Source: Patescibacteria group bacterium (lineage in GTDB: Bacteria > Patescibacteriota > Minisyncoccia > JACQLN01). Taken from it: a stretch of 64,000 bases of DNA. Of the stretch, positions 1-64,000 are shown in pieces. The notes under the pieces were generated by a model that had not been told where the DNA came from, did not search any database, and saw nothing but the letters and a program-made list of their open reading frames with translations. Numbering within the stretch: the first letter of the stretch is position 1; each line of letters begins with the position of its first letter. The stretch is from the NCBI GenBank assembly GCA_038065095.1, contig JBBTRR010000001.1, positions 113,546 to 177,545 on the forward strand, in the 5' to 3' direction. Position numbers and translations under genes: made by a program.

Positions 1-224
1 TTGCCGTATACGGTAGTTGTTTGAAGGCTCTTTATGGTCGTCGTTGCTGTCGCCTTTTAGGCGATAGAATTTTTAGATTATCGGAAGACGAAAGCTATCT
101 TTTAGCAGTTCCTTCCAGAGGAGGAACTCCAACCGCTGACGATGCCTTCAGTGTATATCGTTATTTTACAGACTGGATACTTGTTAAAAGTAAAAGAATT
201 CCTGTTTTAATGTCACTGAACTAA
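1..224 (+). CDS. 3' end of a gene running off the window start (frame 3). Unidentified; possibly ftsA C-terminus, judged only from position upstream of ftsZ.
   Basis: Open frame from nt 3 to the TAA at 222-224. The C-terminal stretch ...FTDWILVKSKRIPVLMSLN could be an amphipathic tail. No diagnostic motif visible. Confidence 0.3.
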   Translation, partial: AVYGSCLKALYGRRCCRLLGDRIFRLSEDESYLLAVPSRGGTPTADDAFSVYRYFTDWILVKSKRIPVLMSLN

Positions 225-230
225 ATAAGC

Positions 231-265
231 AACACTCCGGAAACAAACCGGAGTGTTATTTTTTT
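231..265 (+). terminator. Rho-independent terminator
   Basis: Stem AACACTCCGG (231-240) pairs with CCGGAGTGTT (248-257), loop AAACAAA, followed by a T7 tract. Confidence 0.6.
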
Positions 266-367
266 GTGGTCGAACTTGTGTTTTTTCAATAGGGCGCTAT
301 AATCCTATCAATTAGATTTACAATTGTTTTTATAAATTAGATATTATAATTTAGAAATTTTCAAGAT

Positions 368-1546
368 ATGCCCCAAGTTAAACCCGATGTAGAAACTTTT
401 GCCCGAATAAGGGTTGTTGGTGTTGGTGGTTCTGGTGGCTCGGCTATTCACCGAATGATGGCGAGCAGAATTCAAGGCGTAGATTTTGTGGCGGTTAATA
501 CTGATGCGCAGGCACTTCATCATTGTTTAGCGCCTAGAAAAATTCATATTGGCAAAAACACAACTCGTGGCTTAGGTGCTGGCATGAATCCAGATATTGG
601 CCGGCAAGCGGCCGAAGAAAGCCGTGAAGAAATAGAAGAGGCAATTCGTGGTTCCGATATGGTTTTTATAACTTGTGGTATGGGCGGAGGAACGGGTACA
701 GGGGCGGCACCAATAGTGGCGGAAGCTGCCAAAGAATCTGGTGCTTTAACCGTGGCTGTTGTAACTCGACCGTTTTCTTTTGAAGGTTTACAAAGAAACA
801 GAATTGCCGAATCTGGTATAGAAGAATTAAAAGAAAGAGTAGATACTATAATCGTTATTCCTAACGATAGACTACTTACAATTATCGACCGTAAGACTTC
901 GCTTGTAAGTTCGTTTGAAATTGTGGACGATGTTTTGCGTCAAGCGGTTCAAGGTATTTCCGATCTTATAACTTTGCCCGGTATCGTTAACGTCGACTTT
1001 GCCGACGTTAAAGCTATTATGAAAGACGCTGGTTCGGCTTTAATGGGTATAGGGCGCGCTACCGGAGACGACAGAGCCCAAGAAGCGGCCAGAGCAGCTA
1101 TTAACTCACCATTGTTAGAAGTATCTATAAACGGGGCCAAAGGAGTTTTATTTAACATTTCTGGTGGCGCCGATTTAAGTATGAGTGAGGTAAACGAAGC
1201 GGCTCAAATTATTACTGAATCCATAGATCGCGATGCCAAAGTAATTTTTGGAGCAGTTATAGACGACAAACTCAAAAAAGGCGAAATAAAAGTTACGGTG
1301 GTGGCCACAGGTTTTAATTCGGAAGTTTCCGAAGGAAAATCTTTACTTAACGATACTTCATCTTTTCTTAAGCCTAGAGAATCTTACGCGCCAAGAAAAG
1401 ATGACAGTGTTGAAGAAAATATTTTTTTAAAAACAGTAAAACCACAAGGCAAAGCTTTTGAAGCACAAGTTTCTTCGGTTAATGAAGAAGATGAAAACGA
1501 CGATGAGTTTATTGTGCCAGCGTTTATTAGAAGAAAGATGAAGTAA
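368..1546 (+). CDS. ftsZ: Cell division GTPase FtsZ
   Basis: Tubulin signature [19 protein letters not shown]-terminal [11 protein letters not shown], and an acidic C-terminal tail ending ...PAFIRRKMK typical of FtsZ. Confidence 0.96.
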
Positions 1547-1617
1547 CTATAGAGGATTAAGCCTCTATAGTATTAACTAAACATTTTAGCACGAGAATAC
1601 GATCGTATTCTCGTGCT
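1547..1617. terminator. Two tandem hairpins after ftsZ. The second is a member of the TACGATCGTA-core palindrome family and is followed by a T-tract.
   Basis: CTATAGAGG (1547-1555) pairs with CCTCTATAG (1562-1570). A perfect 30-bp palindrome AGCACGAGAA-TACGATCGTA-TTCTCGTGCT lies at 1588-1617, then ATTTTTG. Confidence 0.6.
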
Positions 1618-1660
1618 ATTTTTGTTGAAACAAAAATGTATTCGTGGTAGATTATTAATT

Positions 1661-1879
1661 ATGAAAAAGCAGTTTACTGTGGTTTATAAAAAAAGAGGCA
1701 AGTGGTATGTGGGCTGGGTAGAAGAAGTTCCTGGCGCAAATTCACAGGCCAAAACCTTAAAAGGGCTTAAAGAAAATTTGAATGAAGCCTTAAGTTTGGT
1801 TTTGAAATCAAACAGAAGTATTTTAGAACAGGAACTAGGCGGAAAGTTAGTAAGGGAATCGTTAGTAGTTTCTTACTGA
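1661..1879 (+). CDS. hicB: HicB-family antitoxin (UPF0150-like)
   Basis: The 72-aa product MKKQFTVVYKKRGKWYVGWVEEVPGANSQAKTLKGLKENLNEALSLVL matches the HicB N-domain pattern. Its stop overlaps the hicA start (ATGA). The ORF-track start at 1613 lies inside the ftsZ terminator, so the internal ATG at 1661 is preferred. Confidence 0.6.
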   Translation: MKKQFTVVYKKRGKWYVGWVEEVPGANSQAKTLKGLKENLNEALSLVLKSNRSILEQELGGKLVRESLVVSY

Positions 1880-2070
1880 TGAAACGGATAGATTTAGTTA
1901 AACATATAATTATTCACGGATGTGTTTTTGTCCGAGAAGGCGCTAAACATAGCGTCTTTTTTAATCCTAAAACAAGACAAACTTCTACAGTACCTCGGCA
2001 CAGTGAGGTCGATAAGTTTCTAGCTCGAAAAATATGCCGAGATTTAGGCGTAGAGGAAATAAAGAAATAA
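1879..2070 (+). CDS. hicA: HicA-family mRNA interferase toxin
   Basis: The 63-aa product ...GCVFVREGAKHSVFFNPKTRQTSTVPRHSEVDKFLARKICRDLGV follows the HicA pattern GSHxxxxxPxxxxxxTVPxH. Confidence 0.65.
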   Translation: MKRIDLVKHIIIHGCVFVREGAKHSVFFNPKTRQTSTVPRHSEVDKFLARKICRDLGVEEIKK

Positions 2071-2074
2071 AATA

Positions 2075-2110
2075 CCCGCTCCGATATTGTCGGGGCGGGG
2101 TTTGTTTTTG
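2075..2110. terminator. Bidirectional hairpin terminator between hicA (+) and a small membrane protein gene (-)
   Basis: CCCGCTCCGA (2075-2084) pairs with TCGGGGCGGG (2090-2099), loop TATTG, then GTTTGTTTTTG. Confidence 0.5.
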
Positions 2111-2113
2111 GGT

Positions 2114-2320
2114 CTAGGTTTTTGTGACAGGACATGAATCTTTTTTGGCTTGATTCTGTGTTGGTTCGGTAAACAGCTCGATGATTCTAGCTATACACAT
2201 ACCAGAGAGAATAGCCAGTGATAATTTGGCATATTCTGGGCCTGCTAATACCAGTAAAGCTGGAGCGATAAAGAAGAAAGTCATCAGCATTAAAAAACCA
2301 TATAGCGCATCCTTGTTCAT
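2114..2320 (-). CDS. Small membrane protein (68 aa, 2 predicted TM helices)
   Basis: AAGGAG RBS lies 8 nt upstream of the ATG on the minus strand. The product has hydrophobic helices LMLMTFFFIAPALLVLAG and LSLAILSGMCIARIIELF. Confidence 0.45.
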   Translation of the reverse strand: MNKDALYGFLMLMTFFFIAPALLVLAGPEYAKLSLAILSGMCIARIIELFTEPTQNQAKKDSCPVTKT

Positions 2321-2440
2321 TATGCAGACTCCTTTTCTTAAGGTTTTTACTTACCTGATCAAGATGGAATTGTTAATTCTATCGAAGTGGGACTTCAATA
2401 GAAGTTATTTTTTCTTTCTAGGTATGTTGCCTCCCCTTTT

Positions 2441-2623
2441 TTAATATTCAGAATCAATTGGTAATGGTATGCCGTATGTTTCTATGGCCTCCCTAAGACG
2501 ATCAAATTCTTCTTGCGGTTTTTCTTGGAGTGCTTTTAGAGCTTTCTTCAAACTGATAGAGTGGTAAGGTGTTCTTGTTGTTCTGTTTCCACCTCGATCC
2601 TCTGAAATTTTTCTTTTAGCCAT
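2441..2623 (-). CDS. Hypothetical small basic protein (60 aa)
   Basis: Internal start MAKRKISEDRGG... is preceded by a GAGGAG RBS. This is preferred over the longer 87-aa ORF-track call. Confidence 0.35.
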   Translation of the reverse strand: MAKRKISEDRGGNRTTRTPYHSISLKKALKALQEKPQEEFDRLREAIETYGIPLPIDSEY

Positions 2624-2802
2624 GCACTGTTCTCCTCGAAGGAAGTGTTTGGAGTTCTTACAACTCCGTTTAGAAAAATCCAAGTAGTTAAAGATCCTGC
2701 CCATACATATACAGCTATGTTTTCGTTTATCAAATAAGCAAGAAAGGTAAAACCAAATATAGGTACTAAAGAGAGTCTTGTAGCCATATCTCCTTTTTGC
2801 AT
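2548..2802 (-). CDS. Hypothetical membrane protein. It overlaps 2441-2623 in another frame, so one of the two may be spurious or a frameshift may be present.
   Basis: The 84-aa ORF has an N-terminal TM segment MATRLSLVPIFGFTFLAYLI. Confidence 0.25.
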   Translation of the reverse strand: MQKGDMATRLSLVPIFGFTFLAYLINENIAVYVWAGSLTTWIFLNGVVRTPNTSFEENSAWLKEKFQRIEVETEQQEHLTTLSV

Positions 2803-3108
2803 AAGCCCTCCTTCTAATTTTGAGAATTTTTATTAAGGAACTTTATTAAATTAAAGCAGTCTAAATTTTTCTTGTCAAAGTTGTCAATTTTTATGCATTT
2901 ATCTGTGGATATCCGTTTTAAAAGTTAAGGGTGTAAAATGAATTTAAGTAGTTTAAATTTTATAAAAAAATGCGGTTCGGATTTTTTGCAATTAGCCCTT
3001 GAGTTTAGAAGTCTCTGGTAGTTTTGGTCGTCTGGAGACTTTTTGATTCAAGGTTTTCCCTTGAATAAGGTGGATTCTGGTTGCAAGCTAACGAATCTCA
3101 TAAAAAAT

Positions 3109-5946
3109 ATGGGAAATTCTTCTATTGCCGATCGCGTCAAACGCGACGAGTCGGGCAAACGCGATTCGTCAACGAATAAAATTTTTTTAGTTAAAAGATA
3201 TTTTACTAAGCCCAATGTTCACCCTTACGATGAATTTAAATGGGAAAAGCGAGATATAAAAATATCTGGCCCGCAAGGCACGTTGGTAGATGCTAAAAAT
3301 TTAGAATTTCCAAAATTTTGGTCTCATAACGCGGCTAGTATTACGGGTTCCAAATATTTTCGAGGTTCGGGCGATAAACGTGAAACTTCGGTTAAGCAGA
3401 TGATAAACCGTGTGGTAAAAAATATTACTGCATGGGGCGAATCGTCTGGTTATTTTAATACAAAAACCGAAGCCAAAGCGTTTGAAGACGAGCTAACTCA
3501 TTTGTTGGTTTACCAAAAATCGGCGTTTAATAGCCCTGTTTGGTTTAATGTGGGTATAAAAGAAAAGCCACAGTGTTCGGCTTGTTTTATTTTAAGCGTA
3601 GACGATAGTATGGAATCTATAATGGATTGGATTTCTACCGAAGCTAGAATTTTTAAAGGAGGTTCGGGGGCTGGTATAAATTTATCGGCATTACGTTCTT
3701 CAAAGGAACCATTGTCGCATGGTGGTTTTTCTTCTGGCCCAGTTTCTTTTATGCGTGGAGCGGATTCGGTAGCGGGCATGATAAAATCTGGTGGTGCTAC
3801 ACGCCGTGCCGCTAAAATGGTTTTGTTAAATATAGATCATCCCGATGTAATGGAATTTATTCGTTGCAAAGCCGAAGAAGAAAAAAAAGTTAGGGCTTTT
3901 ATATCCTCTGGTTACAATATGCAAAATTTGAACGAGCCAGCTTGGTCATCTATTCAATATCAAAATGCCAATAATTCTGTGCGCTTGTCGGACGAATTCC
4001 TAAAAGCTGTAGAGGAAGACAAAGAATGGAGTACTAAATTTATTACCACCGGAAAAATTGCCAACACTTATAAAGCTCGCGAACTTATGCATGAAATTTC
4101 TTTGGCGGCTTGGGAATGTGCTGATCCTGGGGTGCATTATAAAACCACAATAGATAAATGGCATACGTCTTCTAACACTGGGCCAATCAATGGCTGTAAC
4201 CCATGCAGTGAATATATGCACCTAGATAATTCGGCCTGCAATTTATCTTCTATAAATTTAATTCATTTCTTGGCCGAAGATGGAAGTTTTAAGGTTAAAG
4301 ATTTTGTTCAAGCGGTAGATGTTATGATTTTGGCACAAGAAATTATTGTAGGGCATTCTTCGTATCCAACTCCAAAAATAGAAGAAACCGCACACAATTT
4401 TAGAGAATTAGGTTTAGGTTTTACAAACTTGGGCGGATTATTAATGGCTAAAGCTTTGGCTTACGATTCTAACGAGGCTCGGGCTTGGGCGGGTGCTATA
4501 ACTGCGCTTATGACCGGCGAAGCTTATAGATTATCGGCAGTGATGGCTTCAAAAATTGGTGCACATAATGGCTACGCCATAAACAAAGAACCTCAATTAA
4601 AAGTTATCGGTATGCATCGCGATAAAGTAAAAGAAATAAATCCAAAGGCAATGGATGATAAAAAACTTTTAAAAACTGCGGGTGACACTTGGGTGGAAGC
4701 ATTTAATTTGGCTAAAAAACATGGGGTTAGAAATTCTCAAGTAACTGTTATTGCACCAACTGGCACGATTGCCTTAATGATGGATTGCGCTTGTACAGGT
4801 GTTGAACCTTTATTTGCCCCATTAATTTATAAACAACTTGTAGGTGGTGGTTATATGAAATTTGTGGCCGACACTATTCCTTTGGCTTTAAAAAAACTTG
4901 GATATTCTACAAGCCAGAACGAAGAAATAATGAAATATATAGAAGAAAAAGGTATTGTGGAAGGTGCGCCAAATTTAAAAGAGGAACACTTGGCAATTTT
5001 TGATTGCGCAGTTAAGCCGGCCGCTGGCACAAGATCGATTCATTGGCAGGGTCACGTTAAAATGGTGGCGGCGGTTCAACCGTTTATTTCGGGTGCGATT
5101 TCTAAAACATTTAATATGGACGAAGGAACCACTGTGGAAGAAATTCAAGAAGCTTACATAATGGGTTGGAAATTGGGCTTAAAAGCTTTTGCGGTTTACC
5201 GAGATGGTTGTAAAGCGGCTCAACCTTTATCTACTAAGAAAAAGGAAAAAGATTCTACATCGATTGAAGCCAAAGCAGAGGCCGAGGTTAAGACTGTTAA
5301 TGTTGTACCACAACAAAGAAAACTTCCAGCTACTCGTCTTTCCGAAACTCATAAGTTTACAATTGCGGGGCATCAAGGTTTCTTAACGCATAGTATATAC
5401 GATGACGGCACGCTTGCCGAAATATTTATTCGTATTGCTAAACAAGGTTCAACTTTAGCCGGATTGTTAGATACATTCGCTATTTCTGTTTCTATGGCGT
5501 TGCAACACGGCGTGCCTTTAAAAAAATTATGTCACCAATTTATACACGGGCGTTACGAGCCGATGGGTTTTACCGAAAACGCCAATATTCCAATGGTGAG
5601 TTCCATAACCGATTATATTTTTAAATATTTAGCTTTAAGATTTTTACAGGCCGATGATTTAGCTGAATTTGGTTTAGATTCTGCCAATAGAATAGAAACT
5701 CATATGCCTTCCATTAAAGATAATTCATCCGAAGCAAGTGGCTTGATTATGGAGAGTTTAGCGGCTAAAGAACCTGTGGTGGTTGCAACAGTTGCCCAAC
5801 CCGAGGTTGGTCAGCCTAGGGCTGAAAAAACAGTTGGTGTAATTTATGCGGGAACCGTCTGCAAACTTTGCGGTGGTATGATGATTCGCACTGGCACTTG
5901 CTTAACCTGCAGGCAGTGTGGAGAAGCGAATGGGGGGTGTTCCTAG
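3109..5946 (+). CDS. nrdJ: Class II (adenosylcobalamin-dependent) ribonucleoside-triphosphate/diphosphate reductase with a C-terminal Cys-rich zinc-ribbon tail
   Basis: RNR hallmarks read from the translation: SACFIL, the active-site loop NPCSEY, and GLGFTNLG. It is a single ~945-aa chain with no separate beta subunit nearby. The C-terminus is CKLCGGMMIRTGTCLTCRQCG. The ORF could start at 3043, but the ATG at 3109 is preferred. Confidence 0.9.
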   Translation: MGNSSIADRVKRDESGKRDSSTNKIFLVKRYFTKPNVHPYDEFKWEKRDIKISGPQGTLVDAKNLEFPKFWSHNAASITGSKYFRGSGDKRETSVKQMINRVVKNITAWGESSGYFNTKTEAKAFEDELTHLLVYQKSAFNSPVWFNVGIKEKPQCSACFILSVDDSMESIMDWISTEARIFKGGSGAGINLSALRSSKEPLSHGGFSSGPVSFMRGADSVAGMIKSGGATRRAAKMVLLNIDHPDVMEFIRCKAEEEKKVRAFISSGYNMQNLNEPAWSSIQYQNANNSVRLSDEFLKAVEEDKEWSTKFITTGKIANTYKARELMHEISLAAWECADPGVHYKTTIDKWHTSSNTGPINGCNPCSEYMHLDNSACNLSSINLIHFLAEDGSFKVKDFVQAVDVMILAQEIIVGHSSYPTPKIEETAHNFRELGLGFTNLGGLLMAKALAYDSNEARAWAGAITALMTGEAYRLSAVMASKIGAHNGYAINKEPQLKVIGMHRDKVKEINPKAMDDKKLLKTAGDTWVEAFNLAKKHGVRNSQVTVIAPTGTIALMMDCACTGVEPLFAPLIYKQLVGGGYMKFVADTIPLALKKLGYSTSQNEEIMKYIEEKGIVEGAPNLKEEHLAIFDCAVKPAAGTRSIHWQGHVKMVAAVQPFISGAISKTFNMDEGTTVEEIQEAYIMGWKLGLKAFAVYRDGCKAAQPLSTKKKEKDSTSIEAKAEAEVKTVNVVPQQRKLPATRLSETHKFTIAGHQGFLTHSIYDDGTLAEIFIRIAKQGSTLAGLLDTFAISVSMALQHGVPLKKLCHQFIHGRYEPMGFTENANIPMVSSITDYIFKYLALRFLQADDLAEFGLDSANRIETHMPSIKDNSSEASGLIMESLAAKEPVVVATVAQPEVGQPRAEKTVGVIYAGTVCKLCGGMMIRTGTCLTCRQCGEANGGCS

Positions 5947-5962
5947 CTAGCTTTTAGGATTT

Positions 5963-5996
5963 ACCCAGTAACGCATACGAATGTACGTTACTGGGT
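5963..5996. terminator. Hairpin terminator after nrdJ, shared with the convergent minus-strand ORF
   Basis: ACCCAGTAACG (5963-5973) pairs with CGTTACTGGGT (5986-5996). A T-rich run follows. Confidence 0.55.
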
Positions 5997-6070
5997 TAGC
6001 TTCGTTAGCTTTTTAGGAAAATAAAAAGACCGCCGCTTGGATTTTTCCAAACGGCGGAGTGAACCTATAA

Positions 6071-6379
6071 CTATCCGATTTCTATCCTGTTATTATTACC
6101 GATTATGGTAATGGTGCCTTTTTCTTTGTCGATCGCGAATCTGCTCAAGTTTTCTGAAAGTTTGTGTACTTTCTTTGGAAACATCTCGAACGCTTTCAGG
6201 ATGATATTCCACTTTACGAGGTCAAATTCTTCAGAAGATATTACTATGTTTTCATCCCGATCTTGGAACAGTTTGGGTAGTGATTCGTTTAATGTATCCA
6301 TATCTCCTTCGGTTTTTTCACTGATTTTCACCACCAATTTAGCGAGCATAAACAATGACAAGTATAATAGCCTGAACAT
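6071..6379 (-). CDS. Hypothetical small protein with an N-terminal hydrophobic segment
   Basis: The 102-aa ORF has a GAGGAG RBS 9 nt upstream. Its N-terminus is MFRLLYLSLFMLAKLVV. Confidence 0.4.
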   Translation of the reverse strand: MFRLLYLSLFMLAKLVVKISEKTEGDMDTLNESLPKLFQDRDENIVISSEEFDLVKWNIILKAFEMFPKKVHKLSENLSRFAIDKEKGTITIIGNNNRIEIG

Positions 6380-6450
6380 GACGGGTATCTCCTCGGTTTG
6401 AGTTAAGGAACGATGGCAAAAATATAGCAGTTATAAACAAATAAAGTCAA

Positions 6451-7023
6451 ATGCTAATTGTAGTCACTGGTAATGGTAAGGGAAAGACCACGAGCGCACT
6501 TGGGCAGGCTTTAAGAGTGGTTGGCGAGGGCGGAAAGGCTGTAATGTATCAGTTTATAAAAGGGCCGTGGGTTTCGGGCGAGGATGTCCTAATCTCAAAA
6601 ATCAAATCTCAAAAATCAAAAATAAAAGACAATAAATTATTAGAGGGTCTGGAGAATTGGTATGATTTTGACATTATTAAGGGTGGCAAAGGTTTTGTTG
6701 GAATATTGGGCGATTCGTATCCAAAATCAGTTCACATCAAGGCGGCCGAAGAAACTTGGGGTGTTGCCAAAAAAGCCATAGAATCTAAAAAATACCAGTT
6801 AGTTGTTTTAGACGAAATTAATGTAGCTATAAAATTAGGCTTGTTAAAAATAAGCCCAGTATTTTCTTTTTTGAAAAAATATCGTGGAATTGTTAATATT
6901 ATGGTTACAGGGCGAGACGCCCACAATAAGCTTATAGAACTTGCTGATTTGGTTTCGGAGGTTAAAGAAATAAAGCACCCTTTTAATAAAGGTGTTTCAG
7001 CCAGAAAGGGAGTGGAGTACTAA
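6451..7023 (+). CDS. cobO: Cob(I)yrinic acid a,c-diamide / corrinoid adenosyltransferase (CobA/CobO/BtuR family)
   Basis: P-loop VVTGNGKGKTTSALGQALR..QFIKG and the C-terminal VLDEIN...TGR pattern are characteristic of CobA. The gene contains a 14-mer x2 tandem repeat at 6591-6618. Confidence 0.85.
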   Translation: MLIVVTGNGKGKTTSALGQALRVVGEGGKAVMYQFIKGPWVSGEDVLISKIKSQKSKIKDNKLLEGLENWYDFDIIKGGKGFVGILGDSYPKSVHIKAAEETWGVAKKAIESKKYQLVVLDEINVAIKLGLLKISPVFSFLKKYRGIVNIMVTGRDAHNKLIELADLVSEVKEIKHPFNKGVSARKGVEY

Positions 7024-7028
7024 AAATT

Positions 7029-7148
7029 ATGTTTGCCCTAGGTTTAATAATTGGTTTTTTAGCAGGGTTTTTCTTAGGCGGAACTATCGCTGTTATTTCG
7101 TCTGCAAACTGGGAAGAAATTACAAACTTTTTTTCTGGTAAAAAATAA
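7029..7148 (+). CDS. Tiny hydrophobic peptide (39 aa)
   Basis: Product MFALGLIIGFLAGFFLGGTIAVISSANWEEITNFFSGKK is below the ORF-track length cutoff. It is a tandem paralog of the next peptide. Confidence 0.35.
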   Translation: MFALGLIIGFLAGFFLGGTIAVISSANWEEITNFFSGKK

Positions 7149-7149
7149 A

Positions 7150-7239
7150 ATGCTTATTGGTTTATTAATTGGTTTTATAGTTGGTTTAATACTTTCGCTT
7201 TTAATTGCTTTTGCCATGGCTTCAAAAAATGGATTTTAA
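7150..7239 (+). CDS. Tiny hydrophobic peptide (29 aa), paralog of 7029-7148
   Basis: Product MLIGLLIGFIVGLILSLLIAFAMASKNGF. The start lies 1 nt after the previous stop. Confidence 0.3.
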   Translation: MLIGLLIGFIVGLILSLLIAFAMASKNGF

Positions 7240-7262
7240 TTTAATTTTAATTAGTAAAAAAT

Positions 7263-7292
7263 ATACCGAATCTACGATCGTAGATTCGGTAT
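7263..7292. repeat. 30-bp perfect palindrome of the TACGATCGTA-core family; bidirectional terminator-like
   Basis: ATACCGAATC-TACGATCGTA-GATTCGGTAT, located between convergent genes. Confidence 0.6.
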
Positions 7293-7337
7293 ATTCTGTC
7301 TTTAAATATAAATCTACTATCCTTTAATCCTTTCCAT

Positions 7338-7901
7338 CTAATCAACTTGGGCTCGGCGGACGTAGGATCCTGTTCTAGTATCTACTTCTATTTTTTCACC
7401 GGCCTCAATAAATAATGGAACTTTTATTTCGGCACCGGTTTCTAAAATGGCGTCTTTTAATGCACCTTGCACAGTGTCGCCACGAGCGGCTGGCGGAGCA
7501 TCTTTTACTTCTAGAATAACTTTAATTGGTAATTCTAAAGATATTGGTTTTCCTTTAAATAAAAAAATATCTGCCGGCATATCCTTTTTAAGGAATTTAA
7601 CTTTATCTTCTAAGGTTTCTTCACTAAAACTCATTTTTTCTCCACCTTCAGCCTGAAAGAAAAACTCATTTTTGGTGCGATAGGTAAATTTAGATTTTAA
7701 TCGTTCTATATCGGCTTCCTTAATGCTGTCGGATTGTTGGAAAGTTTCCGAACGAACTTTGCCCGTAATTACATTGCGGATTTTAGTTTGCATAACTGGC
7801 CTTCTTTGAGCAACTTTATTAAAGTTGGATTCTAAAACTTGGTAGGGTTCGCCCTCTAAATCTATTAAAACGCCTGGTCTTAGATTGTTCATTGATAACA
7901 T
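7338..7901 (-). CDS. efp: Translation elongation factor P
   Basis: The 187-aa product has GEPYQVLESNF, ITGKVRSETF, GDTVQGALKDAILETGAEIKVPLFIEAGEKIEVDTRTGSYV and the KOW/OB pattern of EF-P. Start chosen at MLSMNNLRPG. Confidence 0.85.
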   Translation of the reverse strand: MLSMNNLRPGVLIDLEGEPYQVLESNFNKVAQRRPVMQTKIRNVITGKVRSETFQQSDSIKEADIERLKSKFTYRTKNEFFFQAEGGEKMSFSEETLEDKVKFLKKDMPADIFLFKGKPISLELPIKVILEVKDAPPAARGDTVQGALKDAILETGAEIKVPLFIEAGEKIEVDTRTGSYVRRAQVD

Positions 7902-8009
7902 AATAATAGCGACACTAATTACGAATACACACAAATTTACAAATGAATTTTATTCGTGTCATTCGGGTGAATTCGCGTATTGGTGTCGCGATGAGTATAC
8001 TAAAAGATA

Positions 8010-9161
8010 ATGAAATCATCAAGAGCTTTAGCGGGTGTTTCTTTTGGATTTTTAATAGGTGTATTGGCTCAATCTATTATCGGTTTTTATTTTTGGCTGG
8101 TTTTTATTTTTATTTTAATAGCTATAATTTGTGCTGTTTTAGAAATTTTTGGCGGTTCTGATAAATTATTTTTAGCTTTTATAATTTTATTTTCTGCAGC
8201 GCTGGGTTTTTTAAGAGCGGGAACTTACCACGAAGATTTTTCTCTAAACGAAAAAACTTTTTGGAATATTTCGCGCGAATATTTGGTTAATCGCACAAAA
8301 TCAATTTTACCGCAAAATGAAGGTGCTCTTTTTAATGCTATGGTTTTTGGTTATGAAAAAGATGTTTCTAGTAAAATCAAGAACGATTTTAATATAACTG
8401 GTACTCGGCATGTTTTGGCGATTTCTGGTATGAATATTTCTATAATCGCCTTAATGATTATGGATTTTGCGATTGGTATTGGCTTATGGCGGAAGCAAGC
8501 TTTTTATGTGGCAGTTCTGGCTGTAATCGCTTTTATATTTTTAGTGGGTTCGCCAGCTTCGGCGGTGCGCGCCGGCATAATGGGCATACTTTTACTTTGG
8601 GCCAAAAATAAAGGCAGGTTGGTGCAGGCTTGGCGGCCAATAATGTTGGCCGCGTTTTTTATGGTGGCGCTAAACCCACGGCTTTTGGTTTTTAGTATTG
8701 GTTTTCAACTTTCTTTTTTGGCGGTTATTGGCATTGTTTATTTTAAAAATTTTTGGGACAAAATTTTGTTTTGGATTCCCATAAAACCAATGCGCGAATT
8801 AGTGGTGCTTTCTATGGCGGCGCAAACCACCACTTGGCCAGTTATGGTTTATAATTTTGGCACGCTTTCGGCTATAAGCCCAGTAGCCAATATTTTTGTG
8901 GTGCCGATGCTTAACCCGATAATGTTTTTAGGTTTAGGGTTTGTGGCGGTTTCTTGGAATAGTTATTTAGCGCAAATATTTTTATGGCCAGCTTGGCTGA
9001 TTTTAAAAGCTAATATAAAAATTGTAGATTTTTTTGGTTCGTTTAGTTGGGCTAGCATTAACTTAGGTAAAACCGGTTTAATTATTTTTATTTTTTATCC
9101 TCTTATTTATCTATTTTGGTTATACTTAGAAAAACACGGTTACAATGATTCAATTAACTAA
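8010..9161 (+). CDS. comEC: ComEC/Rec2 competence channel, membrane (competence) domain portion
   Basis: Polytopic membrane protein with the ComEC core motif NITGTRHVLAISGMNISIIA. Confidence 0.8.
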   Translation: MKSSRALAGVSFGFLIGVLAQSIIGFYFWLVFIFILIAIICAVLEIFGGSDKLFLAFIILFSAALGFLRAGTYHEDFSLNEKTFWNISREYLVNRTKSILPQNEGALFNAMVFGYEKDVSSKIKNDFNITGTRHVLAISGMNISIIALMIMDFAIGIGLWRKQAFYVAVLAVIAFIFLVGSPASAVRAGIMGILLLWAKNKGRLVQAWRPIMLAAFFMVALNPRLLVFSIGFQLSFLAVIGIVYFKNFWDKILFWIPIKPMRELVVLSMAAQTTTWPVMVYNFGTLSAISPVANIFVVPMLNPIMFLGLGFVAVSWNSYLAQIFLWPAWLILKANIKIVDFFGSFSWASINLGKTGLIIFIFYPLIYLFWLYLEKHGYNDSIN

Positions 9162-9972
9162 AAGCTTTATTTTAGGTATTTTAACTTTTATTACAGTTTT
9201 AATTTTTTGGTTTGTTTTTGAAAAAGATAATCAAAAAGCAGAAGTTATTTTTTTAAATGTGGGCCAAGGCGATAGCCAGTTAATAGTTTTACCAAGCGAC
9301 ATACAAATTTTAATAGATGGCGGGCCTAACACCGATATTTCGGCAAAAATTTCTAAATATTTACCTTTTTACGACAAAGATATAGAGTTGATAATTTTAA
9401 CCCACCCGCACGCCGATCATTTGCGCGGGTTACTTTCTGTTTTAAAAGATTATAAAGTTCAAAACTTTATGTTTGCAGGTGCTAATTACGAAAGCAAAAT
9501 TTATGCCGAGTTTTTAGATGCGCTTAAAAAAGAGGGTAGTAATGTCTATGTAGCAGAAGCTGGAGATTTAATTAGTTATGAAAAAGATCCAATTTTAAAA
9601 ATATTAACCCCTTTAAAAAATACACTAAGCAAAAATTTTAAAGGCATACACGAAAGTATGGTGGTGAGCGAACTTAGTTTGGGCAATAAAAAGTTTTTGT
9701 TAACAGGCGATATGGAAGAAATATTAGAACGACAACTTATCGCATCAAAGACGGTTGAAGACGTAGATGTTTTAAAAATTGGGCATCATGGTTCTAAAAC
9801 TTCTACATCGGAAAATTTTTTAAAAATTGTTAAACCCGAAGAAGCTATCATTCAAGTCGGCCGTAATTCCTATGGCCACCCTACAAAGATTATTTTAGAT
9901 AGGCTAAATAAGTTTGGAGTTAAAATCTTCCGTAACGATCAGTTGGGCGATATAGTTTACCGAGCCAAATAA
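9145..9972 (+). CDS. comEC: ComEC C-terminal metallo-beta-lactamase domain protein; separate ORF overlapping the upstream part by 17 nt
   Basis: FLNVGQGDSQLIVLP, HPHADHLRGL and KIGHHGSKTSTS are the MBL-fold motifs of the ComEC C-domain. Confidence 0.8.
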   Translation: MIQLTKSFILGILTFITVLIFWFVFEKDNQKAEVIFLNVGQGDSQLIVLPSDIQILIDGGPNTDISAKISKYLPFYDKDIELIILTHPHADHLRGLLSVLKDYKVQNFMFAGANYESKIYAEFLDALKKEGSNVYVAEAGDLISYEKDPILKILTPLKNTLSKNFKGIHESMVVSELSLGNKKFLLTGDMEEILERQLIASKTVEDVDVLKIGHHGSKTSTSENFLKIVKPEEAIIQVGRNSYGHPTKIILDRLNKFGVKIFRNDQLGDIVYRAK

Positions 9973-9987
9973 CAAATCTAAATCAAA

Positions 9988-10027
9988 AACGTATCCCGAG
10001 CTTACGATCGTAAGCTCGGGATACGTT
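9988..10027. repeat. 40-bp perfect palindrome of the TACGATCGTA-core family after comEC
   Basis: AACGTATCCCGAGCT-TACGATCGTA-AGCTCGGGATACGTT. Confidence 0.65.
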
Positions 10028-10177
10028 ATGAGTTGAGATAAAAATAGCCCATAAATAGCTAGTAAATAAGCCAAGTTTTGAACTATAACAAGCTATTGAC
10101 TTTTATCTTTGTAATATGGTATTATTATGGTGTACTTTAATTTACCAAAAATAATCTAATCAACCAAAGGAGGAGAA

Positions 10178-10351
10178 AATGCTTGGAAGTATTAGTGGCA
10201 CGATCATAGTCGTTGGTGCAGTGGCTATATTTTTCGGAGCCTTCGATCTGTGGGTGGATAGTCCCAGTAACTGGAAAAAGATTGCCACAAAAATCGTGGG
10301 CGGTGTAGTGGTGGTCTGTATTGGCATGTTGATGAAAAAGTTCGGTTTGTA
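10178..10351 (+). CDS. Small membrane protein (57 aa)
   Basis: AGGAGG RBS lies 7 nt upstream. Product MLGSISGTIIVVGAVAIFFGAFDLW...VGGVVVVCIGMLMKKFGL. Confidence 0.45.
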
Positions 10352-10397
10352 ACAGTCTTATTTTTTTGAAGTAAACCTTTTTCCGTATCGGAGGCCT

Positions 10398-10517
10398 TAT
10401 GAAAAAGATGGCTATGCCGGTGTGGAGGTGGTGGGTCAAGGAATACTCTCAAGAAATGTTCATCGGTGCTGCTTTCTTGGCGCTGGCGATTCCGTTTATC
10501 AAATTCTTTTTTGGATA
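10398..10517 (+). CDS. Tiny membrane peptide (39 aa)
   Basis: GGAGG RBS. Product MKKMAMPVWRWWVKEYSQEMFIGAAFLALAIPFIKFFFG. Confidence 0.35.
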
Positions 10518-10526
10518 GGAGAAAAA

Positions 10527-10829
10527 ATGGCTACAAAACCTAGTATAGAAAAGCTCAGAGAATTGGCAAGCAGAAGGAACGTGGCTTACGAAATTAGCAG
10601 GTGGTATTATGAACCATGTTCTTTGTATCAAGAAGTTCAAGAAATCCAGAAAATAGGATTTAAGTCTCAGGCGGCTAGGTGGTTAGAATCTATGACCTCT
10701 GCTGGTATGCAGTTCGGTACTGCTTCAAAAGAAGAAAGATTGAAAGAAGCCCAAAGTATGGCTGATCTTGCCGGTATACCTCTTAAAGAGATTACTGACG
10801 AGATAGGTCTATCGGGCGTGCTTTTGTAG
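10527..10829 (+). CDS. Hypothetical soluble protein (100 aa)
   Basis: AGGAGA RBS. This is the internal start MATKPSIEKLRELASRR... of the 135-aa ORF-track entry. Confidence 0.45.
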   Translation: MATKPSIEKLRELASRRNVAYEISRWYYEPCSLYQEVQEIQKIGFKSQAARWLESMTSAGMQFGTASKEERLKEAQSMADLAGIPLKEITDEIGLSGVLL

Positions 10830-10878
10830 TATTTCCCTCGGACAAATCGTCCATCACTTTAATCAAAGGATAATTCTG

Positions 10879-11202
10879 ATGATAATCACGATAGGCGAAC
10901 TGGTTCGTGACATAAATGGCACAAACCTCGCATGCGTGCCTATGGGAGGGGAAAGTTTCGCATCTCTAACAAGTGAAGAGCGTCTGACGCTTTGGCGTTT
11001 CGATGGGGTAGCTCTGGAGGTTGATGCACAGGCGTTACCGCTTCATGTTTATCTGATGGGCGGTTCGATGAAACGACTGGCCATCTATCCTCGTAGTGGT
11101 TGCATCAAAATTCCTGGAACAAGGTGTATTTCACTCAGCGATGAAGAAAATGGTCACGAACTGGTAATACATCGTGCACCGAAGGATTATATTTACCCTT
11201 GA
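10879..11202 (+). CDS. Hypothetical protein, compositionally atypical (GC roughly 50% against a background near 35%)
   Basis: 107-aa ORF. The GC shift is judged by eye. It is followed by a GAAA-tetraloop terminator. Confidence 0.4.
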   Translation: MIITIGELVRDINGTNLACVPMGGESFASLTSEERLTLWRFDGVALEVDAQALPLHVYLMGGSMKRLAIYPRSGCIKIPGTRCISLSDEENGHELVIHRAPKDYIYP

Positions 11203-11218
11203 CCAAACTGTACACAGT

Positions 11219-11251
11219 CCTCGACGAAAGTCGGGGGCTTTTTTATTTTTT
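11219..11251 (+). terminator. Rho-independent terminator with a GAAA tetraloop
   Basis: CCTCGAC-GAAA-GTCGGGG followed by CTTTTTTATTTTTT. Confidence 0.55.
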
Positions 11252-11271
11252 CAAACCATGGTTTGAAAAAA
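11246..11271. repeat. 26-bp perfect palindrome TTTTTTCAAACCATGGTTTGAAAAAA
   Basis: All 13 base pairs are complementary. It is centred on CCATGG, between the terminator and the next operon. Confidence 0.6.
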
Positions 11272-11354
11272 TATCCTGAGCGAGTTTGCGAGTCGAAGGA
11301 TTACATAAATAGGTAGGACTTTTTTTATTCTAAAAATTTGCTATTATCATCTTT

Positions 11355-11603
11355 ATGGAGATATACTTTACGGATCATGCTAGGTATCAGTTTAAAGAAA
11401 GAAATATATCTCTGGCCGAAGTGGATAGAACCGTCAGGAGACCCGATAAAATATTAAAACAACTATCAGGCAGAATCCGTGCCGTGCGAAGGTTCAAGAA
11501 ACAAAGAAAAGTTTATGCGTTGGTGGCGGTATATGAAGTTAGAAAACACAGAATAGAGGTTGTAACGGTTTTCCTTACTAGCAAGATTAAAAAATATTTA
11601 TGA
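11355..11603 (+). CDS. DUF4258-family protein (putative toxin of the DUF4258/DUF2283 toxin-antitoxin pair)
   Basis: 82-aa product MEIYFTDHARYQFKERNISLAEVDRTV...; family assignment by recall of the DUF4258 pattern. Its stop overlaps the next start (ATGA). Confidence 0.5.
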   Translation: MEIYFTDHARYQFKERNISLAEVDRTVRRPDKILKQLSGRIRAVRRFKKQRKVYALVAVYEVRKHRIEVVTVFLTSKIKKYL

Positions 11604-11818
11604 AACTACATTACGATAAATCAGAAGATGCTTTTTATGTTCGGTTTGATGACAGCCCCTACGCTCAAAGCGATGAGATAGATGAAGGGGTTATTTTTGA
11701 CTACGACAAAAAAGGCAAAATAATTGGTATTGAAATTCTGGATGCCTCCAAAAAACTTTCGCCATCTTTTAGGGCGTCTTTGCGGCTTAAAGAGATTCCT
11801 GTTAGTGTGGGAGCGTAG
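11600..11818 (+). CDS. DUF2283-family protein (putative antitoxin partner)
   Basis: Product MKLHYDKSEDAFYVRFDDSPYAQSDEIDEGVIFDYDKKGKIIGIEILDASKKL matches the DUF2283 consensus (YDxExDxLYIxL...GxIxGIEIL). Confidence 0.55.
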   Translation: MKLHYDKSEDAFYVRFDDSPYAQSDEIDEGVIFDYDKKGKIIGIEILDASKKLSPSFRASLRLKEIPVSVGA

Positions 11819-11878
11819 TTTTTATTTTTAACAAAAGTATCCTCACATAAGAGGATTTTTTATTGTCCTAGTAAATTT

Positions 11879-12469
11879 ATGAATCATCCAAAAGAAGAAA
11901 CAACATTTTTAATGGTTAAGCCTGATGGTGTTAAGCGCGGCTTAACTGGAGAAATTATAAAACGTATAGAGCAGAGGAATTTAAAGTTGGTTGCGCTTGG
12001 CATGGAAAAACCAACTCGCGCCAAAATAGATGGGCATTACCCTAAAGATGCTAAATGGGTTCACCGCTTAGGCGAAAAAACTTTAGCTACATACGAAAAA
12101 TATGGTTACGATGCCAAAAAAGAATTAGGTACAACTGATCCAGATAAAATTGGTAAAATGGTTCGTAGTTGGCTTTTAGATTTTATGTGTTCTGGCCCGG
12201 TGGTAAAAATGGTTATAAAAGGTGTGCATGCGGTGGATATGGTTCGTAAATTAGCAGGAAGCACGATGCCTTCGGCGGCGGAGATGGGCACAATTCGCGG
12301 AGATTATTCGGTGGATTCCCCAGCTTCGGCTAACCGAGATAAGCGTTCGGTGCATAATATTGTGCATGCTTCGGAAACTCCAGAAGAAGCTAGACACGAA
12401 ATTGGATACTGGTTTAGAAAAGATGAGCTTTGCGATTATAAGCGAACGGATGAAGATTTAACTTTTTAA
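11879..12469 (+). CDS. ndk: Nucleoside diphosphate kinase, long form (196 aa)
   Basis: ETTFLMVKPDGVKRGLTGEIIKRIEQ and NIVHASETPEEARHEIGYWF are Ndk motifs. Confidence 0.8.
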   Translation: MNHPKEETTFLMVKPDGVKRGLTGEIIKRIEQRNLKLVALGMEKPTRAKIDGHYPKDAKWVHRLGEKTLATYEKYGYDAKKELGTTDPDKIGKMVRSWLLDFMCSGPVVKMVIKGVHAVDMVRKLAGSTMPSAAEMGTIRGDYSVDSPASANRDKRSVHNIVHASETPEEARHEIGYWFRKDELCDYKRTDEDLTF

Positions 12470-12477
12470 GGTTTTTT

Positions 12478-12559
12478 AAAAATCACTCCGAGCAGCGACA
12501 TGGAGTCCTCTCAATTGTATATTTGGTCATCTCCATGAATGCTACTCGGAGTGATTTTT
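12478..12559 (+). ncRNA. Candidate structured RNA element, copy 1: nested stems around a conserved 25-nt loop
   Basis: Outer stem AAAAATCACTCCGAG pairs with CTCGGAGTGATTTTT. Inner stem CATGGAG pairs with CTCCATG. The loop is TCCTCTCAATTGTATATTTGGTCAT. It lies in the ndk 3' region before the terminator at 12592. Confidence 0.35.
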
Positions 12560-12591
12560 GGGTAAGTGGTTTTAAAAATTAAATAAAAAAT

Positions 12592-12616
12592 CCGAGATCA
12601 AAAGTCTCGGGTTTTT
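12592..12616 (+). terminator. Rho-independent terminator
   Basis: CCGAGA-TCAAAA-GTCTCGG followed by GTTTTTT. Confidence 0.55.
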
Positions 12617-12633
12617 TATTGAACCCCGTAAGA

Positions 12634-12670
12634 GTTTTACACTTATAGTTTAGTGTAAAACATTTTTTTA
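12634..12670 (+). terminator. Second hairpin with a T-tract
   Basis: GTTTTACACT (12634-12643) pairs with AGTGTAAAAC (12652-12661), then ATTTTTTT. Confidence 0.45.
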
Positions 12671-12721
12671 GCGGTTTAGACTTTACTTTGAAAAATACTC
12701 TAACAGTAAAATTCTAACGGG

Positions 12722-12905
12722 GTGAACTTGGTCGGGATTTTAAAAGTATGTTCAGCCTAGTTAATAGGTGGGTTTCCGCAACGATCAACGCCCGAACGAA
12801 TCAGCACATAGTCGCAATTTAGGAATCCCTAGAACAATTATTTTGAGCTAAAACTTTTAAAATCCTTAATCCCGACTTTACGTCGAGACCAACCACCAAG
12901 TTCAC
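12722..12905. ncRNA. Candidate long-hairpin ncRNA (~184 nt) closed by an 11+7 bp terminal stem; 6S-like rod architecture, strand undetermined
   Basis: GTGAACTTGGT-CGGGATT (12722-12739) pairs with AATCCCG (12868-12874) and ACCAAGTTCAC (12895-12905). No credible ORF lies in the region. Confidence 0.25.
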
Positions 12906-12977
12906 TTTTATTATAGCTCCACAACGTATCAATTCAAGTATGTTTATCCACCTAGTTTTTGTAGGTTTTTTGTTTTT

Positions 12978-13060
12978 AAAACATAACCCTAAATAGACGA
13001 TGCGGAGGCCTCTCAATTGTAGAATTGGTCATCTCCGCGATGCTATTTGGGGTTATGTTT
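12978..13060 (+). ncRNA. Candidate structured RNA element, copy 2 (same family as 12478-12559)
   Basis: Outer stem AAACATAACCCTAAATAG pairs with CTATTTGGGGTTATGTTT. Inner stem GCGGAG pairs with CTCCGC. The loop GCCTCTCAATTGTAGAATTGGTCAT is 22/25 identical to copy 1. Confidence 0.35.
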
Positions 13061-13101
13061 AGGGAGTAAAAGATAGAATACAAAAATTATTTTTGTTATA
13101 G

Positions 13102-13773
13102 TTGTTTTGTATGTCTTTTATAGATTACGCACAGGATTTTACTAAAAAAGAATCGCTTTCAGAAAAAAAGAAGCGGATGCTTAAGGTTATTAAATTTTTA
13201 AAAGGCAAATTCCCCGAGGCTAAAATTGCCTTAAGTTTTGAAAACCCCGTTCAACTTTTGGTGGCGGTAATTCTTTCGGCGCAATGTACAGATAAAAAAG
13301 TTAACCAAGTAACAGAAAGTATATTTAAAAAATACAAAACCTCGGCAGATTTTGCCAAATTAACCCAAACTCAATTAGAAAAACTAATCCATTCGTGCGG
13401 ATTTTACAGGGCCAAGGCTAAAAATATAATTGGTGCTATAAAAATTATAGAAAATAAGTTTGGCGGCAAGGTGCCAAACACAATGGCAGAAATTTTGATC
13501 TTACCTGGTGTGGCTAGAAAAACTGCAAATGTTGTTTTGGGTAACGCTTACAATGTGGTTGACGGTATAGCTGTGGATACGCATATGATTAGAATAAATC
13601 AAAAATTAGGGTTTACTCGCCAAAAAGATCCAGTTAAAATTGAACGCGATTTAATGCAGATAATTCCTAAAAACGAATGGTTTAGTTATACTTATAGAAT
13701 AATAAACTATGGTCGCGCTGTTTGTACGGCGCGGCATAAAAAATGTGAGTGCAAACTTTATCAAATTAAATAA
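13102..13773 (+). CDS. nth: Endonuclease III (HhH-GPD DNA glycosylase with a 4Fe-4S loop)
   Basis: LPGVARKTANVVL is the helix-hairpin-helix motif. GIAVDTHMIR and the C-terminal CTARHKKCECKLYQ (C-x6-C-x2-C-x5-C) complete the pattern. Confidence 0.85.
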   Translation: MFCMSFIDYAQDFTKKESLSEKKKRMLKVIKFLKGKFPEAKIALSFENPVQLLVAVILSAQCTDKKVNQVTESIFKKYKTSADFAKLTQTQLEKLIHSCGFYRAKAKNIIGAIKIIENKFGGKVPNTMAEILILPGVARKTANVVLGNAYNVVDGIAVDTHMIRINQKLGFTRQKDPVKIERDLMQIIPKNEWFSYTYRIINYGRAVCTARHKKCECKLYQIK

Positions 13774-13798
13774 AAAGGGAATTAATGGAAGAAATGGG

Positions 13799-14923
13799 AT
13801 GAAAGGGGTTGTTTTTCTTTTTCTTTGTTTTCTGTTGCTTGATTTTAGTATTTCGGCTGAGGCGGGTAAGGTGGGCGATATTAAAAAAAGAATCAAGACA
13901 AAAGTTTCGGTTTTTTTACCTCAAAACAGGCAAGCTCAAATGCAATCGGTAAAAACGGGCATATTTTTTAGCCCAATGGAGACTGTTATTTTGGGCGGAC
14001 CAGAACAGAACAGTATTATACAAAATACCAAAGTTGAGTTTACTTTAGACGGTTGGCAAGTTTTGCCCTTCGAAAAAACAAATCGTTTTGATGTTTGGTT
14101 GATTGGCTACGATACTGGTTGGCGGGCGGTTAGTAGCAAAGTCACCTATAATCTTCCTGCGGGTAAAAAGACTTATACGTTATTGGCTCGTGCCAAAAAC
14201 GCTCAAGGTGAATACGACAATACGGCCGTAATCAGAAGTTTTTTGGTAAATGTTTCCGATAACTTTGGAAAAGTTAAAATTAGCAATGTTAATTACAGAG
14301 GATCTTCTAATAAACCTAACTACGAAAAAGTATCTATTGTTAATCGTTCTAGTGATTTAGGTGTAAACATTACTGGTTGGACGTTAAAAACAAAGCGTTT
14401 TAGTAATTCGTTTCAAATTCCTCAAGCATCCAGAGTGTATAATCCAAGGGATTTAAATGCTACAGATAATATTGTTTTAAATAAGGGCGGAGTTGCAGAT
14501 TTTTTTGTAGGCAAGAGAAGCCCATTGAGTGTGAATTTTCAAGAAAATGCTTGTGATGGTTATATATCTAGCGCTTTTGAAAGTTATGATTCTCTTTCCA
14601 GTACAGGCAGGTGTAATTTACCAAGTCGATCCGATTATAATAGTTACAGTATATCTTGCAGGGGGTATCTTAATGGTATAAGTTCATGCAAAGAGCCAAG
14701 GTTAGAATATTTTAGCTTTATTAACGAACCTTCTTGCCGAGAATTTATTACTAAAAATTATAATTACCAAGCTTGTGTGGAGCGTTCTAAAAATCAAGCT
14801 AGTTTTTATTTAGGCAAGTGGAAAATATATTTGGGACATAACGAAGAAATTTTAGATGATCTTGATGATACTTTATATTTATATGATTCTATGGGGTTGT
14901 TGGTAGATACCTATAGTTATTAA
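13799..14923 (+). CDS. Secreted lamin-tail-domain (LTD) protein with a Cys-rich C-terminal region
   Basis: Signal peptide MKGVVFLFLCFLLLDFSISAEA. LTD-like segment NVNYRGSSNKPNYEKVSIVNRSSDLGVNITGWTLKT. Ten or more Cys in the last 120 aa. Start set at the internal ATG 13799 to avoid overlap with nth. Confidence 0.6.
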   Translation: MKGVVFLFLCFLLLDFSISAEAGKVGDIKKRIKTKVSVFLPQNRQAQMQSVKTGIFFSPMETVILGGPEQNSIIQNTKVEFTLDGWQVLPFEKTNRFDVWLIGYDTGWRAVSSKVTYNLPAGKKTYTLLARAKNAQGEYDNTAVIRSFLVNVSDNFGKVKISNVNYRGSSNKPNYEKVSIVNRSSDLGVNITGWTLKTKRFSNSFQIPQASRVYNPRDLNATDNIVLNKGGVADFFVGKRSPLSVNFQENACDGYISSAFESYDSLSSTGRCNLPSRSDYNSYSISCRGYLNGISSCKEPRLEYFSFINEPSCREFITKNYNYQACVERSKNQASFYLGKWKIYLGHNEEILDDLDDTLYLYDSMGLLVDTYSY

Positions 14924-14950
14924 TGGTTGGGTAATTAATTAGAGATAAAA

Positions 14951-14982
14951 TAGCACGAGCTTACGATCGTAAGCTCGTGCTA
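14951..14982. repeat. 32-bp perfect palindrome of the TACGATCGTA-core family; bidirectional terminator-like
   Basis: TAGCACGAGCT-TACGATCGTA-AGCTCGTGCTA. Confidence 0.65.
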
Positions 14983-14990
14983 AGTGCTTT

Positions 14991-15209
14991 TTATCGGAGC
15001 ATTTCATCTGCCAGATTTCTGATTTCGGGTTTAACCCGAGGATCGTTTAGGATTTTTTCACGGCAGGCTTCCATCATGCCTATGGGGTGTATTCGGGATC
15101 CAGCCAAGCTTTCTATTGCCAGCTCGGCTAGTTGGGTTGGTGTGGTTCCATGTGGTAATGGTTCGAGATCGAAAGTAGCCAAAAAATAAGCCTGTTCTAA
15201 AATATCCAT
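14991..15209 (-). CDS. Hypothetical small acidic protein immediately downstream of murD
   Basis: 72-aa ORF MDILEQAYFLATFDLEPLPHGTTPTQLAELAIESLAG... It is co-directional with murD, 3 nt away. Confidence 0.4.
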   Translation of the reverse strand: MDILEQAYFLATFDLEPLPHGTTPTQLAELAIESLAGSRIHPIGMMEACREKILNDPRVKPEIRNLADEMLR

Positions 15210-15212
15210 TGA

Positions 15213-16574
15213 TTAACTCCTTTCTTTAAAGAACTGGTTAAACCGCTCGCCTCTATCAAATTCGTTTTTGAATTTTTCAAAACTGGCGGCGGCAGGCGAA
15301 AAAAGCAATATCTTTTTGCCTTTAATTAATTTGGCATGTTTTACGGCCGAGGTCAAAAGTGTGGAGAAGTCTATAAAAAGTTGAGGTCTAGTGTTTTTAA
15401 AATATTTTTCTCCCAGCGAATCTAACATTTTTTTGGTAGCCGAGCCGTCTAACAAGAAAAGATTGGCCGGTTTTATATATTTTTTAACAGATTTAGCCCA
15501 GTCATCAAACTCCAAATTTTTACTGGTGCCGCCGGTTATTAATATCAAGGTTAAACCTTGATGGGTGAATCGGTTTAAGGCGGCGATGGTGGCATCGGGT
15601 GAAGTAGCGGTGGTATCGTTTACTACTGTTAAATTTTTGTCTTTTAAAATTATTTCTTGTCTAAATTTTATTTGAGGCAGAGTTTTTATGGCTTTTTTAA
15701 TTGTCTTCCAATCTACGCCAGCTAAATTAGCGGCAAGAGAAGCTGTTATTAGGTTTTGGATATTATGATCGCCAAGATGCAAAAAAGAGAACGGGATTAA
15801 ATGAGAGGAAGGAGGAAAATGCGTAAAAAGAACTTGGCTGGCTGGTTTTTGTTTTAAATAAAAATTTGTCCAAGGGTTTTTCTTATTAAGAATCAAAAAA
15901 TCATTTTTGGTTTGGTGCTTAAAGATATTGGCTTTAGCTTCGGCGTATTCGGCTATATCTTTGTAGCGGTTTAAATGATCTGGATAAATATTTGTTATAA
16001 CCGCAATGTGGGGTGATTTTTCGGAAACGGGTAATAGCTCTAAATGCCAGCTTGAAAGCTCAACCACAACTGGGCTTTTTTCGTCTAAGCTATCTAAAAC
16101 GCCAAGCATGGGGCTATCGGAAGAATTTCCGGTTAAAACTGAATTAGGAAATTTTTGTTTTAAAAAGTGAAGAATCCAGTTTGCAGTGGTGGTTTTACCA
16201 CGCGTGCCAGTAACGCCAATAATTGGATTTTTACAAAAGCGGAAAAACAAACTAGCTTCGTTTTCTAAAATAGCGCCAGCTTCGCGCGCGATTTTTAAAT
16301 ATGGGCTTTCTTTGGGTACGGCCGGGTTTACTACAATAATTTGATTATTTTTAAAATCGGATTCGTTGTGTTTGCCTAAAACAAGTTTTATTTTCTTGGC
16401 GGCTGACCCAAGTGCTTTTATAGAGCTTGATAGATCGGCACGAGATTTTAAGTCGGTTACAGTAACCTTTGCGCCATGTTTAACTAGCCATTTGGTTGTG
16501 GCAATTCCACCACCCAAAAGGCCTAAACCCATTACCAACACCTTTTTGTTTTTGAGATATTCGGAAGGGGTCAT
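15213..16574 (-). CDS. murD: UDP-N-acetylmuramoyl-L-alanine--D-glutamate ligase
   Basis: N-terminal Rossmann KVLVMGLGLLGGGIATTKWLVKHGAKVTVTD, Mur-ligase P-loop GVTGTRGKTTTANW, and a C-terminal Mur ligase domain. Confidence 0.88.
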   Translation of the reverse strand: MTPSEYLKNKKVLVMGLGLLGGGIATTKWLVKHGAKVTVTDLKSRADLSSSIKALGSAAKKIKLVLGKHNESDFKNNQIIVVNPAVPKESPYLKIAREAGAILENEASLFFRFCKNPIIGVTGTRGKTTTANWILHFLKQKFPNSVLTGNSSDSPMLGVLDSLDEKSPVVVELSSWHLELLPVSEKSPHIAVITNIYPDHLNRYKDIAEYAEAKANIFKHQTKNDFLILNKKNPWTNFYLKQKPASQVLFTHFPPSSHLIPFSFLHLGDHNIQNLITASLAANLAGVDWKTIKKAIKTLPQIKFRQEIILKDKNLTVVNDTTATSPDATIAALNRFTHQGLTLILITGGTSKNLEFDDWAKSVKKYIKPANLFLLDGSATKKMLDSLGEKYFKNTRPQLFIDFSTLLTSAVKHAKLIKGKKILLFSPAAASFEKFKNEFDRGERFNQFFKERS

Positions 16575-16575
16575 T

Positions 16576-17055
16576 CTATTTTCCTAAATCCAGTTGCATT
16601 ACTAAATCGTAATTTTCAAAACCATTTTTTCTATAAAATTTAATAGCGCTTTCGTTTTGTGCCGATGGTATAACAGAAACATAGTTAACTTTATTTTCTC
16701 GGCACCAGTTTATAAAGTTATTTGTTAGTTGTGAACCTAATTTTTCGCCTTGATGTTCTGGCTTTATATAAATACTTTCTAATTCTGCGTATTTAACGTC
16801 AATTCTATATAGTGGACGTTTGAGTATGGTGCACATTATATAGCCTATAATATTTTTTTCTTCGTTTTCCACAATTTCTACAAAACTATCTTCGCCAGAG
16901 ATTCTTGCTTTAAAATATTCTTGGCCGTCGGCGCTAAAAGTCCAATCCAAATTAGCAGTAGGATCAAATTCGTGTTGAATATTAAAAAGTTCCAAATTTA
17001 GTTTGGAGACTTCTGATAAATCTTCGGGTTTGGCTTTGCGGATGGTTGTAGGCAT
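16576..17055 (-). CDS. GNAT-family N-acetyltransferase
   Basis: Motif IYIKPEHQGEKLGSQL...KFYRKNGFE is the acetyl-CoA binding motif A. Confidence 0.7.
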   Translation of the reverse strand: MPTTIRKAKPEDLSEVSKLNLELFNIQHEFDPTANLDWTFSADGQEYFKARISGEDSFVEIVENEEKNIIGYIMCTILKRPLYRIDVKYAELESIYIKPEHQGEKLGSQLTNNFINWCRENKVNYVSVIPSAQNESAIKFYRKNGFENYDLVMQLDLGK

Positions 17056-17056
17056 A

Positions 17057-17150
17057 AAGGGTCAAAAGGGGGTGAATGGGTCAAAAAAGGAAAATGGAAT
17101 TAAGGGGTTAAAAGGGGAAAGTAAGGGGTCAGGAAATAAAATGGGAGGCA
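17057..17150. repeat. ~94-bp polypurine (top strand) / polypyrimidine tract with repeated GGGTCA and GGGG units
   Basis: GGGTCAAAAGGGGGTGAATGGGTCAAAAAAGG...AAGGGGTCAGG. The top strand has only 3 C. On the minus strand this is a near G-free leader between tRNA-His and the GNAT-murD operon. Confidence 0.6.
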
Positions 17151-17215
17151 TATGGGACTCGAACCCATGACAACGGGTCCACAACCCGCCATGTTACCAC
17201 TACACCAATGCCTCC
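17144..17215 (-). tRNA. tRNA-His (anticodon GTG) with a genomically encoded G-1
   Basis: Folded by hand: G-1 pairs with C73. Acceptor GAGGCAT/ATGCCTC. D-stem GTGT/ACAT. Anticodon stem GCGGG/CCCGT with loop TTGTGGA. T-arm ATGGG-TTCGAGT-CCCAT. CCA is not encoded. Confidence 0.8.
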
Positions 17216-17301
17216 ATACAACTAATTTTCAATTATCAATTTACAATTTTCAATCAAAAACCAGCAACCCCAGTTTAGCTCTTTTGGCTGAAATTATCAA
17301 T

Positions 17302-17550
17302 TTATTCCTCCAGTTTCGATACCAAAGCTCCTTCGTGTATTTTCTGATCAACTTTAATACCAACAACATCCCCAGCTTTAGCCGAAGCTACACTTTTATG
17401 ATCAACCTGCATTTCTGTAACAGTTTGATTGAATTCTGTTTTTCCACTTTCTAACTTTATTTTATCGCCAGTTTTTAGAGAATCTGACAGTTTTATAATG
17501 GCTACACCTAGTTTGCCGTAGTAATGTGTTATTTTTCCGATAGGTTTCAT
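17302..17550 (-). CDS. Hypothetical small protein, beta-rich (possible EF-Tu domain-2-like barrel; low confidence)
   Basis: 82-aa ORF MKPIGKITHYYGKLGVAIIKLSDSLKTGDKIKLESGKTEF... Confidence 0.4.
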   Translation of the reverse strand: MKPIGKITHYYGKLGVAIIKLSDSLKTGDKIKLESGKTEFNQTVTEMQVDHKSVASAKAGDVVGIKVDQKIHEGALVSKLEE

Positions 17551-17605
17551 GTTTTAATTAAATAAGAAATTAAAAATGCTCGACCTTTGGAAATCGCAAG
17601 TGTAT

Positions 17606-17626
17606 TGGTGCCCCTGGAGGGAATCG
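17606..17626 (-). pseudogene. Orphan 3' fragment of a tRNA-Arg-like gene (T-loop 3' half + acceptor 3' strand + CCA). It forms a 19-bp direct repeat with the intact tRNA-Arg 3' end.
   Basis: Minus strand reads ...CGATTCCCTCCAGGGGCACCA. No 5' half can be found. GTGCCCCTGGAGGGAATCG at 17608-17626 is identical to 17785-17803. Confidence 0.5.
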
Positions 17627-17785
17627 GTCACAACTTTTATTTTCGCCGTCGCTCAAACAAAGTCGCGACCCCACCTCACTGTGTTGTCTGCTGACAACAC
17701 ATCGTTCCGGCTTTCGATTCCTCTCTAGAAACACTTACATTCAAATCCAAACATTCCATAAATGGAATATTCGGATTTGATTATG

Positions 17786-17857
17786 TGCCCCTGGAGGGAA
17801 TCGAACCCCCATCAAGACCTTAGAAGAGTCCTGTTCTATCCATTGAACTACAAGGGC
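17786..17857 (-). tRNA. tRNA-Arg (anticodon TCT)
   Basis: Folded by hand: acceptor GCCCTTG/CAGGGGC, D-arm GTTC-AATGGATA-GAAC, anticodon stem GGACT/GGTCT with loop CTTCTAA, T-arm GGGGG-TTCGATT-CCCTC, discriminator A. Confidence 0.8.
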
Positions 17858-17963
17858 GGACTTGGTTGTATTGACTACAATTTTTAGGGTTGGTATGCTA
17901 TTATCACTCTAAAGGTTACAGTGATAACAAGACCTAATTAATTAAGTCTATAAACATTCTACA

Positions 17964-20582
17964 ATGAATTTCGGTAATTTTACCACTAAAGCCCAAGAAG
18001 CCTTTCAAAAAGCGCATTTTTTAGCTCAAGAGAAAGGGGGAGAACAAATTAATTCTCTCCATTTGCTTTTGGCTTTATTAAGGCAAGAAGAAGGTTTGGT
18101 TTCTACAATATTAAGAAAGATAGAAGTAGATGTTTCGACCATAGAGAAGATTTTAGAACAAGAACTAAATAAACTGCCAAAAGTTATTGGTGGAGGTGTT
18201 TCCCAGCTTTTTTTGAGCCAAGACTTGGCTTTAATAATTGAACAAGCCCAAAAAGAAGCAGGCAAATTTAAAGATGAATATGTTTCCACAGAACATTTAT
18301 TATTGGCTCTACTTTTTGTGCCTTCACGTGGCAGACAAATTTTAGAAGACGGTGGTGTAAAAAGCGACCATATTTTGCGTGCTTTAAAGGAGATAAGAGG
18401 CGAGGAAAAAGTAACTTCACCTGAACCCGAACAAACTTACCAAGCTTTAGAAAAATATACGCGTAATTTAACCGATTTGGCGCGGCGCGAAAAACTTGAT
18501 CCTGTTATTGGTCGAGACGCTGAAATTAGACGTGTGATGCAGGTTTTATCGCGTAGAACTAAAAACAATCCTGTTTTAATTGGAGAGGCTGGTGTAGGTA
18601 AAACTGCAATTGTGGAAGGTTTGGCTCAAAGAATAGTTTCTGGTGATATTCCAGAAAGTTTGCGCGATCGTGAAGTTGTAGCTTTAGATATTGGTTCGCT
18701 GGTGGCTGGCACAAAATTTCGTGGGGAATTTGAAGAAAGATTAAAAGCTATTTTAAAAGAAGTTAATCGTGCCGAAGGAAAAATAATTTTATTTATAGAC
18801 GAACTTCATACTATGGTTGGCGCGGGTGGGGCAGAAGGCGCCATAGATGCTTCTAATTTGTTAAAACCACCTTTGGCACGTGGAGAACTTCATGCTATTG
18901 GCGCTACAACTTTAAAGGAATATCAAAAATATATAGAAAAAGATCCTGCTTTTGAACGCAGGTTTCAACCAATTTTGGTGGTAGAACCTTCCGAAGAAGA
19001 TGCTGTAGCAATTTTGCGTGGTATTAAAGAAAAATACGAAGTCCATCACGGTGTGCGTATAACCGATGCGGCTATTGTGGCTGCGGTAGAATTATCTCAA
19101 CGCTATATATCGGACCGATTTTTGCCAGATAAAGCTGTGGATTTAATAGACGAAGCTACTTCGGCTTTGCGTATGGAAATAGATTCTATGCCAGACGAAT
19201 TAGATATACTTTTTCGCGAACTGCGAAGGCTTGAAATCGAAAAAGAAGCTTTAAAAAGAGAAAAGGGTACAGGCGACAAACAAAAAAAGATAAAACAGGA
19301 ATTAGCTAATTTAAAAGAAAAATATCAGGTTTTAGAAGTACAGTGGTTGCGAGAAAAAGAACTTATTACCAAGATGCGACAATCTCAAAAAGAAATTGAG
19401 CGTTTAAAAGGGGAGGCTGAAATTGCTGAACGTGAGGGTAAATTAGAACGTGTAGCCGAAATTAGGTATTCGGAAATTCCAGCCCTAGAAAAAACAGTTA
19501 AAGATTCTTCTCAAAAATTTGGTGAGTTAGAAAAGACAAACAGATTATTAAAAGAAGAAGTTGGCGAAGACGATATTGCCGAAGTGGTGAGCCGTTGGAC
19601 AGGTATTCCAACCAACCGTCTTTTAGAGGAGGAATCCAGAAAACTTACTCGTATGGAAGAAGAGCTTGCCAAAAGGGTAGTTGGTCAAAGAAAGGCGGTA
19701 GAGGCTATATCTAATGCTATAAGAAGAGCTAGAACTGGTTTAAATGAAAGTTCAAAACCAATAGGCTCGTTTATTTTTTTGGGTCCCACGGGTGTAGGTA
19801 AAACAGAACTGGCTAAGGCTTTGGCAGAATTTATATTTAACGATTCTAATTCTTTAATTAGGGTGGATATGTCGGAATATATGGAACGCCACACCGTAAG
19901 TAAATTAGTGGGTTCACCTCCTGGTTATGTTGGTTATGAAGAAGGTGGACAATTAACCGAGAAAGTTCGCAGAAAGCCATATAGCGTTATTCTTTTTGAC
20001 GAAATAGAAAAAGCGCACCCAGAAGTATTTAATACCCTACTTCAAGTTTTAGATGATGGCCATTTAACGGATGCTAAGGGTAGAAAAGTTAACTTTAAAA
20101 ATACTATTATAATAATGACGTCTAATTTGGGTACAGAAATTGTTCAGGAATATCACGGGCTTGGTTTTTCTCATAACGATGATAAAGCCGAAGAAAACGA
20201 AACCAAAGAAGTTGAGGCCAAGATAATGGAAACCTTAAAAAAGCATTTTAGGCCAGAGTTTTTAAATAGGTTAGACGAGATAATAATATTTAATGCTTTA
20301 AAGAAGGATGAAATAGAAAAAATTGTTGAATTAAGGTTGGAAGAAGTTAAAAAGAGATTGGCGGATAGAGGAATTAAATTAAAAGTTTCTGTGGAGCTTA
20401 AAGATTATGTGGTTAAAAGGGGATTTGACCCTATATATGGAGCCAGGCCATTAAAGAGGTTGATACAAACTTTAATTCTTAATCCCCTAGCCCAAAAACT
20501 TTTAGAATTGAAGGATGTTTCCAAGATAGAAAAAAACTTTAAGGCAGATATAAATAACAAAGAAGAAGTTTTTATTAGATAA
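17964..20582 (+). CDS. clpB: ATP-dependent disaggregase chaperone ClpB
   Basis: 872 aa. Clp N-domain; NBD1 Walker [19 protein letters not shown]; a long coiled-coil M-domain; NBD2 [16 protein letters not shown]; sensor-2 GARPLKR. Confidence 0.95.
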
Positions 20583-20585
20583 ATA

Positions 20586-20611
20586 ATCCCCCCGACCTAG
20601 GTCGGGGGGAT
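20586..20611 (+). terminator. Rho-independent terminator after clpB
   Basis: ATCCCCCCGACC-TAGG-TCGGGGGGAT is a perfect palindromic hairpin, followed by TTTCC. Confidence 0.65.
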
Positions 20612-20897
20612 TTCCACAGCAAAGTTGTTTTAAGGTTTTAATTTTTATGTTAATATTATTTGAGCATAGTACCCTGAAATTATATAGGTTTTACGTCGTT
20701 GTTTAGTTTTTTCCACAGTTTATAAGTTTGTATAAACTAGACACGTTTTTCTTTGTGCTATAATGACATTAAACATAAGTGCAAGGGTTTCCTGTTTAAT
20801 AAGCTGTTCGGAAACTCGGTGTTGTTTTGCCTACCTGATTTGGAAAAGAACGCATTTTGACATAAAAATCAAACTGTTTCAAATTATAATAAATTAT

Positions 20898-20927
20898 TGA
20901 CACAGAAGGGGTTAGATGAGTAAAATA
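20898..20927 (+). promoter_or_regulatory. Sigma70-like promoter candidate in the long leader upstream of the giant surface-protein gene
   Basis: TTGACA (20898-20903), an 18-nt spacer, then TAAAAT (20922-20927). It sits about 480 nt upstream of the ATG at 21412. Confidence 0.35.
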
Positions 20928-21411
20928 CCACAAGGTAAGTTGAGTAAGTGAAACCTATGAATTTACCAAATAAACACTTCAGGGCCAGTAAAAGGGCTAT
21001 TTTGTTGTTTGTTTGGTGATAGTAGTTTTAAAAAAGAATCGTGATTCTTAATTCGTTACCAAAGAAATGAATGAAAAGAGATAAAATGGTTATGGATTAA
21101 GGATCGTGATGGGTAAAAAATGATGAAAGGCAAAGCCCTTTAACAATTGAATATTTATCTGAAATCTGGAAATTCTTAAAGATTTATTCTGTTGATTAGA
21201 AAGATATGCTCTATATCCAAATTTGGTTTTGGTTTTATGGAGTTAAGAAAGTCGGGTCGGTTCCCCTTTTGGGATAATAACTTGACTCCGATTATTTAGT
21301 TATTCGATTTATTAAGTTAGTTTTAGAAATTAATTAAGAGGTTTGAGTTTGTTTAGGGACTTCTTTACAGGGGTGTCTGGGCATATTTAAACCAAAAAAG
21401 GAGAAAAACAA

Positions 21412-24400
21412 ATGAGTTATTTTACTAGCAAGCGCCGTGAGCTCGCTAGCAAAGTTGTTTCTTTCGGTTTGATGGTAACAACTTTTGCTTGGCTCGTAGG
21501 CGTTCCTACTGCTGGTGCAGCTACAACCGCCGAGACGATCGCGCTTTTAATGGCACAGATCCAATCTTTGACGGCTCAGTTAAATGCACTAAGCGGTTCT
21601 AGTTCTACTGCAACTGCTTGCAACATTACTAGAGCATTAACAGTTGGCGCACGAGGCGACGACGTTACATGTTTACAAGGTTATTTAAAATCCACAGGTC
21701 ATTTTAGTGTTACACCTACTGGTTACTTCGGAAATGTAACCAAAGCTGCAGTTGCAGCTTGGCAAGCTGCCAATGGTGTTAGCCCAGCCGCTGGTTATTT
21801 TGGCGCTATTTCTAGGGCTAAATATACAGCTGTTGCTGGTTCTGTTGTGACTACGCCAACCACTCCAACCACACCAACGACTCCCGCGACACCAGCAGGA
21901 ACTGGTTTAACAGTTTCTGCGGCTTCAGATCAGCCGGCCGCTGGTTTGTTCGGTGAGAGCTTTGCTTCAAGGCCTTTCACAAAAGTTAATCTTACAGCTT
22001 CTGCCGATGGCGACATAACGGTTAAGGGTATGACAATAGAAAGAACTGGACAAGCTATGGATGCTGTATTTAGCGGTGTTATTCTTTTAGATGAAACCGG
22101 AACAAGAATCGGTACATCTAAAACCTTAAATTCCAACCACCAAGCTGTATTTAGCGATCAGATAGTTGTTAAAGCCGGAACAACCAAAGCAATTACAATT
22201 GCTGGTGATTCCGACAGCAACCAAGACGCTTATGCTGGCCAGGTGGCTAGTTTGACTTTGGTGGCGGTAAATGCTGGTTCGGCTACAGTAAATGGATCAT
22301 TGCCAATAGTCGGTAATGCTATGACAGTTAATTCCACATTATCTATTGGTACATTAACGATTGCTACTGGCGCACGCGAACCTGGTTCTAGCCCAACTAA
22401 AGAAGTTGGTTTAACCAATTACACTTTTGGTTCTATTAAGATGACAGCTGGTTCAGCTGAAGATGAAATTGTAAAATCAATTCGTTGGAATCAATCTGGT
22501 TCTGCAGCTTCCAGCGATTTAGCTAATGTTCAAACTTGTATTGATGGCGGAGAATGTTACGCAGTAACAGCTTCTACCGATGGTAAGTACTATACATCCG
22601 CACTTGGTGCTAGCGGTTTAAAACTTGCTAAAGGAGAATCCAAAGATATTTATGTTAAAGGCGATATAGTTTCTGGTTCGGGAAGAACAGTTAGCTTCGA
22701 CTTATACAGATATGGCGACATAAAAGTAACTGGTACAGTTTATGGTTACGATATATTGCCAAGTTCTGCTGAAGGCGGTGCTTCGGCTACAGACCACAAC
22801 GGTACTTTCCAAGCAGCCAATCCTAACTATGATGGTTGGCAGGTAACGATTTCTAACGGCACAATAAATGTTACAAAATCCAACACAGTTGCAGCTAGTA
22901 ACATTGCTGTTAATTTGTCTAGCCAAGTATTAGGCGGTTTTGATGTAGAAGTAAAAGGTGAAGCTATCAGTGTGGCTTCAATGAACTTTGATGTTTCTAC
23001 AGTGGAAGGCGCAGGCACAGGTGGTGCTATAGACAGCATTGATATTACTAGCATCAGCTTATACGATAAAGCTGGTAATGTAGTAGCTGGTCCAGTTGAT
23101 GGTGTAGCTGGCGGTAATAATGGTATTCAGTTTACTGATTCCGTTACTTTCCCAATTGGTACAAATACTTACACCATTAAAGGAAAAGTTGGTACAGACT
23201 TTTTAAGCAACGACCAAATTTTAGCTTCTACAACTCCAAGTTCCGATTGGTCAACAGTAAAAGGCAGTGTAACTGGTAATTCAATTACACCAAGTCCAGC
23301 TGCTGCTGTTACGTTTAATACGATGACGGTAAAAGCTGCCGCATTAGCTGTTTCTGTTTCTCCAACTCCTTCAGCTCAAAATATTGTAACTGGTTCCAAA
23401 TCTTTCACTTTTGCCAATTACATATTTGATGCTTCCGCTTCTGGTGAAGATATTCGCACTACGCTTATAAAGACCAAATTTACTGGTACGAGCAATACAG
23501 CTGATCAGTTACAGAGTTGTCAGTTGTTTGATGGTGCAAACGCTCTTACTACGGGAGGTAATACCAACAGTCCTGCTAACACTGTAGCTACTGCCGATGA
23601 TCTTACATTCAATTTGGATAGTGGTTTGATTACACCTAAAGGAACAGTTAAGACTATTAAGTTAATATGTGATATTAAAGGTAATACGGACACAGAAGCT
23701 ACGGCCGGCACGACAACCTTTAGTTTGGGCGTGACTAATGCTGTGGGTAGCATAACTTCTACAGGTATGACTTCGGGCCAAGCGGTTACCGAAACTATTA
23801 CTGCGGCTAATGGTCAAGCTATGACATTGCAGAGCGGTGGTTCGCTTACGGTGGTTCTAGATTCTTCTAGCCCAGCCTTAAAATGGATTCAAGCAGGTGC
23901 AACGGATCAAACCTTGGCTGTGTTTAGAGTGAATGCTACTTATGAAGATATAAAATTAGAAAGCATGGGTCTTCAGATTGCTACATCAACCAGTGCATCT
24001 GATTCAATGGCTTCCAATACTCCTTCCGATATTGCGAAGATAAGTTTGTGGAATGGTTCTAAGAAAATTGGTGAAGTATCGTCATTAAATAATGACTATG
24101 CTACAACTACATTTAGCACGGCATGGGGTGCCACAGAAGCTGATTATACAGTGTTGAAAGATACTCAATTATTGATTACGGCTAAAGGTGACATTGGGAC
24201 CATTGGCACAGTTACTAATGCGTATCCTGGTCACTTGATTGTTGTTAACCATGATGCCGGTACTTGCGCTACGCACGTTACTGGGAGCACAGATACAAAT
24301 TGCGGTGCAAAAGGTGTAGGTGCGTCTTCTGGTACGGCTCTATATTCTGCTGGTTCAGATACAGCTTCTAATGGAGCTAGAATTGCAAAAGCTGTTCCTA

Positions 24401-25203
24401 CTGTGGAAAGAGTTGCTTTGTCTAGTACAAAGTTCTCGAATAGCACAGGACAGAATTTATACAGATTTAAAGTTACTGCTCCTGCGGGCACTAATGGTAT
24501 AAGCTTGTATAAATTTGCATTCTCGGTAGCTACATCTGTAAGCGGTTATTTGCAAGAATTGCCAGGTGATGGTGATCAAGATCCAGAAGTTTCTGGTTTC
24601 AGGGTTACAGCCTTTGAAGTTTATTGTTACTCTGATAGTTCGTTTAGCTTAGCTGCTTGCGGAAACTCTTCTGGATTGTTAAACGATTCAGGTATTTCTG
24701 ATGAATCTACTCAAGTTGGTAGTTCTACAGCTTCAATAGCTGGTTCAGCAGCTTCTAACGTTCAGCACGTCAGTATATTGTTTAATCCAGCCAACCCAAC
24801 CAGTTCTACTGCAGAAGCTGTTCAAATTCCAGCTGGCGAGACTAGATACTTTGCTTTGAAGGCCTCGGTTATAGGTGCTAGCTCTACACCTGCTATACAG
24901 GTAGCTCAGTTAGGTGATGCTCAATTTGCTTCGCTTAATAATGCCCAGAGCACTTATTCTGAAGGTGATGGCGTTTTGAATGATTTAACTATCGGTGGTG
25001 ATAACTTCACTACTGGTCGTTATATCTTTGCTACCACAGCTGCTAATGTAGATGCTTGGGATGACGATGACTTTATTTGGTCTGGTAATTCAACCAATAC
25101 GTCTATGTCTATTAGCACTTACGATTGGTTTAACGGGTTCTTAGTACCAGGATTATCCAACAGCGATGGTGGTGTATCTGAAACTTTGACATTGACTAAC
25201 TAA
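21412..25203 (+). CDS. Giant secreted cell-surface protein (1263 aa) with an N-terminal peptidoglycan-binding domain, a Pro/Thr linker and a Thr/Ser/Gly/Ala-rich beta-rich body; putative S-layer or cell-envelope protein
   Basis: AGGAG RBS. Signal peptide VVSFGLMVTTFAWLVGVPTAGAA. Coiled segment TIALLMAQIQSLTAQLNAL. PG_binding_1-like LTVGARGDDVTCLQGYLKSTGHF...TGYFGNVTKAAVAAWQAANGVSPAAGYFG. TTPTTPTTPTTPATPA linker. The remainder is low-complexity S/T/G/A/V-rich. Confidence 0.75.
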   Translation: MSYFTSKRRELASKVVSFGLMVTTFAWLVGVPTAGAATTAETIALLMAQIQSLTAQLNALSGSSSTATACNITRALTVGARGDDVTCLQGYLKSTGHFSVTPTGYFGNVTKAAVAAWQAANGVSPAAGYFGAISRAKYTAVAGSVVTTPTTPTTPTTPATPAGTGLTVSAASDQPAAGLFGESFASRPFTKVNLTASADGDITVKGMTIERTGQAMDAVFSGVILLDETGTRIGTSKTLNSNHQAVFSDQIVVKAGTTKAITIAGDSDSNQDAYAGQVASLTLVAVNAGSATVNGSLPIVGNAMTVNSTLSIGTLTIATGAREPGSSPTKEVGLTNYTFGSIKMTAGSAEDEIVKSIRWNQSGSAASSDLANVQTCIDGGECYAVTASTDGKYYTSALGASGLKLAKGESKDIYVKGDIVSGSGRTVSFDLYRYGDIKVTGTVYGYDILPSSAEGGASATDHNGTFQAANPNYDGWQVTISNGTINVTKSNTVAASNIAVNLSSQVLGGFDVEVKGEAISVASMNFDVSTVEGAGTGGAIDSIDITSISLYDKAGNVVAGPVDGVAGGNNGIQFTDSVTFPIGTNTYTIKGKVGTDFLSNDQILASTTPSSDWSTVKGSVTGNSITPSPAAAVTFNTMTVKAAALAVSVSPTPSAQNIVTGSKSFTFANYIFDASASGEDIRTTLIKTKFTGTSNTADQLQSCQLFDGANALTTGGNTNSPANTVATADDLTFNLDSGLITPKGTVKTIKLICDIKGNTDTEATAGTTTFSLGVTNAVGSITSTGMTSGQAVTETITAANGQAMTLQSGGSLTVVLDSSSPALKWIQAGATDQTLAVFRVNATYEDIKLESMGLQIATSTSASDSMASNTPSDIAKISLWNGSKKIGEVSSLNNDYATTTFSTAWGATEADYTVLKDTQLLITAKGDIGTIGTVTNAYPGHLIVVNHDAGTCATHVTGSTDTNCGAKGVGASSGTALYSAGSDTASNGARIAKAVPTVERVALSSTKFSNSTGQNLYRFKVTAPAGTNGISLYKFAFSVATSVSGYLQELPGDGDQDPEVSGFRVTAFEVYCYSDSSFSLAACGNSSGLLNDSGISDESTQVGSSTASIAGSAASNVQHVSILFNPANPTSSTAEAVQIPAGETRYFALKASVIGASSTPAIQVAQLGDAQFASLNNAQSTYSEGDGVLNDLTIGGDNFTTGRYIFATTAANVDAWDDDDFIWSGNSTNTSMSISTYDWFNGFLVPGLSNSDGGVSETLTLTN

Positions 25204-25249
25204 TAACCTCTTGTGCTCCTTCGACCTTGCGTCGGAGGAGGGTTATGAA

Positions 25250-25286
25250 AACAACCCCCGCCTGATTAGGCGGGGGTTGTTTTTTA
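25250..25286 (+). terminator. Rho-independent terminator after the surface-protein gene
   Basis: AACAACCCCCGCC-TGATTA-GGCGGGGGTTGTT followed by TTTTT. Confidence 0.7.
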
Positions 25287-25308
25287 TTAGTATTTAGGTT
25301 ATTATTTT

Positions 25309-26094
25309 TTGGCTATGTTTATGCTTAATAAAAAAATATTGACGGTTTTAGTTATTGTGTTATTAGTGATTATAGTTATTGTGGCTCGTTATATATTTGA
25401 GAATAAAGAGACTGTGCCTCAGTCATATCAGAGTTCTGATAGTTTTGATACCACAAAAGAGAACTTAACTAATAATTCTAATCTATCTATAAACAAAATT
25501 CCTAAATATATTGGCCGACCTTTAGACGAGGTTATTTTTGGCAAAGGTTTTACTAATCCAGGAGATGATATTGTAGAAAAAAAACGAGGAGATTTAAAAG
25601 TTTTAGCTGCTGTTTTAAACGCAAGTCCGATGGGAAATGCCGGTGTGGATGATTGGATTGCAGTGGGAGTTATAAAAAAGTTTTTTAACGATTATGAGGG
25701 CGTGCGAGATGTTTGGGAATATGCTGGTGTGTTATACCCAGATAACGCCCTTTCTTTTGCTAATCTGGGAAATTTATATGCTTTTTATTTACATAATAAT
25801 GTTAAAGCAGAATTAAATTTTAAAAAAGCTATTAAAAATGATCCTTACCAGCCTAGTTACTATCTTGGTTTTGCTGATTTCTATAAGAATGTTTATACAG
25901 AGAAGAAAGCAGAAGCGCCGAAGATTTTATTAGATGGTATAAAAGTTATTAAAGATGTTAATTTAGTTTTAAGTTTAGCTACTTACTATAGAGATACAGG
26001 TGATAAGGCTAATGCTTTGAAATACTATGAAGAAATTTTAAAAATGGAGCCTAATGCTGCTGGTATTCAAGATGAAATAAACCGCTCAAGGTAG
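25309..26094 (+). CDS. Membrane-anchored TPR-like repeat protein
   Basis: N-terminal TM ILTVLVIVLLVIIVIVARYIF. The C-terminus has TPR-like helical repeats (...ANALKYYEEILKMEPNAAG). Confidence 0.5.
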   Translation: MAMFMLNKKILTVLVIVLLVIIVIVARYIFENKETVPQSYQSSDSFDTTKENLTNNSNLSINKIPKYIGRPLDEVIFGKGFTNPGDDIVEKKRGDLKVLAAVLNASPMGNAGVDDWIAVGVIKKFFNDYEGVRDVWEYAGVLYPDNALSFANLGNLYAFYLHNNVKAELNFKKAIKNDPYQPSYYLGFADFYKNVYTEKKAEAPKILLDGIKVIKDVNLVLSLATYYRDTGDKANALKYYEEILKMEPNAAGIQDEINRSR

Positions 26095-26148
26095 ACGTTA
26101 TTTCTACTCGTGGGTTATAGTTATATTCATACGGACGCATATAGCACA

Positions 26149-28545
26149 ATGAAAAAACCACGGGTTTTAATTTTTTCTTTGGCTTATTTCCCCTTAGTGG
26201 GAGGAGCCGAAATAGCCGTCAAAGAGATTACAGATCGCTTAGCTTCTCCGACGTCTGTCAGCCCCGACGTTACATCGGGGGAGCTCGGAGCCCCGACCCA
26301 TTCTGGCGTCGGGGTTGATTTTGATTTAGTAACTTTACGGTTTAATAAAAAACATTTACCAAAAGAAAAAATAGGTAATATAAATGTTTTTAGAGTTAAA
26401 GGAAGTAAATTATTTTTTCCTCTAAAATCATTATTTTTAGCTAGGAAATTACATAAACAAAATAATTATAAAGTAGTTTGGTCTATTATGACGGCTTACG
26501 CTGGTTTTGGTGTCTTATTTTTTAAGATATTAAATCCAAAAGTTAAGTTTTTATTGACACTTCAAGAAGGTGATTCAGAAAAACATATATTAAAACGTGT
26601 CGGAATATTTTATCCATTATGGAAGTATATATTTAAAAAAGCTGATTACATTCAAGTTATAAGTAATTATTTAGCCGATTTCGCCAAAAAATACGGAGCA
26701 AAATGCCCTATAGAAGTTGTGCCAAACGGGGTCAACTTAGACAAATTTAAAACCCCCTACTTCGCTAAAGCTACGCAGGGCAAGCAAAATTCAAATACCA
26801 AAACTATCATTACTACGTCTAGGTTGGTTTATAAGAATGGGGTGGATATTCTTATCAGATCAATGGCCATGCTAAAAGCTAAAAGTCCCGATAGCAAAGC
26901 TATCGAGGATCCTCGACAAGGTCGGGACTATAAACTAATTATTGTTGGTGATGGTCCAGATAGATCAAAATTAGAACAATTAACTAAGGATTTATCAGTT
27001 GATGATATAGTGCAATTTGTCGGACATGTTGATCCCAATGAAATTCCAAATTATTTATATAAAGCCGATGTTTTTGTACGGGCTTCTCGTTCAGAAGGTT
27101 TAGGTAATTCTTTTTTAGAAGCTATGGCGGCGGGTTTGCCGGTTATAGGAACTTCAGTAGGTGGAATAGTTGATTTTTTAAAAGACGGGGAAACAGGTTT
27201 TTTGGTTGAACCAGAAAATATAGAAAGTTTAACTAATAAAATAGATTGGGTTTTAAGTAATCAAGATATTTCAAAAGAAGTTGCTTTAAATGGTAAAAAT
27301 CTAATTTTTAAAAATTATTCTTGGGATGGTATATCCGAAAAAATTGGAAAAATTTTTAAAAAAAATATTGTAAATATAAGATTACTTTTAGCTACAGGTA
27401 TATATCCTCCAGATATTGGCGGGCCAGCAACATATGCCAAACTGTTAGTAGATGAATTACCTAAGAGGGGAGTTTCTATTGATGTTGTTTTTTACGGTGA
27501 TAAAGGTGTTTCAAGATCAATTCCAAAAGGAATTAGGCACATAGTTTTCTTTTTTAAATGCTTTTTTAAAGCAATTAAAAGTGATGTTGTTTTGGTTCAG
27601 GATACTATAAGCGCTGGTTTGCCGGCACTACTAGCCTCTAGATTGGCTCGTAGGAGGTTTTTAATACGCGTACCAGGGGATTACGTTTGGGAACAGTCCG
27701 TTCAACGTTTTGGGGTTAAGGACTCAATAGATGATTTTCAAAATAAAAAATATGGTTTTAAGGTGGAGTTCTTAAGAAGTATCCAAAAGTTTGTAGTTAG
27801 TAATGCTGATGTTGTTATAACACCAAGTAATTATTTTAAAGATCTAGTCAAAACTTGGGTCAAAGATAAGAATAAAGTTATTACTATATATAATGGAATA
27901 GATATAGCGACAAGCGACAAGCGACAAGCGACAAGAAATTCTAAAACAATTGTCTCGGTTGGTAGGCTAGTACCGTGGAAAGGTTTTGATATGGTTATAG
28001 AAATGATGATAGATTTACCCGATTGGAAACTTGTTATAATTGGAGATGGGCCAGAGTATAATAATCTCAAATCTCAAATTTCCCTACTTCGCCCACCCTC
28101 CGCTCAAGGCTACGACGTGGCACAGCAAGGCTCCGAAGGGCAAGCAAATTACCCCTCAATAAAACTCGGGGCAGGCAAATTACAAGATCGAGTTATACTC
28201 ACAGGTGCAATTTTGAGAGAAAAAGTTTTGGAATATCTGGCTAATTCAGAAGTATTTGTTTTAAATACTTCGTTTGAAAGTTTTTCATACCAAATAGTTG
28301 AGGCTATGGCTATGGGTATTCCCGTGGTTACTACAAACATAGGTAATATTTCGGAGATAGTTAGAGATGGAATTGATGGAGTTTTGGTTGAGCCTAACGA
28401 TAAAGATGGCTATATAAATGTTATTAAAAAAATTAATAATAATTTTGAGTTTAGAAATAGTTTAATAAAAAGTGCTATAGAAAGATCTAAGGATTTTTCT
28501 ATAGAAAGAACTTTAAATAGCTTAGTATTAGTTTTAAAAAGATGA
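26149..28545 (+). CDS. Tandem-fused double GT4 glycosyltransferase (two GT-B/GT4 modules in one ~800-aa chain)
   Basis: Module 1: VGRLVYKNGVD...IIVGDGPDRSKLEQL...EGLGNSFLEAMAAGLPVIGT. Module 2: VGRLVPWKGFD...VIIGDGPEYNNLKSQI...ESFSYQIVEAMAMGIPVVTT. It contains two GC-rich in-frame insertions and heptamer repeats at 27906 and 28064. Confidence 0.8.
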   Translation: MKKPRVLIFSLAYFPLVGGAEIAVKEITDRLASPTSVSPDVTSGELGAPTHSGVGVDFDLVTLRFNKKHLPKEKIGNINVFRVKGSKLFFPLKSLFLARKLHKQNNYKVVWSIMTAYAGFGVLFFKILNPKVKFLLTLQEGDSEKHILKRVGIFYPLWKYIFKKADYIQVISNYLADFAKKYGAKCPIEVVPNGVNLDKFKTPYFAKATQGKQNSNTKTIITTSRLVYKNGVDILIRSMAMLKAKSPDSKAIEDPRQGRDYKLIIVGDGPDRSKLEQLTKDLSVDDIVQFVGHVDPNEIPNYLYKADVFVRASRSEGLGNSFLEAMAAGLPVIGTSVGGIVDFLKDGETGFLVEPENIESLTNKIDWVLSNQDISKEVALNGKNLIFKNYSWDGISEKIGKIFKKNIVNIRLLLATGIYPPDIGGPATYAKLLVDELPKRGVSIDVVFYGDKGVSRSIPKGIRHIVFFFKCFFKAIKSDVVLVQDTISAGLPALLASRLARRRFLIRVPGDYVWEQSVQRFGVKDSIDDFQNKKYGFKVEFLRSIQKFVVSNADVVITPSNYFKDLVKTWVKDKNKVITIYNGIDIATSDKRQATRNSKTIVSVGRLVPWKGFDMVIEMMIDLPDWKLVIIGDGPEYNNLKSQISLLRPPSAQGYDVAQQGSEGQANYPSIKLGAGKLQDRVILTGAILREKVLEYLANSEVFVLNTSFESFSYQIVEAMAMGIPVVTTNIGNISEIVRDGIDGVLVEPNDKDGYINVIKKINNNFEFRNSLIKSAIERSKDFSIERTLNSLVLVLKR

Positions 28546-29183
28546 ATTTACAAGTAAAAAAAGAACATTATTTTAGGAAAAAATATAATAGTTTAAATAG
28601 GTTTATTTCTTATTTTTATCAAATAGATTTGGTTACTAGCTTGACTGCGTCCCAAGAATCAAAGATTTTAGAAGTTGGTATTGGCAATGCTTTTGTTTCC
28701 GACTATTTAAAAAAGATTGGCTACCACGTTACAACTTGTGATTTTGATGAAAGATTAAAACCAGACATTGTGGCAGATATTAGAGAGCTAGCCATAATGG
28801 ATAGGGATTTTGATATAGTTACTGCGTTTGAGGTTTTAGAGCATATTCCTTTTGAGGACTTTGATAAAACACTTAAAAAACTAAAAGAGGTTAGCTCTAA
28901 GTTTGTGGTTATTTCTTTGCCGTATCGATCAACTTCTATAGAATTTATATTAAAAATACCCTTTGGCCGCACTTTTTTTAATAGGGATTTTTTGGTGTTT
29001 TTCCTAAGATTTCCTTGGTTTTTTAAGGGTTTTTCAAGTTCGGGTCAACATTATTGGGAGATAGATGGTTATAAATATAGGTTGGGTAAGGTATTAAAAA
29101 TTTTAAAAAATAATTTTAAATCCGTTAAAAAAATCCGCCCAGTTTTGGATAGTTATCAGCTATTTTTTATTCTAGAAAGATGA
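28542..29183 (+). CDS. Class I SAM-dependent methyltransferase
   Basis: ILEVGIGNAFVSDYL (motif I) and DIVTAFEVLEHIPFEDF (motif II/post-II). Confidence 0.65.
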   Translation: MNLQVKKEHYFRKKYNSLNRFISYFYQIDLVTSLTASQESKILEVGIGNAFVSDYLKKIGYHVTTCDFDERLKPDIVADIRELAIMDRDFDIVTAFEVLEHIPFEDFDKTLKKLKEVSSKFVVISLPYRSTSIEFILKIPFGRTFFNRDFLVFFLRFPWFFKGFSSSGQHYWEIDGYKYRLGKVLKILKNNFKSVKKIRPVLDSYQLFFILER

Positions 29184-29332
29184 CCCCAGCCCAAAAATCC
29201 GTTCGAGTTATTACTATTAAATCGTATCACAGCGAGACGCCTACGGCTTTCTGTTTGTATCCAGAAATGCTTATTGCTAAATTTTATGCGGGGTCTATAT
29301 TTTTAGTCGCTCGCTAATGCTCACGAAAAAAT

Positions 29333-30427
29333 ATGAAAGTTTTAATGTTATCTACGGATGAGAATATTTTTAAAGAGGGTTCAGAAGTTTCCTCTCGGAT
29401 ATTAGACTACGGTAAGTTAGTAGAAGAATTACATGTAGTTGTAAAAAGTTCTCAAAAAATTAGCAAAATTGTGGGGAATGTTTTTTTATACTCCACGAAT
29501 AGTTTTGGTTTGTTTTATTTTAAAAAAGCTATAAATATTTCTAAAAAGATAGTAAGCCAAAGTGGTCGTTGGCTGATAACAGCTCAAGATCCTTTCGAAA
29601 CAGGTTTGGTTGGTTATTTAGTTAAAAGGAAATTTAATTTAACACTACAAATTCAAATTCATACAGATTTTTTAAGTTCATATTTTAAAAAAGAGTCTAT
29701 TAAAAATAAAATTAGAGTTTTTATCGCGAAAAAAATAATAAAAAAAGCTGATGGCATCAGGGTTGTTTCCGAACGAATAAAAATTTCCATAATTGTAAAT
29801 TGTAAATTAAAAATTGAAAATTCTGCGATAGCAGTGTTACCTATTTTTATAGATACCCAAAAAATAAAGAACAGTCCTATTAGTACGGATTTACACAAAA
29901 AATATCCAAATAAATTTATTATTCTTATGGCTTCTAGGCTAACCAAAGAAAAAAATATTGGGTTAGCAATAAAAGCTATGTTTGAAGTAGTCAAAACAAA
30001 TAGTCGGGCACTTCTTTTAATAGTTGGTCATGGTCCAGAATTCAATAATCTTAAGTTACAAGTTACAAGTTACAAGTTACAAGATTTTGTTGTTTTTGAA
30101 GATTGGTCTAATGATCTATCTTCATACTACAAAACTGCTGATTTATTTTTATTAACGTCCAATTATGAAGGTTATGGTATGACAATTATAGAGGCGTCTG
30201 CTGCTGGTCTGCCAGTTGTAATGACTGATGTTGGGGTTTCGGCTGGTATGGTGTCGGCTGTTGGTGATTATAAAGAAATTTCACGTAACATAGTTAATCT
30301 AATTGAAAATCCGAAAAATAAGGAGAGTGTATTAAAAAACCAAGAAAGTTTGCTTAATACATATAAAACGAAAGAAGATTACTTAGATCAATTAAAAGCT
30401 TTGTGGTCTTCTTGTTTATTTTCATAA
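29333..30427 (+). CDS. GT4 family glycosyltransferase
   Basis: SRLTKEKNIGLAI...LLIVGHGPEFNNLK...NYEGYGMTIIEASAAGLPVVMTDVG. Contains (GTTACAA)x4 at 30055-30082. Confidence 0.8.
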   Translation: MKVLMLSTDENIFKEGSEVSSRILDYGKLVEELHVVVKSSQKISKIVGNVFLYSTNSFGLFYFKKAINISKKIVSQSGRWLITAQDPFETGLVGYLVKRKFNLTLQIQIHTDFLSSYFKKESIKNKIRVFIAKKIIKKADGIRVVSERIKISIIVNCKLKIENSAIAVLPIFIDTQKIKNSPISTDLHKKYPNKFIILMASRLTKEKNIGLAIKAMFEVVKTNSRALLLIVGHGPEFNNLKLQVTSYKLQDFVVFEDWSNDLSSYYKTADLFLLTSNYEGYGMTIIEASAAGLPVVMTDVGVSAGMVSAVGDYKEISRNIVNLIENPKNKESVLKNQESLLNTYKTKEDYLDQLKALWSSCLFS

Positions 30428-30433
30428 AACTAA

Positions 30434-31483
30434 ATGAAAAATCTTTTATTCATAACTCAAAAAGTAGATAAAAATGATGATGTTTTAGGAGTGTATCATC
30501 GTTGGGCAGAAGAATTAGGAAAAAAGACAGATAAGCTCAATGTTATTTGTTTGTATAAAGGGCTGTGTGATTTAGATAAAAATATAGGCGTTTTTTCTTT
30601 GGGTAAAGAAGGTGGAATTAGCCGTATAAAATATATTTACAGATTTTATAAATATATTTTTTCAATAAGGAAAGAATATGATTCAGTTCTTGTCCATATG
30701 AATCCAGTATATATAATTCTAGGTGGAGTTTTTTGGAAAATTATGGGGAAGAAAATATTTTTATGGTACAACCATCCAATGGGTAATATGATGGCTAAAG
30801 TTGCAATATTATTTTCTAATAAGGTTTTTTGCACTTCGCCATACTCTTTTTCTGCAAAGTATAAAAAAACAGAACTTATGCCGGTGGGCATTGATACTTT
30901 TTTATTTAGATTTGACCCAAGTGTAGTTAAAAAAAACAACAGGATTTTATGTTTGGGGCGAATATCGCCCATAAAAAAAATAGAGGTTTTAATAGAGGCT
31001 GTTAAAATTTTAGATAATAAGAATATCGATTTTGAACTTTTAATTGTTGGTTCGCCAAGTTCAGATTTGGACAAGGCATATCTAGTTAGTTTAAAGGAAA
31101 TTTCTTCGGAACTGGTTTTAAAGAATAAAATAATTTTTAAACCATCAGTTCCAAATTATAAAGCTTTCGAAATATATAATTCAACTCGTATTTTTATTAA
31201 CCTAACTCCTACTGGCAGTTTTGATAAGGCCATTTTAGAAGCCATGGCTTGTGAAATTCCTGTACTTGTTTCAAATAAAACATTGCTATCTATTTTTCCT
31301 GAATCAATCAGAAATTTTTGTATTTTTAAAGAAAATGATTCACAAGAATTATCTAGAAAAATATTGGCTCTATTTTTATTAGATAACACAGGTGTTAGAG
31401 ATATTGGAAAGAAAAGTCGCGAGCTGGTTGTAGCAAATCACAGCCTAGATAGTTTAATGCAGAGTTTAATTAAGATTGTTTAA
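30434..31483 (+). CDS. GT4-like glycosyltransferase
   Basis: CLGRISPIKKIEVLIEAVK...LLIVGSPSS...GSFDKAILEAMACEIPVLVSN. Confidence 0.7.
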   Translation: MKNLLFITQKVDKNDDVLGVYHRWAEELGKKTDKLNVICLYKGLCDLDKNIGVFSLGKEGGISRIKYIYRFYKYIFSIRKEYDSVLVHMNPVYIILGGVFWKIMGKKIFLWYNHPMGNMMAKVAILFSNKVFCTSPYSFSAKYKKTELMPVGIDTFLFRFDPSVVKKNNRILCLGRISPIKKIEVLIEAVKILDNKNIDFELLIVGSPSSDLDKAYLVSLKEISSELVLKNKIIFKPSVPNYKAFEIYNSTRIFINLTPTGSFDKAILEAMACEIPVLVSNKTLLSIFPESIRNFCIFKENDSQELSRKILALFLLDNTGVRDIGKKSRELVVANHSLDSLMQSLIKIV

Positions 31484-31486
31484 AAA

Positions 31487-32887
31487 ATGCGCAATAAAAG
31501 TTTTGTAGGAAAACATGGCTCTTTGGGAGAGTTTCTTATAAAAGGTGAATCAGTTACACGTATGTGGGATTTAGTTGGTAGCGCTTTTAGTTTGATAAAC
31601 TCGTTTTTTATAATACAGGCTTTAAGCCTTTATCAATTCGGACTCTATCAGCTTGTTTTAGCTTTTATTGGACTCGTTAATAGTTTTAACCTTGATCTTT
31701 TTGATACGGTCGTTAATGTGGAAATACGCCGTTATTTTAATAGTGGAAAAATAGCTGTAGCTAAAAGAATTTTAAAAGAATATGCGGTTGTAAAAATCGT
31801 TGTAGCTATTCTTATGACCATTGGTGTTTTTTTGGGTGCAAATTTAGTTGCGCATTATTATGGATCAGATGTGGCTCAATTTATAAGAATTGCTAGTTTT
31901 ATTTTTTTAATTACTACTTTTCAGAATATAGAAATGATTGTTTTAAAAAATTCTTTTTCTATGATTTATTATAGTGCCGGAGGCATAAGGGAGGTGTTTA
32001 AGTTTTTTCTTTTATTTGGAGTTGTTTTTTATAGCTATCTAGATATATCTAAAATTTTAGTTATTCATATACTAGGTTTGCTTGGTTCTCTTGTTTTTAC
32101 CAGTTTTTTCTTTTGGCGTATTTATAGCAATCTTTGGTTAAAAGTTATTTCGGCTAAAGGTTTTTTCCTTAATGGTTTGGCTAAGGCCCATGGGAAATGG
32201 GTTTCGTTACGTTTCCTACTGGCTAAATTTTCTTCTGGCAACATAAATCCTTGGCTTATTAAATTTTTTATTAACACGGAAGCTGTAGCTATTTATTTTT
32301 TAGCCTATAACTTAGTAGCCTTTATTCAGGAATTTTTTCCAGTTAATGCTCTTTCATGGATATTTTTAATGAAGATAGATGATAAAAATGAGATGGGGTA
32401 TATTTTTAAACGCTCGGCTAAATATTTGTTTTGGTTTGGTGTTTTGGCAGGGTTATTTTCTTTAGCGGCTGTGCCATGGATTGTTAATATAATTTTCCCT
32501 AAATTCCATGACGCTTGGCCGATTTTTAAAGTTATGTTGGTGGTGTTTCCGATTTTTGGGGTCTACAAAATAATTAAAGAGGTTTTGAGTACTTTAAGAG
32601 AATATAAAACCCTGACATTGAGAATGCCAATAGAATCATTGGTAAACTTAATTTTCTTAGCGGTACTTTTGCCTTTATTTGGGCTTATGGGAGCGGCTAT
32701 AGCATATGTTGCCGTGTATGTAGCTAGAATTTTATTTTTTTATCCTGCCCTGATTCGTCTGCATCCAAATTTTAAAATAAAAACGAAAGATATTTTTAGT
32801 TTTAATGATGATGATATAATTTTTATCAAAAAAATATATCAAAAGTTTCTATCTACATTTCGCTCTTTTTTCTTAAGATATAGATAG
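31487..32887 (+). CDS. Polytopic membrane protein, polysaccharide-biosynthesis/flippase (Wzx/MOP-like) candidate
   Basis: 466 aa with about 12 hydrophobic helices. No catalytic motifs seen. The context is GT genes. Confidence 0.5.
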   Translation: MRNKSFVGKHGSLGEFLIKGESVTRMWDLVGSAFSLINSFFIIQALSLYQFGLYQLVLAFIGLVNSFNLDLFDTVVNVEIRRYFNSGKIAVAKRILKEYAVVKIVVAILMTIGVFLGANLVAHYYGSDVAQFIRIASFIFLITTFQNIEMIVLKNSFSMIYYSAGGIREVFKFFLLFGVVFYSYLDISKILVIHILGLLGSLVFTSFFFWRIYSNLWLKVISAKGFFLNGLAKAHGKWVSLRFLLAKFSSGNINPWLIKFFINTEAVAIYFLAYNLVAFIQEFFPVNALSWIFLMKIDDKNEMGYIFKRSAKYLFWFGVLAGLFSLAAVPWIVNIIFPKFHDAWPIFKVMLVVFPIFGVYKIIKEVLSTLREYKTLTLRMPIESLVNLIFLAVLLPLFGLMGAAIAYVAVYVARILFFYPALIRLHPNFKIKTKDIFSFNDDDIIFIKKIYQKFLSTFRSFFLRYR

Positions 32888-33608
32888 CATTGTAAGCCCA
32901 TCTTTTTTCTAGTTCTTTTTTTATTTTTATAGAAATTTTACCAGCAATGTCATATATTAATTTTCTTAGTTTGCCTTTTAAGTTATTACTAAAAACTTTA
33001 TCTCTGATATGATATTCTATGGCTATTACTTCAAAATATTTCAAAATAGCTTTTTTAATAATATTTTGAGTGAATATTACTAAATGGTTATTTGATTCTT
33101 TATAACTTCCAAAATCTCTCATATTAGTAAAATAGCTAATACTAGCCTTTGAAAGTATATTAGGAACAGAGAATATAAATAATCCATTTGGTTCCAATAC
33201 TCGATGTGTTTCTCGAACACAATGAAAGGGATTCTCTAAGTGAGGTAAAACACACCAAGCTGTTACCACTTTAAAAGAGTTATCTGGCCAAGGGGTTTTA
33301 TCAAAGCTTAAATCAGCGGTTTTAAATTCTTTTAAAAGAGGTTTGTTTTGAAGGGAAAGATAGTTATCTATATCAATACCGTAAACATTTTTATAGCCCT
33401 TTTTGTTGAGTTGTTGAGCAAAGTTGCCACTGGCTGGCCCAATATCGAGTATGTTACAATTTTTGTCCCAATTTGATTGTAATATATGGTTAGAGGTTAA
33501 GTTTAAAGCAAAGAAGTTGCGAAGATTTTTACCTATGTGATTCTGTAATTGTTTCTTTATTTCTTCTTTATTTTCAATTTTTATTTCGTGTGGATTAAAG
33601 TATTGCAT
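32853..33608 (-). CDS. Class I SAM-dependent methyltransferase; paralog of 34960-35718
   Basis: ILDIGPASGNFAQQL, DLSFDKTPWPDNSFKVVTAWCVLPHLENPFHCVRETHRVLEPNGLFIF. About 70% identical over the core to the downstream plus-strand copy. Confidence 0.7.
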   Translation of the reverse strand: MQYFNPHEIKIENKEEIKKQLQNHIGKNLRNFFALNLTSNHILQSNWDKNCNILDIGPASGNFAQQLNKKGYKNVYGIDIDNYLSLQNKPLLKEFKTADLSFDKTPWPDNSFKVVTAWCVLPHLENPFHCVRETHRVLEPNGLFIFSVPNILSKASISYFTNMRDFGSYKESNNHLVIFTQNIIKKAILKYFEVIAIEYHIRDKVFSNNLKGKLRKLIYDIAGKISIKIKKELEKRWAYNAIYILRKKSEM

Positions 33609-33634
33609 AAAATGTATTAATAATTGTTTTTGAT

Positions 33635-34987
33635 ATGACTATATTTATTTCTTGTTTTTTTAATTTAGTTGCGAGAAATGTTTTACATACAAAGTTTTTT
33701 GAATATTTAAAAAAAACGAAGGGTTACAGGATTATTTTACTTGTGCCTAAAATTAATGCTGATGCTTTTAAAAAAGAATTTTCTAATACTAACATAATTA
33801 TAGAATCAGTTCATTTTTTGCCTATGTCTAAAATTAATTTGTTATTTCACTGGTTGTCCTGGAACCTGCTCAATACTAAAAGTAAAAAAATTCATAAAAT
33901 AGTCCAGTTTGGAAAAGATTCTAATAGGCTTATGTATATGTTTACATCCTTTTTGGGTTGGTTGGGGGGATACAAAATAATCAGAAAAATCTTTAGAAAG
34001 CTAGATTATTGGTTGGTGCCCAGGGGTATGTTTGACTACTTATTTAACAAATATAAACCCGATATGGTTTTGGCCACAGATATACAGGATTTAAGGGTTC
34101 AAGAGCTATGTGATACATCGTTGGTCAGAGAGGCTAAAAGAAGGGGTATCTACAGTATGGGTATGGGTAGGTCTTGGGATAGTATGACCACCAAAGGCCT
34201 GTTAAGAACATTGCCAACTAAACTGGTTGTGCAGAGTGTTTCTATTAAGGATCAGGCTGTAAGGTATCACAGCGTTGACTCTGAACAGATTGTTGTAACT
34301 GGTACTTTGCATTACGATAAATATGTTTTAGATGAACGCACGTCTAGAGAAACTTTTTTTAGAGAACTAGGTTTTGACCCATCTAAAAAACTAATTCTTC
34401 TTACCATCCCTAGTGATATTTGGACAGGCAACGCTTCTCTTAGCCATTATTTGCTTAATATATTTTCTCAATTGAACGATCAAATAATTGTTCGTTTTCC
34501 ATTATTTGGTAAAGTTGATATTGGAGATTTTAAACCAGCTCAAACGATGGTTTTTGATAATCCATATAATTCTGATCGTTTGGAAGAATCTCGTTTAAGT
34601 ATAAGCGACGATGATCATTTGGCCGACTTAATATATCATAGTGATGTTGTTGTGACTGGCCCGTCGAGTATAATATTAGATGCGTCAATTTTTAATAAGC
34701 CGATAGTTTTGATAGGTTTTGATGGTGAAGAAGCTAGGCCATATGGGCAGAGTATGGCCAGATATTATGATTATGAACATCAACAATTAGCTATTTTATC
34801 GGGTGGAATGAAAGTAGCTAAAGATAGAGATCAATTAATAAATCTAGTTTTAGAATACCTAGCAAATCCAGATTTAGATAATAAAGGTCGTCGGCAAGTA
34901 GCAGAAAATATTTGTTTCAAACTAGATGGCCAATCGGGTTTGCGATTGGCTCAATTAATATGGAATACCTTAACCCCGAAGAAATAA
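33635..34987 (+). CDS. GT-B-fold transferase, paralog family member 1 of 4 (TagB/TagF-like CDP-polyol phosphotransferase motif resemblance)
   Basis: SWDSMTTKG mid-motif. C-terminal VVVTGPSSIILDASIFNKPIVLIGFDG resembles the TagF DYSSVxFDFxxLxKPxIFF pattern. VRFPLFG resembles the HP motif. Confidence 0.55.
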   Translation: MTIFISCFFNLVARNVLHTKFFEYLKKTKGYRIILLVPKINADAFKKEFSNTNIIIESVHFLPMSKINLLFHWLSWNLLNTKSKKIHKIVQFGKDSNRLMYMFTSFLGWLGGYKIIRKIFRKLDYWLVPRGMFDYLFNKYKPDMVLATDIQDLRVQELCDTSLVREAKRRGIYSMGMGRSWDSMTTKGLLRTLPTKLVVQSVSIKDQAVRYHSVDSEQIVVTGTLHYDKYVLDERTSRETFFRELGFDPSKKLILLTIPSDIWTGNASLSHYLLNIFSQLNDQIIVRFPLFGKVDIGDFKPAQTMVFDNPYNSDRLEESRLSISDDDHLADLIYHSDVVVTGPSSIILDASIFNKPIVLIGFDGEEARPYGQSMARYYDYEHQQLAILSGGMKVAKDRDQLINLVLEYLANPDLDNKGRRQVAENICFKLDGQSGLRLAQLIWNTLTPKK

Positions 34988-35718
34988 TAACCTCTAGAAA
35001 AAACATAAAAGAAAAACTAAGTAAATTTGTTGGTCCGACGATAAGACACAAATCTGGTATTAAGTTTTTTTCTAAATATGCAGATATTTTTTTAGTTCAG
35101 TACAATCATTTAAAAGAAGATATTAAGGTTCTTGATTGTGGAGTTGCTGGTGGAGGTTTCGCAAAAGATCTTTATGAGGCCGGCTATAAAAACATCTACG
35201 GTGTTGATATTGATGACTATTTATCTCCAGACAATAGACCTCTTATTAAAGAATTTAAAACTGCCGATTTAAGTTTCGATAAGATTCCTTGGCCAGATAG
35301 TTATTTTAAGGTTGTTACAGCTTGGTGTGTTTTACCGCATTTGGAGAATCCACATAACTTTATTAGAGAAACTTACAGAGTTCTTGAGCCGGGTGGTTTA
35401 TATATAATTTCTTTAGTCAATATAATTTCTTGGCCCAATAGAAAATATTTTATGATTCATAAAGAATTTCCTTCTTATCACGCTAGTAATAATCATATTA
35501 CACTTTTTACTCCGGCAATTTTTAAAAAGACCATTTTAAAATATTTTGATTTAGTAGGTACAGAGTATTTTATAACTCCAAGAATTTTTTATGGATTTAA
35601 AGGTAATATCAGAAAATATGTACTAAATTTTTTGTATTTTTTAAATAATTCACTCGGAGAATTACTATATGCACGTTGGGGCGCTAAGATAGTTTATATT
35701 TTAAAAAAGAAGAACTAG
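34960..35718 (+). CDS. Class I SAM-dependent methyltransferase; paralog of 32853-33608
   Basis: VLDCGVAGGGFAKDL, DLSFDKIPWPDSYFKVVTAWCVLPHLENPHNFIRETYRVLEPGGLYII. Start set at MEYLNPEE by alignment with the paralog's MQYFNPHE. Confidence 0.7.
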   Translation: MEYLNPEEIITSRKNIKEKLSKFVGPTIRHKSGIKFFSKYADIFLVQYNHLKEDIKVLDCGVAGGGFAKDLYEAGYKNIYGVDIDDYLSPDNRPLIKEFKTADLSFDKIPWPDSYFKVVTAWCVLPHLENPHNFIRETYRVLEPGGLYIISLVNIISWPNRKYFMIHKEFPSYHASNNHITLFTPAIFKKTILKYFDLVGTEYFITPRIFYGFKGNIRKYVLNFLYFLNNSLGELLYARWGAKIVYILKKKN

Positions 35719-35719
35719 C

Positions 35720-37174
35720 TTATTTTTTAATTATTTTATATATACTAACTTCTGGATTTTTATAAACTAATTCGAATTTATCTTTTTTATCAAAATTAGT
35801 TTTACTAAATTGTTTTTCCCATGGACCATAGTATATAAAATCGGCATCAATTTTTTCTAGATCAATAGGTATTTGGTCATAGTTTTTTATCAAATTAGTT
35901 ATATATTCTTTGGTTATATGTTTAGGATCGGCTAAATATTTGTTAATGGAACCTATTCGAAAATAATGGAAATAAAGATGCCAAAGATTTTTTCGTAGGT
36001 TTTGATCGGTATTAGGAGGACATAGTTCTTTGGAACAATCTATATTAAGAGTACCTGTTAATTGCTTTTCAATAGTCTCAGAATTAACATTAAAAATTTT
36101 GTTAGTTAATAAAAATCTTTTTTCTAATTCGTCGGTAGTTTTAGTGGTTAAATTGCCTAGTGGCAAAAAAGGCCGAGCCGATGTATAGGCGCCTAGGTAT
36201 AAAGAAGTCATAAACGAATTTGAGATTATTTTTGGTTCTGGTTTTAGATCTGCGTTAATCCATTCCCAAGATTCTTTTATGCTTTGTGAAAATTTATAAT
36301 TTTCCTGAATTCTAATTTCGGGATTATTTTTAATTACAAAGACATTAACTATTTTTTTTGATACAACCACTAAAGTTAGAATAACTAAGGTAATTGTTAC
36401 TATCTTTTTAACTTGTGAGCTTTTTATAGTAAATCTGGATGATAGTTCATAACAGATCATTCCAATTATTATAAATAAAAGAGGGCTGATGGTTCTTCTA
36501 AAATTATTAGGAGCAGGCACAAAACCTGTAATCAACTGGATATTCCAAATTAAGGTGGCAGATGTTAAAAAACTCCAAATGAGTATTGTTTTTAGACGGT
36601 CTTTATGCCAAAAAACTTTATAAGCTATTAATGCTAAGACTATATAAAAAATATAATCAAAGCCGAGTTCGGCAAGTCCTGGTTCTCTGCCTTCTGCTAT
36701 TCCGAGGCGATGCGTGTAGTCTGCTGATGCATTTGATTTAGAGAAGTTTAGGTAATTAATAAAATATGGAGTAGCAATTAATGTTAATGTTGCTATTAAT
36801 AAAATAAAATTTTTGAAACGAGCATTATTCCGGTGTTCGAAAATTAATGTATATAAAAAAAGTAGTGAAATTACTATTACCCAATAAACCCAATAATGAA
36901 AATAAAAATAAAATAATAATCCTGCTGGTATGGCGGCACCCAGGGCGTTTAGTTTGGTGGGTTTTTGCCAAAAATATATTAAGCCAGCGATAGCCAGAAT
37001 AAAAATAGGAAAGACAAATAATGGATAATCAAATCTGGCAAAGTAAAGTTTTTCTATTTGAGTATTTATTCCCGGAAAAAATTGTTTTACAAAATAGCCC
37101 AGAAACTCTCTAAAAGTTTCTTTTAGACCATCGGAACCTGTATCAGTAAAAATTTGTTGTAGTTTAAGCTCCAT
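35720..37174 (-). pseudogene. GT-C (ArnT/PMT-like) membrane glycosyltransferase, C-terminal ~485-aa part of a frameshift-split copy; paralog of 54110-55948
   Basis: YFARFDYPLFVFPIF...HYWVYWVIV and the C-terminal ADFIYYGPWEKQFSKTNFDKKDKFELVYKNPEVSIYKIIKK align to the intact paralog. It continues the 37164-37625 ORF in a different frame. Confidence 0.6.
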
Positions 37175-37625
37175 CAAAATTTAAAATTCTTAAAGCAATA
37201 GGCGTAAGAATTCCAATATATGCAAAAAGTAAAGACCAAATAAATGATCTATTAAACAAAATGCGACCCAGTAAGAAAAATAATAAAAATATTATTAAAG
37301 AAAATATAAATACCGCCGATAAATATGAAGTGACTACATTGCCATCAAACACAGTTAGAAAGGTAGTCATTATTAGCGAAGGGATAGCATTTAATACTGT
37401 TTTACCCTGATCATCAAAGTAAATATCTACGGGTGGCCAGTGTCCATCGTATATTTCTCTGGCTCGGTTCATATATATAAGTTCATCACGGTGTATTGCG
37501 TAATTAAGAACAAAGGGTTGTTCTTTTGCTTCAAATTGCTGTTTAATTACAAGAGGTGGCAGAATGTATAGAATTCCAACCAGAATAGATGATCCAGCAA
37601 TGACTAATATTTTTGCTAGTTTCAT
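37164..37625 (-). pseudogene. GT-C (ArnT/PMT-like) membrane glycosyltransferase, N-terminal 153-aa part of the split copy
   Basis: HRDELIYMNRAREIYDGHWPPVDIYF carries the DE loop-1 motif of GT-C enzymes. It overlaps the downstream part by 11 nt, out of frame. Confidence 0.6.
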
Positions 37626-37695
37626 TAGTTATAATATCTAAATTTACTTAGTATTTATAACAGAATTGCTAAAAATTGACAAGTAGTTTTCTATT

Positions 37696-38757
37696 ATGAA
37701 AATTTGCTATTTAAATAATGACCTAAATAATAAAACCGGTTCAGGTCGATTTTGTTTAGCTCTTGTACAATCATTGAATAAACTAATTCCTGCTTTTAAT
37801 TATAAGGTAGTAACCTTGGAGAGTATATCTTTAAAAAAGCCTTTTGGACTATTTTATTTTTTAATACGTTTAAGAAAAATACTAAAAGATTTTGATATTG
37901 TTCACGCTTTGGATGGCTGGCCCCATGGTTTTTTAGCTACATTGGCGACAATTGGATTAAAGAAAAAAGTGATTATAACTTTGATTGGAACTGGGTCAAT
38001 ACAACCAATGTATCATTTCCCTCATAAATTAATTATGAAGTGGGTTTATAAACGAGCCGATAGGTTGGTAGCTGTTAGTCAAAATACAAAAAAAGAAATC
38101 CTTAAAATTATTCCCAGTTTAAAAATTGAAGTTATAAATCATGGAGTAGACTTTGATAAATATCAAACATTAAATATTAAAAATAAAAATGATGCAGAAA
38201 TCCAGAGACTTAAACCTTATATTTTAAGCGTGGGAACATTAAAAAAAAGAAAGGGTTATGAATATTCCGTTCGGGCTTTTGCAGAAGTTGCAGAAAAATT
38301 TCCAGAATTAAAATATGTAATTGTAGGACAAGGCCATGAAGAAGAAAATCTCAAATCTCAAATCTCAAAACTAAAAATAGAAGATAAAATTATTTTTTTA
38401 AATTATTTGTCGGAGGAATTTTTGGTGGCTTTGTATCACAATGCTGAATTGTTTATTTTATTATCTCAAGATAATGGCAAAGACATAGAAGGTTTCGGTT
38501 TGGTTTTTTTGGAAGCTGCCTCTTGTGGTTTACCGATTGTAGCTACGTTAGAGACTGGAGCGGCAGATGCTGTTAGTGATGGTAAAAACGGTATATTGGT
38601 TCCAACAAGAGACAGTCATAAAGCTACTCAAGCTATAATTAAGATATTATTAAATTCCAATTTAAAAAATTCTTTTTCAGAATCGTCTTTAGAATTTGCT
38701 AAATCCATGAATTGGGAAAAGGTAGCTGATTCCTACTTTAAAATATATAAATTTTAA
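37696..38757 (+). CDS. GT4 family glycosyltransferase
   Basis: VGTLKKRKGYEY...VIVGQGHEEENLKSQISKLKI...EGFGLVFLEAASCGLPIVAT. Contains (AAATCTC)x3 at 38346-38366. Confidence 0.8.
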   Translation: MKICYLNNDLNNKTGSGRFCLALVQSLNKLIPAFNYKVVTLESISLKKPFGLFYFLIRLRKILKDFDIVHALDGWPHGFLATLATIGLKKKVIITLIGTGSIQPMYHFPHKLIMKWVYKRADRLVAVSQNTKKEILKIIPSLKIEVINHGVDFDKYQTLNIKNKNDAEIQRLKPYILSVGTLKKRKGYEYSVRAFAEVAEKFPELKYVIVGQGHEEENLKSQISKLKIEDKIIFLNYLSEEFLVALYHNAELFILLSQDNGKDIEGFGLVFLEAASCGLPIVATLETGAADAVSDGKNGILVPTRDSHKATQAIIKILLNSNLKNSFSESSLEFAKSMNWEKVADSYFKIYKF

Positions 38758-38879
38758 AGTAGGTTAAAGAAACTAAATTAGAGTTGTTTGTTGTTATAAT
38801 TATGTGCTAGTTTGTTATAGTTCTTTAACAATTAAGACTAATTGAATTTATCTTAACTATCCTAAAAAAGGAGAGAGTT

Positions 38880-40205
38880 ATGGCTATCAAGTTAGTTCAT
38901 AAACACAAGATCGCGGTAGTAGGCTTATGGCATTTAGGAGAAATTTATTCTGTTGGTTTGGCCGAGTTGGGTCACCATGTTGTGGGTATAAGTGATGATG
39001 ATATTGTAATTAGAAATTTATTAAATAATATACCACCACTAACAGAACCCGAATTAGTTGAGTTGCTGGAAAAAAACCAGTCTTCAAAAAGATTAACATA
39101 TACTACGGATTTTAGTTTGATAAAAAACTGTGAGATATTATGGCTTACGTTTGATACGCCAGTGGATGACCAAGATGAAGTAGATCTTTCTCTTATCCGC
39201 GACGCTTTGATAAAAGCTGTGCCTTTTTTACAAGACGGTGTGTTAGTGGTAATGACAAGTCAGACTCCCGTGGGCACTGCCATAGAATTCAAAGATATGA
39301 TTCGAAAAACACGACCCGATCTTATTTTTGATTATGCGTATGTACCGGAGAATTTAAGATTAGGTGAATCTCTGCATTGTTTTATGAATCCCGTAAGAAT
39401 AGTTGTTGGAGCGGAAAATGAAAAAACTTTTCAACTGATAAGAGAATTGTTTTCTTCACTAAAAGTTAATTTTATAGAGATGTCACCAGCTTCGGCTGAA
39501 ATGTCTAAACACGCTCTTAACTCTTTTTTAGCTACCTCGCTTACATTTGCATACGACATTGCTGATTTGTGTGAGAGAGTTGGAGCGGATGCTATTGATG
39601 TAATTCGAGCTTTAAAATCAGACGACCGTATTGGTCCAAAAGCATATTTGGATGCCAATGTCGGTTTTTCTGGGGGAACATTGGGGCGTGACGTGAAAGC
39701 GCTTTTAAGGGTTTCATTACAAATAGGAGTAGATATACCTGTTATTAGCAGTGTCTGGGAGAAGGGTAAAGATCGCCGTCTTATCGTGCTTGCAAGGCTT
39801 AGAGAACAACTTGGTTTGTTGGAAGGTAAAAGGGTAGCCTTGTTCGGCTTAACCTATAAGGCTGGTACGACTACTATGCGTCGTTCATTGTCTTTAGAGG
39901 TGGTTGGGGATTTGAGCTCTGCCGGAGTGGTTTTGAGGCTGCATGATCCTCATGCAGATATAGACGGACTTAAGTACCTTGATGGATTATGTTTTTTTTC
40001 AAGAGATCCATATGAGACTGCTTGTGGTGTACATGCAATAGTGATTATGACCCCTTGGCCTGAATTTAAGAATTTGGATTTTGCTAAGTTAAGAAAGGTT
40101 TTAGATTCTCCGGCTATTTTTTTAGATGGCCGAAACTTTTTTTTGGGTAAGGAACAAGAAATCACAGAAGCTGGCTTTATTTATCTTGGCATAGGGAGGA
40201 GTTAG
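38880..40205 (+). CDS. Nucleotide-sugar dehydrogenase family protein (UDP-glucose/GDP-mannose/UDP-ManNAc 6-dehydrogenase-like)
   Basis: N-terminal Rossmann KIAVVGLWHLGEIYSVGLAELGHHV, central domain, and a C-terminal UDPG_MGDP_dh_C-like region. The expected catalytic Cys position reads GFSGGTLGRD. Confidence 0.7.
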   Translation: MAIKLVHKHKIAVVGLWHLGEIYSVGLAELGHHVVGISDDDIVIRNLLNNIPPLTEPELVELLEKNQSSKRLTYTTDFSLIKNCEILWLTFDTPVDDQDEVDLSLIRDALIKAVPFLQDGVLVVMTSQTPVGTAIEFKDMIRKTRPDLIFDYAYVPENLRLGESLHCFMNPVRIVVGAENEKTFQLIRELFSSLKVNFIEMSPASAEMSKHALNSFLATSLTFAYDIADLCERVGADAIDVIRALKSDDRIGPKAYLDANVGFSGGTLGRDVKALLRVSLQIGVDIPVISSVWEKGKDRRLIVLARLREQLGLLEGKRVALFGLTYKAGTTTMRRSLSLEVVGDLSSAGVVLRLHDPHADIDGLKYLDGLCFFSRDPYETACGVHAIVIMTPWPEFKNLDFAKLRKVLDSPAIFLDGRNFFLGKEQEITEAGFIYLGIGRS

Positions 40206-40207
40206 AA

Positions 40208-41050
40208 ATGCTAAAAAACAAAAAGGCAGTAATTACTGGTGGTGGGAGGGGTATTGGTAAATCCATAGCTCAACATTTTTTGTTGGAGGAAGCAGAAGTT
40301 TTGTTAGTAGCTCGAACTCTAGCCGAGTTAGAAAAAACACGTGACGAATTAACTCCTTTGGGTCATGTAGAAATTTTATCAGCAGATGTATCTGTAGAGG
40401 ATGATGTTGAAAAGATATCTGCTAGGGTTTTGAATTTGTGGGGCGGTGTTGATATTTTAGTAAACGTCGCCGCTATTCAAGGGCCGATAGGGCACATAAC
40501 GGATGTAAATATAGTCGAATGGCGAAAGGTCATAGAGGTGAACCTCATTGGTACCTTTTTAATGATTCGGGCTTTGGTACCTTTTATGAAAGAGCTTGGC
40601 AAAGGTAAGATTGTCAACTTTGCTGGTGGTGGTGAGGGTCCTTATACTAACTTTTCGGCTTATGTAGCTTCTAAAGGCGGTATAGTGCGTTTAACGGAGA
40701 CTGTGGCAGCAGAGTTGAAAGACTTTAATATCGATATAAATGCTATAGCTCCTGGAGCTGTTAATACGCAAATGTTGAGAGAGGTTCTTGAAGCGGGTCC
40801 AGTTAATGTAGGTCGTGATACTTACGAAAAATGTTTGAAGCAAAAAGAGACAGGAGGAATATCGCCAGATAAAGCAGCCGAGTTAGTTGTGTTTTTGTCC
40901 AGTGAAGCTTCTAATGGCTTAACTGGAAAAGTTATATCTGCTATTTGGGATGATTACCATAATTTTCCTCAGCATCTTAAAGAAATTATGGGAACAGATA
41001 TATATTCTTGGCGGCGGATAAAACCAAATGATCGCGGTTACGAGTGGTAA
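40208..41050 (+). CDS. SDR-family oxidoreductase
   Basis: VITGGGRGIGKSIAQ (TGxxxGxG) and YVASKGGIVRL (YxxxK). Confidence 0.8.
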   Translation: MLKNKKAVITGGGRGIGKSIAQHFLLEEAEVLLVARTLAELEKTRDELTPLGHVEILSADVSVEDDVEKISARVLNLWGGVDILVNVAAIQGPIGHITDVNIVEWRKVIEVNLIGTFLMIRALVPFMKELGKGKIVNFAGGGEGPYTNFSAYVASKGGIVRLTETVAAELKDFNIDINAIAPGAVNTQMLREVLEAGPVNVGRDTYEKCLKQKETGGISPDKAAELVVFLSSEASNGLTGKVISAIWDDYHNFPQHLKEIMGTDIYSWRRIKPNDRGYEW

Positions 41051-41072
41051 AACAAATAAAGGAGGAGTAGCT

Positions 41073-41753
41073 ATGAAGCTATTCATTGATTCAGCAGATA
41101 TTGGTGAAATAGAGAAGTGGTTGTCTGCAGGTATTAGAGATGGAATTACTACGAACCCAACCTTGCTTAAGAAAGCTGGGGTGACGGATACTGTTTCGGC
41201 TTGGCGAGGGATTGTAGATCTTATTAAAAAATACTCGCTAACTCCCTTATCGTTAAGTGTGGAAGTTTTTAAGGATGATGCTGAAGGTATGGTTGAACAG
41301 GCTAAAGATTTTGTTAGTAAATTAAATTATCTCGGTACCACCATCAAAATTCCGATTTTAGGAACCGACGGCACAGATCGGCTTGAAGTAATAAGAATAT
41401 TGTCAGATTTGAAAATAGCTGTAAATTGTACAGCTTGTGTCCATTGGTTTCAGGCTTTTTCGGCGGCTAAGGCTGGTGCTAAATATGTTAGCTTACTTTA
41501 TTGTCGCAGTAACGATGCTGGCCTTGACGGTTTGGATATGATTACACGGACACGTCGATTGATAGACCAACATGGCTTAGTTTCCGAAATAATCATCGGT
41601 AGCATCAGACAGGCCAAGCAAGTTTTTCAAGTTTACGATGCGGGTGCGCATATTATAACTGTGCCACCCAAGTTCTTTCCAGAACTTTTGTTTCACCAAA
41701 AAAGTGTTGATACACAGAAACAGTTTTTGGCAGATGCGGGAGTGGAAGTTTAG
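41073..41753 (+). CDS. Transaldolase / fructose-6-phosphate aldolase family (short TalC/FSA-type)
   Basis: AGGAGG RBS. Product MKLFIDSADIGEIEKWLSAGIRDGITTNPTLLKKAG, about 226 aa. Confidence 0.75.
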   Translation: MKLFIDSADIGEIEKWLSAGIRDGITTNPTLLKKAGVTDTVSAWRGIVDLIKKYSLTPLSLSVEVFKDDAEGMVEQAKDFVSKLNYLGTTIKIPILGTDGTDRLEVIRILSDLKIAVNCTACVHWFQAFSAAKAGAKYVSLLYCRSNDAGLDGLDMITRTRRLIDQHGLVSEIIIGSIRQAKQVFQVYDAGAHIITVPPKFFPELLFHQKSVDTQKQFLADAGVEV

Positions 41754-41817
41754 TTCTTTATATTTAATACCCCTTGAGTTGCACTCAAGGGGTATTTGTT
41801 TTATTATCTAATCTATT

Positions 41818-42663
41818 ATGATTTCTATTGTTTTTCCTGTTTATAATGAAGAAGGGAATGTTGAAAAACTGCATTCAATTATCAAAAGAACTATGGATGA
41901 TTTTGGTGAATCTTACGAGATAATTGCAGTTGACGATGGTTCTAAAGATAAAACCCTAGAGGTAATGAAGAAATTGTCTCCGTTAAGGACCATAGTTTTT
42001 GCTAGAAATTATGGTCAAACTTCGGCTTTAGATGCTGGTTTAAAGGCAGCTAAGGGAGAAATTGTTATAACGTTAGATGCTGATTTACAAAATGACCCCA
42101 AAGATATTCCCCGTTTAATTAATAAATTGCGTGAAGGATACGATGTTGTTTCTGGTTGGCGTCGCGATAGGCACGATAATTTTGGAAGAAAAATCTTATC
42201 TCGCTTGGCTAATTGGTTGACGCGAAAAGTAACTGGTTTATTTTTGCATGATTATGCCTGTGCACTTAAGGCTTATAGAAAAACCGCTCTAATTGATCTT
42301 AATCTTTATGGTGAAATGCATGTTTTTTTGCCAGCGATTCTTTATATGCGAGGAGCCAAAATCGCAGAAATGCAAGTATCTCATCATGCTCGGACAGTTG
42401 GTTTTTCTAAGCATAACTTTTTAAAAGCAGTTAAAGATATTTCCGACCTCTTTGTTATTAAATTTATTTTTTCAGTTAAGCGTCCACTCATTGTTTTTGT
42501 TTTGGCGGGAATTGTTTTATTTTTTTTGTCTTTAGTTTCATTAGCTTTTACTGTTAGCTTAACCTTTTTTGCTATGGGTTTTATAGTAGAAATGTTAATG
42601 AGAGTATATTATGAATCTAAGGATAGTCGGCCGTATGTAATTAAGGAGGTGTTCGAAAATTAG
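41818..42663 (+). CDS. GT2 polyprenyl-phosphate sugar synthase (ArnC/DPM1/GtrB-like)
   Basis: ISIVFPVYNEEGNV, IIAVDDGSKD and ITLDADLQNDP carry the DxD motif. There is a C-terminal TM anchor. It is a paralog of 53193-54113. Confidence 0.8.
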   Translation: MISIVFPVYNEEGNVEKLHSIIKRTMDDFGESYEIIAVDDGSKDKTLEVMKKLSPLRTIVFARNYGQTSALDAGLKAAKGEIVITLDADLQNDPKDIPRLINKLREGYDVVSGWRRDRHDNFGRKILSRLANWLTRKVTGLFLHDYACALKAYRKTALIDLNLYGEMHVFLPAILYMRGAKIAEMQVSHHARTVGFSKHNFLKAVKDISDLFVIKFIFSVKRPLIVFVLAGIVLFFLSLVSLAFTVSLTFFAMGFIVEMLMRVYYESKDSRPYVIKEVFEN

Positions 42664-42670
42664 TTTGATT

Positions 42671-43606
42671 ATGATTAAAGAAATTGGTGATTATATAATA
42701 GTAAATTATCATTACGTTGAAGACACTAGGCTAGATTGGGGTGGTATTCACCCCTGTTCTGTAAAAGAATTTGAAAGGCAGGTTGATTTTTTATCTAAAA
42801 ATTTTGAAATTGTTTCTATGGGTCAGGTTTTTAATTCTGCAAAAAATGGATTAAGTGGAAAGTTTTGTGCCATTACTTTTGATGATGGGTTAAAAGGGCA
42901 ATATGAAAATGCTTTACCGATTTTACTTAACAATAAAGTTATCGGTACTTTTTTTCCAATAACCTCAACTTTTGAAGGTAGATTGCCGGCTACTCATAAA
43001 GTACATGCTTTGCTTTCGCATATATCTTCTTTAGAGCTTATTGATATTTTTCATAAATTTATTAAAGAATTTTATCCAGATATTGAGTCCACATATTTTA
43101 TCCCTAAAGATAAGCGTTTATTTGAACGAAGAAAACATGAAGATTTATTCACCGCTAATTTTAAAGAAACTATGATTAGCTTACCAGAAGATATAAAGGG
43201 CAGGTTTTTAAGATATTGTTTTAAAATGATGAAGCTTGATGAGAAAAAAATAAGCAAAGAAATTTTTATGAATAAAGACGATGTTGTAAATTTGTGTGGT
43301 CAAAAAATGGAAATAGGTAGCCATTCCCATGGGCATTATTCTATGTCGGCAGTTGGGGCAGAGTTTTTAAAAAAAGATATTCAACTCTCTAAAGATATTT
43401 TGTCTAACTTACTTAATAAAAATATTGATACTTTTTCTTATTCGCATGGTCATTACACGGATTTTGGTATAAAAGTATTAAAAGATATGGGGTTTAAGAA
43501 TGCTGTAACAATCGAACCTCGTTCTGTTACAAAAGAAGATAATGCTTTTTTGTTACCACGATATGATGCTAACGATATTAGGGATTTTATTAGTAATATT
43601 AACTAA
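42671..43606 (+). CDS. Polysaccharide deacetylase (NodB/CE4 family)
   Basis: CAITFDDGLKGQYENALPIL, HSHGHYSMS and YSHGHY. An alternative TTG start lies at 42665. Confidence 0.75.
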   Translation: MIKEIGDYIIVNYHYVEDTRLDWGGIHPCSVKEFERQVDFLSKNFEIVSMGQVFNSAKNGLSGKFCAITFDDGLKGQYENALPILLNNKVIGTFFPITSTFEGRLPATHKVHALLSHISSLELIDIFHKFIKEFYPDIESTYFIPKDKRLFERRKHEDLFTANFKETMISLPEDIKGRFLRYCFKMMKLDEKKISKEIFMNKDDVVNLCGQKMEIGSHSHGHYSMSAVGAEFLKKDIQLSKDILSNLLNKNIDTFSYSHGHYTDFGIKVLKDMGFKNAVTIEPRSVTKEDNAFLLPRYDANDIRDFISNIN

Positions 43607-43609
43607 ATA

Positions 43610-44506
43610 ATGTCCGATAATAAATTTGATTATAGTCAGGCTAAATACGAAAAAATAAACTGTAACTTATGCAGTCAAGACAATAATGAACCCATTAGTC
43701 GTAAGGATCGTTATGGCTTACGAGTTCAGACGGTGATTTGTATAAATTGTGGTCTAATTTTTATTAATCCTAGAATGAGTCGAATTGATTATGATCAATT
43801 TTATCAATCTACTTACAGGGCACAACTGGAGGAACGTAATGGGAAAAAAATTGATCTAGATAATCTTTTTATTAAGTCTACAAAATTGGGGCAAAAGTTA
43901 GTTGAACGAATTGGCGATTATATAAATTCCGGTTTAACTCTAGAAATTGGATCAAGTTGCGGTGGTATCTTAAACGGTCTTAAACTGGCTAGACCATATT
44001 TAGAAATTTTAGGGTTAGAACCTTCTTCCATAGAGGCCAAATATGCTAATGACAAAGGCATAAAGACTTTCGTTTCAATGTTTGAGGGTTTTCAGGAGTC
44101 TCTGCCTTCTTTGCAAAATATTTTTATAGTGCGCAGTTTTAATCATTTGCTCGGCCCGGCTGGTTTTATAAAGTGGTCGCACGACCAGCTTTCTTCGGGA
44201 GGTAAGTTAGTAATTATGGTTATTGATTTTATAGAAGCTTGTCGTAATCGTGGCGCACTAAAAACACAAATTGATCATCCTTATATGTTTACTCAAAAAA
44301 CCCTAGTTAGTTTTGTGCAAAGTGGTGGTTTTGATATAGAATACAATATTGTTGAAGGTGATTATATTTATCTGGTTGCAAGAAAAAATAACCATAAACC
44401 TTTTAACAAATTGGAAATAAACCCTCTGGCCTATAAAGATGCAAAGAAATATTTGAAGCCGTTCAAGCTGTGGTGGAATTATCAGGTTAATAAGTTATTT
44501 AATTAG
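43610..44506 (+). CDS. SAM-dependent methyltransferase with an N-terminal Cys4 zinc ribbon (sugar C-/O-methyltransferase-like)
   Basis: CNLCSQ...CINCGLIFINP zinc ribbon, then LEIGSSCGGILNGL. Paralog of 52210-53187. Confidence 0.65.
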   Translation: MSDNKFDYSQAKYEKINCNLCSQDNNEPISRKDRYGLRVQTVICINCGLIFINPRMSRIDYDQFYQSTYRAQLEERNGKKIDLDNLFIKSTKLGQKLVERIGDYINSGLTLEIGSSCGGILNGLKLARPYLEILGLEPSSIEAKYANDKGIKTFVSMFEGFQESLPSLQNIFIVRSFNHLLGPAGFIKWSHDQLSSGGKLVIMVIDFIEACRNRGALKTQIDHPYMFTQKTLVSFVQSGGFDIEYNIVEGDYIYLVARKNNHKPFNKLEINPLAYKDAKKYLKPFKLWWNYQVNKLFN

Positions 44507-44508
44507 AA

Positions 44509-45846
44509 ATGATGAATACTATTTTTATTACTTCGTTTCATCCATCAATAGGTCAAAATATTCTATCAGGAGATGTGGTAAAGAAACTACTGTTAAGAGA
44601 AGATGTAAGGATTGTTATTTTTTGTCCGGACTATAAAACAAGTTATTTTAAAAATGAATTTGATCATCCTCATATATTTATTGAAGGTATTAAAATCGAA
44701 AAACCGACATGGCATGATATTCTTTTTGGTTATATAAGTCGATCAGTCATTAGCAGTTCAACTTTACTTATACATCGAAAAGAACTTTTTTACAGGAAAA
44801 AAAAGATTTTACCTTTTGTGTTTTCTTATTTCTTAGTGATTTTAGGCCGAATGTTTTTTCTAAAAAAAGTTATTAGATGGTTAGATCAACTAACATCTCC
44901 CAAAAGTAAATTTGAAAACTATTTTAAAAAATACAATCCTAAACTAATTTTTGCCACAGATGTATTTAATCGAGATGATATTGATTTTTTGGCATGTGCT
45001 AAAAGAGCAGGTGTATTTAGGGTCGGTATGGTTCGTTCTTGGGATAACATAACGGGGAAAGGCTTGATTCGTATAAAGCCAGATATGTTGATCGTTCCAA
45101 ACGGAATAATAAAAGAAGAGGTTATAAAATATCAAAGCATACCACCCAAATATATATATGTGAGCGGGTTACCGCAAATGGATTTTTATGTTAAAAACAC
45201 AGACAGGATGAGTAGAGAAGTTTTTTTTTCAAAAATTGGTTTAAATCCTAACAAAGTTACTATTTTTGTAGCCCCCCATGGTAGACGCTTTTTTAATGAT
45301 GATGGTTTTTTATTAGAAAAACTTAAAGGATTACCTTATCAATATATAGTTCGTCTGCCCCCCAATGACACTATTAATTATCTCAATTTTATTCCTAGCT
45401 CCATTTTTTTTATTGAACATCCCGGTATATCATTTAAAGAGGGTGTATACAATAACAGGGAATTGTCCTTGAGCGATTCTTTTATGTTGGCTACTGAACT
45501 TTTTTATGCTGATGTTGTATTAAACTATGGTTCCACCATTTCTATTGAAGCTGCTTTTTACGATAAACCGATCATAAATTTTTTTGGTGATGCCCAAAAA
45601 AATTTACCATATATACAAAGCGAAAGAAGATTTTTTGACTTTAGTCATTTGAATAAGCTGTGGAATCTAAATTTTTGCAAGGTATCATATAATTTTGATG
45701 ATCTTAAAAAGCAAATTGATGAATACTTAAAAAACCCCTTACTAGATAAAAAGGGTCGATCAGATTTTTTGAGGCTGCAAGCAGGATATTTAGATGGGAA
45801 ATCGGGGGCTAGAATTGCGGATTTTTTATTAAATCACCTGAACTAG
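44509..45846 (+). CDS. GT-B-fold transferase, paralog family member 2 of 4
   Basis: VRSWDNITGKG, IVRLPPND, VVLNYGSTISIEAAFYDKPIINFFGD. Confidence 0.55.
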   Translation: MMNTIFITSFHPSIGQNILSGDVVKKLLLREDVRIVIFCPDYKTSYFKNEFDHPHIFIEGIKIEKPTWHDILFGYISRSVISSSTLLIHRKELFYRKKKILPFVFSYFLVILGRMFFLKKVIRWLDQLTSPKSKFENYFKKYNPKLIFATDVFNRDDIDFLACAKRAGVFRVGMVRSWDNITGKGLIRIKPDMLIVPNGIIKEEVIKYQSIPPKYIYVSGLPQMDFYVKNTDRMSREVFFSKIGLNPNKVTIFVAPHGRRFFNDDGFLLEKLKGLPYQYIVRLPPNDTINYLNFIPSSIFFIEHPGISFKEGVYNNRELSLSDSFMLATELFYADVVLNYGSTISIEAAFYDKPIINFFGDAQKNLPYIQSERRFFDFSHLNKLWNLNFCKVSYNFDDLKKQIDEYLKNPLLDKKGRSDFLRLQAGYLDGKSGARIADFLLNHLN

Positions 45847-45852
45847 GTTAGT

Positions 45853-46470
45853 ATGAATTTTTTCAATAAAAATATAATAGTTAATCATCATTACGTTGAA
45901 GACCCAAGCAAAAATTTAAAAGGGATACATCATTTTCCTATCGACGATTTCGATAAACATATAAGTTTTTTATCGAAAAATCTTAATGTTATTTCTATAC
46001 CAGAGGTTTACCAACCGGCCAATAAGGGAAGTTCCGAAAAGAGTTGTGTAATAACTTTTGATGATTGTTTAAAGGATTAGTGGGACAATGCTCTACCTAT
46101 TCTAGAAAAAAATAACGTCTTAGCTACTTTTATTTGTAAAAATTTGTTTATGTCTGAAAATCATGTTATTTCTTTATATAAAAGGGGTCATACTATAGGT
46201 GGTCATACCCATAAGCACGATGCTCTAGATTCTTTAGAGACTAGTGAGATTAAATCTGATGTTGTTTTAGGTAGAGATAAATTGTTAGAAATTCTAGGTT
46301 TTAAGCCCAACGTATTCTCTTATCCCCACGGCCGTTACAATAAGTCTATTTTAGAAGTTGTAGAAAAAGCAGGATTTACCTATGGTGTAACCACAGAAAG
46401 GAGGGGTTTAAACTCAAAAGAGAATCCAGTAGCTGTTCCAAGGTTTGATGCGACAGATTTGATTATATGA
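45853..46470 (+). pseudogene. Polysaccharide deacetylase paralog interrupted by a single in-frame TAG at 46078-46080
   Basis: VITFDDCLKD-TAG-WDNALPILEKNNVLATF aligns to AITFDDGLKGQYENALPILLNNKVIGTF of the intact paralog. The TAG replaces the Gln codon. The downstream half carries GGHTHKHD and YPHGRY. Confidence 0.6.
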
Positions 46471-46477
46471 GCGAATA

Positions 46478-47854
46478 ATGAAAACAATTTTTATAAGCAT
46501 TCTTCAAGGAGTCGAAGCAAAAAATATATTAAGAACTGATATATATAAAACTCTAATATCCCAACCAGATGTTAGGTTGGTTTTTTTTGTGGGCAGTAAA
46601 GATAAAATTGAATATTACAGTAAGGAATTTTATAATGACAGAATTATCTATGAAGTTGTTCCGAATTTTAGAGTTACAGTAGGAGAAATAATTTTAAGTT
46701 TTTTAAAGTTTAAACTTATCAATACCGAAACTATGGATTTAAGAAGACACATGGCAGCTCGCGATAGTAAATTCCATATAGTGTATTTTCCAATATCATA
46801 TATTTTTAATAGAATTTTTGCTAGATCCTTTGTTAGAAAAATTGTTAGATGGTGTGATATGAGATTTGTTCATAACAATATGTTTAAATTTGTTTTTGAT
46901 AAATATAAACCGGATGCTGTTTTCCTTGCTCATTTATTCGATGATATAGAGGTTGCAATGCTAAAGGAAGCCAAAAGACGCAAAGTTTTTAGCTTTGGGT
47001 TTATAAATTCTTGGGATAAATTAACTACTCGATGCATGATGAGAGCATTACCCAATAAATTATTTGTTTACAATAATATTGTTAAAGAAGAAGCTCATAA
47101 ATTAGGCGATATGAAATTATTGGATATTATTGCTGTGGGTATACCACATTACGATTTTTATTTTAAGGAAAAAGCTAACCCTAAAGAATTTCTTTCGAAA
47201 CATTATGGAATAGACATTTCAAAAGAAATATTATTATATTCGCCTTTAGGTAAATATTTTAGCAATTCAGATTGGGAAGTTATCGATTTAATTCAAGATT
47301 ATATTGTTAAGGGCTCGCTAATTAAGAGTGTGGAGTTACTTGTAAGATTTCAGCCTAATGATTTTCTTGATGAAAAAGAAATTGAAAAGCGACCATGGTT
47401 AAAATATTGTTGGCCTGGTGTAAGGTTTTCTAATAAAAGAGGCGTAGATTGGGATATGAGTAATAATGATCTAAGACATTTACACGATACTTTAGAAAAT
47501 ATATCTATACTTATTTGTTATGCTTCTAGTATAAGTATAGATGCGATTGTTTTTGATAAACCCGTTATAAATATTAATTTTGAAGTTAAAGAAAAACAGA
47601 AACTTTCTAAAACACCTACTTATTTTTACAAGACGAATCATTACCAAAAGGCTTTAAAAACTGGAGGCATAAAGCTTGTAGAAAATAAGGATCAGTTATT
47701 ATTTTGGATAAATAAATACTTATCGGATCCATCCATAGATAAAGACAACAGAAAGAAACTTGTAGAACAGCAATGTTATTTTTTAGATGGACATGCCGGA
47801 GAAAGAATTGGTTTAAATATGCTTTCTTTAATTAATTATGAAATTAGGAATTGA
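46478..47854 (+). CDS. GT-B-fold transferase, paralog family member 3 of 4
   Basis: INSWDKLTTR, VRFQPND, ICYASSISIDAIVFDKPVININFE. Confidence 0.55.
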   Translation: MKTIFISILQGVEAKNILRTDIYKTLISQPDVRLVFFVGSKDKIEYYSKEFYNDRIIYEVVPNFRVTVGEIILSFLKFKLINTETMDLRRHMAARDSKFHIVYFPISYIFNRIFARSFVRKIVRWCDMRFVHNNMFKFVFDKYKPDAVFLAHLFDDIEVAMLKEAKRRKVFSFGFINSWDKLTTRCMMRALPNKLFVYNNIVKEEAHKLGDMKLLDIIAVGIPHYDFYFKEKANPKEFLSKHYGIDISKEILLYSPLGKYFSNSDWEVIDLIQDYIVKGSLIKSVELLVRFQPNDFLDEKEIEKRPWLKYCWPGVRFSNKRGVDWDMSNNDLRHLHDTLENISILICYASSISIDAIVFDKPVININFEVKEKQKLSKTPTYFYKTNHYQKALKTGGIKLVENKDQLLFWINKYLSDPSIDKDNRKKLVEQQCYFLDGHAGERIGLNMLSLINYEIRN

Positions 47855-48158
47855 TATTGTAAAAATAAATAAATTTAAAAAGATTAAAAAAACCGATTTT
47901 TATTTATGGCAGAAAGTTTTTACTAAAAATGAATGGGAATATTCTTTTAAGGATAAACTTTATGCTTGTCATCTAGCTGGTATCTTTGCAGCAAAAGAGG
48001 CAGCTTTTAAGGCTATGGGTTGGACTAATTTTTCTGATTTGGGCAAAATTGAAGTAAGTCATGTAAAGGGTGGTTTGCCTATGTTAAATTTTAAAAAATT
48101 GCATGTCAGTATAAGCCATAGCGATGATACCGCTATAGCCGTAGTAATAGGACAATGA
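47838..48158 (+). CDS. acpS: Holo-[acyl-carrier-protein] synthase (4'-phosphopantetheinyl transferase, AcpS type)
   Basis: MKLGIDIVKINKF, FAAKEAAFKAMG, HVSISHSDDTAIAVV. Confidence 0.75.
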   Translation: MKLGIDIVKINKFKKIKKTDFYLWQKVFTKNEWEYSFKDKLYACHLAGIFAAKEAAFKAMGWTNFSDLGKIEVSHVKGGLPMLNFKKLHVSISHSDDTAIAVVIGQ

Positions 48159-49810
48159 ATTTTATAGATATACAAAAAAAGGTTGGTTTACTATTTGATA
48201 ATTCTGAAACATCTGTTTCGGAATATTTGGCCGTTAATTCAAAAGTTAATGAATTAAATAAAAAAGATATTCCTAGCTATTTTAGAAAGATTAAAAGTGC
48301 TTTTTTGGGTAGTTTTACGCTGCAGGGTTTGCCAGAAATTTTTAGAGTTGAGGGAGTGTTTCATAATTTACTTAGTGATAATTATCTTGCCCCCTACAAT
48401 CAGTTCTCACAACAAATTTTAGATAATACAAGCGATTTATATAAGTTCAATCCCAGTTTAGTTTATTTAATTTTGGATAAAAAAGATATTGTAGATTTGG
48501 GTCATATAAATGATTTAATAAGTAAATTAAAATCTCGTAGCAGTATAAAGAAGGTTATACTTTTTAATTTTGTTGAAGAAGTTTCCAATTGGAACAATAG
48601 TTTATCTAATATGTTTGAAAGTGATAATTTTGTGTCTATATTTGATTTCAATAATTTCTTAAAAGAAATAGGTCATAAAGAATATTGGAATACTAAATAT
48701 GCAGAGTTGGGTGATTTAAGGTTGAGTCCTCAAGCTTTTCCTAAATTGGCTGAAAAAATTTTAAGTTATGCGGTGGCTGAAAGTGGTGGTACTAAAAAAT
48801 GCTTAATGACAGATTTAGATGGTACTTTATGGAATGGTGTTGTTGGCGAAGATGGAGTAGATAATATATCTTTAGATTTAGATTTACAAGATATAATTTT
48901 GCAGTTATATAAAAATGGAATTGTTTTAACTATAAATAGTAAAAATAATTTTCAAGACGCCATGGATGTTTTTGAAAAACATCCTAAGACAGTTTTAAAT
49001 AAAAACCATTTTGCTACTTGGCGTATAAATTGGCAAGATAAATATGTAAATGCTCAAGAAATGGCAAAAGAATTAAATTTGGGTGTTGATAGCTTTGCTT
49101 TTATAGATGACGATCCTTTTCAAAGAAATATGATTAGAGAATTTTTGCCCGAAGTAGCTGTTTTTCATCCGAACAGATTAAAGGATTATATAGGCTTTTC
49201 TTCTTTAGTTATTACAGAGGAAGATAAAAAACGTAGTGAGATGTATGTGCAGGAAAGACAGAGGAATGAACTCAAGACAACCTTAAAGGGCCTGGATGAT
49301 TTTTTGAAAGGGTTGTCGCTTGAGGTTATTGTAAGTGACATGAATAACGCTAATATTTCTAGGATTTCTCAGTTAACGCAAAAAACAAACCAATTTAATT
49401 TAACAACACGTAGATATTCCGAAGAAGAATTAAGGCGTTTTCTAGATAATGGTAAAATACTAGCTATATCAGTAAAAGACAGGTTTGGTGATTATGGTCT
49501 TACAGGTATATGCATGGTTAAGTTTAAAGAGAGCGAGTGGTTTGTAGATAACTTTTTATTAAGTTGTCGCATACTGGGTAGGGGCGTAGAGAATACTTTT
49601 TTGTCTTATATTTGTAACTTGGCTAAAACTGAAGGAGCTAGTAAGGTTATAGGAGAGTTTATTCCAACTGCAAAAAATAAACCATCGGAAAATTTCTTAA
49701 AAGATTTTGAGTTTAATTGTGTTTCAAGTGATGTTGCGAGGATTATTTATGAGGAAAAATTAGATAAAGAATATAGTTATTCTCCGTTTATAAAAATCAA
49801 ACATGAATAA
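48155..49810 (+). CDS. FkbH-like HAD-IIIC phosphatase/acyltransferase-domain protein (glyceryl-ACP forming family)
   Basis: HAD motif I CLMTDLDGTLWNGVVGEDGVDNI, IDDDPFQR, and a C-terminal GNAT-like region (...RILGRGVENTFLSYI...). Confidence 0.6.
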   Translation: MNFIDIQKKVGLLFDNSETSVSEYLAVNSKVNELNKKDIPSYFRKIKSAFLGSFTLQGLPEIFRVEGVFHNLLSDNYLAPYNQFSQQILDNTSDLYKFNPSLVYLILDKKDIVDLGHINDLISKLKSRSSIKKVILFNFVEEVSNWNNSLSNMFESDNFVSIFDFNNFLKEIGHKEYWNTKYAELGDLRLSPQAFPKLAEKILSYAVAESGGTKKCLMTDLDGTLWNGVVGEDGVDNISLDLDLQDIILQLYKNGIVLTINSKNNFQDAMDVFEKHPKTVLNKNHFATWRINWQDKYVNAQEMAKELNLGVDSFAFIDDDPFQRNMIREFLPEVAVFHPNRLKDYIGFSSLVITEEDKKRSEMYVQERQRNELKTTLKGLDDFLKGLSLEVIVSDMNNANISRISQLTQKTNQFNLTTRRYSEEELRRFLDNGKILAISVKDRFGDYGLTGICMVKFKESEWFVDNFLLSCRILGRGVENTFLSYICNLAKTEGASKVIGEFIPTAKNKPSENFLKDFEFNCVSSDVARIIYEEKLDKEYSYSPFIKIKHE

Positions 49811-50033
49811 GCTTTTAAATATTTTAAGCAGAGTACTAGATATTAAAATAGAAGATATAAATGATAATATTGGTCCCGACAACACAGAAGGTTGGGATTC
49901 TTTTAATGGTTTGTTATTAGCCACCGAACTAGAAAAAGAATTTAAAGTTAAATTTACCATGGAAGATATTGTTTCGATTAAAAATGTTGGGGATATAAAA
50001 ACTATTTTAAAAAAACGTGGTTTAAAAATTTAA
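49803..50033 (+). CDS. Acyl carrier protein
   Basis: 76 aa with GWDSFNGLLLATELEKEF; the DS(L/F) phosphopantetheine-attachment serine is in a helix II context. Confidence 0.7.
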   Translation: MNKLLNILSRVLDIKIEDINDNIGPDNTEGWDSFNGLLLATELEKEFKVKFTMEDIVSIKNVGDIKTILKKRGLKI

Positions 50034-50037
50034 TCCT

Positions 50038-50463
50038 ATGAGCTTGAAACCTAACAGTTTGTTATATGAAGAGATAAAAATAGGCGATATTTTTTCTTTC
50101 GAGTATTTTGTAGATGAGTCTACTGTTTTTAAATTTGCTGAACTTACTGGTGATTTCAATCCTCTTCACATGGACGAGTCTTATGCCAAAGAAACTCTAT
50201 TTGGGGGCAGAATTGTTCATGGAATGTTATTAGCCGGATTATTTTCTACGTTGGTAGGAATGCTTTGCCCTGGTGAGCGGGCTTTGTATTTATCACAAGA
50301 TATTAGTTTTAGAAACCCGCTTTTTTTGGGTAAAAAAATAAAAGTAGAAGGGAAAGTTCTTAGTAAGTTCGATGGAATAAATGTTTTAGAAATTAAGACA
50401 TTAATAAAAGATTTAGAAGGGAATATTTTTGTAGATGGATTAGCAAAGATAAAAGTTAGATAA
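50038..50463 (+). CDS. MaoC-like (hot-dog fold) dehydratase
   Basis: FAELTGDFNPLHMDESYAKETLFGGRIVHGML. Confidence 0.75.
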   Translation: MSLKPNSLLYEEIKIGDIFSFEYFVDESTVFKFAELTGDFNPLHMDESYAKETLFGGRIVHGMLLAGLFSTLVGMLCPGERALYLSQDISFRNPLFLGKKIKVEGKVLSKFDGINVLEIKTLIKDLEGNIFVDGLAKIKVR

Positions 50464-50467
50464 TAAA

Positions 50468-51160
50468 ATGTTTAAAGATAAAATAATATTAATATTAGGC
50501 GGTACAGGCAGTATCGGTTCGTCTATAGCTGAAGCTTTCAATGACGAAGGAGCTATCGTTTGCTGTCATGGGCAAACTGGAGGCTATTCGGCTGATTTAA
50601 GAAATAGTACCGAGACGACTCAGCTAATAGAAAAAATTATTGGTAAATACGGGTTTATAGATGTAATCGTTAACTCTGTTAGTAATCTAGCTAATATTGC
50701 TAGTTTCGAAAAGAAAGATTGGGCTGATTTTATTGGCCATTTAGAAATACAGCTTAAATCCTGTGTTGAAACTACAAAATTAGTTTTGCCCTATATGAAA
50801 AAACGGGGTAATGGCAAGATAATAAATATTTTAAGCAGCTATACGATTGGTAGCCCTCCTTCAAGTTTATCTGATTATGTTACAGCTAAGTATGCTTTAT
50901 TAGGATTGACTAAAGCTTTAGCTAAAGAGTTGGGACGGTTTAATATAAATGTAAACGCAGTTTCTCCTAGCTTTATTAAAAATTCTTTTACGAAAAATAT
51001 ACCAGAAAAACTAGATGAGATATTGATTTCACAAACGCCTATGGGGCGACTGACTACAGAAAAAGATGTTGCTAACACTGTTTTATTTTTAGCTTCAGAA
51101 AAGGCCAATTTTATTAGTGGAGAAAACATAGTAGTTTCTGGAGGTAGTGTTATGAACTAA
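50468..51160 (+). CDS. SDR-family 3-oxoacyl-ACP reductase-like (FabG-like)
   Basis: ILILGGTGSIGSSIA, YVTAKYALLGLTKALAKEL (YxxxK), and IVVSGG at the C-terminus. Confidence 0.75.
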   Translation: MFKDKIILILGGTGSIGSSIAEAFNDEGAIVCCHGQTGGYSADLRNSTETTQLIEKIIGKYGFIDVIVNSVSNLANIASFEKKDWADFIGHLEIQLKSCVETTKLVLPYMKKRGNGKIINILSSYTIGSPPSSLSDYVTAKYALLGLTKALAKELGRFNINVNAVSPSFIKNSFTKNIPEKLDEILISQTPMGRLTTEKDVANTVLFLASEKANFISGENIVVSGGSVMN

Positions 51161-51168
51161 ATACTAGG

Positions 51169-52182
51169 ATGAATATATCTCTATACGAAGATAGTGACTT
51201 CAAAATATTTTCTGAATATATAAACAAGTTTTTTAAACCTAACTATATACTTGGTTACAAGGAATATATAAATTGGCAATATGAAAACTCTCTTTACATA
51301 TTAAAGATAGAGAACAGAGTGGCTGGCCATTTTGGTTTTAGAGATATACCTTACAAAATCGGACATAATGTTGAAAATGTTAGAGTTTTGATGAATTTAT
51401 TTGTTGTACCAGGACTTAGAACAATGGGTGCAGGCGCATTTTTGGCTAAAAAAGTTTTTGATACTCCAACCCCCATACTTGTTTCTGGTTATACACCAAT
51501 ATCTCAAAAGCTTTTTTCTTATTTAAGTAAAAGTTGGAAAGAAGCTGGGAATTTTTGTCGTTTTATTAAAATTTTAAATCCCGGAAATAACTTTTTAAAA
51601 AAATATAATATTCCTCATGTTGTTCCCGAGTATAGTAGGGGAAAAAAATATTTAAAAATAAAAAAACAAAAAAATGTTATTATGTTGGAAAGAGCTTGGT
51701 TAGAGGCTAAGGAGAGATATACTGTCACAGTAGAACGAAATCAGGATTATTTAAAATGGCGTTTTTTAGAAAATCCATCTATAGACTATTCGGTATTTAC
51801 TTGTTTTAAAGACGATTCTCCCTGCGGTTTTATTATTGGTAGGATAGAGTCGGATCAGGGTTTTACTATGGCTAGGATCATAGATTTTATAACTGTAGAA
51901 GAAGCAGAAATTCCACTAATAGAAAATTTTGTAAGATGGGCTTATGAGAGTGATTGTGATGCTGTTGATTTTTTATTTTCCGGTAAATTTTATGAAAAAA
52001 GTTTAAAAGAAAGTGGTTTTTTTGATGTTACTGATACAGATTTTGTTAACTTTCCTGTACTTTTTAGTCCGATATCAAATAAAAAAACTTTTATAAATAT
52101 AGCCCACAATTTGGATTTCCCTTTAGATCAGTGTTATTTTAATAAAGCTGATGGGGATCAAGATAGACCTAATCCACATTAA
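51169..52182 (+). CDS. Hypothetical protein (possible acyltransferase, GNAT/FemAB-like fold; weak)
   Basis: 337 aa with no clear motif. It is translationally adjacent to the ACP cassette. Confidence 0.35.
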   Translation: MNISLYEDSDFKIFSEYINKFFKPNYILGYKEYINWQYENSLYILKIENRVAGHFGFRDIPYKIGHNVENVRVLMNLFVVPGLRTMGAGAFLAKKVFDTPTPILVSGYTPISQKLFSYLSKSWKEAGNFCRFIKILNPGNNFLKKYNIPHVVPEYSRGKKYLKIKKQKNVIMLERAWLEAKERYTVTVERNQDYLKWRFLENPSIDYSVFTCFKDDSPCGFIIGRIESDQGFTMARIIDFITVEEAEIPLIENFVRWAYESDCDAVDFLFSGKFYEKSLKESGFFDVTDTDFVNFPVLFSPISNKKTFINIAHNLDFPLDQCYFNKADGDQDRPNPH

Positions 52183-52209
52183 TTGATATATCAGATATTT
52201 ATAAAAGTT

Positions 52210-53187
52210 ATGAAGAAAAAAGCATTAGATGAGTTTCCTTATGGCGAGGCCGAGTTAGAAAATATCCCCTGTAATTTATGTGGGTCGCTAGATCATAAAA
52301 TACTGGCTAAGCGTGACCGCAACAATATCGAGATTAGCACGGTTATATGTAAGAGATGTGGTCTGATCTTTTTAAATCCAAGGATGACACGTACTTGGTA
52401 TCAAAAATATTATCAATTTGAATACCGCAGACAAGTTGAATCTTACGGCTCTAAGGAATCGGCTAGTTTGGACGATCTTTTTGATTGGTCTAAAAAACAC
52501 GGCCGATTTTTGAGCACTCTACTGGGTCAATATTTAGTTTCCGGCGGTCTTACAATTGAAGCTGGTTCTAGTGTTGGAGGAATTTTGAAGGGTTTAAACC
52601 CTTTTTTAAAGGGAGAGGTTATTGGTATAGAGCCTTCTAAATTGGAAGCAGAGTATGCTATAAGAAATGGAATCCCAACTTTGCCTGTTTTTTTTGAAGA
52701 TATTGGAACTAATGATATAGGTAAATTAAAAGGAGCAACTAATATTTTTTGTGTTCAGACCTTAAATCATCTTCAAGACCCTAAAGGTTTTTTTGACTGG
52801 GCTTACAATTCTTTAGTCGACAATGGGCGATTAGTTTTGGAGGTGAAGAATTTTAGACACCATGCTAAAAAAGTAGGTAATCTTCGCCAAGCTATTCAAA
52901 TAGACCATACTTACATGTTTTTACCGGAGACTTTAGAAAATTTTATAAAGGCTTGTGGATTTGAAATTATATTTAAGGATATAGATGAATATAAAAGCAA
53001 GAAAGAACTAGAGAATCAGGGGAAGCCCGATAGTCATATGCGTTTTGTGGCTGTTAAATCCGAGCGAGGTAAATACAAAATTTCTTATGATTATAAAAAA
53101 ATTAAAAAAACAATCAATTTTTTAAAGATTTATCTTAATTGTTTTTTTAATTATCGCTTACCTAGAAAAGTTAAATCGTTACTATAA
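52210..53187 (+). CDS. SAM-dependent methyltransferase with an N-terminal Cys4 zinc ribbon; paralog of 43610-44506
   Basis: CNLCGS...CKRCGLIFLNP and IEAGSSVGGILKGL. The ORF could start at 52183. Confidence 0.65.
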   Translation: MKKKALDEFPYGEAELENIPCNLCGSLDHKILAKRDRNNIEISTVICKRCGLIFLNPRMTRTWYQKYYQFEYRRQVESYGSKESASLDDLFDWSKKHGRFLSTLLGQYLVSGGLTIEAGSSVGGILKGLNPFLKGEVIGIEPSKLEAEYAIRNGIPTLPVFFEDIGTNDIGKLKGATNIFCVQTLNHLQDPKGFFDWAYNSLVDNGRLVLEVKNFRHHAKKVGNLRQAIQIDHTYMFLPETLENFIKACGFEIIFKDIDEYKSKKELENQGKPDSHMRFVAVKSERGKYKISYDYKKIKKTINFLKIYLNCFFNYRLPRKVKSLL

Positions 53188-53192
53188 AAAAT

Positions 53193-54113
53193 ATGGAAAA
53201 AAATTCAACTAAGCTTATGATATCTGTTATATTTCCAACCTATAACGAAGAGGGTAATGTAGGAGAACTTCATAAATTAAATAAAGAAACTTTAGATAAA
53301 ATTGGTTTACCTTATGAAATAATAATCGTAGATAATGGATCTAAAGATAATACTCTCGCTATTTTAAAGGGGCTTTCTCCTATTAAAATTATATCTTTGA
53401 CCAAAAACTTTGGACAAACAGCTGCATTGGAAATTGGGATTAATTCTGCTAAGGGAGACATGATTGTAATTATGGATGGTGATATGCAAAATGATCCGCG
53501 CGATATTCCCAAGTTACTATCAAAATTAGAAGAAGGCTATGATGTTGTTTCGGGTTGGAGAAAAGATAGGCACGATAATTTTATTAGAAAGGCTCATTCA
53601 TATTTAGCTAACTGGCTTACCAGAAAAATTTCTGGCCTCAACCTTCGTGATCATGCTTGTGCTTTAAAAATTTATCGAAAAGAGTTTTTAAAACAAATAA
53701 GATTATACGGTGTTCAGCATGTTTTTCTAGCGGCTCAAGTTTATGGATTTGGTGCTCGCATTGCAGAAGTAGAAGTTGTACATCATGCTAGAAAACACGG
53801 TTTATCCAAGCATCATTTTTTTGCTGGTATTAAGGCCATAGCAGATTTAATAATGGTCAGATTTTTGTCTCCCGATACTAGACCTTTTGTTTTTTTTGCT
53901 GGTTGCGGTTTTTGGATATGGTTTTTAGGTATCGTAAATGCAGTATTGGGTGCTATCTATGGAAGCCGTGGTTTTATTATAGTCGCTCTGATTTTAACTG
54001 GTTTAGGCTTTCTTTTATTTGTTTTGGGGTTTATGTCGGAGCTTTTAAGAAGAATTTATCTTGAATTAAGATCAGAAAGGCCAATCTTGGTAAAAGAAAT
54101 AATTGAACAATGA
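53193..54113 (+). CDS. GT2 polyprenyl-phosphate sugar synthase (ArnC/DPM1/GtrB-like), paralog 2
   Basis: ISVIFPTYNEEGNV, IIIVDNGSKD, IVIMDGDMQNDP, and C-terminal TM helices. It overlaps the downstream GT-C by 4 nt. Confidence 0.8.
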   Translation: MEKNSTKLMISVIFPTYNEEGNVGELHKLNKETLDKIGLPYEIIIVDNGSKDNTLAILKGLSPIKIISLTKNFGQTAALEIGINSAKGDMIVIMDGDMQNDPRDIPKLLSKLEEGYDVVSGWRKDRHDNFIRKAHSYLANWLTRKISGLNLRDHACALKIYRKEFLKQIRLYGVQHVFLAAQVYGFGARIAEVEVVHHARKHGLSKHHFFAGIKAIADLIMVRFLSPDTRPFVFFAGCGFWIWFLGIVNAVLGAIYGSRGFIIVALILTGLGFLLFVLGFMSELLRRIYLELRSERPILVKEIIEQ

Positions 54114-55948
54114 ATTTAATTAAAAAGTACTGGCTCATTGTTATGTTGTTGGCTCTTTTAGTTGGTGTTTTATATATCGCACCCCAAATCATAATTAAAA
54201 TGAGAGTAGAGGGTTTGGGACATAAATTTATTTTATTTCAATTCATTGAGTTGGCTGACGGTGGCGATGCTTATTTTCAATTTGCTAGAGAGATTTATGA
54301 AGGTCATTTTCCTCCTGGAGATTTATTCTCTGACAAAAATTTACCGAATATTTATCCTTGGTTACCCCCGCTTTTTTTTGGTTTTTTAATTAAAATTCTT
54401 AAAGATATAAATTTAGCCTATATAGCTGCTAATTTTATTTTTCCAGCACTTTTTTTTACATTATTCTATTTTTTAGGGCAGGTTATTTTTAAAAAAAATA
54501 AATTATGGTCTTTATTTCTTGCTTTGGTGGCTGTCTTAACCCCGATGCCGCTTTTGGCAGACAGAATGTTTTTTAGTTTTAAATTATTTGGTGATATTTT
54601 TTTAAAAAATTTTTATCCTGAAGTTAAGACTATCTTGCCTACTCTTTACTTTTCTAGAGCTGATTATCCTCTTCTTACTCACATTTTTTATTTGCCAGCT
54701 ATAATCACTCTCTTTATTTTTTGGCGTAGACCTGGGTTTAAAACGGCGATGTTGGCTGGTTTTACAGGAGGATTATTAGCTTACGTTTATTTTCATAAGT
54801 GGGTATATTGGATGGTTGTGTTAGGTTTCCTTTTTTTATTATCTATATTTTTTCTAAAAAAAGAAACCAAAAGATTACAACTTTTTTTAGTTTTAGGTTT
54901 TACCACCATCTTAACTAGTATTCCTTATTTTATAAATTATTTTAGATTAGCCAGCTTCAATGGTTCTAAGGATTTAATACAAAGATTATCTCTTGAAGTG
55001 GGGAGGTCGGTAAATTTATCTGTTTGGCCTCAATATATAATTTATTTTTCTTTGGCGGTATTAGTTTATTTGATTTATTTTAAAAAAGATTTACCATTAA
55101 CCATTTTGTATTGGTCGTTTTTATTAGCAGCTTTTTTTGTTTGGAATATTCAGGTTATAATCGGTTTTGTTCCGCACTCCGATCACTGGCCAAGGGCAAT
55201 AAATCCCTTGATTTTTTTAGTTATTTTTGATTTGGCTTATAATTTAGTCCAAAGAATAATAAAGCGAGTGCCCACATTAAACAGGGTCTTTATTTTTAGC
55301 ATGGTTTTATTGATGGTTTTATTGGTCTTTAAAAAAACGATAAACGCAGTTAAATTTTTAGAAGTCCCAAATGATCAAATAATTTCTAACTATACACTAC
55401 CAGAGAGTGTTTTAGATTCTTATTCTTGGATTGAAAAAAACTATAGCGAACCTATTGTGATTTCGCCTTCTTTTATATCATCTATTTATCTTTCTGCTTT
55501 TACTTCTAGTCGTCCTTTTTTGCCATGGGGTGGCGTTAGTCCTATGTCTAATTACTCTTTAGAAGAGTTATTTTTGAAATCTAATAAGAATTTTTATATA
55601 CCAAAAAACATTTTTACAGAAAGGCTCGAGAAAAATGGTTTGCCGTGTACTAAAAAATGTAATTTGCTCTATGTTAATGCAAATTTTAAAGACACTAGAC
55701 TTTATTTATATCAACTTTATTTTATGGATAAAAATAATACGCAAAATAGAGATATTCCTGCATATAAAATCGAAGAATTATCTCAACGTTATGATAAACT
55801 AGAAACCAGTTGGAAAAAAACAGGGGCTGATTTGGTATATCTTGGTCCATGGGAGAATATTTTTAATGGTTCTATTTTAAAAAATGATAAAGATCTATCT
55901 CTTGTTTATTCTAATAAAGAAGTGGAGATTTATAAAATTATAAAATGA
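54110..55948 (+). CDS. GT-C fold membrane glycosyltransferase (ArnT/PMT-like; polyprenyl-P-sugar dependent), intact 612-aa copy
   Basis: About 12-13 TM helices. Loop-1 motif ADGGDAYFQFAREIYEGHFPPGD. C-terminal periplasmic domain. Translationally coupled to the upstream GT2. Confidence 0.65.
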   Translation: MNLIKKYWLIVMLLALLVGVLYIAPQIIIKMRVEGLGHKFILFQFIELADGGDAYFQFAREIYEGHFPPGDLFSDKNLPNIYPWLPPLFFGFLIKILKDINLAYIAANFIFPALFFTLFYFLGQVIFKKNKLWSLFLALVAVLTPMPLLADRMFFSFKLFGDIFLKNFYPEVKTILPTLYFSRADYPLLTHIFYLPAIITLFIFWRRPGFKTAMLAGFTGGLLAYVYFHKWVYWMVVLGFLFLLSIFFLKKETKRLQLFLVLGFTTILTSIPYFINYFRLASFNGSKDLIQRLSLEVGRSVNLSVWPQYIIYFSLAVLVYLIYFKKDLPLTILYWSFLLAAFFVWNIQVIIGFVPHSDHWPRAINPLIFLVIFDLAYNLVQRIIKRVPTLNRVFIFSMVLLMVLLVFKKTINAVKFLEVPNDQIISNYTLPESVLDSYSWIEKNYSEPIVISPSFISSIYLSAFTSSRPFLPWGGVSPMSNYSLEELFLKSNKNFYIPKNIFTERLEKNGLPCTKKCNLLYVNANFKDTRLYLYQLYFMDKNNTQNRDIPAYKIEELSQRYDKLETSWKKTGADLVYLGPWENIFNGSILKNDKDLSLVYSNKEVEIYKIIK

Positions 55949-56745
55949 GTAAAAATATTTTGTTAAAATTTAAAAAGATTCCATTAAAAATTGTTGATGA
56001 AAAACCTTTATTTATTCCAGAAGAAGATTTTAAAAATATTGAAGAGGGTCTACATTCTGGTTTTTTAAATAGATTTAAGACTTTTCTCAAGAGATTTCCA
56101 CAAATTTATTCTTTTATTTTTTATTTTATAGCCCCAGCAATTTTTCTTGGCCGAGAACCAAAATCAATATTTAGCGTTCTTAATAAAGATAGTTTGATTA
56201 TAGATTTGGGCTCTGGTAATCGCAGACTTAGCAAGAATATTGTAAATGTAGATATCCATCCATGGTCAGAAGTAGATATTTTGGCCGATGCCCACGATTT
56301 GCCTTTTGAAGATAACTCTGTTGATGGAGTTGTTCTTTCTTGGGTGATAGAGCATATGGCTGACCCTTTAAAAGTAGTATCGGAAATACATAGGGTCCTT
56401 AAAAAGGGTGGCTATTTTTATCTCTCAACCAATTTTATAACTCCCTACCATCCATCTCCAAAGGATTATTATCGCTGGACCGCTGAAGGTTTAGGGGTAT
56501 TGTTAAAAGATTTTAATGTTTTAGAACTAAAACCTCACGTTGGTCCAACCTGTGCTCTCTTATCTGTTTTGCAAGAATGGTTGTCTTTGGTTTTATCTTT
56601 TAATATAAAAATATTAAAAGATTTTTTATGGATATTTTTTGTGGTAGTAACCTCACCATTAAAATTTTTGGATCTAATCTTTATTCATTATAAATCAGCG
56701 GATATTATAACCGCAGGCTTTTATGTTATTGCCAAAAAAGGATAA
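55945..56745 (+). CDS. SAM-dependent methyltransferase (Methyltransf_11-like) with hydrophobic segments
   Basis: IIDLGSGNRRL and DGVVLSWVIEHMADPLKVVSEIHRVLKKGGYFY. Confidence 0.65.
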   Translation: MSKNILLKFKKIPLKIVDEKPLFIPEEDFKNIEEGLHSGFLNRFKTFLKRFPQIYSFIFYFIAPAIFLGREPKSIFSVLNKDSLIIDLGSGNRRLSKNIVNVDIHPWSEVDILADAHDLPFEDNSVDGVVLSWVIEHMADPLKVVSEIHRVLKKGGYFYLSTNFITPYHPSPKDYYRWTAEGLGVLLKDFNVLELKPHVGPTCALLSVLQEWLSLVLSFNIKILKDFLWIFFVVVTSPLKFLDLIFIHYKSADIITAGFYVIAKKG

Positions 56746-56799
56746 ATAAATTAACCTCATACTAGATAAGTCCTTTAAAATTTAATCAAGGAGGTTGGT

Positions 56800-57822
56800 A
56801 TGCAGTTTATTCTAGGGTCCTCAGTAGCTCCAGTAGCTCCAGTGGTTACAGAAACACCGTTTCGTTTGCCGCTTGGAGGTGGTTCCACAGATTTGCCTTC
56901 ATACTACGAAAAGTACGGTGGTTTTATTTTTGGAGTTGCTATCGATTTTTATATTCATGTTTTTTTGAAGCGTTTAAGAATAGACCGACGTATTCAGTTT
57001 CATTACACTGCTTGTGAGACGGTAAACTGTTTACACGAAGTGCATCATGGTATAGGTCGCGAGGCATTAAGAATGGTTGGTATTGATAATTCCATTAGTG
57101 TGACATTTAATGCTGATTCTCCATCTGGTACTGGGCTCGGTTCTTCGGGGAGTTACGCTGTCGGCCTTTTAAATGGTCTTTATGCTTTGGAAGGAAAGAC
57201 TAAGGATCCAAGGTTTTTGGCAGAGAAAGCTTTTGAAATAACCACCAACTTGGGTTGGTGTGATGGTAAGCAAGATCCATATCTTGCGGCGTATGGTGGC
57301 TTTACGGTGCTTAATATTGACCAAAACGGTCATGTTGCGGTCTCTAAGCCAGATATAAGGGAATACACCATAGATCGCTTTTTAAGCCAGACCCTATTAT
57401 TTTATACCGGTACCAAAAGAGATGGACAAAGTGGTGATATTCTTAAAGAACAGGATGAACAACGTGTTTTAGAACTAAAGCATGGAACTAAAGAAATAGG
57501 ATTAAAAATTTTGGTAGCTTTTGAAAATGGCGATTTAGATGAGTTTGGCCGGTTGATGGATAAGCATTGGCATATTAAAAGACAGATGTCTGGCAAAATC
57601 AGTTCTGACAAGTTTGATGCCATTTACGAAATGGCAAAACAGGCTGGGGCTTTGGGTGGAAAATTGGTAGGCGCTGGCGGCGGTGGCTATTTTATTTTTT
57701 ACTGCCCCACGTCGCTTTCCAAGAGTCGTGTTTCTATTGCTTTAACAGAAGCTGGTTTGCAAAGAGCCGATTTCGGTATTGATTATAAGGGGTCTACGAC
57801 TGTAACCATACCAAGGATGTAG
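56800..57822 (+). CDS. GHMP-family sugar kinase (HddA / galactokinase / fucokinase-like)
   Basis: PSGTGLGSSGSYAVG (GHMP motif II) and KLVGAGGGGYFIFY (motif III). Confidence 0.75.
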   Translation: MQFILGSSVAPVAPVVTETPFRLPLGGGSTDLPSYYEKYGGFIFGVAIDFYIHVFLKRLRIDRRIQFHYTACETVNCLHEVHHGIGREALRMVGIDNSISVTFNADSPSGTGLGSSGSYAVGLLNGLYALEGKTKDPRFLAEKAFEITTNLGWCDGKQDPYLAAYGGFTVLNIDQNGHVAVSKPDIREYTIDRFLSQTLLFYTGTKRDGQSGDILKEQDEQRVLELKHGTKEIGLKILVAFENGDLDEFGRLMDKHWHIKRQMSGKISSDKFDAIYEMAKQAGALGGKLVGAGGGGYFIFYCPTSLSKSRVSIALTEAGLQRADFGIDYKGSTTVTIPRM

Positions 57823-57850
57823 ATATTCACTAAGTCTAGTTTAATAAAAA

Positions 57851-57882
57851 GACGAGCCAAAAACGGCCCGTCTTTTTTAGTG
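57851..57882 (+). terminator. Rho-independent terminator
   Basis: AAGACGAGCC-AAAAAC-GGCCCGTCTT followed by TTTT. Confidence 0.5.
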
Positions 57883-58007
57883 TACCAAAATTATCTTTTG
57901 ACAAACATAGTTAGTTAATTTATGGTTATACAATTGTGTTATGCACAATGTGTTTTGTACCTTAAAAATATGCATACTAACTCATTCCTAAATATAAGGA
58001 GTTTTTT

Positions 58008-59546
58008 ATGTCAAGAAAAGTTCTTATTATATATCCACCAAACCAGTTAAACCCCACTGAAGCTCCTCGTCCAGAAGGGTCATTGGGCCCTCTTTACTTA
58101 GCTTCGGCTTTGGAAAATGCAGGTATAGAAACTGATCTGGTGGATGCTTCTGTAGGAACGGAAGACGATAAGCTGGAAGACACTTTTAACAACCCAGTGA
58201 TGCAACTAAACGGTCTTATAAGGATTGGTATGTCTTTTGATCGTATCCGTGAGTTTATCGCTTTAGGCGGTTACGATGTGGTAGCGATTCATTCAAATTT
58301 TACTCCCCAGACCCGTATGGTTTTGGAAACAGCCAAAATAATAAAGGAGATCAATCCAGAAATTTTGGTTATCAGTGGAGGGGTAAATGCTCGGCATATT
58401 CTGGAACGTCTTTTGGGTATAGGTTTTGTTGATTTAATCTGCATCACCGAAGGAGAAAGGATTATTGTTAAAATAGTTAAACAGTGGAGGCTTAATCGAT
58501 CATTTGACGGTGTAGATGGTGTTGTCTTTATGGAATCGGGCCGGTTGGTTTATCGGCCAGTAAATTCCGATAGTGTGGTCCAAAATTTAGACGAGTTGCC
58601 TGTGCCGGCGTGGCATAAATTGCCTTTGGCTAAATATGCCGAGATTACTTCTCCGCATGGCGATGTGGTTTTGAGTGAGAAATATATTTATGCTCCCATG
58701 ATGACTTCTCGCGGTTGCCCATTTAAATGTGCTTATTGCCATATATCGTTAGAAAAAGAAAAACATGACGATATTGGTAATCTAAGACTCAAGTCTGTGG
58801 ATCGCGTTATGCGTGAAATAGAAATTTTAAAATCTTTAGGTGTTACCAAGGTTTACATCGAAGATGATAGCTTGCTTGCCAAGAAAGCTCGCGTTAAAGA
58901 AATTTTTACACGCCTTTTGGGTGCTGGCTTAAAAATCGCCGATGTAAATGGTGTCAACCTTGTTCATCTTTTTGTAAGAGACAGAGCTACAGGAAAATTA
59001 AGGGTGGATAGAGATTATTTAGAGTTGCTCTGTGCATCTGGTTTTGATCAAATTAGTTTTCCTGTTGAATCCGGTGTTCAAAGGGTTTTGGATAAATATG
59101 CTACCGGTAAACTCGTTTTAGAAACAATGGACATAGCTGGGTTGGTAAGGGTCGCTTCCGATGTAGGTATTTCTTGTCCTGTCGGTATCATGATGGGTTT
59201 TCCAGATGAAACAGAGGCAGAGATTCTCCAAAGTGTGGAATTAGCAAAAAAGTTAGTTGATGCTGGAGCCAAGTATTGTTCTTTTTATATTCCCATTCCT
59301 TTTCCGGGTAGTCAGCTTTATCATATGGCTATTGCCGGTGGACATCTGGATGCAAATTTTGATCCAGACATTATGAACTGGCATCGGCCGGTTATGAAAA
59401 ACACTACCGTGCCGCCGGAAAGAGTTTTGGAACTTCGTGAATGGGCTTGGCGTTCGGTTAATCGAGATGACTATGTAGCTGAACGGTTGAGTAAAAACAT
59501 AGGTACAAGGTGGAGTTCTTTTAAGCCAGTTAGCGATGAAAATTAA
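58008..59546 (+). CDS. B12-binding radical SAM domain protein (class B radical SAM enzyme)
   Basis: N-terminal cobalamin-binding-like Rossmann domain, then TSRGCPFKCAYCH (C-x3-C-x2-C radical SAM cluster motif). 512 aa. It has its own promoter-like TTGACA/TATGGT upstream. Confidence 0.8.
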   Translation: MSRKVLIIYPPNQLNPTEAPRPEGSLGPLYLASALENAGIETDLVDASVGTEDDKLEDTFNNPVMQLNGLIRIGMSFDRIREFIALGGYDVVAIHSNFTPQTRMVLETAKIIKEINPEILVISGGVNARHILERLLGIGFVDLICITEGERIIVKIVKQWRLNRSFDGVDGVVFMESGRLVYRPVNSDSVVQNLDELPVPAWHKLPLAKYAEITSPHGDVVLSEKYIYAPMMTSRGCPFKCAYCHISLEKEKHDDIGNLRLKSVDRVMREIEILKSLGVTKVYIEDDSLLAKKARVKEIFTRLLGAGLKIADVNGVNLVHLFVRDRATGKLRVDRDYLELLCASGFDQISFPVESGVQRVLDKYATGKLVLETMDIAGLVRVASDVGISCPVGIMMGFPDETEAEILQSVELAKKLVDAGAKYCSFYIPIPFPGSQLYHMAIAGGHLDANFDPDIMNWHRPVMKNTTVPPERVLELREWAWRSVNRDDYVAERLSKNIGTRWSSFKPVSDEN

Positions 59547-59631
59547 TGTGTGGTAACCTCTGTTGTCTGTGGACAATAGGGGTTTTTTATTTTAATCTAA
59601 GTAAGTTAAAGACTGATTATAAATAAATATT

Positions 59632-60540
59632 ATGCGATTTGCTATTACAGGTGGGTGTGGTTTTATCGGCTCACAACTTTCTATACATCTTTTGGAGCTA
59701 GGCTATGATGTTAGAGTTATAGATAAAATTGCTATTGGATCTAGTCCTTACTGGAGTGGTTTTGATTACAGTAAAATAGATTATTGCGAAGTTGATATTT
59801 GTTCTCCAGGAGATATGGATGAATGTTTTAAAGATGTTGATTACGTTTTTCATTTAGCTAGCTATGCGCGAATTAAAGATTGTTTAGCTAATCCAAATTT
59901 AGCCCGAAAAATTAATGTTGGTGGTACGCTTAATGTTTTATTAGCAGCAGAAAAAAATAAGGTTAAACGTTTAGTGTATACCAGTTCATCTTCTGCTTAT
60001 GGAGATCAAGATAATTTGCCATGGAAAGAAGATATGCCAATTAAGCTTCTTAATCCGTATGCTTCTACTAAATATGCAGGCGAAATATTGTGCCAATTAT
60101 TTGGCGAAGCTAATCGCTTAGAAACTGTAAGCCTAAGATTATTTAATGTTTATGGTTCGGTGTCGGCGATTGAAGGAAAAGTTGATTGCCCGAGCGTGGT
60201 GGAAATTCTTTTGAAACAAAAAAGAAATGATCAAGCACTTACTATTATTGGAGATGGTAAACAAAAAAGAGATTTGGTTAATGTTAAAGATGTAGCCAAA
60301 GCTTTTGTTGCGGCTTCAACCAGTAAGCTAGTCGGGAAAGGAGAAGTTATTAATATTGGTTCTGGAAGTAATTATTCGGTATCAGAAATTGCTAACTGGA
60401 TAGGTGGAGAGACTACCAAATTAGATAATCGCTATGCTGAAGCTTATGAAACGCTGGCCGATATTTCTAAAGCCAAAGAGTTACTTAATTGGCAGCCCGA
60501 GCATAATCTTAAAGATTGGATTGAATCCAATAAAAAATAA
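59632..60540 (+). CDS. NAD-dependent sugar epimerase/dehydratase (extended SDR; GalE / UDP-sugar 4-epimerase-like)
   Basis: ITGGCGFIGSQL and YASTKYAGE (YxxxK). 302 aa. Confidence 0.8.
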   Translation: MRFAITGGCGFIGSQLSIHLLELGYDVRVIDKIAIGSSPYWSGFDYSKIDYCEVDICSPGDMDECFKDVDYVFHLASYARIKDCLANPNLARKINVGGTLNVLLAAEKNKVKRLVYTSSSSAYGDQDNLPWKEDMPIKLLNPYASTKYAGEILCQLFGEANRLETVSLRLFNVYGSVSAIEGKVDCPSVVEILLKQKRNDQALTIIGDGKQKRDLVNVKDVAKAFVAASTSKLVGKGEVINIGSGSNYSVSEIANWIGGETTKLDNRYAEAYETLADISKAKELLNWQPEHNLKDWIESNKK

Positions 60541-60552
60541 TAGTAATAATAT

Positions 60553-61560
60553 ATGTCTAATAAAGTTTTTTCCTTGGCGCTCGTGGGTGCGGGTGGTATT
60601 GCTTATAAATGGGTCAAAGCTATCAGTAAAGTTAAAAATTGTTCTTTAAGGTTGGTAGTAGATGTGGATATAAATAAAGCAGAATTACTTTCTAAAAATT
60701 ATAAAAATTGTGAACATACAGATAAGTTAAATGATGTTTTATCAAGATTGGATATAGATGCTGTCATAGTAGCAGTGCCCAATAGTATATCTGCCAAGAT
60801 CTCTAGAGAAATTATTAAGTCGGGTAAACATGTTTTATGTGAAAAACCAGGCGCTGTTAATTCCAAAGAATTAAAATCCATTATTTTAGAGGCTAAAAAA
60901 TATAAGAAAAATTTTATGGTCGGGTTTAATCATAGATTCCATCCAGCCTTTTTACAGGCAAAAGAAATTTTTGATAAAGGTGAAATAGGTGAAGCTATGT
61001 TTATAAATTCTAGATATGGTTTTGGTGGTCGGGAAAACTATAATAAAGAATGGCGTTTTAATAAAAAAATAAGCGGGGGCGGAGAAATAATTGACCAAGG
61101 TGTTCATATGATTGATATGGCCCGTTTATTTTTAGGAGAATTTAATGAAGTTAAGGCTTATACGCCTAATCTTTTTTGGGGTGGAAATGTGGAAGATAAT
61201 GGTTTTATACTTTTAAAAACCATAAAAAAACAAATAGCTGCAATTCATGTTAGCTGGACTAATTGGAAATGGATTCATTCTTTTGAAATTATGGGTACAT
61301 TAGGCTATTTACGTATAGATGGTTTGGATCAGCGTTATAACGGGCCGGAGAAATTAACTATAGGATATCGTGATCTTTTATTTAAAAAATCTCCACAAGA
61401 AAAAGTTATAATATTTAAAAACGAAAAACCCGAAGATTCTTTCACTAGACAGTTAAAAGAATTTTTATCTGCTATAAGTGAAGATAGAAATTCTGTTCCA
61501 GATAGTCGTGATGCTTACGAAGTTTTAAAAATAGTTGATAAAATTTATGAAAAAAAATAA
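60553..61560 (+). CDS. Gfo/Idh/MocA-family NAD(P)-dependent sugar oxidoreductase
   Basis: LALVGAGGIAYKWV Rossmann, and the family's HVLCEKP motif. Confidence 0.8.
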   Translation: MSNKVFSLALVGAGGIAYKWVKAISKVKNCSLRLVVDVDINKAELLSKNYKNCEHTDKLNDVLSRLDIDAVIVAVPNSISAKISREIIKSGKHVLCEKPGAVNSKELKSIILEAKKYKKNFMVGFNHRFHPAFLQAKEIFDKGEIGEAMFINSRYGFGGRENYNKEWRFNKKISGGGEIIDQGVHMIDMARLFLGEFNEVKAYTPNLFWGGNVEDNGFILLKTIKKQIAAIHVSWTNWKWIHSFEIMGTLGYLRIDGLDQRYNGPEKLTIGYRDLLFKKSPQEKVIIFKNEKPEDSFTRQLKEFLSAISEDRNSVPDSRDAYEVLKIVDKIYEKK

Positions 61561-61987
61561 AGGATTGGTTTTGGTTCTTGGTGGAGCTGGCTTTATAGGA
61601 TCTCATTTAGTAGACGCATTACTTAAAGATAATTATAGAGTTAGAGTATTAGACAACCTAGCCCCACCTACCCATAACGGCAAATTGCCCTCTTGGTTTA
61701 ACAAAAAAGCAGAATTTGTTAAAGGGGATGTTCGTAAGAGACAAGACTTGATTCGTGCTATGGTTGGGGTTGATTTTATTTTTCACTTGGCAGCCTATCG
61801 GATTAATATACCTAGACATCAAAGTATGGACATTTCAAAATTGAAATCATTAGGTTGGGCGCCCAATCATTTTATCGAAGAAAATGTTTCGGAGTATGTT
61901 GACTGGGTAAGGTCATTTCCTGAAGCAAAAGCTTTTTTTAAAAAAAGCCAAGTATCGATGGGGAAAAAGGGTATAATTAAGGTATAA
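61547..61987 (+). pseudogene. Internally deleted NAD-dependent epimerase/dehydratase remnant
   Basis: Has the N-terminal LVLGGAGFIGSHLV and a C-terminal tail (LKSLGWAP...), but lacks the catalytic S...YxxxK core. It is about 147 aa against an expected ~310. Confidence 0.5.
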
Positions 61988-62054
61988 AGGCTGATATATT
62001 GTAGCTTAAAACCCAGCAGGGTATTTCCTTATTACACTTGAAAACTATAGAACC

Positions 62055-62213
62055 ATGAAAGCTGATTGGTCACAAACTAATTCTAGCTTTGTTTATTATG
62101 GTCCTTGGGAGAAACAGTTTAGCCAAGTAAATTTTTCTAAAGATTCTAGATTAGAATTAATTTATAAAAATTCTTTAGTCGAAATTTTTAAGATTAAAAG
62201 TGACACTTTGTAA
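62055..62213 (+). pseudogene. C-terminal remnant (52 aa) of a third GT-C paralog
   Basis: SFVYYGPWEKQFSQVNFSKDSRLELIYKNSLVEIFKIK matches the C-termini of 35720-37174 (ADFIYYGPWEKQFSKTNFDKKDKFELVYKNPEVSIYKI) and 54110-55948. Stops lie in frame upstream. Confidence 0.6.
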
Positions 62214-62254
62214 CAATTGTGTGCTAATTATGGTTATAGATATACAGTATCAAT

Positions 62255-63601
62255 ATGAGCAAAAAAACCGTATTTTTAGCCATACCTAATCATATTTCTG
62301 CGTCAGATTTATTACGTACTCATTACTTGGAGTATTTGGCTTCGAAATATAAAGTTATTGTGATAACACCTTTTTTAAATTCCAATGATGCAGTTAAACA
62401 AAAGCATTTTTTATCACCAGATGTGGAGTATAAAAAAAGAGATTTAGAAAACCCAAGATTTTGGATGTTTTTTAAATTTTTACGTATTTGTTGGGTTAAC
62501 GAATTTGATTATATTACTTCTATAAAATATTGGTATAAAAGGCCTAATTATAAAAATAGTTTGGCCAGGCGGATAGTTAGAACTATAGGCAGGCCTTTTT
62601 CTAAATTTTTAACAGCGAATTTTTTTACTAAAGTTGAGTATAGATTATTGCCCAAGTCAAAAGATTTTACCGAACTAGTTAAACAACATAATCCAGTATT
62701 GGTTATTACAGCCACCCCAGGTTTTGATCCGTGGGAAGCCGAAATAATTTTTTTAGCAAAACGTGAAAAAACTCCTACAGTAGCGGTTAATTTTAGTTGG
62801 GATAATTTAACTACTAATTCTAAACACATTCGCAAAACTGATTTTTTGATTGCTTGGAATAATATTATGAAAAAAGAGGCTTTAGAGATTCATAACTATA
62901 CTACCGCTAAGGTTTTTGTATCTGGTACGCCAAGGTTTGACCCTTATTTCGATGTTGCTCAATCAGAGCCAACCAAAGAAAAATTTTTGGTAAGCAAAGG
63001 CTTAAATCCAAGTTATAAAACTATTTTTCATACTACGGTGACCAAAGCGTATCCTTTCCAGAAAAAATATATCTATGATCTAATAAAACTTAGAAAAGAA
63101 GGAAAGATACCCTATGTGAATTTATTTATACGAATTCATCCCTTAGATATTTATGATAATTATAGAGAGTTTTTTAATATGCCCGATTTATATATAGAAC
63201 CCGCCGGCCGATCAGGCAGTAAAGCAGTGGAGATGAATTATCAAGACTTGCTTAATCTTAAATATTCTCTAAAATATACCGATTTAAATATAAATTATGC
63301 CTCCACCATTTCTATAGAAGCCTGTATTTTTGATAAGCCTATTATAAATATTGGTTATTTAGATCGTTTTAAATTGGCTTACGAATTTAATCATTACATT
63401 CCTATATATAAGAGTGGTGCTGTAAGGCTGGCCAAAACAGACGAAGCTTTAAAAGATTTAATAAACTTGTATTTAGCAGACCCATCTTTAGATGGAGCTA
63501 ATAGAAAAAAAATTGTGTTAGATTACGTTATTTTTTTAGATGGCTTATCTTATAAGAGAAGTGTAGATGCTTTAGAACAAATAATAAAATCTGTTATATG
63601 A
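62255..63601 (+). CDS. GT-B-fold transferase, paralog family member 4 of 4
   Basis: NFSWDNLTTNS, IRIHPLD, INYASTISIEACIFDKPIINIGY. Confidence 0.55.
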   Translation: MSKKTVFLAIPNHISASDLLRTHYLEYLASKYKVIVITPFLNSNDAVKQKHFLSPDVEYKKRDLENPRFWMFFKFLRICWVNEFDYITSIKYWYKRPNYKNSLARRIVRTIGRPFSKFLTANFFTKVEYRLLPKSKDFTELVKQHNPVLVITATPGFDPWEAEIIFLAKREKTPTVAVNFSWDNLTTNSKHIRKTDFLIAWNNIMKKEALEIHNYTTAKVFVSGTPRFDPYFDVAQSEPTKEKFLVSKGLNPSYKTIFHTTVTKAYPFQKKYIYDLIKLRKEGKIPYVNLFIRIHPLDIYDNYREFFNMPDLYIEPAGRSGSKAVEMNYQDLLNLKYSLKYTDLNINYASTISIEACIFDKPIINIGYLDRFKLAYEFNHYIPIYKSGAVRLAKTDEALKDLINLYLADPSLDGANRKKIVLDYVIFLDGLSYKRSVDALEQIIKSVI

Positions 63602-63663
63602 AACTAAATATACAAATATTAAAGAATTAAACCCCACAAGCCTTGAAAGATATAAATTTTTTA

Positions 63664-64000
63664 ATGCGTCAGATTAGTTTAACTCCTGTTCCACCAAAAC
63701 CATTGTCACAAGCTTTGTTTAAAGATATTATCAATCAGAAAAATGTTAGTTTTATTATTGCTTCAAAACCGGATGGAGAAATAATTGCCATTTTAATTTT
63801 ATATTTTGTTAGAATTCCTAGTGGGCTCACAGCTATTTTAGAGGATTTAATAGTAGATGAAAAATATCACAAATGGGGGGTGGGTAGGTTGTTAGTTGAA
63901 AAATCTATAGAAATTGCCAAAAAAAAGAAAGCCCGCCATTTAAGTTTACGCACTAATCCTATTAGGGCAGAAGCTAATAAGCTTTATCAGGCTATGGATT
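63664..64000 (+). CDS. GNAT-family acetyltransferase, 5' partial (runs off the window end)
   Basis: LEDLIVDEKYHKWGVGRLLVEKSIEIAKKKKARHLSL matches GNAT motif A. No stop before nt 64000. Confidence 0.6.
   Translation, partial: MRQISLTPVPPKPLSQALFKDIINQKNVSFIIASKPDGEIIAILILYFVRIPSGLTAILEDLIVDEKYHKWGVGRLLVEKSIEIAKKKKARHLSLRTNPIRAEANKLYQAMD

Follow-up and report, generated by a model that had tools for sequence, protein, structure and literature searches.

TagF-fold GT-B paralogs of a Patescibacteria surface-sugar cluster are candidate CMP-nonulosonic-acid glycosyltransferases

Four genes for GT-B proteins of about 450 amino acids lie within a single 64,000-nucleotide stretch of a Patescibacteria contig (the window, meaning the whole stretch analysed), and their TagB/TagF-like C termini raise the question of what these proteins transfer. 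The initial annotation had read them as a family of polyol-phosphate or glycosyl transferases for a teichoic-acid-like polymer. The surrounding cluster consists of surface-sugar genes of an ultra-small groundwater bacterium. The four ORFs, paralog 1 (33635-34987, 450 aa), paralog 2 (44509-45846, 445 aa), paralog 3 (46478-47854, 458 aa) and paralog 4 (62255-63601, 448 aa), are all on the + strand, and their coordinates, their strand and every motif listed for them proved correct. In a MAFFT alignment, identity to paralog 1 was 24-32% with 40 invariant columns across the four proteins, and paralogs 2 and 3 matched each other by blastp at E=2e-53. This similarity is far beyond chance, and the paralogy is real. 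The shared motifs are an N-terminal T-I/V-F, S-W-D-(N/S/K)-x-T, (V/I)-R-x-x-P and, toward the C terminus, S-(T/S)-I-(S/I)-(I/L)-(E/D)-A-x-x-(F/Y)-(D/N)-K-P-(I/V)-(I/V); the Asp of VRxxPxD is present in paralogs 2-4 and absent from paralog 1 (VRFPLFG). The family is mostly patescibacterial and extends to about 2,066 clusters (50% identity) at E<=1e-30, and the statement that it is uncharacterised holds.

The GT-B fold was borne out by an AlphaFold model of paralog 2 (pLDDT 94.8, pTM 0.92), which also contains a four-helix hydrophobic and basic insertion at residues ~68-129. Likewise, the C-terminal resemblance to TagB, TagF and TarL reflects true homology. Compared by hhalign with seven canonical TagF-family proteins, the C-terminal domain matched with 98.7% probability (E=1.8e-16), and the Pfam Glyphos_transf profile (PF04464, gathering threshold 22.1 bits) scored 46.5, 22.3, 38.3 and 19.6 bits for paralogs 1 to 4, in part at or around the threshold. 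The match covers only the C-terminal third of paralogs 1 and 3, and profile positions from ~130 onwards in paralogs 2 and 4. The stretch homologous to TagF includes DxLIxxN and GxPxxD and continues through (S/T)-x-x-x-D-A-x-x-F-D-K-P to the end, and the C-domain homology is common to the paralogs and to TagF, TarL, TarF, TagB and the TagF-like capsule polymerases (PDB 3L7I, 8VA1, 8QOY). A membrane-associated region is also found in the TagF group and the paralogs alike. Neither the KpsC/KpsS-type Capsule_synth profile nor the MurG-type Glyco_tran_28 profile, both proposed earlier for comparison, matched any of the four paralogs at E<=1 in Pfam, and no hhalign alignment was obtained between the N-domains and those of canonical TagF-family members. 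As judged from these comparisons, the four ORFs are ancient paralogs that have a CMP/CDP-nucleotide-binding C-domain in common with TagF/TarL.

The two catalytic residues of TagF are H444 and H584 (PMC5974469; also mutant PDB entries). The catalytic base is the His of the W-H-G-T-P-L-K motif (TagF H444, TarL H300), and the second His occurs in an R-M-H-Y or K-M-H-P context. At the position taken as H444, 154 of 156 family sequences carry the Asp of S-W-D, including paralog 1 (34172-34180), paralog 2 (S177-W178-D179, 45037-45045), paralog 3 (47009-47017) and paralog 4 (62795-62803). Because the N-domains are not alignable by hhalign, the equivalence of D179 and H444 was drawn without a confident alignment, from the W-[H/D]-x4-K spacing, the following DxLIxxN and the strand topology. 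The H584 position was set by HMM and hhalign, with LVR-l-P-P aligned to LLR-M-H-Y, and is occupied across the family by Pro (65 sequences), His (39), Gln (19), Tyr (16) or Thr (10); thus, R-M-H584 of TagF contrasts with R-x-P, R-x-Q or R-x-Y in ~75% of members. The residue is Pro in paralog 1 (VRFPL, 34490-34504) and paralog 2 (V-R282-L-P284-P285, 45349-45363), Gln in paralog 3 (VRFQP, 47342-47356) and His in paralog 4 (IRIHP, 63128-63142), whose subfamily has His in 23 of 23 members. An HP motif had been noted as part of the TagF resemblance; it is present in paralog 4 (IRIHPLD), the only one to retain His-Pro, and missing from the other three. Both TagF catalytic histidines are gone from the family consensus, and the catalytic N-domain appears to differ from that of TagF, with the invariant S-W-D Asp at the site of the W-H-G base. 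Phosphotransfer is chemically feasible with an Asp base, and the substitution of H444 by itself therefore leaves room for a CDP-polyol donor.

Several observations would suit TagB/TagF-type glycerol- or ribitol-phosphate transferases, with the CDP-polyol synthesised by genes outside the cluster and used for priming or polymerising a teichoic-acid-like polymer: the C-domain homology to TagF/TarL, the Glyphos_transf cut-off passed by three of the four paralogs, the PGAP label of many members ("CDP-glycerol glycerophosphotransferase family protein") and the tandem GT-B+GT-B fusions, which resemble capsule polymerases. Gene content argues otherwise. Searches with real TagD and TarI queries over the window, L006 and 78 loci (1.29 Mb of loci) gave no match below E=1e-3, neither of the two ranked with the 22 most frequent neighbour families, and no gene for CDP-glycerol or CDP-ribitol synthesis (TagD, TarI/TarJ) was found in the window, in the DNA that continues it downstream or in the 78 related loci. 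As a positive control, canonical plasmid TagF-family genes adjoin tagD or tarI/tarJ (L090, L092), whereas the paralog family shows no such linkage. Together with the change of H444 to Asp, the replacement of H584 by Pro, Gln, Tyr or Thr in ~75% of members (and its loss in three of the four paralogs) and the unalignable N-domain, these results make polyol-phosphate transfer improbable. The teichoic-acid claim fares no better against curated models, since among 60 family members TarL was matched by 10, TarF by 4 and TarB by 3, versus 58 for which the best curated match was NF046086, the BFO_1060 family of Tannerella.

The genes that do accompany the family are those for nonulosonic acids. Genes for NeuB, NeuC and a CMP-nonulosonate synthetase are found past paralog 4, 7-9 kb downstream on the same contig and outside the window; the NeuC scored 320 bits with TIGR03568 (cut-off 236), the synthetase is PseF-like (194 bits), and a Wzy_C protein follows the Neu genes. 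Of the 49 related loci that span 15 kb or more, 33 contained a CMP-synthetase relative, 29 a NeuB relative and 22 a NeuC relative. In an unbiased clustering of 1189 neighbouring ORFs, CTP_transf_3 (42 loci), NeuB (34) and Epimerase_2 (26) came out as leading partners. No further cytidylyltransferase family turned up, and the 22 most frequent neighbour families included no nucleotidyltransferase but CTP_transf_3. In Rhizobium, the gene for a homologue that carries SWD and RCHP motifs (HMM E=1.5e-55) comes immediately behind neuC and a gene for an acylneuraminate cytidylyltransferase.

The BFO_1060 family includes genetically implicated Pse/Leg-derivative transferases of Tannerella, which act on a lipid-linked glycan destined for surface proteins (PMC5420450). 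Its model, NF046086, scored 47.5, 45.4, 34.8 and 68.6 bits for paralogs 1 to 4, far below its cut-off of 200. Unlike Glyphos_transf, the T. forsythia family (Tanf_01245/TFUB4_00887/BFO_1060) matches paralogs 2-4 over the S-W-D stretch of the N-domain; it also has the "TagB superfamily" GT-B domain found in the paralogs, and both groups are encoded with CMP-nonulosonate biosynthesis genes. The HP motif is shared with paralog 4 and absent from the other three. Further differences are the size of the paralogs (~450 aa with a helical insertion of ~60 residues, versus a 365-position model), their phylum (Patescibacteria versus Bacteroidota), their occurrence as arrays with as many as four copies and the absence of the D/E-D/E-G motif reported in PMC5420450. 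The GT38 polysialyltransferase SiaD and the GT52 and GT80 enzymes share with the paralogs the GT-B fold and the proposed CMP-nonulosonate donor class, with no detectable sequence similarity to them. The sialyltransferase-type D/E-D/E-G of these families is absent from the paralogs as a conserved motif ([DE][DE]G occurs in paralog 2 only, at a non-conserved site), and their conserved HP is mostly absent, being found in paralog 4 and not in paralogs 1-3. PmST1 and NST use a carboxylate (Asp/Glu) as the general base in the N-domain, which matches the invariant Asp of the paralog family. In Bacillus subtilis, SpsB, a TagB-domain protein adjoining Leg genes, is dispensable for Leg transfer (PMC7439481), a result that counts against reading the paralogs as nonulosonate transferases.

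Taken together, the paralogs, which belong to a large family found mostly in Patescibacteria, are probably membrane-associated glycosyltransferases that use CMP-nonulosonic acids, a reading to which we assign a probability of about 0.6. We infer the donor, the acceptor and the order of steps, as we do all function. In this scheme, neighbouring GT4 and GT2 enzymes would build a lipid-linked oligosaccharide at the cytoplasmic face of the membrane, and the paralogs would move a nonulosonic (sialic-acid-like) acid onto it from the CMP-activated form supplied by the NeuC-NeuB-CMP-synthetase genes at the cluster end, with the acceptor or the modification of the sugar perhaps differing from one paralog to the next. 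CMP would be the leaving group, as expected in TagF chemistry. CE4 deacetylases and Zn-ribbon methyltransferases, adjacent or in other genomes fused, would tailor the glycan, which could then be exported by a Wzx-like flippase and polymerised or ligated by the Wzy_C-domain protein. A flippase candidate (31487-32887, + strand, 466 aa) has ~9 hydrophobic segments and a weak Polysacc_synt match, and implies a lipid-linked glycan intermediate.

The paralogs could instead be ordinary GT-B enzymes that use a UDP-, GDP- or dTDP-sugar from the cluster, the NulO link reflecting only a shared polysaccharide locus. The cluster does hold other sugar-nucleotide genes (a UDP-glucose dehydrogenase, an HddA-like kinase, a sugar-1-P nucleotidyltransferase and epimerases), and in 16 of the 49 large loci no NulO gene lies within 10 kb. 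However, the homology is to the CMP/CDP-dependent Glyphos_transf and BFO_1060 families and not to GT4, GT28 or GT1 models, and both the standing of CTP_transf_3 among the neighbour families and the Rhizobium arrangement speak against this alternative, which we consider unlikely. That the proteins are not transferases at all, being epimerase- or hydrolase-like members of the UDP-GlcNAc 2-epimerase/NeuC superfamily that help to make nonulosonic acid precursors, is very improbable, as the weak Epimerase_2/NeuC matches (paralog 1, E=0.017; NeuC_NnaA in 3 of 60 members) stand against an Epimerase_2 (PF02350) score of 14.4 bits below the cut-off of 30.6, a bona fide NeuC that the cluster already has, as do 26 related loci, as many as four copies per locus with tandem fusions, which suit transferases better, and conserved C-terminal motifs that match the donor-binding motifs of TagF.

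A CE4 polysaccharide deacetylase (42665-43606, + strand, 313 aa), lacking a signal peptide or TM segment and so predicted to be cytoplasmic, is followed by a methyltransferase-like protein (43610-44506, + strand, 298 aa) that has a CxxC...CxxC zinc ribbon at its N terminus and a weak Methyltransf_23 match (17.4 bits), and then by paralog 2. The initial annotation described this deacetylase/methyltransferase/GT-B unit as recurring. The first unit is indeed complete; the second consists of a deacetylase pseudogene (45853-46470, + strand) followed by paralog 3, with no methyltransferase. The pseudogene is interrupted by an in-frame TAG at 46078-46080 and is missing the insert of ~105 aa that the intact copy carries; four loci (L001-L004), each from a different sequencing sample, show the same split (gene calls of 75 and 106 aa). 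A second Zn-ribbon methyltransferase (52183-53187, + strand) is 42% identical to the first. The proposal of a segmental duplication did not survive closer comparison: orthologues of the paralogs in other genomes are nearer to each of them (41-83% identity, with 83% for paralog 4) than the four neighbours are to one another (24-32%), and at the DNA level the two units resemble each other over only 266 bp (66.5%). CE4 homologues adjoin a GT-B copy in ~12 of 19 related loci, Zn-ribbon methyltransferase homologues adjoin GT-B copies in other loci, both pairings recur across the phylum, and fused GT-B+CE4 (P0246) and GT-B+methyltransferase (P0124) proteins occur. Because of these closer foreign orthologues, the scant DNA similarity and the phylum-wide pairings and fusions, the repeats are best described as old, conserved functional modules and not as a recent segmental duplication.

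A more speculative extension, which we hold only tentatively, is that the paralogs represent the main, unrecognised nonulosonic-acid transferase family of CPR bacteria, working in "add-and-tailor" modules. Each GT-B paralog would add a single sialic-acid-like residue, which a dedicated partner enzyme (a CE4 deacetylase or Zn-ribbon methyltransferase, fused or encoded next to it) would modify, with further modification by FkbH/ACP-derived acyl groups. The products might be surface glycans of the oligo- or poly-nonulosonate type, perhaps attached to surface proteins by O-linkage via the Wzy_C enzyme, and could mediate attachment of the episymbiont to its hosts. Pipelines currently annotate the family as teichoic-acid glycerophosphotransferases, a label that would falsely credit ultra-small Patescibacteria with teichoic acids. 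Knowledge of transferases for sialic-acid-like sugars outside a few pathogens is "scarce" (PMC5420450), and the paralogs, if correctly assigned, would be testable candidate enzymes for nonulosonic-acid transfer on a TagF scaffold re-tooled by replacement of its His base with Asp. It would also follow that many groundwater CPR bacteria devote a large share of a tiny genome to sialic-acid-like surface glycans, heavily methylated and acylated and relevant to host attachment.

The acyl-tailoring cassette adjoins paralog 3 (47838-52182, + strand) and encodes a PPTase, FkbH (TIGR01686, 315 bits), an ACP, a MaoC dehydratase, an SDR and a GNAT-like protein. Its ACP gene lies just upstream of 50038, a position that comes solely from a 76-aa PP-binding gene call in L001 and not from window coordinates.

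The four GT-B open reading frames on the plus strand (33635-34987, 44509-45846, 46478-47854 and 62255-63601, referred to as paralogs 1 to 4) were all present where the initial annotation had placed them and aligned throughout their length, with 24 to 32% identity and 40 invariant columns, and every motif listed for them was found in that alignment. Their scores against the Pfam Glyphos_transf model (46.5, 22.3, 38.3 and 19.6 bits, respectively) were at or near the cut-off of 22.1 bits. The AlphaFold2 model of paralog 2, built from 60 homologues, was confident (pLDDT 94.8, pTM 0.92) and showed a GT-B fold whose N-domain carries a hydrophobic and basic insertion of four helices (residues 68-129), plausibly a membrane-association element. 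In a profile-profile comparison, the family matched a TagF-family profile made of seven genuine, plasmid-derived proteins (98.7% probability, E=1.8e-16), and the aligned region began at the DxLIxxN strand, took in GxPxxD and ended at the C-terminus. Thus, the three lines of evidence bear out both the GT-B fold and the TagB/TagF-like C-terminal motif that had been called from the sequence alone. Sequence searches of the PDB with 4- and 60-sequence profiles gave matches limited to the C-domain of TarL and Cps3D, and Foldseek against the PDB gave only generic GT-B and 2-epimerase matches with poor TM-scores. The family is large: in a search of 1.84 billion representative proteins, 2,066 representatives reached E<=1e-30, and the total at E<=1e-10 was 5,767. 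Scanning one genome per species yielded 207 relatives, from which 78 loci were retained, carrying one (28 loci), two (22), three (24) or four (4) copies. The four paralogs fall into three old subfamilies, one with paralogs 1 and 2 and one each with paralog 3 and paralog 4. Paralog 2 itself is a 100% match to the NCBI entry [quoted passage not shown].

Every statement on the function of these proteins is inferred from sequence, a structural model and gene context. The catalytic residues of TagF are H444 and H584 (PMC5974469), and the PDB sequences of its mutants H444N and H584A (3L7J and 3L7M) place them in the motifs YIQTW-H444-GTPLK and LLRM-H584-YL. Both the HMM and the hhalign alignments put the family motif L-V-R-x-P-P on L-L-R-M-H-Y, so that R282 of paralog 2 corresponds to TagF R582 and P284 stands in place of H584. 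Among 156 family sequences, the H584 position held Pro in 65, His in 39, Gln in 19, Tyr in 16 and Thr in 10; it was mostly Pro in the subfamily of paralogs 1 and 2, mostly Gln in that of paralog 3 and always His in that of paralog 4, the only paralog in the window with His-Pro at this site. For the N-domains, hhalign gave no alignment of the family with TagF, global and low-MAC modes included, and the family HMM did not place the TagF fragment 439-486; the equivalence of W-H-G and the invariant S-W-D motif is therefore not demonstrable by alignment. In both families, the strand preceding the DxLIxxN strand ends in a Trp, which is followed by a candidate base and, five residues on, by a Lys (W-H-G-T-P-L-K versus W-D-N-x-T-x-K). 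The Trp position, the base after it and the Lys spacing point to the S-W-D Asp (D179 in paralog 2) as the counterpart of H444, and 154 of the 156 sequences have Asp there.

The closest curated model was NCBIfam NF046086 (the BFO_1060 family): each of the four paralogs had it as best match, as did 58 of 60 family members, while TarL, TarF and TarB models were matched by 10, 4 and 3 of the 60. In paralogs 2 to 4, the best match to this model (residues 134-266, 126-255 and 137-275) covers the N-domain stretch with S-W-D, which the Glyphos_transf match stops short of; in paralog 1, it lies at residues 321-446 instead. Deletion of the Tannerella proteins BFO_1060, Tanf_01245 or TFUB4_00887, in which a TagB-type domain has been noted, removes the terminal pseudaminic (Pse) or legionaminic (Leg) acid derivative from the protein O-glycan (PMC5420450). 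SpsB of B. subtilis, a TagB-domain protein encoded beside Leg genes, is dispensable for Leg transfer (PMC7439481). With scores of 35 to 69 bits, far under the model cut-off of 200, the paralogs are related to the BFO_1060 family and are not members of it, and their family is best described as lying outside, but kin to, these nonulosonic acid (NulO) transferases.

Gene context decides between the donor classes. The window ends 400 bp past paralog 4, and the contig goes on with genes for a GNAT protein, a 605-aa multi-TM protein, a dehydratase/epimerase, a sugar-1-P nucleotidyltransferase, a GT2, a 2-hydroxyacid dehydrogenase, NeuB, NeuC (which exceeds its NCBIfam cut-off), a CMP-nonulosonate synthetase and a Wzy_C/TPR protein. 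At the 49 related loci of at least 15 kb, a CMP-synthetase relative was present in 33, NeuB in 29 and NeuC in 22. When all 1189 adjacent ORFs of the related loci were clustered with no prior choice of families, the leading partners were SAM methyltransferases (51 loci), GT4 (44), CTP_transf_3 (42), epimerase/dehydratase and NeuB (34 each), GT2 (27) and Epimerase_2 (26), and below them ranked a ~620-aa membrane protein of no known family (21), a flippase (20) and CE4 (19). The linkage to NulO or deacetylase genes is not limited to one subfamily, as all three main ones have it. The plasmid collection contained a single homologue, a protein of Rhizobium labelled "hypothetical protein" (WP_147885260; HMM E=1.5e-55). 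It bears GSWDQ and RCHPQD motifs, and its gene directly follows neuC and an acylneuraminate cytidylyltransferase gene and has a NeuB-family gene 4 kb upstream. We favor a CMP-ulosonate as the donor, with a probability of roughly 60%. The initial annotation had proposed polyol-phosphate or glycosyl transfer for a teichoic-acid-like polymer, and the most likely function differs. A CDP-polyol donor, which the TagF-like C-domain might suggest, is unlikely: no glycerol-3-P or ribitol-5-P cytidylyltransferase appeared among the 1189 clustered ORFs, genuine TagD and TarI queries from two plasmids with canonical TagF-family genes had no match below E=1e-3 in 1.29 Mb of loci, and approximate TagD and IspD queries found no match in the related loci. 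As a control, the canonical TagF-family plasmid genes do adjoin tagD or tarI/tarJ. Some other nucleotide sugar, for which a sugar-1-P nucleotidyltransferase is encoded downstream alongside the NulO genes, is likewise an improbable donor. That the paralogs are non-transferases is very improbable.

The family is thus best described as a divergent variant of TagF-fold, CMP-dependent transferases that is widespread in Patescibacteria; it is large, mislabelled at present and directly testable. With a CMP-ulosonate as donor, the helical insertion would let the paralogs dock at the cytoplasmic side of the membrane, and the TagF-like C-domain would bind the CMP-activated nonulosonic acid. The invariant Asp would deprotonate an acceptor hydroxyl of an undecaprenyl-linked oligosaccharide with CMP as the leaving group, the phosphate being stabilised by R282 and, in the paralog 4 subfamily, also by His. 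The product may then be tailored by the cytoplasmic CE4, methyltransferase and FkbH/ACP/GNAT enzymes before it is flipped and polymerised or ligated. Neither the window nor the part of its downstream continuation that was read showed an aminotransferase, so a Neu5Ac-type route for the sugar is the simplest guess. Literature searches on nonulosonic acids in Patescibacteria yielded nothing specific; sialic-acid genes of Peregrinibacteria were mentioned once, in passing. At some related loci (L043, L045 and L055), three GT-B copies are accompanied by two or three distinct pairs of NeuB and CMP-synthetase genes, which suggests more than one type of nonulosonic acid per glycan. On a plasmid of Rhizobium sp. 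WL3 (NZ_CP042825; L095:949-6798), four consecutive "hypothetical proteins" of 449 to 513 aa lie upstream of NeuB, two of which are distantly related to the family (HMM E=5e-9 and 8e-7); such enzymes thus occur in arrays beyond Patescibacteria, too.

The recurring deacetylase/methyltransferase/GT-B unit that had been described was present in its first copy (CE4 deacetylase 42665-43606, Zn-ribbon methyltransferase 43610-44506 and paralog 2), while the second consists of an interrupted deacetylase (45853-46470) and paralog 3, without a methyltransferase. The interrupted gene has one in-frame TAG (46078-46080), lacks an insert of ~105 aa that is present in the intact copy and keeps the CE4 metal-binding motifs (TFDD, HTHKH) in both halves. 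The same split is present at L001-L004, four loci that each come from a different sequencing sample, which rules out sequencing error and leaves a fixed pseudogene or a recoded site. A further paralog of the methyltransferase (42% identity) lies at 52183-53187. The two deacetylases share 49% and 33% identity in their two halves. The proposed segmental duplication, at least as a recent event, is ruled out, since DNA similarity between the units is confined to 266 bp at 66.5% and the closest orthologues elsewhere (41, 51, 57 and 83% identity, one per paralog) are nearer than the neighbouring paralogs. The CE4 gene abuts a GT-B copy in about 12 of 19 CE4-bearing loci, Zn-ribbon methyltransferases likewise adjoin GT-B copies in related loci, and the representative search contained fusions of GT-B with methyltransferase (P0124), with CE4 deacetylase (P0246) and with a second GT-B (P0121, P0122 and others). 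The pairing is one of conserved modules rather than of recent duplication.

In this groundwater Patescibacteria (CPR) genome, the window carries housekeeping genes up to ~25,000 (e.g., FtsZ, class II ribonucleotide reductase, ComEC, MurD and ClpB). From ~25.3 kb to its end, GC falls to ~30% and a single long surface-glycan cluster follows, nearly all on the plus strand. It encodes GT4 and GT2 glycosyltransferases, at least seven methyltransferases, a Wzx-like flippase, a UDP-sugar dehydrogenase, an SDR, a fructose-6-P-aldolase-like protein, an HddA-like kinase, a B12-radical-SAM methyltransferase and several multi-TM proteins of no known family. The first gene (26110-28545) encodes an 811-aa protein with three Glycos_transf_1 stretches in two GT4 modules, and a small methyltransferase gene comes next. 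The glycan cluster of this reduced CPR genome also includes a complete FkbH/ACP/PPTase/MaoC/SDR/GNAT cassette (47838-52182), which suggests an ACP-borne glyceryl- or hydroxyacyl-type sugar decoration; of the 78 related loci, 6 have an FkbH relative. Multi-TM proteins of ~610 aa with ~10 hydrophobic segments (54110-55948, and L006:11787-13604 in the downstream continuation) and one of 485 aa with ~7 (35720-37177, minus strand) had no Pfam or NCBIfam match and are candidates for an as yet unrecognised polymerase, ligase or GT-C-like enzyme. Proteins of the ~610-aa type are encoded at 21 of the 78 related loci. The B12-binding radical-SAM enzyme (58008-59546) adjoins the HddA-like GHMP sugar kinase (56800-57822); its best match was the Sden_1168 P-methyltransferase family (132 bits, under the cut-off of 575), a hint that a sugar phosphate may be C- or P-methylated. 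Directly upstream of paralog 4, a 150-aa ORF (61535-61987) resembles NAD-dependent epimerases/dehydratases in their N-terminal Rossmann part only and is probably a truncated gene remnant; in the matching contig, a 52-aa ORF lies directly downstream of it (L006:9801-9959). Upstream of the cluster, a 1263-aa protein whose sole recognisable domain is peptidoglycan-binding (21412-25203) and a 404-aa lamin-tail protein (13709-14923) are possible surface proteins and glycan acceptors.

Follow-up and report, generated by a model that had tools for sequence, protein, structure and literature searches.

Two overlapping genes very likely encode one GT-C-fold membrane glycosyltransferase in a clade of groundwater Patescibacteria

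Alg13/Alg14 is a bipartite UDP-GlcNAc transferase made up of two polypeptides that assemble with each other, and its bacterial counterpart is a MurG-like single chain. In programmed +1 frameshifting of the prfB type, the second ORF lies in the +1 frame of the first (a 0/+1 relation), and the switch takes place at a stop codon within a CUU-UGA-C-like site. Multi-component systems have been described for glycosylation across membranes, among them GtrA/GtrB/GtrC, CsbB-GtcA-YfhO and GtlA-GtcA-GtlB (PMC8035078, PMC5836110). A limited search of the literature returned nothing relevant on GT-C glycosyltransferases in Patescibacteria or on GT-C enzymes divided between two polypeptides. The locus analyzed here resembles Alg13/Alg14 in that one glycosyltransferase would be encoded as two polypeptides; Alg13/Alg14, however, has a GT-B fold, pairs a soluble with a membrane-anchored chain, uses a nucleotide-sugar donor and is not encoded by overlapping cistrons. 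The locus and its relatives also share features with the GtrA/GtrB/GtrC-type systems, namely an ArnC/CsbB-like GT2 gene beside a single-chain paralog, GT2 fusions, TagF-like neighbors and, in some relatives, a GtrA domain fused to the small subunit. Unlike those systems, the GT-C protein is split here, and its sequence is not detectably related to those of YfhO, GtrC or GtlB.

Our analyses concerned a stretch of 64,000 nucleotides from a Patescibacteria group bacterium, hereafter called the window, in which a first-pass annotation had described a GT-C glycosyltransferase copy split by a frameshift into two ORFs that together match an intact paralog end to end. Both ORFs are present as described (Table 1). 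In BLASTP comparisons, the 153-aa ORF aligned with residues 9 to 148 of the 612-aa paralog (35% identity, E = 2e-23) and the 485-aa ORF with residues 150 to 612 (36% identity, E = 3e-91). Thus, the two ORFs are collinear with the paralog, which they span from end to end, and abut at the junction as halves of one protein type, a collinearity far above chance. The large ORF, which lies downstream, is shifted by +1 with respect to the small ORF, and the TAA stop codon of the small ORF is located 8 nt past the ATG of the large one. The overlap was also as claimed; it is 11 nt when counted from this ATG and 14 nt when counted from the upstream TTG. In independent assemblies the large gene is called from the ATG, as a 484-aa protein. 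The C-terminal tail of the small subunit is near-invariant, reading LTPIALRILNFDGA immediately before the TAA. What did not hold was the A/T homopolymer-rich stretch said to adjoin the overlap: the runs there reach at most four bases, and relatives do not keep the stretch.

Table 1. Positions of the split gene pair, its relatives and its neighbors in the window
Feature	Coordinates	Strand	Remarks
Small subunit gene (N-part)	37164..37625	-	153-aa ORF; TAA stop
Large subunit gene (C-part)	35720..37174	-	484 aa from ATG at 37172-37174
Large ORF with longer TTG start	35720-37177	-	485 aa
Out-of-frame overlap ATGGAGCTTAA	37164..37174	-	11 nt; large-subunit start within the final four small-subunit codons
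Single-chain 612-aa paralog, same GT-C family	54110..55948	+	BLASTP, tree
Relic of a third family copy, last ~53 residues	62037..62213	+	tblastn
ArnC/PgfS-like membrane GT2	53193..54113	+	Pfam PF00535; 4-nt overlap with the start of the single-chain paralog
TagF-like CDP-glycerol glycerophosphotransferase	33635..34987	+	Pfam PF04464; homolog near the split pair in most relatives
SAM-dependent methyltransferase	34912..35718	+	Conserved neighbor of the split pair, synteny
GT4 glycosyltransferase	37696..38757	+	Divergently transcribed conserved neighbor, synteny

Scans of both halves and of the intact paralog against Pfam and NCBIfam gave no family match, and the family profile had no significant match among PDB sequences, the best being unrelated (E = 0.28). 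A structure was predicted with AlphaFold2 from a 61-sequence alignment, for an artificial fusion of the two halves rather than for a two-chain complex. The resulting model had a mean pLDDT of 92.4 and a pTM of 0.92, and its single stretch of low confidence, residues 148 to 164, is exactly the junction. The model and its fold matches show the GT-C helix arrangement in a multi-pass membrane core; as modeled, the protein is a GT-C-fold glycosyltransferase. The GT-C assignment of the first-pass annotation thus stands at the level of fold and has no counterpart in the sequence families of Pfam, NCBIfam or the PDB. Every structural match, including PglB/STT3/AglB, AftA, PMT and ArnT, is a single chain, whereas here there are two polypeptides. 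A WWDxG-type OST motif was not recognized by eye, and the conserved C-terminal motif in this family is YYGPWE. A profile search of 1.84 billion representatives placed 362 cluster representatives at 50% identity in the family, with E values up to 1e-3; the family constitutes an unannotated group of GT-C proteins in cell-surface glycan loci of Patescibacteria.

Conserved residues are found in both halves. E57 and D60 are invariant among 34 small-subunit sequences, each of which also has an acidic residue at position 47 or 48. By the predicted topology, E57 and D60 lie in the first extracytoplasmic loop, so that the small subunit would carry the acidic residues of the first extracytoplasmic loop of GT-C enzymes. 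The large subunit contains an invariant R-x-D-Y-P segment and a W-N-x-Q-x-x-x-G loop. The short loops alternate between a mean of 2 to 4 K/R residues and a mean of about 0.1. The helix pattern and the positive-inside rule, which are the sole basis for the topology, suggest 11 transmembrane (TM) helices with the N terminus inside and the C terminus outside, an arrangement in which the junction falls within the second outer loop. The small subunit would then consist of TM1, the first outer loop with E57 and D60, TM2 and TM3, and the large subunit of what is left of the second outer loop, including the R-x-D-Y-P segment, followed by eight TM helices and, at the C terminus, an OST-like globular domain of ~200 aa on the outer side. 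Thus placed, the split would leave the invariant E57 and D60 on a 17-kDa subunit of their own and mark a naturally permissive break point within the second outer loop of the fold, and the pair would be a ready-made system in which to study how a GT-C fold assembles in the membrane.

The split is conserved among relatives. A search with the conceptually joined 635-aa sequence of both halves returned ~36 proteins of 440 to 498 aa that cover only the C-terminal 76% of the query, with identities of 100, 86, 82, 80, 79 and 58% and on down to 38%; single-chain forms of 580 to 650 aa reached at most about 42% identity to the joined query. The 153-aa query, in turn, returned 35 proteins with 46 to 100% identity, all of 149 to 178 aa save one 101-aa fragment. 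We retrieved the loci of relatives, 11 from species-representative genomes and 15 from metagenomes. In all 25 loci in which both halves could be read, a small ORF lies directly upstream of a large ORF in the +1 frame; one further locus (L028) was left out, its contig beginning inside the large ORF with the junction off the contig. The loci contain 22 distinct junctions, and the same split architecture extends to relatives with only ~38 to 45% identity. Relatives therefore carry two genuinely separate genes at this locus, which is the finding that the first-pass annotation had named as refuting its own reading. Two-gene encoding is stable and selected across a clade of groundwater Patescibacteria.

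In a neighbor-joining tree of the region common to all forms, the 36 split-type proteins constitute one clade nested among single-chain forms. The bootstrap support for this clade was 97/100 without four very distant sequences and 62/100 with them, the latter value being degraded by the undefined, numerically unstable distances of these four. From the position of the split forms as one clade among single-chain forms, we infer that one ancient gene fission gave rise to the two-gene form. The single-chain paralog in the window groups with P0066 and P0068, in a clade apart from the split forms, and elsewhere a split and a single-chain copy also occur on one contig (P0018/P0066, P0013/P0068 and P0020/P0023). 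The separate clades and the co-occurrence in other genomes indicate that the two copies in the window are ancient paralogs and not the products of a recent duplication followed by decay. Ten short proteins of 133 to 190 aa (P0139, P0144, P0147, P0163, P0164, P0185, P0187, P0193, P0196 and P0199) fall outside the split clade and match the small-subunit profile with E values of 1e-34 to 1e-8; these may be pieces cut off at contig ends or the products of separate, independent fissions in other clades.

The part of the window from ~26 to 64 kb is a surface-glycan locus, with several GT4 and GT2 genes, three TagF-like genes, a UDP-glucose dehydrogenase, epimerases, methyltransferases and deacetylases. 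The TagF-like gene, the methyltransferase and the GT4 glycosyltransferase accompany the split pair in most relatives, in shuffled gene order. The ArnC/PgfS-like GT2 that precedes the single-chain paralog matched the NCBIfam ArnC model over positions 8 to 313 of 316 (E = 5e-47, under the equivalog cut-off) and is likely a polyprenyl-phosphate sugar synthase, the maker of a lipid-linked donor. A GT2 is thus encoded together with the single-chain paralog, and the split pair of the window has none adjoining it; in one relative (L011), a homolog of the ArnC-like GT2 (52% identical) adjoins the split pair, and GT2 fusions occur among family members (P0051, P0064 and P0067). The subset of window ORFs that was scanned contained no GtrA gene, either next to the split pair or elsewhere.

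Taken together, these data make it very likely that the locus encodes one GT-C-fold membrane glycosyltransferase by means of two co-transcribed, overlapping genes, and that a single ancient fission was fixed in this lineage of Parcubacteria/Patescibacteria. Ribosomes that end the small subunit at its TAA would probably re-initiate at the ATG 8 nt upstream, which would yield roughly equal amounts of the two chains; such termination-reinitiation coupling across the short overlap would be the most economical mechanism. The two chains would be expected to assemble in the membrane and to form a composite active site. By analogy with the three-component systems, which consist of a GT2 lipid-sugar synthase, a GtrA-type flippase and a GT-C enzyme, the complex would probably move a sugar from a polyprenyl-phosphate carrier to an extracellular surface polymer, and the acceptor may be a glycerol-phosphate (teichoic-acid-like) polymer.

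The arrangement of the junction also bears on a different reading, in which ribosomes that reach the end of the small ORF undergo a programmed +1 frameshift, conserved throughout the clade, and make a fused GT-C enzyme of ~635 aa. As in prfB, the second ORF is in the +1 frame of the first and the switch would fall at a stop codon; all 22 distinct junctions share the +1 relation and a short overlap, the joined sequence gives one confident GT-C model, and a 180-nt insert present in two relatives (L012 and L033) is open in the +1 frame. An inherited overlap, however, equally predicts a constant frame relation, and the details of the junctions favor separate initiation. In 20 of the 22, a +1-frame ATG overlaps the stop codon of the small gene, by 11 nt (ATGGnGCnTAA) or by 14 nt (ATGGyACyGyyTrA). 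The small-gene codon that donates the "AT" of this start codon is GAT, CAT, AAT or TAT, so that the encoded residue varies among D, H, N and Y and the third base is constantly T. NAT codons make up only 39 to 79% of such codons in these genomes, and the naive joint probability of the conserved ATG, with shared ancestry ignored, is ~3e-5. Thus, an ATG that frameshifting would not need is kept through four different host amino acids. The sister sequences L013 (1216-1232) and L022 (1691-1707) are different: their host codon is GAC, the ATG is replaced by ACG, and the large gene has no candidate start other than a TTG one codon upstream. This loss is common to two different sequences and therefore is no read error. 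In another relative (L023), a stop codon stands immediately before the ATG, which also speaks against frameshifting.

The sequence features expected of a shift site were likewise missing. Across the 22 junctions the last sense codon of the small gene is GCT, GCC or GTC, none of which can re-pair in the +1 frame (CTT, CCT or TCT); the stop codon varies among TAA, TAG and TGA, and the base after it is A, T or C. A search of the junctions for slippery or transcriptional-slippage motifs found none, the homopolymer runs being unconserved and no longer than four bases. An Rfam scan of positions 35500 to 37900 gave no match, and a scan for promoters and terminators around the junction gave counts no higher than those in shuffled sequence, with no site at the junction. 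Unlike prfB, then, the junctions have neither a CUU-UGA-C-like site nor a conserved Shine-Dalgarno-like stimulator; there is no conserved shift-prone codon or stop context, and the downstream ORF keeps a start codon of its own. Given the conserved in-frame ATG and the lack of a conserved shift site, programmed frameshifting is disfavored, by argument rather than by experiment, and we regard it as improbable.

Two further observations concern the region around the start codons. No Shine-Dalgarno motif precedes the ATG of the large gene, which is uninformative, as a GGAG-like motif is found at only ~7 of 43 ORF starts in the window; most leaders are A/T-rich, and the organism thus seems to initiate translation mainly without Shine-Dalgarno pairing. 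The insert in L012 (3826-4008; the same in L033, at ~2326-2508) is a near-perfect hairpin of ~180 nt inserted precisely between the stop codon of the small gene and the conserved large-gene start. The predicted energy of its RNA fold is -104 kcal/mol (z = -12), its 21-nt terminal inverted repeats are AACCATCCCCAAAATACCTCC and GGAGGTATTTTGGGGATGGTT, and its right end, in an element that is open in the frame of the large gene, supplies a GGAGG 10 nt before a second ATG. The element looks like a MITE.

We also considered that the two genes might be real but no longer cooperate, the large subunit working by itself or with a different partner and the small one having taken on a new role. This reading draws on the profile search of 1.84 billion representatives, in which small-subunit domains were found at the C terminus of longer proteins in some lineages. 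Specifically, the small subunit is preceded by a GtrA/DPMS transmembrane domain (PF04138, E = 1.5e-16) in P0122 (330 aa, the protein of L019) and by a TagF-like domain that matches PF04464 weakly (E = 9e-4) in P0120 (615 aa); the C terminus of both proteins is the usual ...LNF-x-G-T-A. The GtrA fusions are continuous ORFs in L019 (2968-3999), L030/L032 (1504-2499) and L035 (540-1535), which represent three distinct sequences, and the GtrA parts of L030/L032 and L035 are 60 to 62% identical. The TagF-like fusion is continuous in L020 (2119-3999; PF04464, E = 5.9e-5) and is 77% identical to P0120. In all fusion loci, the large gene still begins at the overlapping ATG and the small subunit ends at its usual boundary, which indicates that the split boundary is a real protein end. 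Against a loss of cooperation, the genes are adjacent and overlapping at every locus examined, only the small subunit has the invariant acidic residues that the first outer loop carries, the joined model is compact and confident, and both halves evolve at similar rates. We therefore consider it unlikely that the two products have parted ways.

The fusions allow a more tentative idea, namely that the small subunit might be a detachable catalytic and donor-binding module that, after the split, could be coupled to the putative GtrA flippase in some lineages and to a TagF-like polymerase in others. If this were true, the GT-C active site would be tied directly to the delivery of lipid-linked sugar or to polymer synthesis, and the fusions would amount to a natural experiment showing direct hand-over of GtrA cargo to a GT-C enzyme. 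The GT-C fold would, moreover, assemble from separately inserted pieces, and the N-terminal tail of the large subunit, ~45 residues long, would be exported without a signal peptide. To our knowledge, direct evidence of contact between flippase and GT-C enzyme in three-component glycosylation systems is lacking; the fusions of GtrA to the small subunit provide genomic evidence for such a putative physical contact.

The first-pass annotation had listed a decaying pseudogene among its explanations; in this reading, the pair would be a recently frameshifted copy of a GT-C paralog caught in a birth-and-death process. Two reading frames collinear with an intact paralog are what such a history would leave, and the island does contain a genuine relic of another copy (Table 1). 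However, when the pair was compared with the closest relative, L010, by the Nei-Gojobori method, dN/dS was 0.085 in the small gene and 0.095 in the large one, and dS was >1; in more distant pairs the synonymous sites are saturated and the protein is still conserved. Thus, purifying selection acts on both halves. Neither half contains an internal stop codon in any complete locus, and the supposed source, the intact paralog, is only 35 to 36% identical and belongs to a different clade. Of the signs of a pseudogene, a dN/dS near 1, additional disabling mutations and patchy occurrence, none was seen, and the split forms are monophyletic. The dN/dS of ~0.09 in both halves and the 22 conserved split junctions exclude a decaying pseudogene, and we assign it very little probability. 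For annotation, the pair should be entered as two genes; pipelines and pseudogene finders will flag it as a frameshifted gene.

The exact 153-aa protein is recorded on 23 contigs, of which we retrieved nine that differ in sequencing run, project and assembler (Hainich groundwater ENA assemblies and Logan assemblies of ERR3858xxx, ERR3654040 and SRR32696xxx). The junction was base-identical to that of the window in all nine independently assembled contigs, and eight of them were 100% identical across the aligned region. The ninth, L001 (ERZ1286166 contig_4659, a 6.5-kb locus), is indel-rich, with eight single-base gaps relative to the window, none of them at the junction. A single-base sequencing or assembly error within one intact gene, for which the AT-rich junction region might speak, is thus excluded and has next to no probability: the junction is the same across nine contigs of different origin, error-prone L001 has its indels elsewhere, homopolymer runs do not exceed four bases, and divergent species with 32 to 61% GC share the same split. 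The gaps of L001 break the UDP-glucose dehydrogenase into four ORFs, cut the GT4 in two and reduce the large GT-C gene to fragments, and this contig offers a useful picture of what genuine assembly frameshifts look like.

The 52-aa remnant reported near the end of the island (ORF 62055-62213) proved real. It matches the last ~53 residues of the family, with 49% identity to residues 429 to 481 of the C-part (E = 6e-13) and 38% identity to the paralog, and it retains the conserved YYGPWEKQF motif; by sequence it is nearer to the split-clade type than to the paralog. The birth-and-death dynamic proposed for the GT-C paralogs is therefore weakly supported: only the remnant shows decay, and the split and intact copies are ancient, co-occurring paralogs. 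Directly upstream of this relic lies a 150-aa ORF (61535-61987) that corresponds to the N-terminal Rossmann part of an NAD-dependent sugar epimerase/dehydratase, covering model positions 1 to 85 only, and that, by eye, continues into what is apparently the extreme C-terminal motif of such an enzyme; if that motif holds, the ORF would be an internally deleted gene. The two relics, side by side at 61535-62213, are the sole real decay in the island. A 108-aa ORF at 46144-46470 covers only positions 51 to 123 of 124 of a polysaccharide deacetylase domain and may be another truncated gene; a full-length deacetylase is encoded at 42665-43606.

What the first reader, a model, noticed from the sequence alone, without database searches (positions are those of the whole stretch)
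47838..52182. Self-contained ACP cassette (AcpS - FkbH-like - ACP - MaoC dehydratase - SDR ketoreductase - unknown 337-aa protein) embedded in the glycosylation island
Six co-directional, overlapping or tightly spaced genes encode a dedicated phosphopantetheinyl transferase, an FkbH-like HAD enzyme, a discrete ACP with the DSF serine, a hot-dog dehydratase, a FabG-like reductase and a possible acyltransferase.

Established knowledge: FkbH-family enzymes load 1,3-bisphosphoglycerate-derived glyceryl units onto ACPs.

No ketosynthase is present, and there is no fatty-acid synthesis context. This is notable in what looks like a reduced genome.

Inference: the cassette produces an ACP-tethered glyceryl or hydroxyacyl unit that is transferred onto the surface glycan or protein. 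This would be an unusual non-lipid ACP-dependent decoration pathway.
Basis: partly seen in the sequence, partly recalled or inferred. Interest (0 to 1): 0.78.

Follow-up and report, generated by a model that had tools for sequence, protein, structure and literature searches.

The report
Carrier-protein cassette for acylating surface sugars
A groundwater Patescibacteria genome carries a real six-gene operon that most likely builds a three-carbon hydroxy-acid (lactyl or glyceroyl) on a small carrier protein and attaches it to a surface sugar; the same module turns out to be widespread but apparently unstudied.

Summary
Six co-directional genes at 47838-52182 encode an AcpS-type phosphopantetheinyl transferase, a full FkbH enzyme (TIGR01686, 315 bits against a cut-off of 147), a discrete ACP, a MaoC dehydratase, an SDR reductase and a 337-aa protein. 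I show the 337-aa protein to be a tandem-GNAT acyltransferase.

- **Donor link.** In other genomes the 337-aa family is fused to ACP, or to FkbH plus ACP. It therefore takes its acyl group from this carrier.
- **Product.** MaoC and SDR are optional add-ons. Elsewhere they are fused to each other, and once to an ACP in a pseB/NeuB sugar locus. This mirrors the known glyceryl to pyruvoyl to lactyl route of polyketide starter units, so lactyl-ACP is the likely product.
- **Acceptor.** A NodB-type deacetylase co-occurs with the acyltransferase (14/22 against 3/58 loci). This suggests de-N-acetylation followed by re-acylation of an amino sugar.
- **Own AcpS.** The cassette carries an AcpS mainly in CPR bacteria and archaea.

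The module is not rare: at least 599 loci in species-level genomes. It has precedents, such as C. jejuni cj1302, and its chemistry is inferred rather than shown. I rate it a new variant of a known kind, of moderate interest.

The parts
47838..48158 (+). AcpS-type (group I) 4'-phosphopantetheinyl transferase, 106 aa. It converts the cassette's apo-ACP to holo-ACP.
   Evidence: PF01648 56.7 bits and TIGR00556 59.6 bits, both above cut-off. The acpS equivalog TIGR00516 scores 48.0 against 59.8, so it is below cut-off. The G-x-D and KEAxxK motifs are conserved in 14 homologues. An AcpS lies next to FkbH in 11/15 CPR and archaeal loci against 3/65 other bacterial loci.
48155..49810 (+). FkbH-family enzyme, 551 aa: an N-terminal FkbH_N/BF1531-like domain, a HAD-IIIC phosphatase domain and the FkbH transferase region. 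Inferred role: it loads a glyceryl unit from 1,3-bisphosphoglycerate onto the ACP.
   Evidence: TIGR01686 315.4 bits (cut-off 146.65) over residues 213-520. PDB 3SLR (BF1531) matches residues 35-347 with E 4.8e-39. DxDxT and the S-C-R cysteine are invariant in 12 diverse homologues. More than 7000 homologues were found.
49803..50033 (+). Dedicated acyl carrier protein, 76 aa; the attachment serine lies in the W-D-S-F motif.
   Evidence: PF00550 34.1 bits (cut-off 20.8). The NF002148 acyl carrier protein subfamily model scores only 22.6 against 71. An ACP was detected near FkbH, almost always directly downstream, in 66/80 related loci. W-D-S is conserved in 45 sequences.
50038..50463 (+). MaoC/(R)-specific hydratase-type hot-dog dehydratase, 141 aa. 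Inferred role: it removes the 3-OH of glyceryl-ACP to give enol-pyruvoyl/pyruvoyl-ACP.
   Evidence: PF01575 68 bits. The best PDB relatives are 3IR3 (HTD2, E 1e-23) and 1IQ6 (PhaJ). D39 and H44 of the hydratase-2 motif are conserved. It is fused to SDR in L052, L055 and L071 and to SDR plus ACP in Maritalea L087.
50468..51160 (+). Classical SDR, FabG-like, 230 aa. Inferred role: it reduces pyruvoyl-ACP to lactyl-ACP.
   Evidence: adh_short_C2 148 bits. FabG equivalogs score below their cut-offs, for example NF004198 at 152.9 against 296. The GGTGSIG and S...YxxxK motifs are present. It is paired or fused with MaoC next to FkbH in several phyla.
51169..52182 (+). Inferred role: it transfers the C3 acyl group from the ACP to an amine of a sugar.
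42665..43606 (+). Intact NodB-type (PF01522) polysaccharide/sugar N-deacetylase, 313 aa. It is the candidate supplier of the free amine that is re-acylated.
   Evidence: PF01522 61.2 bits, with weak IcaB/PdaB/PgaB similarity. In the syntenic CPR locus L007 its orthologue lies directly upstream of AcpS-FkbH; the same family also adjoins FkbH in L008 and L013. The deacetylase co-occurs with GNAT337-like genes in 14/22 loci against 3/58 (Fisher p = 1e-7).
45853..46470 (+). Second, damaged copy of the deacetylase. It is a single reading frame interrupted by an in-frame TAG at 46078-46080, and it lacks about 105-120 central residues compared with the 42665-43606 paralogue.
   Evidence: Frame translation and BLASTP: the N fragment is 48% identical to residues 11-77 and the C fragment 32% identical to residues 200-305 of the intact paralogue. 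PF01522 scores 57.5 bits on the C fragment. The same split is present on all related contigs.
46478..47854 (+). TagB/TagF-like (Glyphos_transf) transferase, 458 aa, whose stop overlaps the AcpS start. It is context only; it may be the transferase that handles the modified unit.
   Evidence: PF04464 38.3 bits and weak NF046086 (BFO_1060 family) 34.8 bits against a cut-off of 200. An orthologue (435 bits) lies upstream of the cassette in L007.
52183..53187 (+). SAM methyltransferase with a Cys-rich N-terminus, directly downstream. It could O-methylate the hydroxy-acyl group (speculative).
   Evidence: Methyltransf_23 32.6 bits. It is 42% identical to the paralogue at 43610-44506. Gene callers start it at 52210, giving 325 aa. 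The precedent is the di-O-methylglyceroyl group on C. jejuni pseudaminic acid (PMC3068675).

Best explanation
The cassette is a stand-alone pathway that makes a three-carbon hydroxy-acyl thioester on a dedicated carrier protein and uses it to N-acylate a surface-glycan sugar.

Proposed steps:
1. AcpS converts apo-ACP to holo-ACP. The cassette carries its own AcpS because the host, a Patescibacteria/CPR bacterium, probably has no fatty-acid synthase (inferred).
2. FkbH takes 1,3-bisphosphoglycerate, removes the 3-phosphate through its HAD domain and transfers D-glyceryl to the ACP through its conserved cysteine. The family assignment is shown; the chemistry is inferred from characterised FkbH enzymes.
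3. The MaoC dehydratase eliminates the beta-hydroxyl to give enol-pyruvoyl/pyruvoyl-ACP (inferred).
4. The SDR reduces the alpha-keto group to give lactyl-ACP (inferred).
5. The 337-aa tandem-GNAT enzyme transfers the acyl group from the ACP to a free amino group of a hexosamine-type sugar. The link to the ACP is shown by gene fusions; the acceptor is inferred.
6. That amine is produced by the NodB-type deacetylase at 42665-43606. The logic is deacetylate then re-acylate, as with NodB/NodA/NodF or LpxC/LpxD.

In relatives that lack MaoC and SDR the same core would install glyceroyl instead of lactyl.
For: - **Domain identities and catalytic residues:**
- **FkbH-ACP adjacency:** an ACP near FkbH, almost always directly downstream, in 66/80 related loci.
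- **Rosetta-stone fusions:** FkbH-ACP-GNAT337 in one ORF (L033, 1084 aa; P0238, 1068 aa; P0222), and ACP-GNAT337 (L080, P0173, P0237, P0245). An AMP-binding-GNAT337 fusion (P0287) shows the family is coupled to acyl-activating modules in general.
- **Acyltransferase fold:** a tandem GNAT closest to Eis aminoglycoside acetyltransferases, NMT and glucosamine N-acetyltransferases. These are all N-acyltransferases acting on amines.
- **MaoC and SDR act together:** they occur as a pair next to FkbH in CPR, Nitrospinota, Clostridia and Leptospiraceae. They occur as MaoC-SDR fusions (L052, L055, L071) and as a MaoC-SDR-ACP tridomain directly after FkbH in Maritalea.
- **Chemical precedent:** FkbH forms glyceryl-ACP from 1,3-BPG (PMC7489565). 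Pyruvoyl- or lactoyl-ACP starter units are described as derived from 1,3-BPG in PMC6162330, whose reference list includes He et al. [quoted passage not shown]
- **Deacetylase co-occurrence:** 14/22 against 3/58 loci, adjacent in six phyla.
- **Glycan context:** glycosyltransferases, a nucleotide-sugar dehydrogenase, an epimerase and TagB-like genes. The Maritalea homologue sits between pseB and a NeuB-family synthase.
- **Own AcpS:** present in 11/15 CPR and archaeal loci against 3/65 others.
Against: - No step has been measured. The acyl group (lactyl, glyceroyl or pyruvoyl), its stereochemistry and the acceptor are all inferred.
- The dehydratase and reductase here are MaoC-type and classical SDR, not the PKS DH/KR domains in which the glycerate-to-lactate chemistry was shown. 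The parallel is functional, not homologous.
- The deacetylase copy nearest the cassette is broken by an in-frame stop; only the copy about 4 kb upstream is intact.
- No sugar aminotransferase and no nonulosonic-acid synthase is present in the window, so the acceptor sugar is unidentified.
- The co-occurrence statistics are not corrected for phylogeny and rest on my own ORF calls within 8 kb either side.
- Some loci have MaoC without a detectable SDR (L010, L011, L014, L018).
- Absence of FAS II from the rest of the genome was not checked.
Confidence: 0.55

Rival explanations
1. The core pathway is the same, but the group installed is glyceroyl (2,3-dihydroxypropanoyl), possibly O-methylated by the flanking methyltransferases as in C. 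jejuni. On this reading MaoC and SDR act on something else or tailor the product differently, for example by FkbK-like oxidation of C3.
For: - N-glyceroyl and di-O-methylglyceroyl groups are documented on pseudaminic acids (PMC5378307; PMC3068675), whereas I found no documented N-lactyl glycan in the searches I ran.
- Many related loci have FkbH-ACP-GNAT337 without MaoC or SDR (L008, L013, L019 and the Acidobacteria loci).
- Methyltransferase genes flank the cassette.
Against: - MaoC and SDR are translationally coupled between the ACP and the acyltransferase.
- Elsewhere they are fused to each other, and to the ACP that follows FkbH. This is hard to explain unless they act on the ACP-bound glyceryl unit.
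- The conserved hydratase-2 Asp/His fit beta-elimination.
Confidence: 0.2
2. The acyl-ACP is made as proposed, but the acceptor is not a de-N-acetylated sugar. It could instead be a hydroxyl of a teichoic-acid-like polymer, giving an ester analogous to Dlt D-alanylation, or an amine of a surface protein, in the manner of N-myristoyltransferase.
For: - Four TagB/TagF-like genes lie in the island, one overlapping the AcpS start.
- NMT is among the best structural matches.
- The adjacent deacetylase copy is damaged.
- Eight of 22 GNAT337-type loci show no deacetylase within 8 kb.
Against: - The closest folds are N-acetyltransferases acting on amino sugars and aminoglycosides (Eis; glucosamine N-acetyltransferases 4zm6 and 5kf1).
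- Deacetylase linkage across six phyla is strong.
- The protein is predicted as a compact globular tandem GNAT of high confidence and shows no obvious hydrophobic N-terminal signal or membrane segment by eye (no predictor was run). Transfer is therefore probably cytoplasmic, onto a nucleotide- or lipid-linked precursor.
Confidence: 0.15
3. The genes are a fragment of a polyketide or tetronate-type secondary-metabolite pathway (methoxymalonyl-ACP or tetronate glycerate unit), or a remnant of fatty-acid synthesis, and have nothing to do with glycans.
For: - FkbH-ACP pairs are best known from PKS/NRPS clusters (PMC7489565; PMC10143770).
- A plasmid homologue (Pseudalkalibacillus, L088) sits in a KS/FabH-like cluster.
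- SDR and MaoC resemble FabG and hydratases.
Against: - The profiled ORFs of the 64-kb window contain no KS, AT, FabH-like enzyme, acyl-CoA dehydrogenase (FkbI) or 3-hydroxyacyl-CoA dehydrogenase (FkbK).
- The operon is continuous with glycosyltransferase and deacetylase genes.
- The ACP and SDR fall far below the NF002148 ACP subfamily and FabG equivalog cut-offs.
- The acyltransferase fused to this ACP elsewhere is a GNAT, not a KS.
Confidence: 0.05

Closest known systems
Lactyl starter-unit modules of trans-AT polyketide synthases (FR901464 Fr9A GAT-ACP-DH-KR; lankacidin lactoyl-ACP). Sources: He et al. 2014 Angew Chem, listed in the references of PMC6162330.
   Same: The set and order of activities are the same. 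An FkbH-type glyceryl loader acts on a carrier protein, a dehydratase acts on glycerate, and a reductase then acts on the alpha-ketone, giving lactyl-S-carrier from 1,3-bisphosphoglycerate.
   Different: Here every activity is a separate small protein. The dehydratase is MaoC-type and the reductase a classical SDR, not PKS DH/KR domains. No ketosynthase follows. The product goes to a GNAT acyltransferase in a glycan locus rather than into a polyketide.
FkbH/FkbJ and OzmB/OzmE-type glyceryl-ACP formation (methoxymalonyl-ACP and tetronate pathways)
   Same: The FkbH domain scores well above the family cut-off, with the HAD motif and the conserved Cys. A dedicated ACP is encoded next to it (PMC7489565).
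   Different: The FkbI/FkbK dehydrogenases, the FkbG O-methyltransferase and a FabH-like tetronate synthase are all absent. The N-terminal half resembles Bacteroides BF1531. The context is a glycan locus.
[quoted passage not shown]
   Same: An FkbH-domain gene lies inside a surface glycosylation locus, and a glycerate-derived acyl group is found on an amino sugar (PMC7099621; PMC3068675). Methyltransferases lie nearby in both.
   Different: In C. jejuni the role of cj1302 is not established in the papers I could read. The window has no nonulosonic-acid genes. It has MaoC and SDR, which predict lactyl rather than glyceroyl, and its own AcpS and tandem-GNAT transferase.
NodB/NodA/NodF (Nod factor) and LpxC/LpxD (lipid A): de-N-acetylation followed by acyl-ACP-dependent N-acylation (from established knowledge)
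   Same: The logic is the same. A NodB-family (PF01522) deacetylase is genetically coupled to an acyltransferase that draws on a dedicated ACP.
   Different: The acyl group is a C3 hydroxy acid, not a fatty acid. The transferase is a tandem GNAT and shows no match to NodA or to LbH-type LpxD. No KS such as NodE is present.
Eis-like tandem-GNAT acetyltransferases, N-myristoyltransferase and glucosamine N-acetyltransferases
   Different: Sequence identity is only 9-15%, and no PDB sequence match was found. The donor is inferred to be acyl-ACP rather than acyl-CoA, on the basis of the fusions. The family has its own conserved C-terminal K-x-D-G-D-Q-D-R-x-N motif.

Membership tests
FkbH family (TIGR01686) | Profile match above the curated cut-off that covers the FkbH domain | tested here: met
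   315.4 bits against 146.65, profile positions 2-319 of 323, residues 213-520.
FkbH family (TIGR01686) | HAD-type DxDxT phosphatase motif and a conserved cysteine in the C-terminal transferase region. The catalytic role of the Cys is from my own knowledge of OzmB/FkbH. | tested here: met
   D220, D222, T224 and S470-C471-R472 are invariant in an alignment of 12 homologues of 40-50% identity.
FkbH family (TIGR01686) | A dedicated carrier protein encoded alongside | tested here: met
   The ACP gene overlaps the FkbH stop by 8 nt. An ACP lies near FkbH, almost always directly downstream, in 66/80 related loci.
FkbH family (TIGR01686) | Formation of glyceryl-S-ACP from 1,3-bisphosphoglycerate | not testable with these tools
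   This needs an enzyme assay with intact-mass detection.
Housekeeping AcpP / FAS II | ACP reaches the NF002148 acyl carrier protein subfamily cut-off, and FAS II partners (FabD/H/F/I/Z) are present | tested here: not met
   NF002148 scores 22.6 against 71. No KS, AT or enoyl reductase was found in the ORFs of 90 aa or more profiled across the window. The rest of the genome was not examined.
AcpS (group I PPTase) | PF01648/TIGR00556 match, a size of about 120 aa, and metal and CoA-binding motifs | tested here: met
   56.7 and 59.6 bits, both above cut-off. The G-x-D and KEAxxK motifs are conserved. The stricter acpS equivalog TIGR00516 is not reached (48.0 against 59.8).
FabG (3-oxoacyl-ACP reductase) | Reaches a FabG equivalog cut-off | tested here: not met
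   The best result is NF004198 at 152.9 against 296, and TIGR01830 at 144.8 against 297.75. It is a classical SDR but not a FabG orthologue.
MaoC / (R)-specific enoyl hydratase (hydratase 2) | PF01575 match and the catalytic Asp and His of the hydratase-2 motif | tested here: met
   68 bits. The sequence reads G-D-F-N-P-L-H, with D39 and H44 conserved. PDB relatives are HTD2 and PhaJ.
Methoxymalonyl-ACP pathway (FkbG-K) | FkbI acyl-CoA-dehydrogenase-like and FkbK 3-hydroxyacyl-CoA-dehydrogenase-like enzymes next to FkbH/FkbJ | tested here: not met
   Neither family was found among the cassette or flanking genes.
PKS lactyl-starter loading module (FkbH-ACP-DH-KR) | PKS-type DH and KR domains in a megasynthase, followed by a KS | tested here: not met
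   The dehydratase is MaoC-type and the reductase a free-standing SDR. The cassette SDR shows no PF08659 KR hit, and there is no KS. It works like this module but is not a member.
Tandem-GNAT N-acyltransferases (Eis/NMT-like) | Two consecutive GNAT folds in one chain | tested here: met
Tandem-GNAT N-acyltransferases (Eis/NMT-like) | Acyl-CoA as the donor | tested here: inconclusive
   Fusions to ACP and to FkbH-ACP argue for an acyl-ACP donor.
NodB/NodA/NodF-type deacetylate-and-reacylate system | A NodB-family deacetylase genetically linked to an ACP-dependent N-acyltransferase | tested here: met
   A PF01522 deacetylase lies in the island. It co-occurs with the GNAT337 family in 14/22 loci against 3/58. 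The transferase shows no match to NodA, so this is an analogy and not membership.

The most novel reading that the evidence does not exclude
The tandem-GNAT enzyme is structurally close to N-myristoyltransferase. It might transfer the lactyl (or glyceroyl) group from the ACP not to a sugar but to the N-terminus or a lysine of a surface protein such as a pilin or an S-layer protein. That would be an enzymatic, carrier-protein-dependent protein lactylation system in CPR bacteria and archaea that lack fatty-acid synthesis.
Probability: 0.07. Interest if true: 0.85.

Novelty: new variant of a known kind. Interest (0 to 1): 0.55.

Why it matters
**Open question addressed.** Bacterial surface sugars often carry unusual N-acyl groups such as glyceroyl, di-O-methylglyceroyl and hydroxybutyryl. 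These shape immune recognition and phage binding. For the glyceroyl group, the Tannerella forsythia study states that elucidating the genetic basis 'remains a major challenge' (PMC5378307).

**What this cassette offers.** The cassette and its many relatives give a concrete, testable gene set: FkbH, ACP, a tandem-GNAT transferase and a NodB-type deacetylase, with MaoC and SDR as an optional glyceroyl-to-lactyl converter.

**Functional assignment.** It gives a function to a large family annotated only as hypothetical protein: about 1170 representative clusters at E<=1e-30.

**Meaning for reduced genomes.** If the host lacks fatty-acid synthesis, as is usual for CPR bacteria (not checked here), the cassette shows that an ACP/AcpS pair can be kept purely for glycan decoration. 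This would caution against reading ACP, AcpS or FabG-like genes in such genomes as remnants of lipid synthesis.

Tried and rejected
- **Housekeeping AcpP/FAS remnant:** rejected. The ACP, SDR and AcpS fall below the ACP subfamily and equivalog cut-offs, and the profiled ORFs of the window contain no KS, AT or enoyl reductase.
- **Methoxymalonyl-ACP or tetronate pathway:** rejected. There is no FkbI, FkbK or FabH-like gene here, although such contexts exist for other homologues (L088; the Bacteroidales loci with KSIII plus a VOC-family protein).
- **Nonulosonic-acid modification in this window:** not supported. No NeuB/PseI, PseB/C or DegT aminotransferase was found. The similarity of the TagB-like proteins to the BFO_1060 family is far below cut-off (35-69 bits against 200).
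- **Sequence search of the 337-aa protein against the PDB:** nothing found. Only the structure prediction was informative.
- **Literature searches:** FkbH with O-antigen, lactyl or polysaccharide gave nothing. A loosely phrased search wasted one query. Only one paper in the library combines FkbH with glycan or pseudaminic acid. The He et al. 2014 paper itself is not in the library and is cited through a reference list.
- **Genome-wide absence of FAS II:** could not be tested, because only 10 kb either side of a gene can be fetched.

Full report
**1. The observation**

All are on the + strand and tightly coupled, with overlaps of 4 and 8 nt and gaps of 4-8 nt. They continue an operon: the first overlaps the stop of an upstream TagB-like gene, and the last abuts a downstream methyltransferase.

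Profile searches confirm every assignment above the curated thresholds:
- AcpS-type PPTase: PF01648 56.7 bits, TIGR00556 59.6.
- FkbH: TIGR01686 315.4 bits against a cut-off of 146.65, residues 213-520, plus HAD-IIIC.
- ACP: PF00550 34.1.
- MaoC dehydratase: PF01575 68.
- Classical SDR: 148 bits.
- The 337-aa protein: a GNAT domain, PF00583 27.6 against 20.7.

The ACP is not AcpP-like: the NF002148 acyl carrier protein subfamily model scores 22.6 against 71.

The catalytic motifs are intact and conserved among homologues:
- FkbH: DxDxT and an invariant S-C-R cysteine.
- ACP: W-D-S.
- MaoC: Asp39/His44.
- AcpS: GxD and KEAxxK.
- SDR: S...YxxxK.

The N-terminal 350 residues of the FkbH protein match the structural-genomics protein BF1531 of Bacteroides fragilis (3SLR, E 4.8e-39).

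**2. Source and context**

The identical FkbH protein lies on 22 contigs from Hainich groundwater metagenomes. NCBI names it a 'HAD-IIIC family phosphatase' of a Patescibacteria MAG.

The first 26 kb of the window hold housekeeping genes: FtsZ, class II ribonucleotide reductase, ComEC, MurD, ClpB, EF-P and NDK.

From about 26 kb to the end of the window lies a lower-GC glycan island, 0.29-0.35 GC through most of 28-56 kb against 0.34-0.41 in the housekeeping part. It contains:
- GT4 and GT2 glycosyltransferases;
- a nucleotide-sugar dehydrogenase, an epimerase and a Gfo/Idh/MocA oxidoreductase;
- a GHMP kinase and a B12-radical-SAM enzyme;
- several methyltransferases;
- four TagB-like paralogues;
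- two NodB-type deacetylase genes.

The ORFs of 90 aa or more that I profiled contain no ketosynthase, acyltransferase, enoyl reductase, sugar aminotransferase or nonulosonic-acid synthase.

**3. The 337-aa protein**

It has no PDB match by sequence, and sources that give its homologues a name call them 'hypothetical protein'.

An AlphaFold model built on 32 homologues is confident: pLDDT 92, pTM 0.90. It is a tandem GNAT. Its closest structures are:

All of these N-acylate amines.

The decisive evidence is gene fusion.
- In a planctomycete (L033) one 1084-aa ORF reads FkbH(45-591)-ACP(642-708)-GNAT337(723-1084).
- P0238 (1068 aa) and the partial P0222 have the same order.
- L080, P0173, P0237 and P0245 are ACP-GNAT337 fusions.
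- P0287 fuses an AMP-binding acyl-activating enzyme to the same family.

The family therefore receives its acyl group from a carrier protein. It is also large: 13,176 representative clusters at E<=1e-3, and 1170 at E<=1e-30. A distant branch (hhalign probability 96.5% over 316 columns) follows FkbH-ACP in 12 Acidobacteria loci.

**4. Distribution and modularity**

Of these, 80 were analysed. They come from CPR bacteria, DPANN, Asgard and Nitrososphaerales archaea, Acidobacteriota, Gemmatimonadota, Planctomycetota, Bacteroidota, Clostridia, Nitrospirota, Leptospiraceae and others.

Using my own ORF calls, phmmer and clustering, I found:
- An ACP is detected near FkbH in 66/80 loci, almost always directly downstream.
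- MaoC is present in 22 loci and the SDR in 18-22.
- The full order AcpS-FkbH-ACP-MaoC-SDR-GNAT337, preceded by a deacetylase and a TagB-like gene, recurs in the CPR locus L007.
- MaoC-SDR-FkbH-ACP occurs in Nitrospinota, Clostridiaceae and Leptospiraceae.

MaoC and SDR are fused in L052, L055 and L071.

On a Maritalea myrionectae plasmid, a protein annotated only as 'SDR family' is in fact a MaoC-SDR-ACP tridomain. It lies directly after an 820-aa FkbH protein, between pseB and a NeuB-family synthase.

Other loci replace MaoC and SDR with a FabH-like KSIII, a VOC-family protein or a methyltransferase. Others replace the tandem GNAT with a left-handed-beta-helix acyltransferase.

FkbH-ACP is therefore a widely used loading cassette in glycan loci, with interchangeable tailoring and transfer parts.

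**5. Why the cassette carries its own AcpS**

An AcpS gene lies next to FkbH in 11 of 15 CPR or archaeal loci but in only 3 of 65 loci from other bacteria. This fits hosts that lack a housekeeping ACP system. That CPR bacteria generally lack fatty-acid synthesis is established knowledge; it was not tested for this genome.

**6. The acceptor**

Within 8 kb of FkbH, a PF01522 (NodB-type) deacetylase accompanies a GNAT337-type gene in 14 of 22 loci. It appears in only 3 of 58 loci without one (Fisher p = 1e-7, not corrected for phylogeny).

The two genes are adjacent, or within about 0.5 kb, in CPR, Omnitrophota, Gemmatimonadaceae, Spirochaetia, Verrucomicrobiia and Planctomycetota loci.

In the window an intact deacetylase lies at 42665-43606. 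A second copy at 45853-46470 is interrupted by an in-frame TAG and lacks about 105-120 central residues.

The simplest reading is removal of an N-acetyl group followed by re-acylation from the ACP. This is the logic of NodB/NodA/NodF and LpxC/LpxD (established knowledge). The acceptor sugar itself is not identified.

**7. Chemistry**

FkbH enzymes make glyceryl-S-ACP from 1,3-bisphosphoglycerate (PMC7489565; PMC10143770). [quoted passage not shown] This comes from He et al. [quoted passage not shown]

A MaoC hydratase-2 enzyme removes a beta-hydroxyl from an acyl thioester, and glyceryl-ACP offers exactly that. The enol product tautomerises to pyruvoyl-ACP, a substrate for an SDR.

I therefore propose glyceryl, then pyruvoyl, then lactyl-ACP, then an N-lactyl sugar. 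Relatives without MaoC and SDR would make N-glyceroyl sugars. All of these chemical steps are inferred.

**8. Comparison with what is known**

The cassette works like a PKS lactyl-loading module but is not a member of that family. Its dehydratase and reductase belong to other families, and no KS follows.

It is a true member of the FkbH family. It is not the methoxymalonyl-ACP pathway, since FkbI and FkbK are absent.

An fkbH-domain gene (cj1302) is noted in the C. jejuni flagellin glycosylation locus (PMC7099621). That strain carries di-O-methylglyceric-acid-modified pseudaminic acid (PMC3068675). The T. forsythia study states that elucidating the genetic basis of N-glyceroyl substitution 'remains a major challenge' (PMC5378307).

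In the searchable library only one paper combines FkbH with glycan or pseudaminic acid. Much of the subscription literature is not covered, so prior description cannot be excluded.

**9. Verdict**

New here are four points:
- assignment of the tandem-GNAT family as the ACP-dependent transferase;
- its link to the deacetylase;
- the modular glyceroyl/lactyl switch;
- the pattern of AcpS retention in lineages without fatty-acid synthesis.

I classify it as a new variant of a known kind, interest 0.55. Confidence is about 0.7 in the general mechanism and about 0.5 in each of two details, the lactyl product and N-acylation after deacetylation.

Noticed in passing
window 45853-46470: A NodB-type deacetylase paralogue forms one reading frame broken by an in-frame TAG at 46078-46080. 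It lacks about 105-120 central residues relative to the intact copy at 42665-43606. The same split (75 aa + 106 aa ORFs) appears on all related contigs, so it is a fixed pseudogene or a shortened or read-through form, not a sequencing error.
   Followed up: partly
window 33635-34987, 44509-45846, 46478-47854, 62255-63601: There are four TagB/TagF-like (Glyphos_transf) paralogues, about 28-29% identical to 46478-47854. They have weak, sub-threshold similarity to the BFO_1060 family (35-69 bits against a cut-off of 200). This suggests a teichoic-acid-like or unusual sugar-phosphate polymer in a CPR bacterium.
   Followed up: partly
window 43610-44506 and 52183-53187: Two paralogous methyltransferases (42% identity) each have a Cys-rich N-terminus (CxxC...CxxC, probably a zinc ribbon). 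One follows the intact deacetylase and the other follows the cassette. Gene callers start the second at 52210 (325 aa) rather than at the TTG at 52183.
   Followed up: no
window 28000-56000 against 1-28000: Most of the glycan island has clearly lower GC (0.29-0.35, with one 2-kb window at 0.39) than the housekeeping part (0.34-0.41). This is typical of variable surface-polysaccharide loci and may indicate horizontal exchange.
   Followed up: no
window 3043-5946, 6451-7023, 58008-59546: Three cobalamin-related genes lie in one 64-kb stretch of a reduced genome: a class II (B12-dependent) ribonucleotide reductase, an ATP:corrinoid adenosyltransferase, and a B12-binding radical SAM enzyme inside the glycan island. 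The last scores best against P-/C-methyltransferase families, below cut-off.
   Followed up: no
window 21412-25203 and 13709-14923: A 1263-aa protein whose only recognisable domain is an N-terminal peptidoglycan-binding domain, and a 404-aa protein with a lamin-tail domain. Both are probably large surface proteins, located just upstream of the glycan island.
   Followed up: no
L087 (Maritalea myrionectae plasmid pHL2708Y3, NZ_CP021332.1) 8098-12076: The RefSeq 'SDR family oxidoreductase' (489 aa) is a MaoC-SDR-ACP tridomain. It follows an 820-aa FkbH protein that has an extra N-terminal region of about 280 aa, in a pseB ... NeuB-family locus. This is a cultured organism in which the proposed chemistry could be tested.
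   Followed up: partly
P0287 (866 aa, metagenomic protein): An AMP-binding (adenylating) enzyme is fused to the GNAT337 family. This indicates that the acyltransferase family is also used with acyl groups activated by adenylation, not only with FkbH-derived ones.
   Followed up: partly
L040, L074, L083, L023 (Bacteroidales and a deltaproteobacterial MAG): A different FkbH-ACP variant has a FabH-like KSIII, an SDR and a glyoxalase/VOC-family protein directly upstream. It probably makes a longer or branched acyl unit and recalls the C. jejuni cj1302-fabH2-acpP arrangement (the latter from memory).
   Followed up: no
L035, L039, L042, L043, L054, L058, L067 (Acidobacteria): A conserved block reads FkbH-ACP-distant GNAT337 homologue, followed on the opposite strand by a sulfotransferase, a FemAB-like GNAT and a nucleotide-sugar dehydrogenase. 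It may represent a sulfated, glyceroylated glycan.
   Followed up: no
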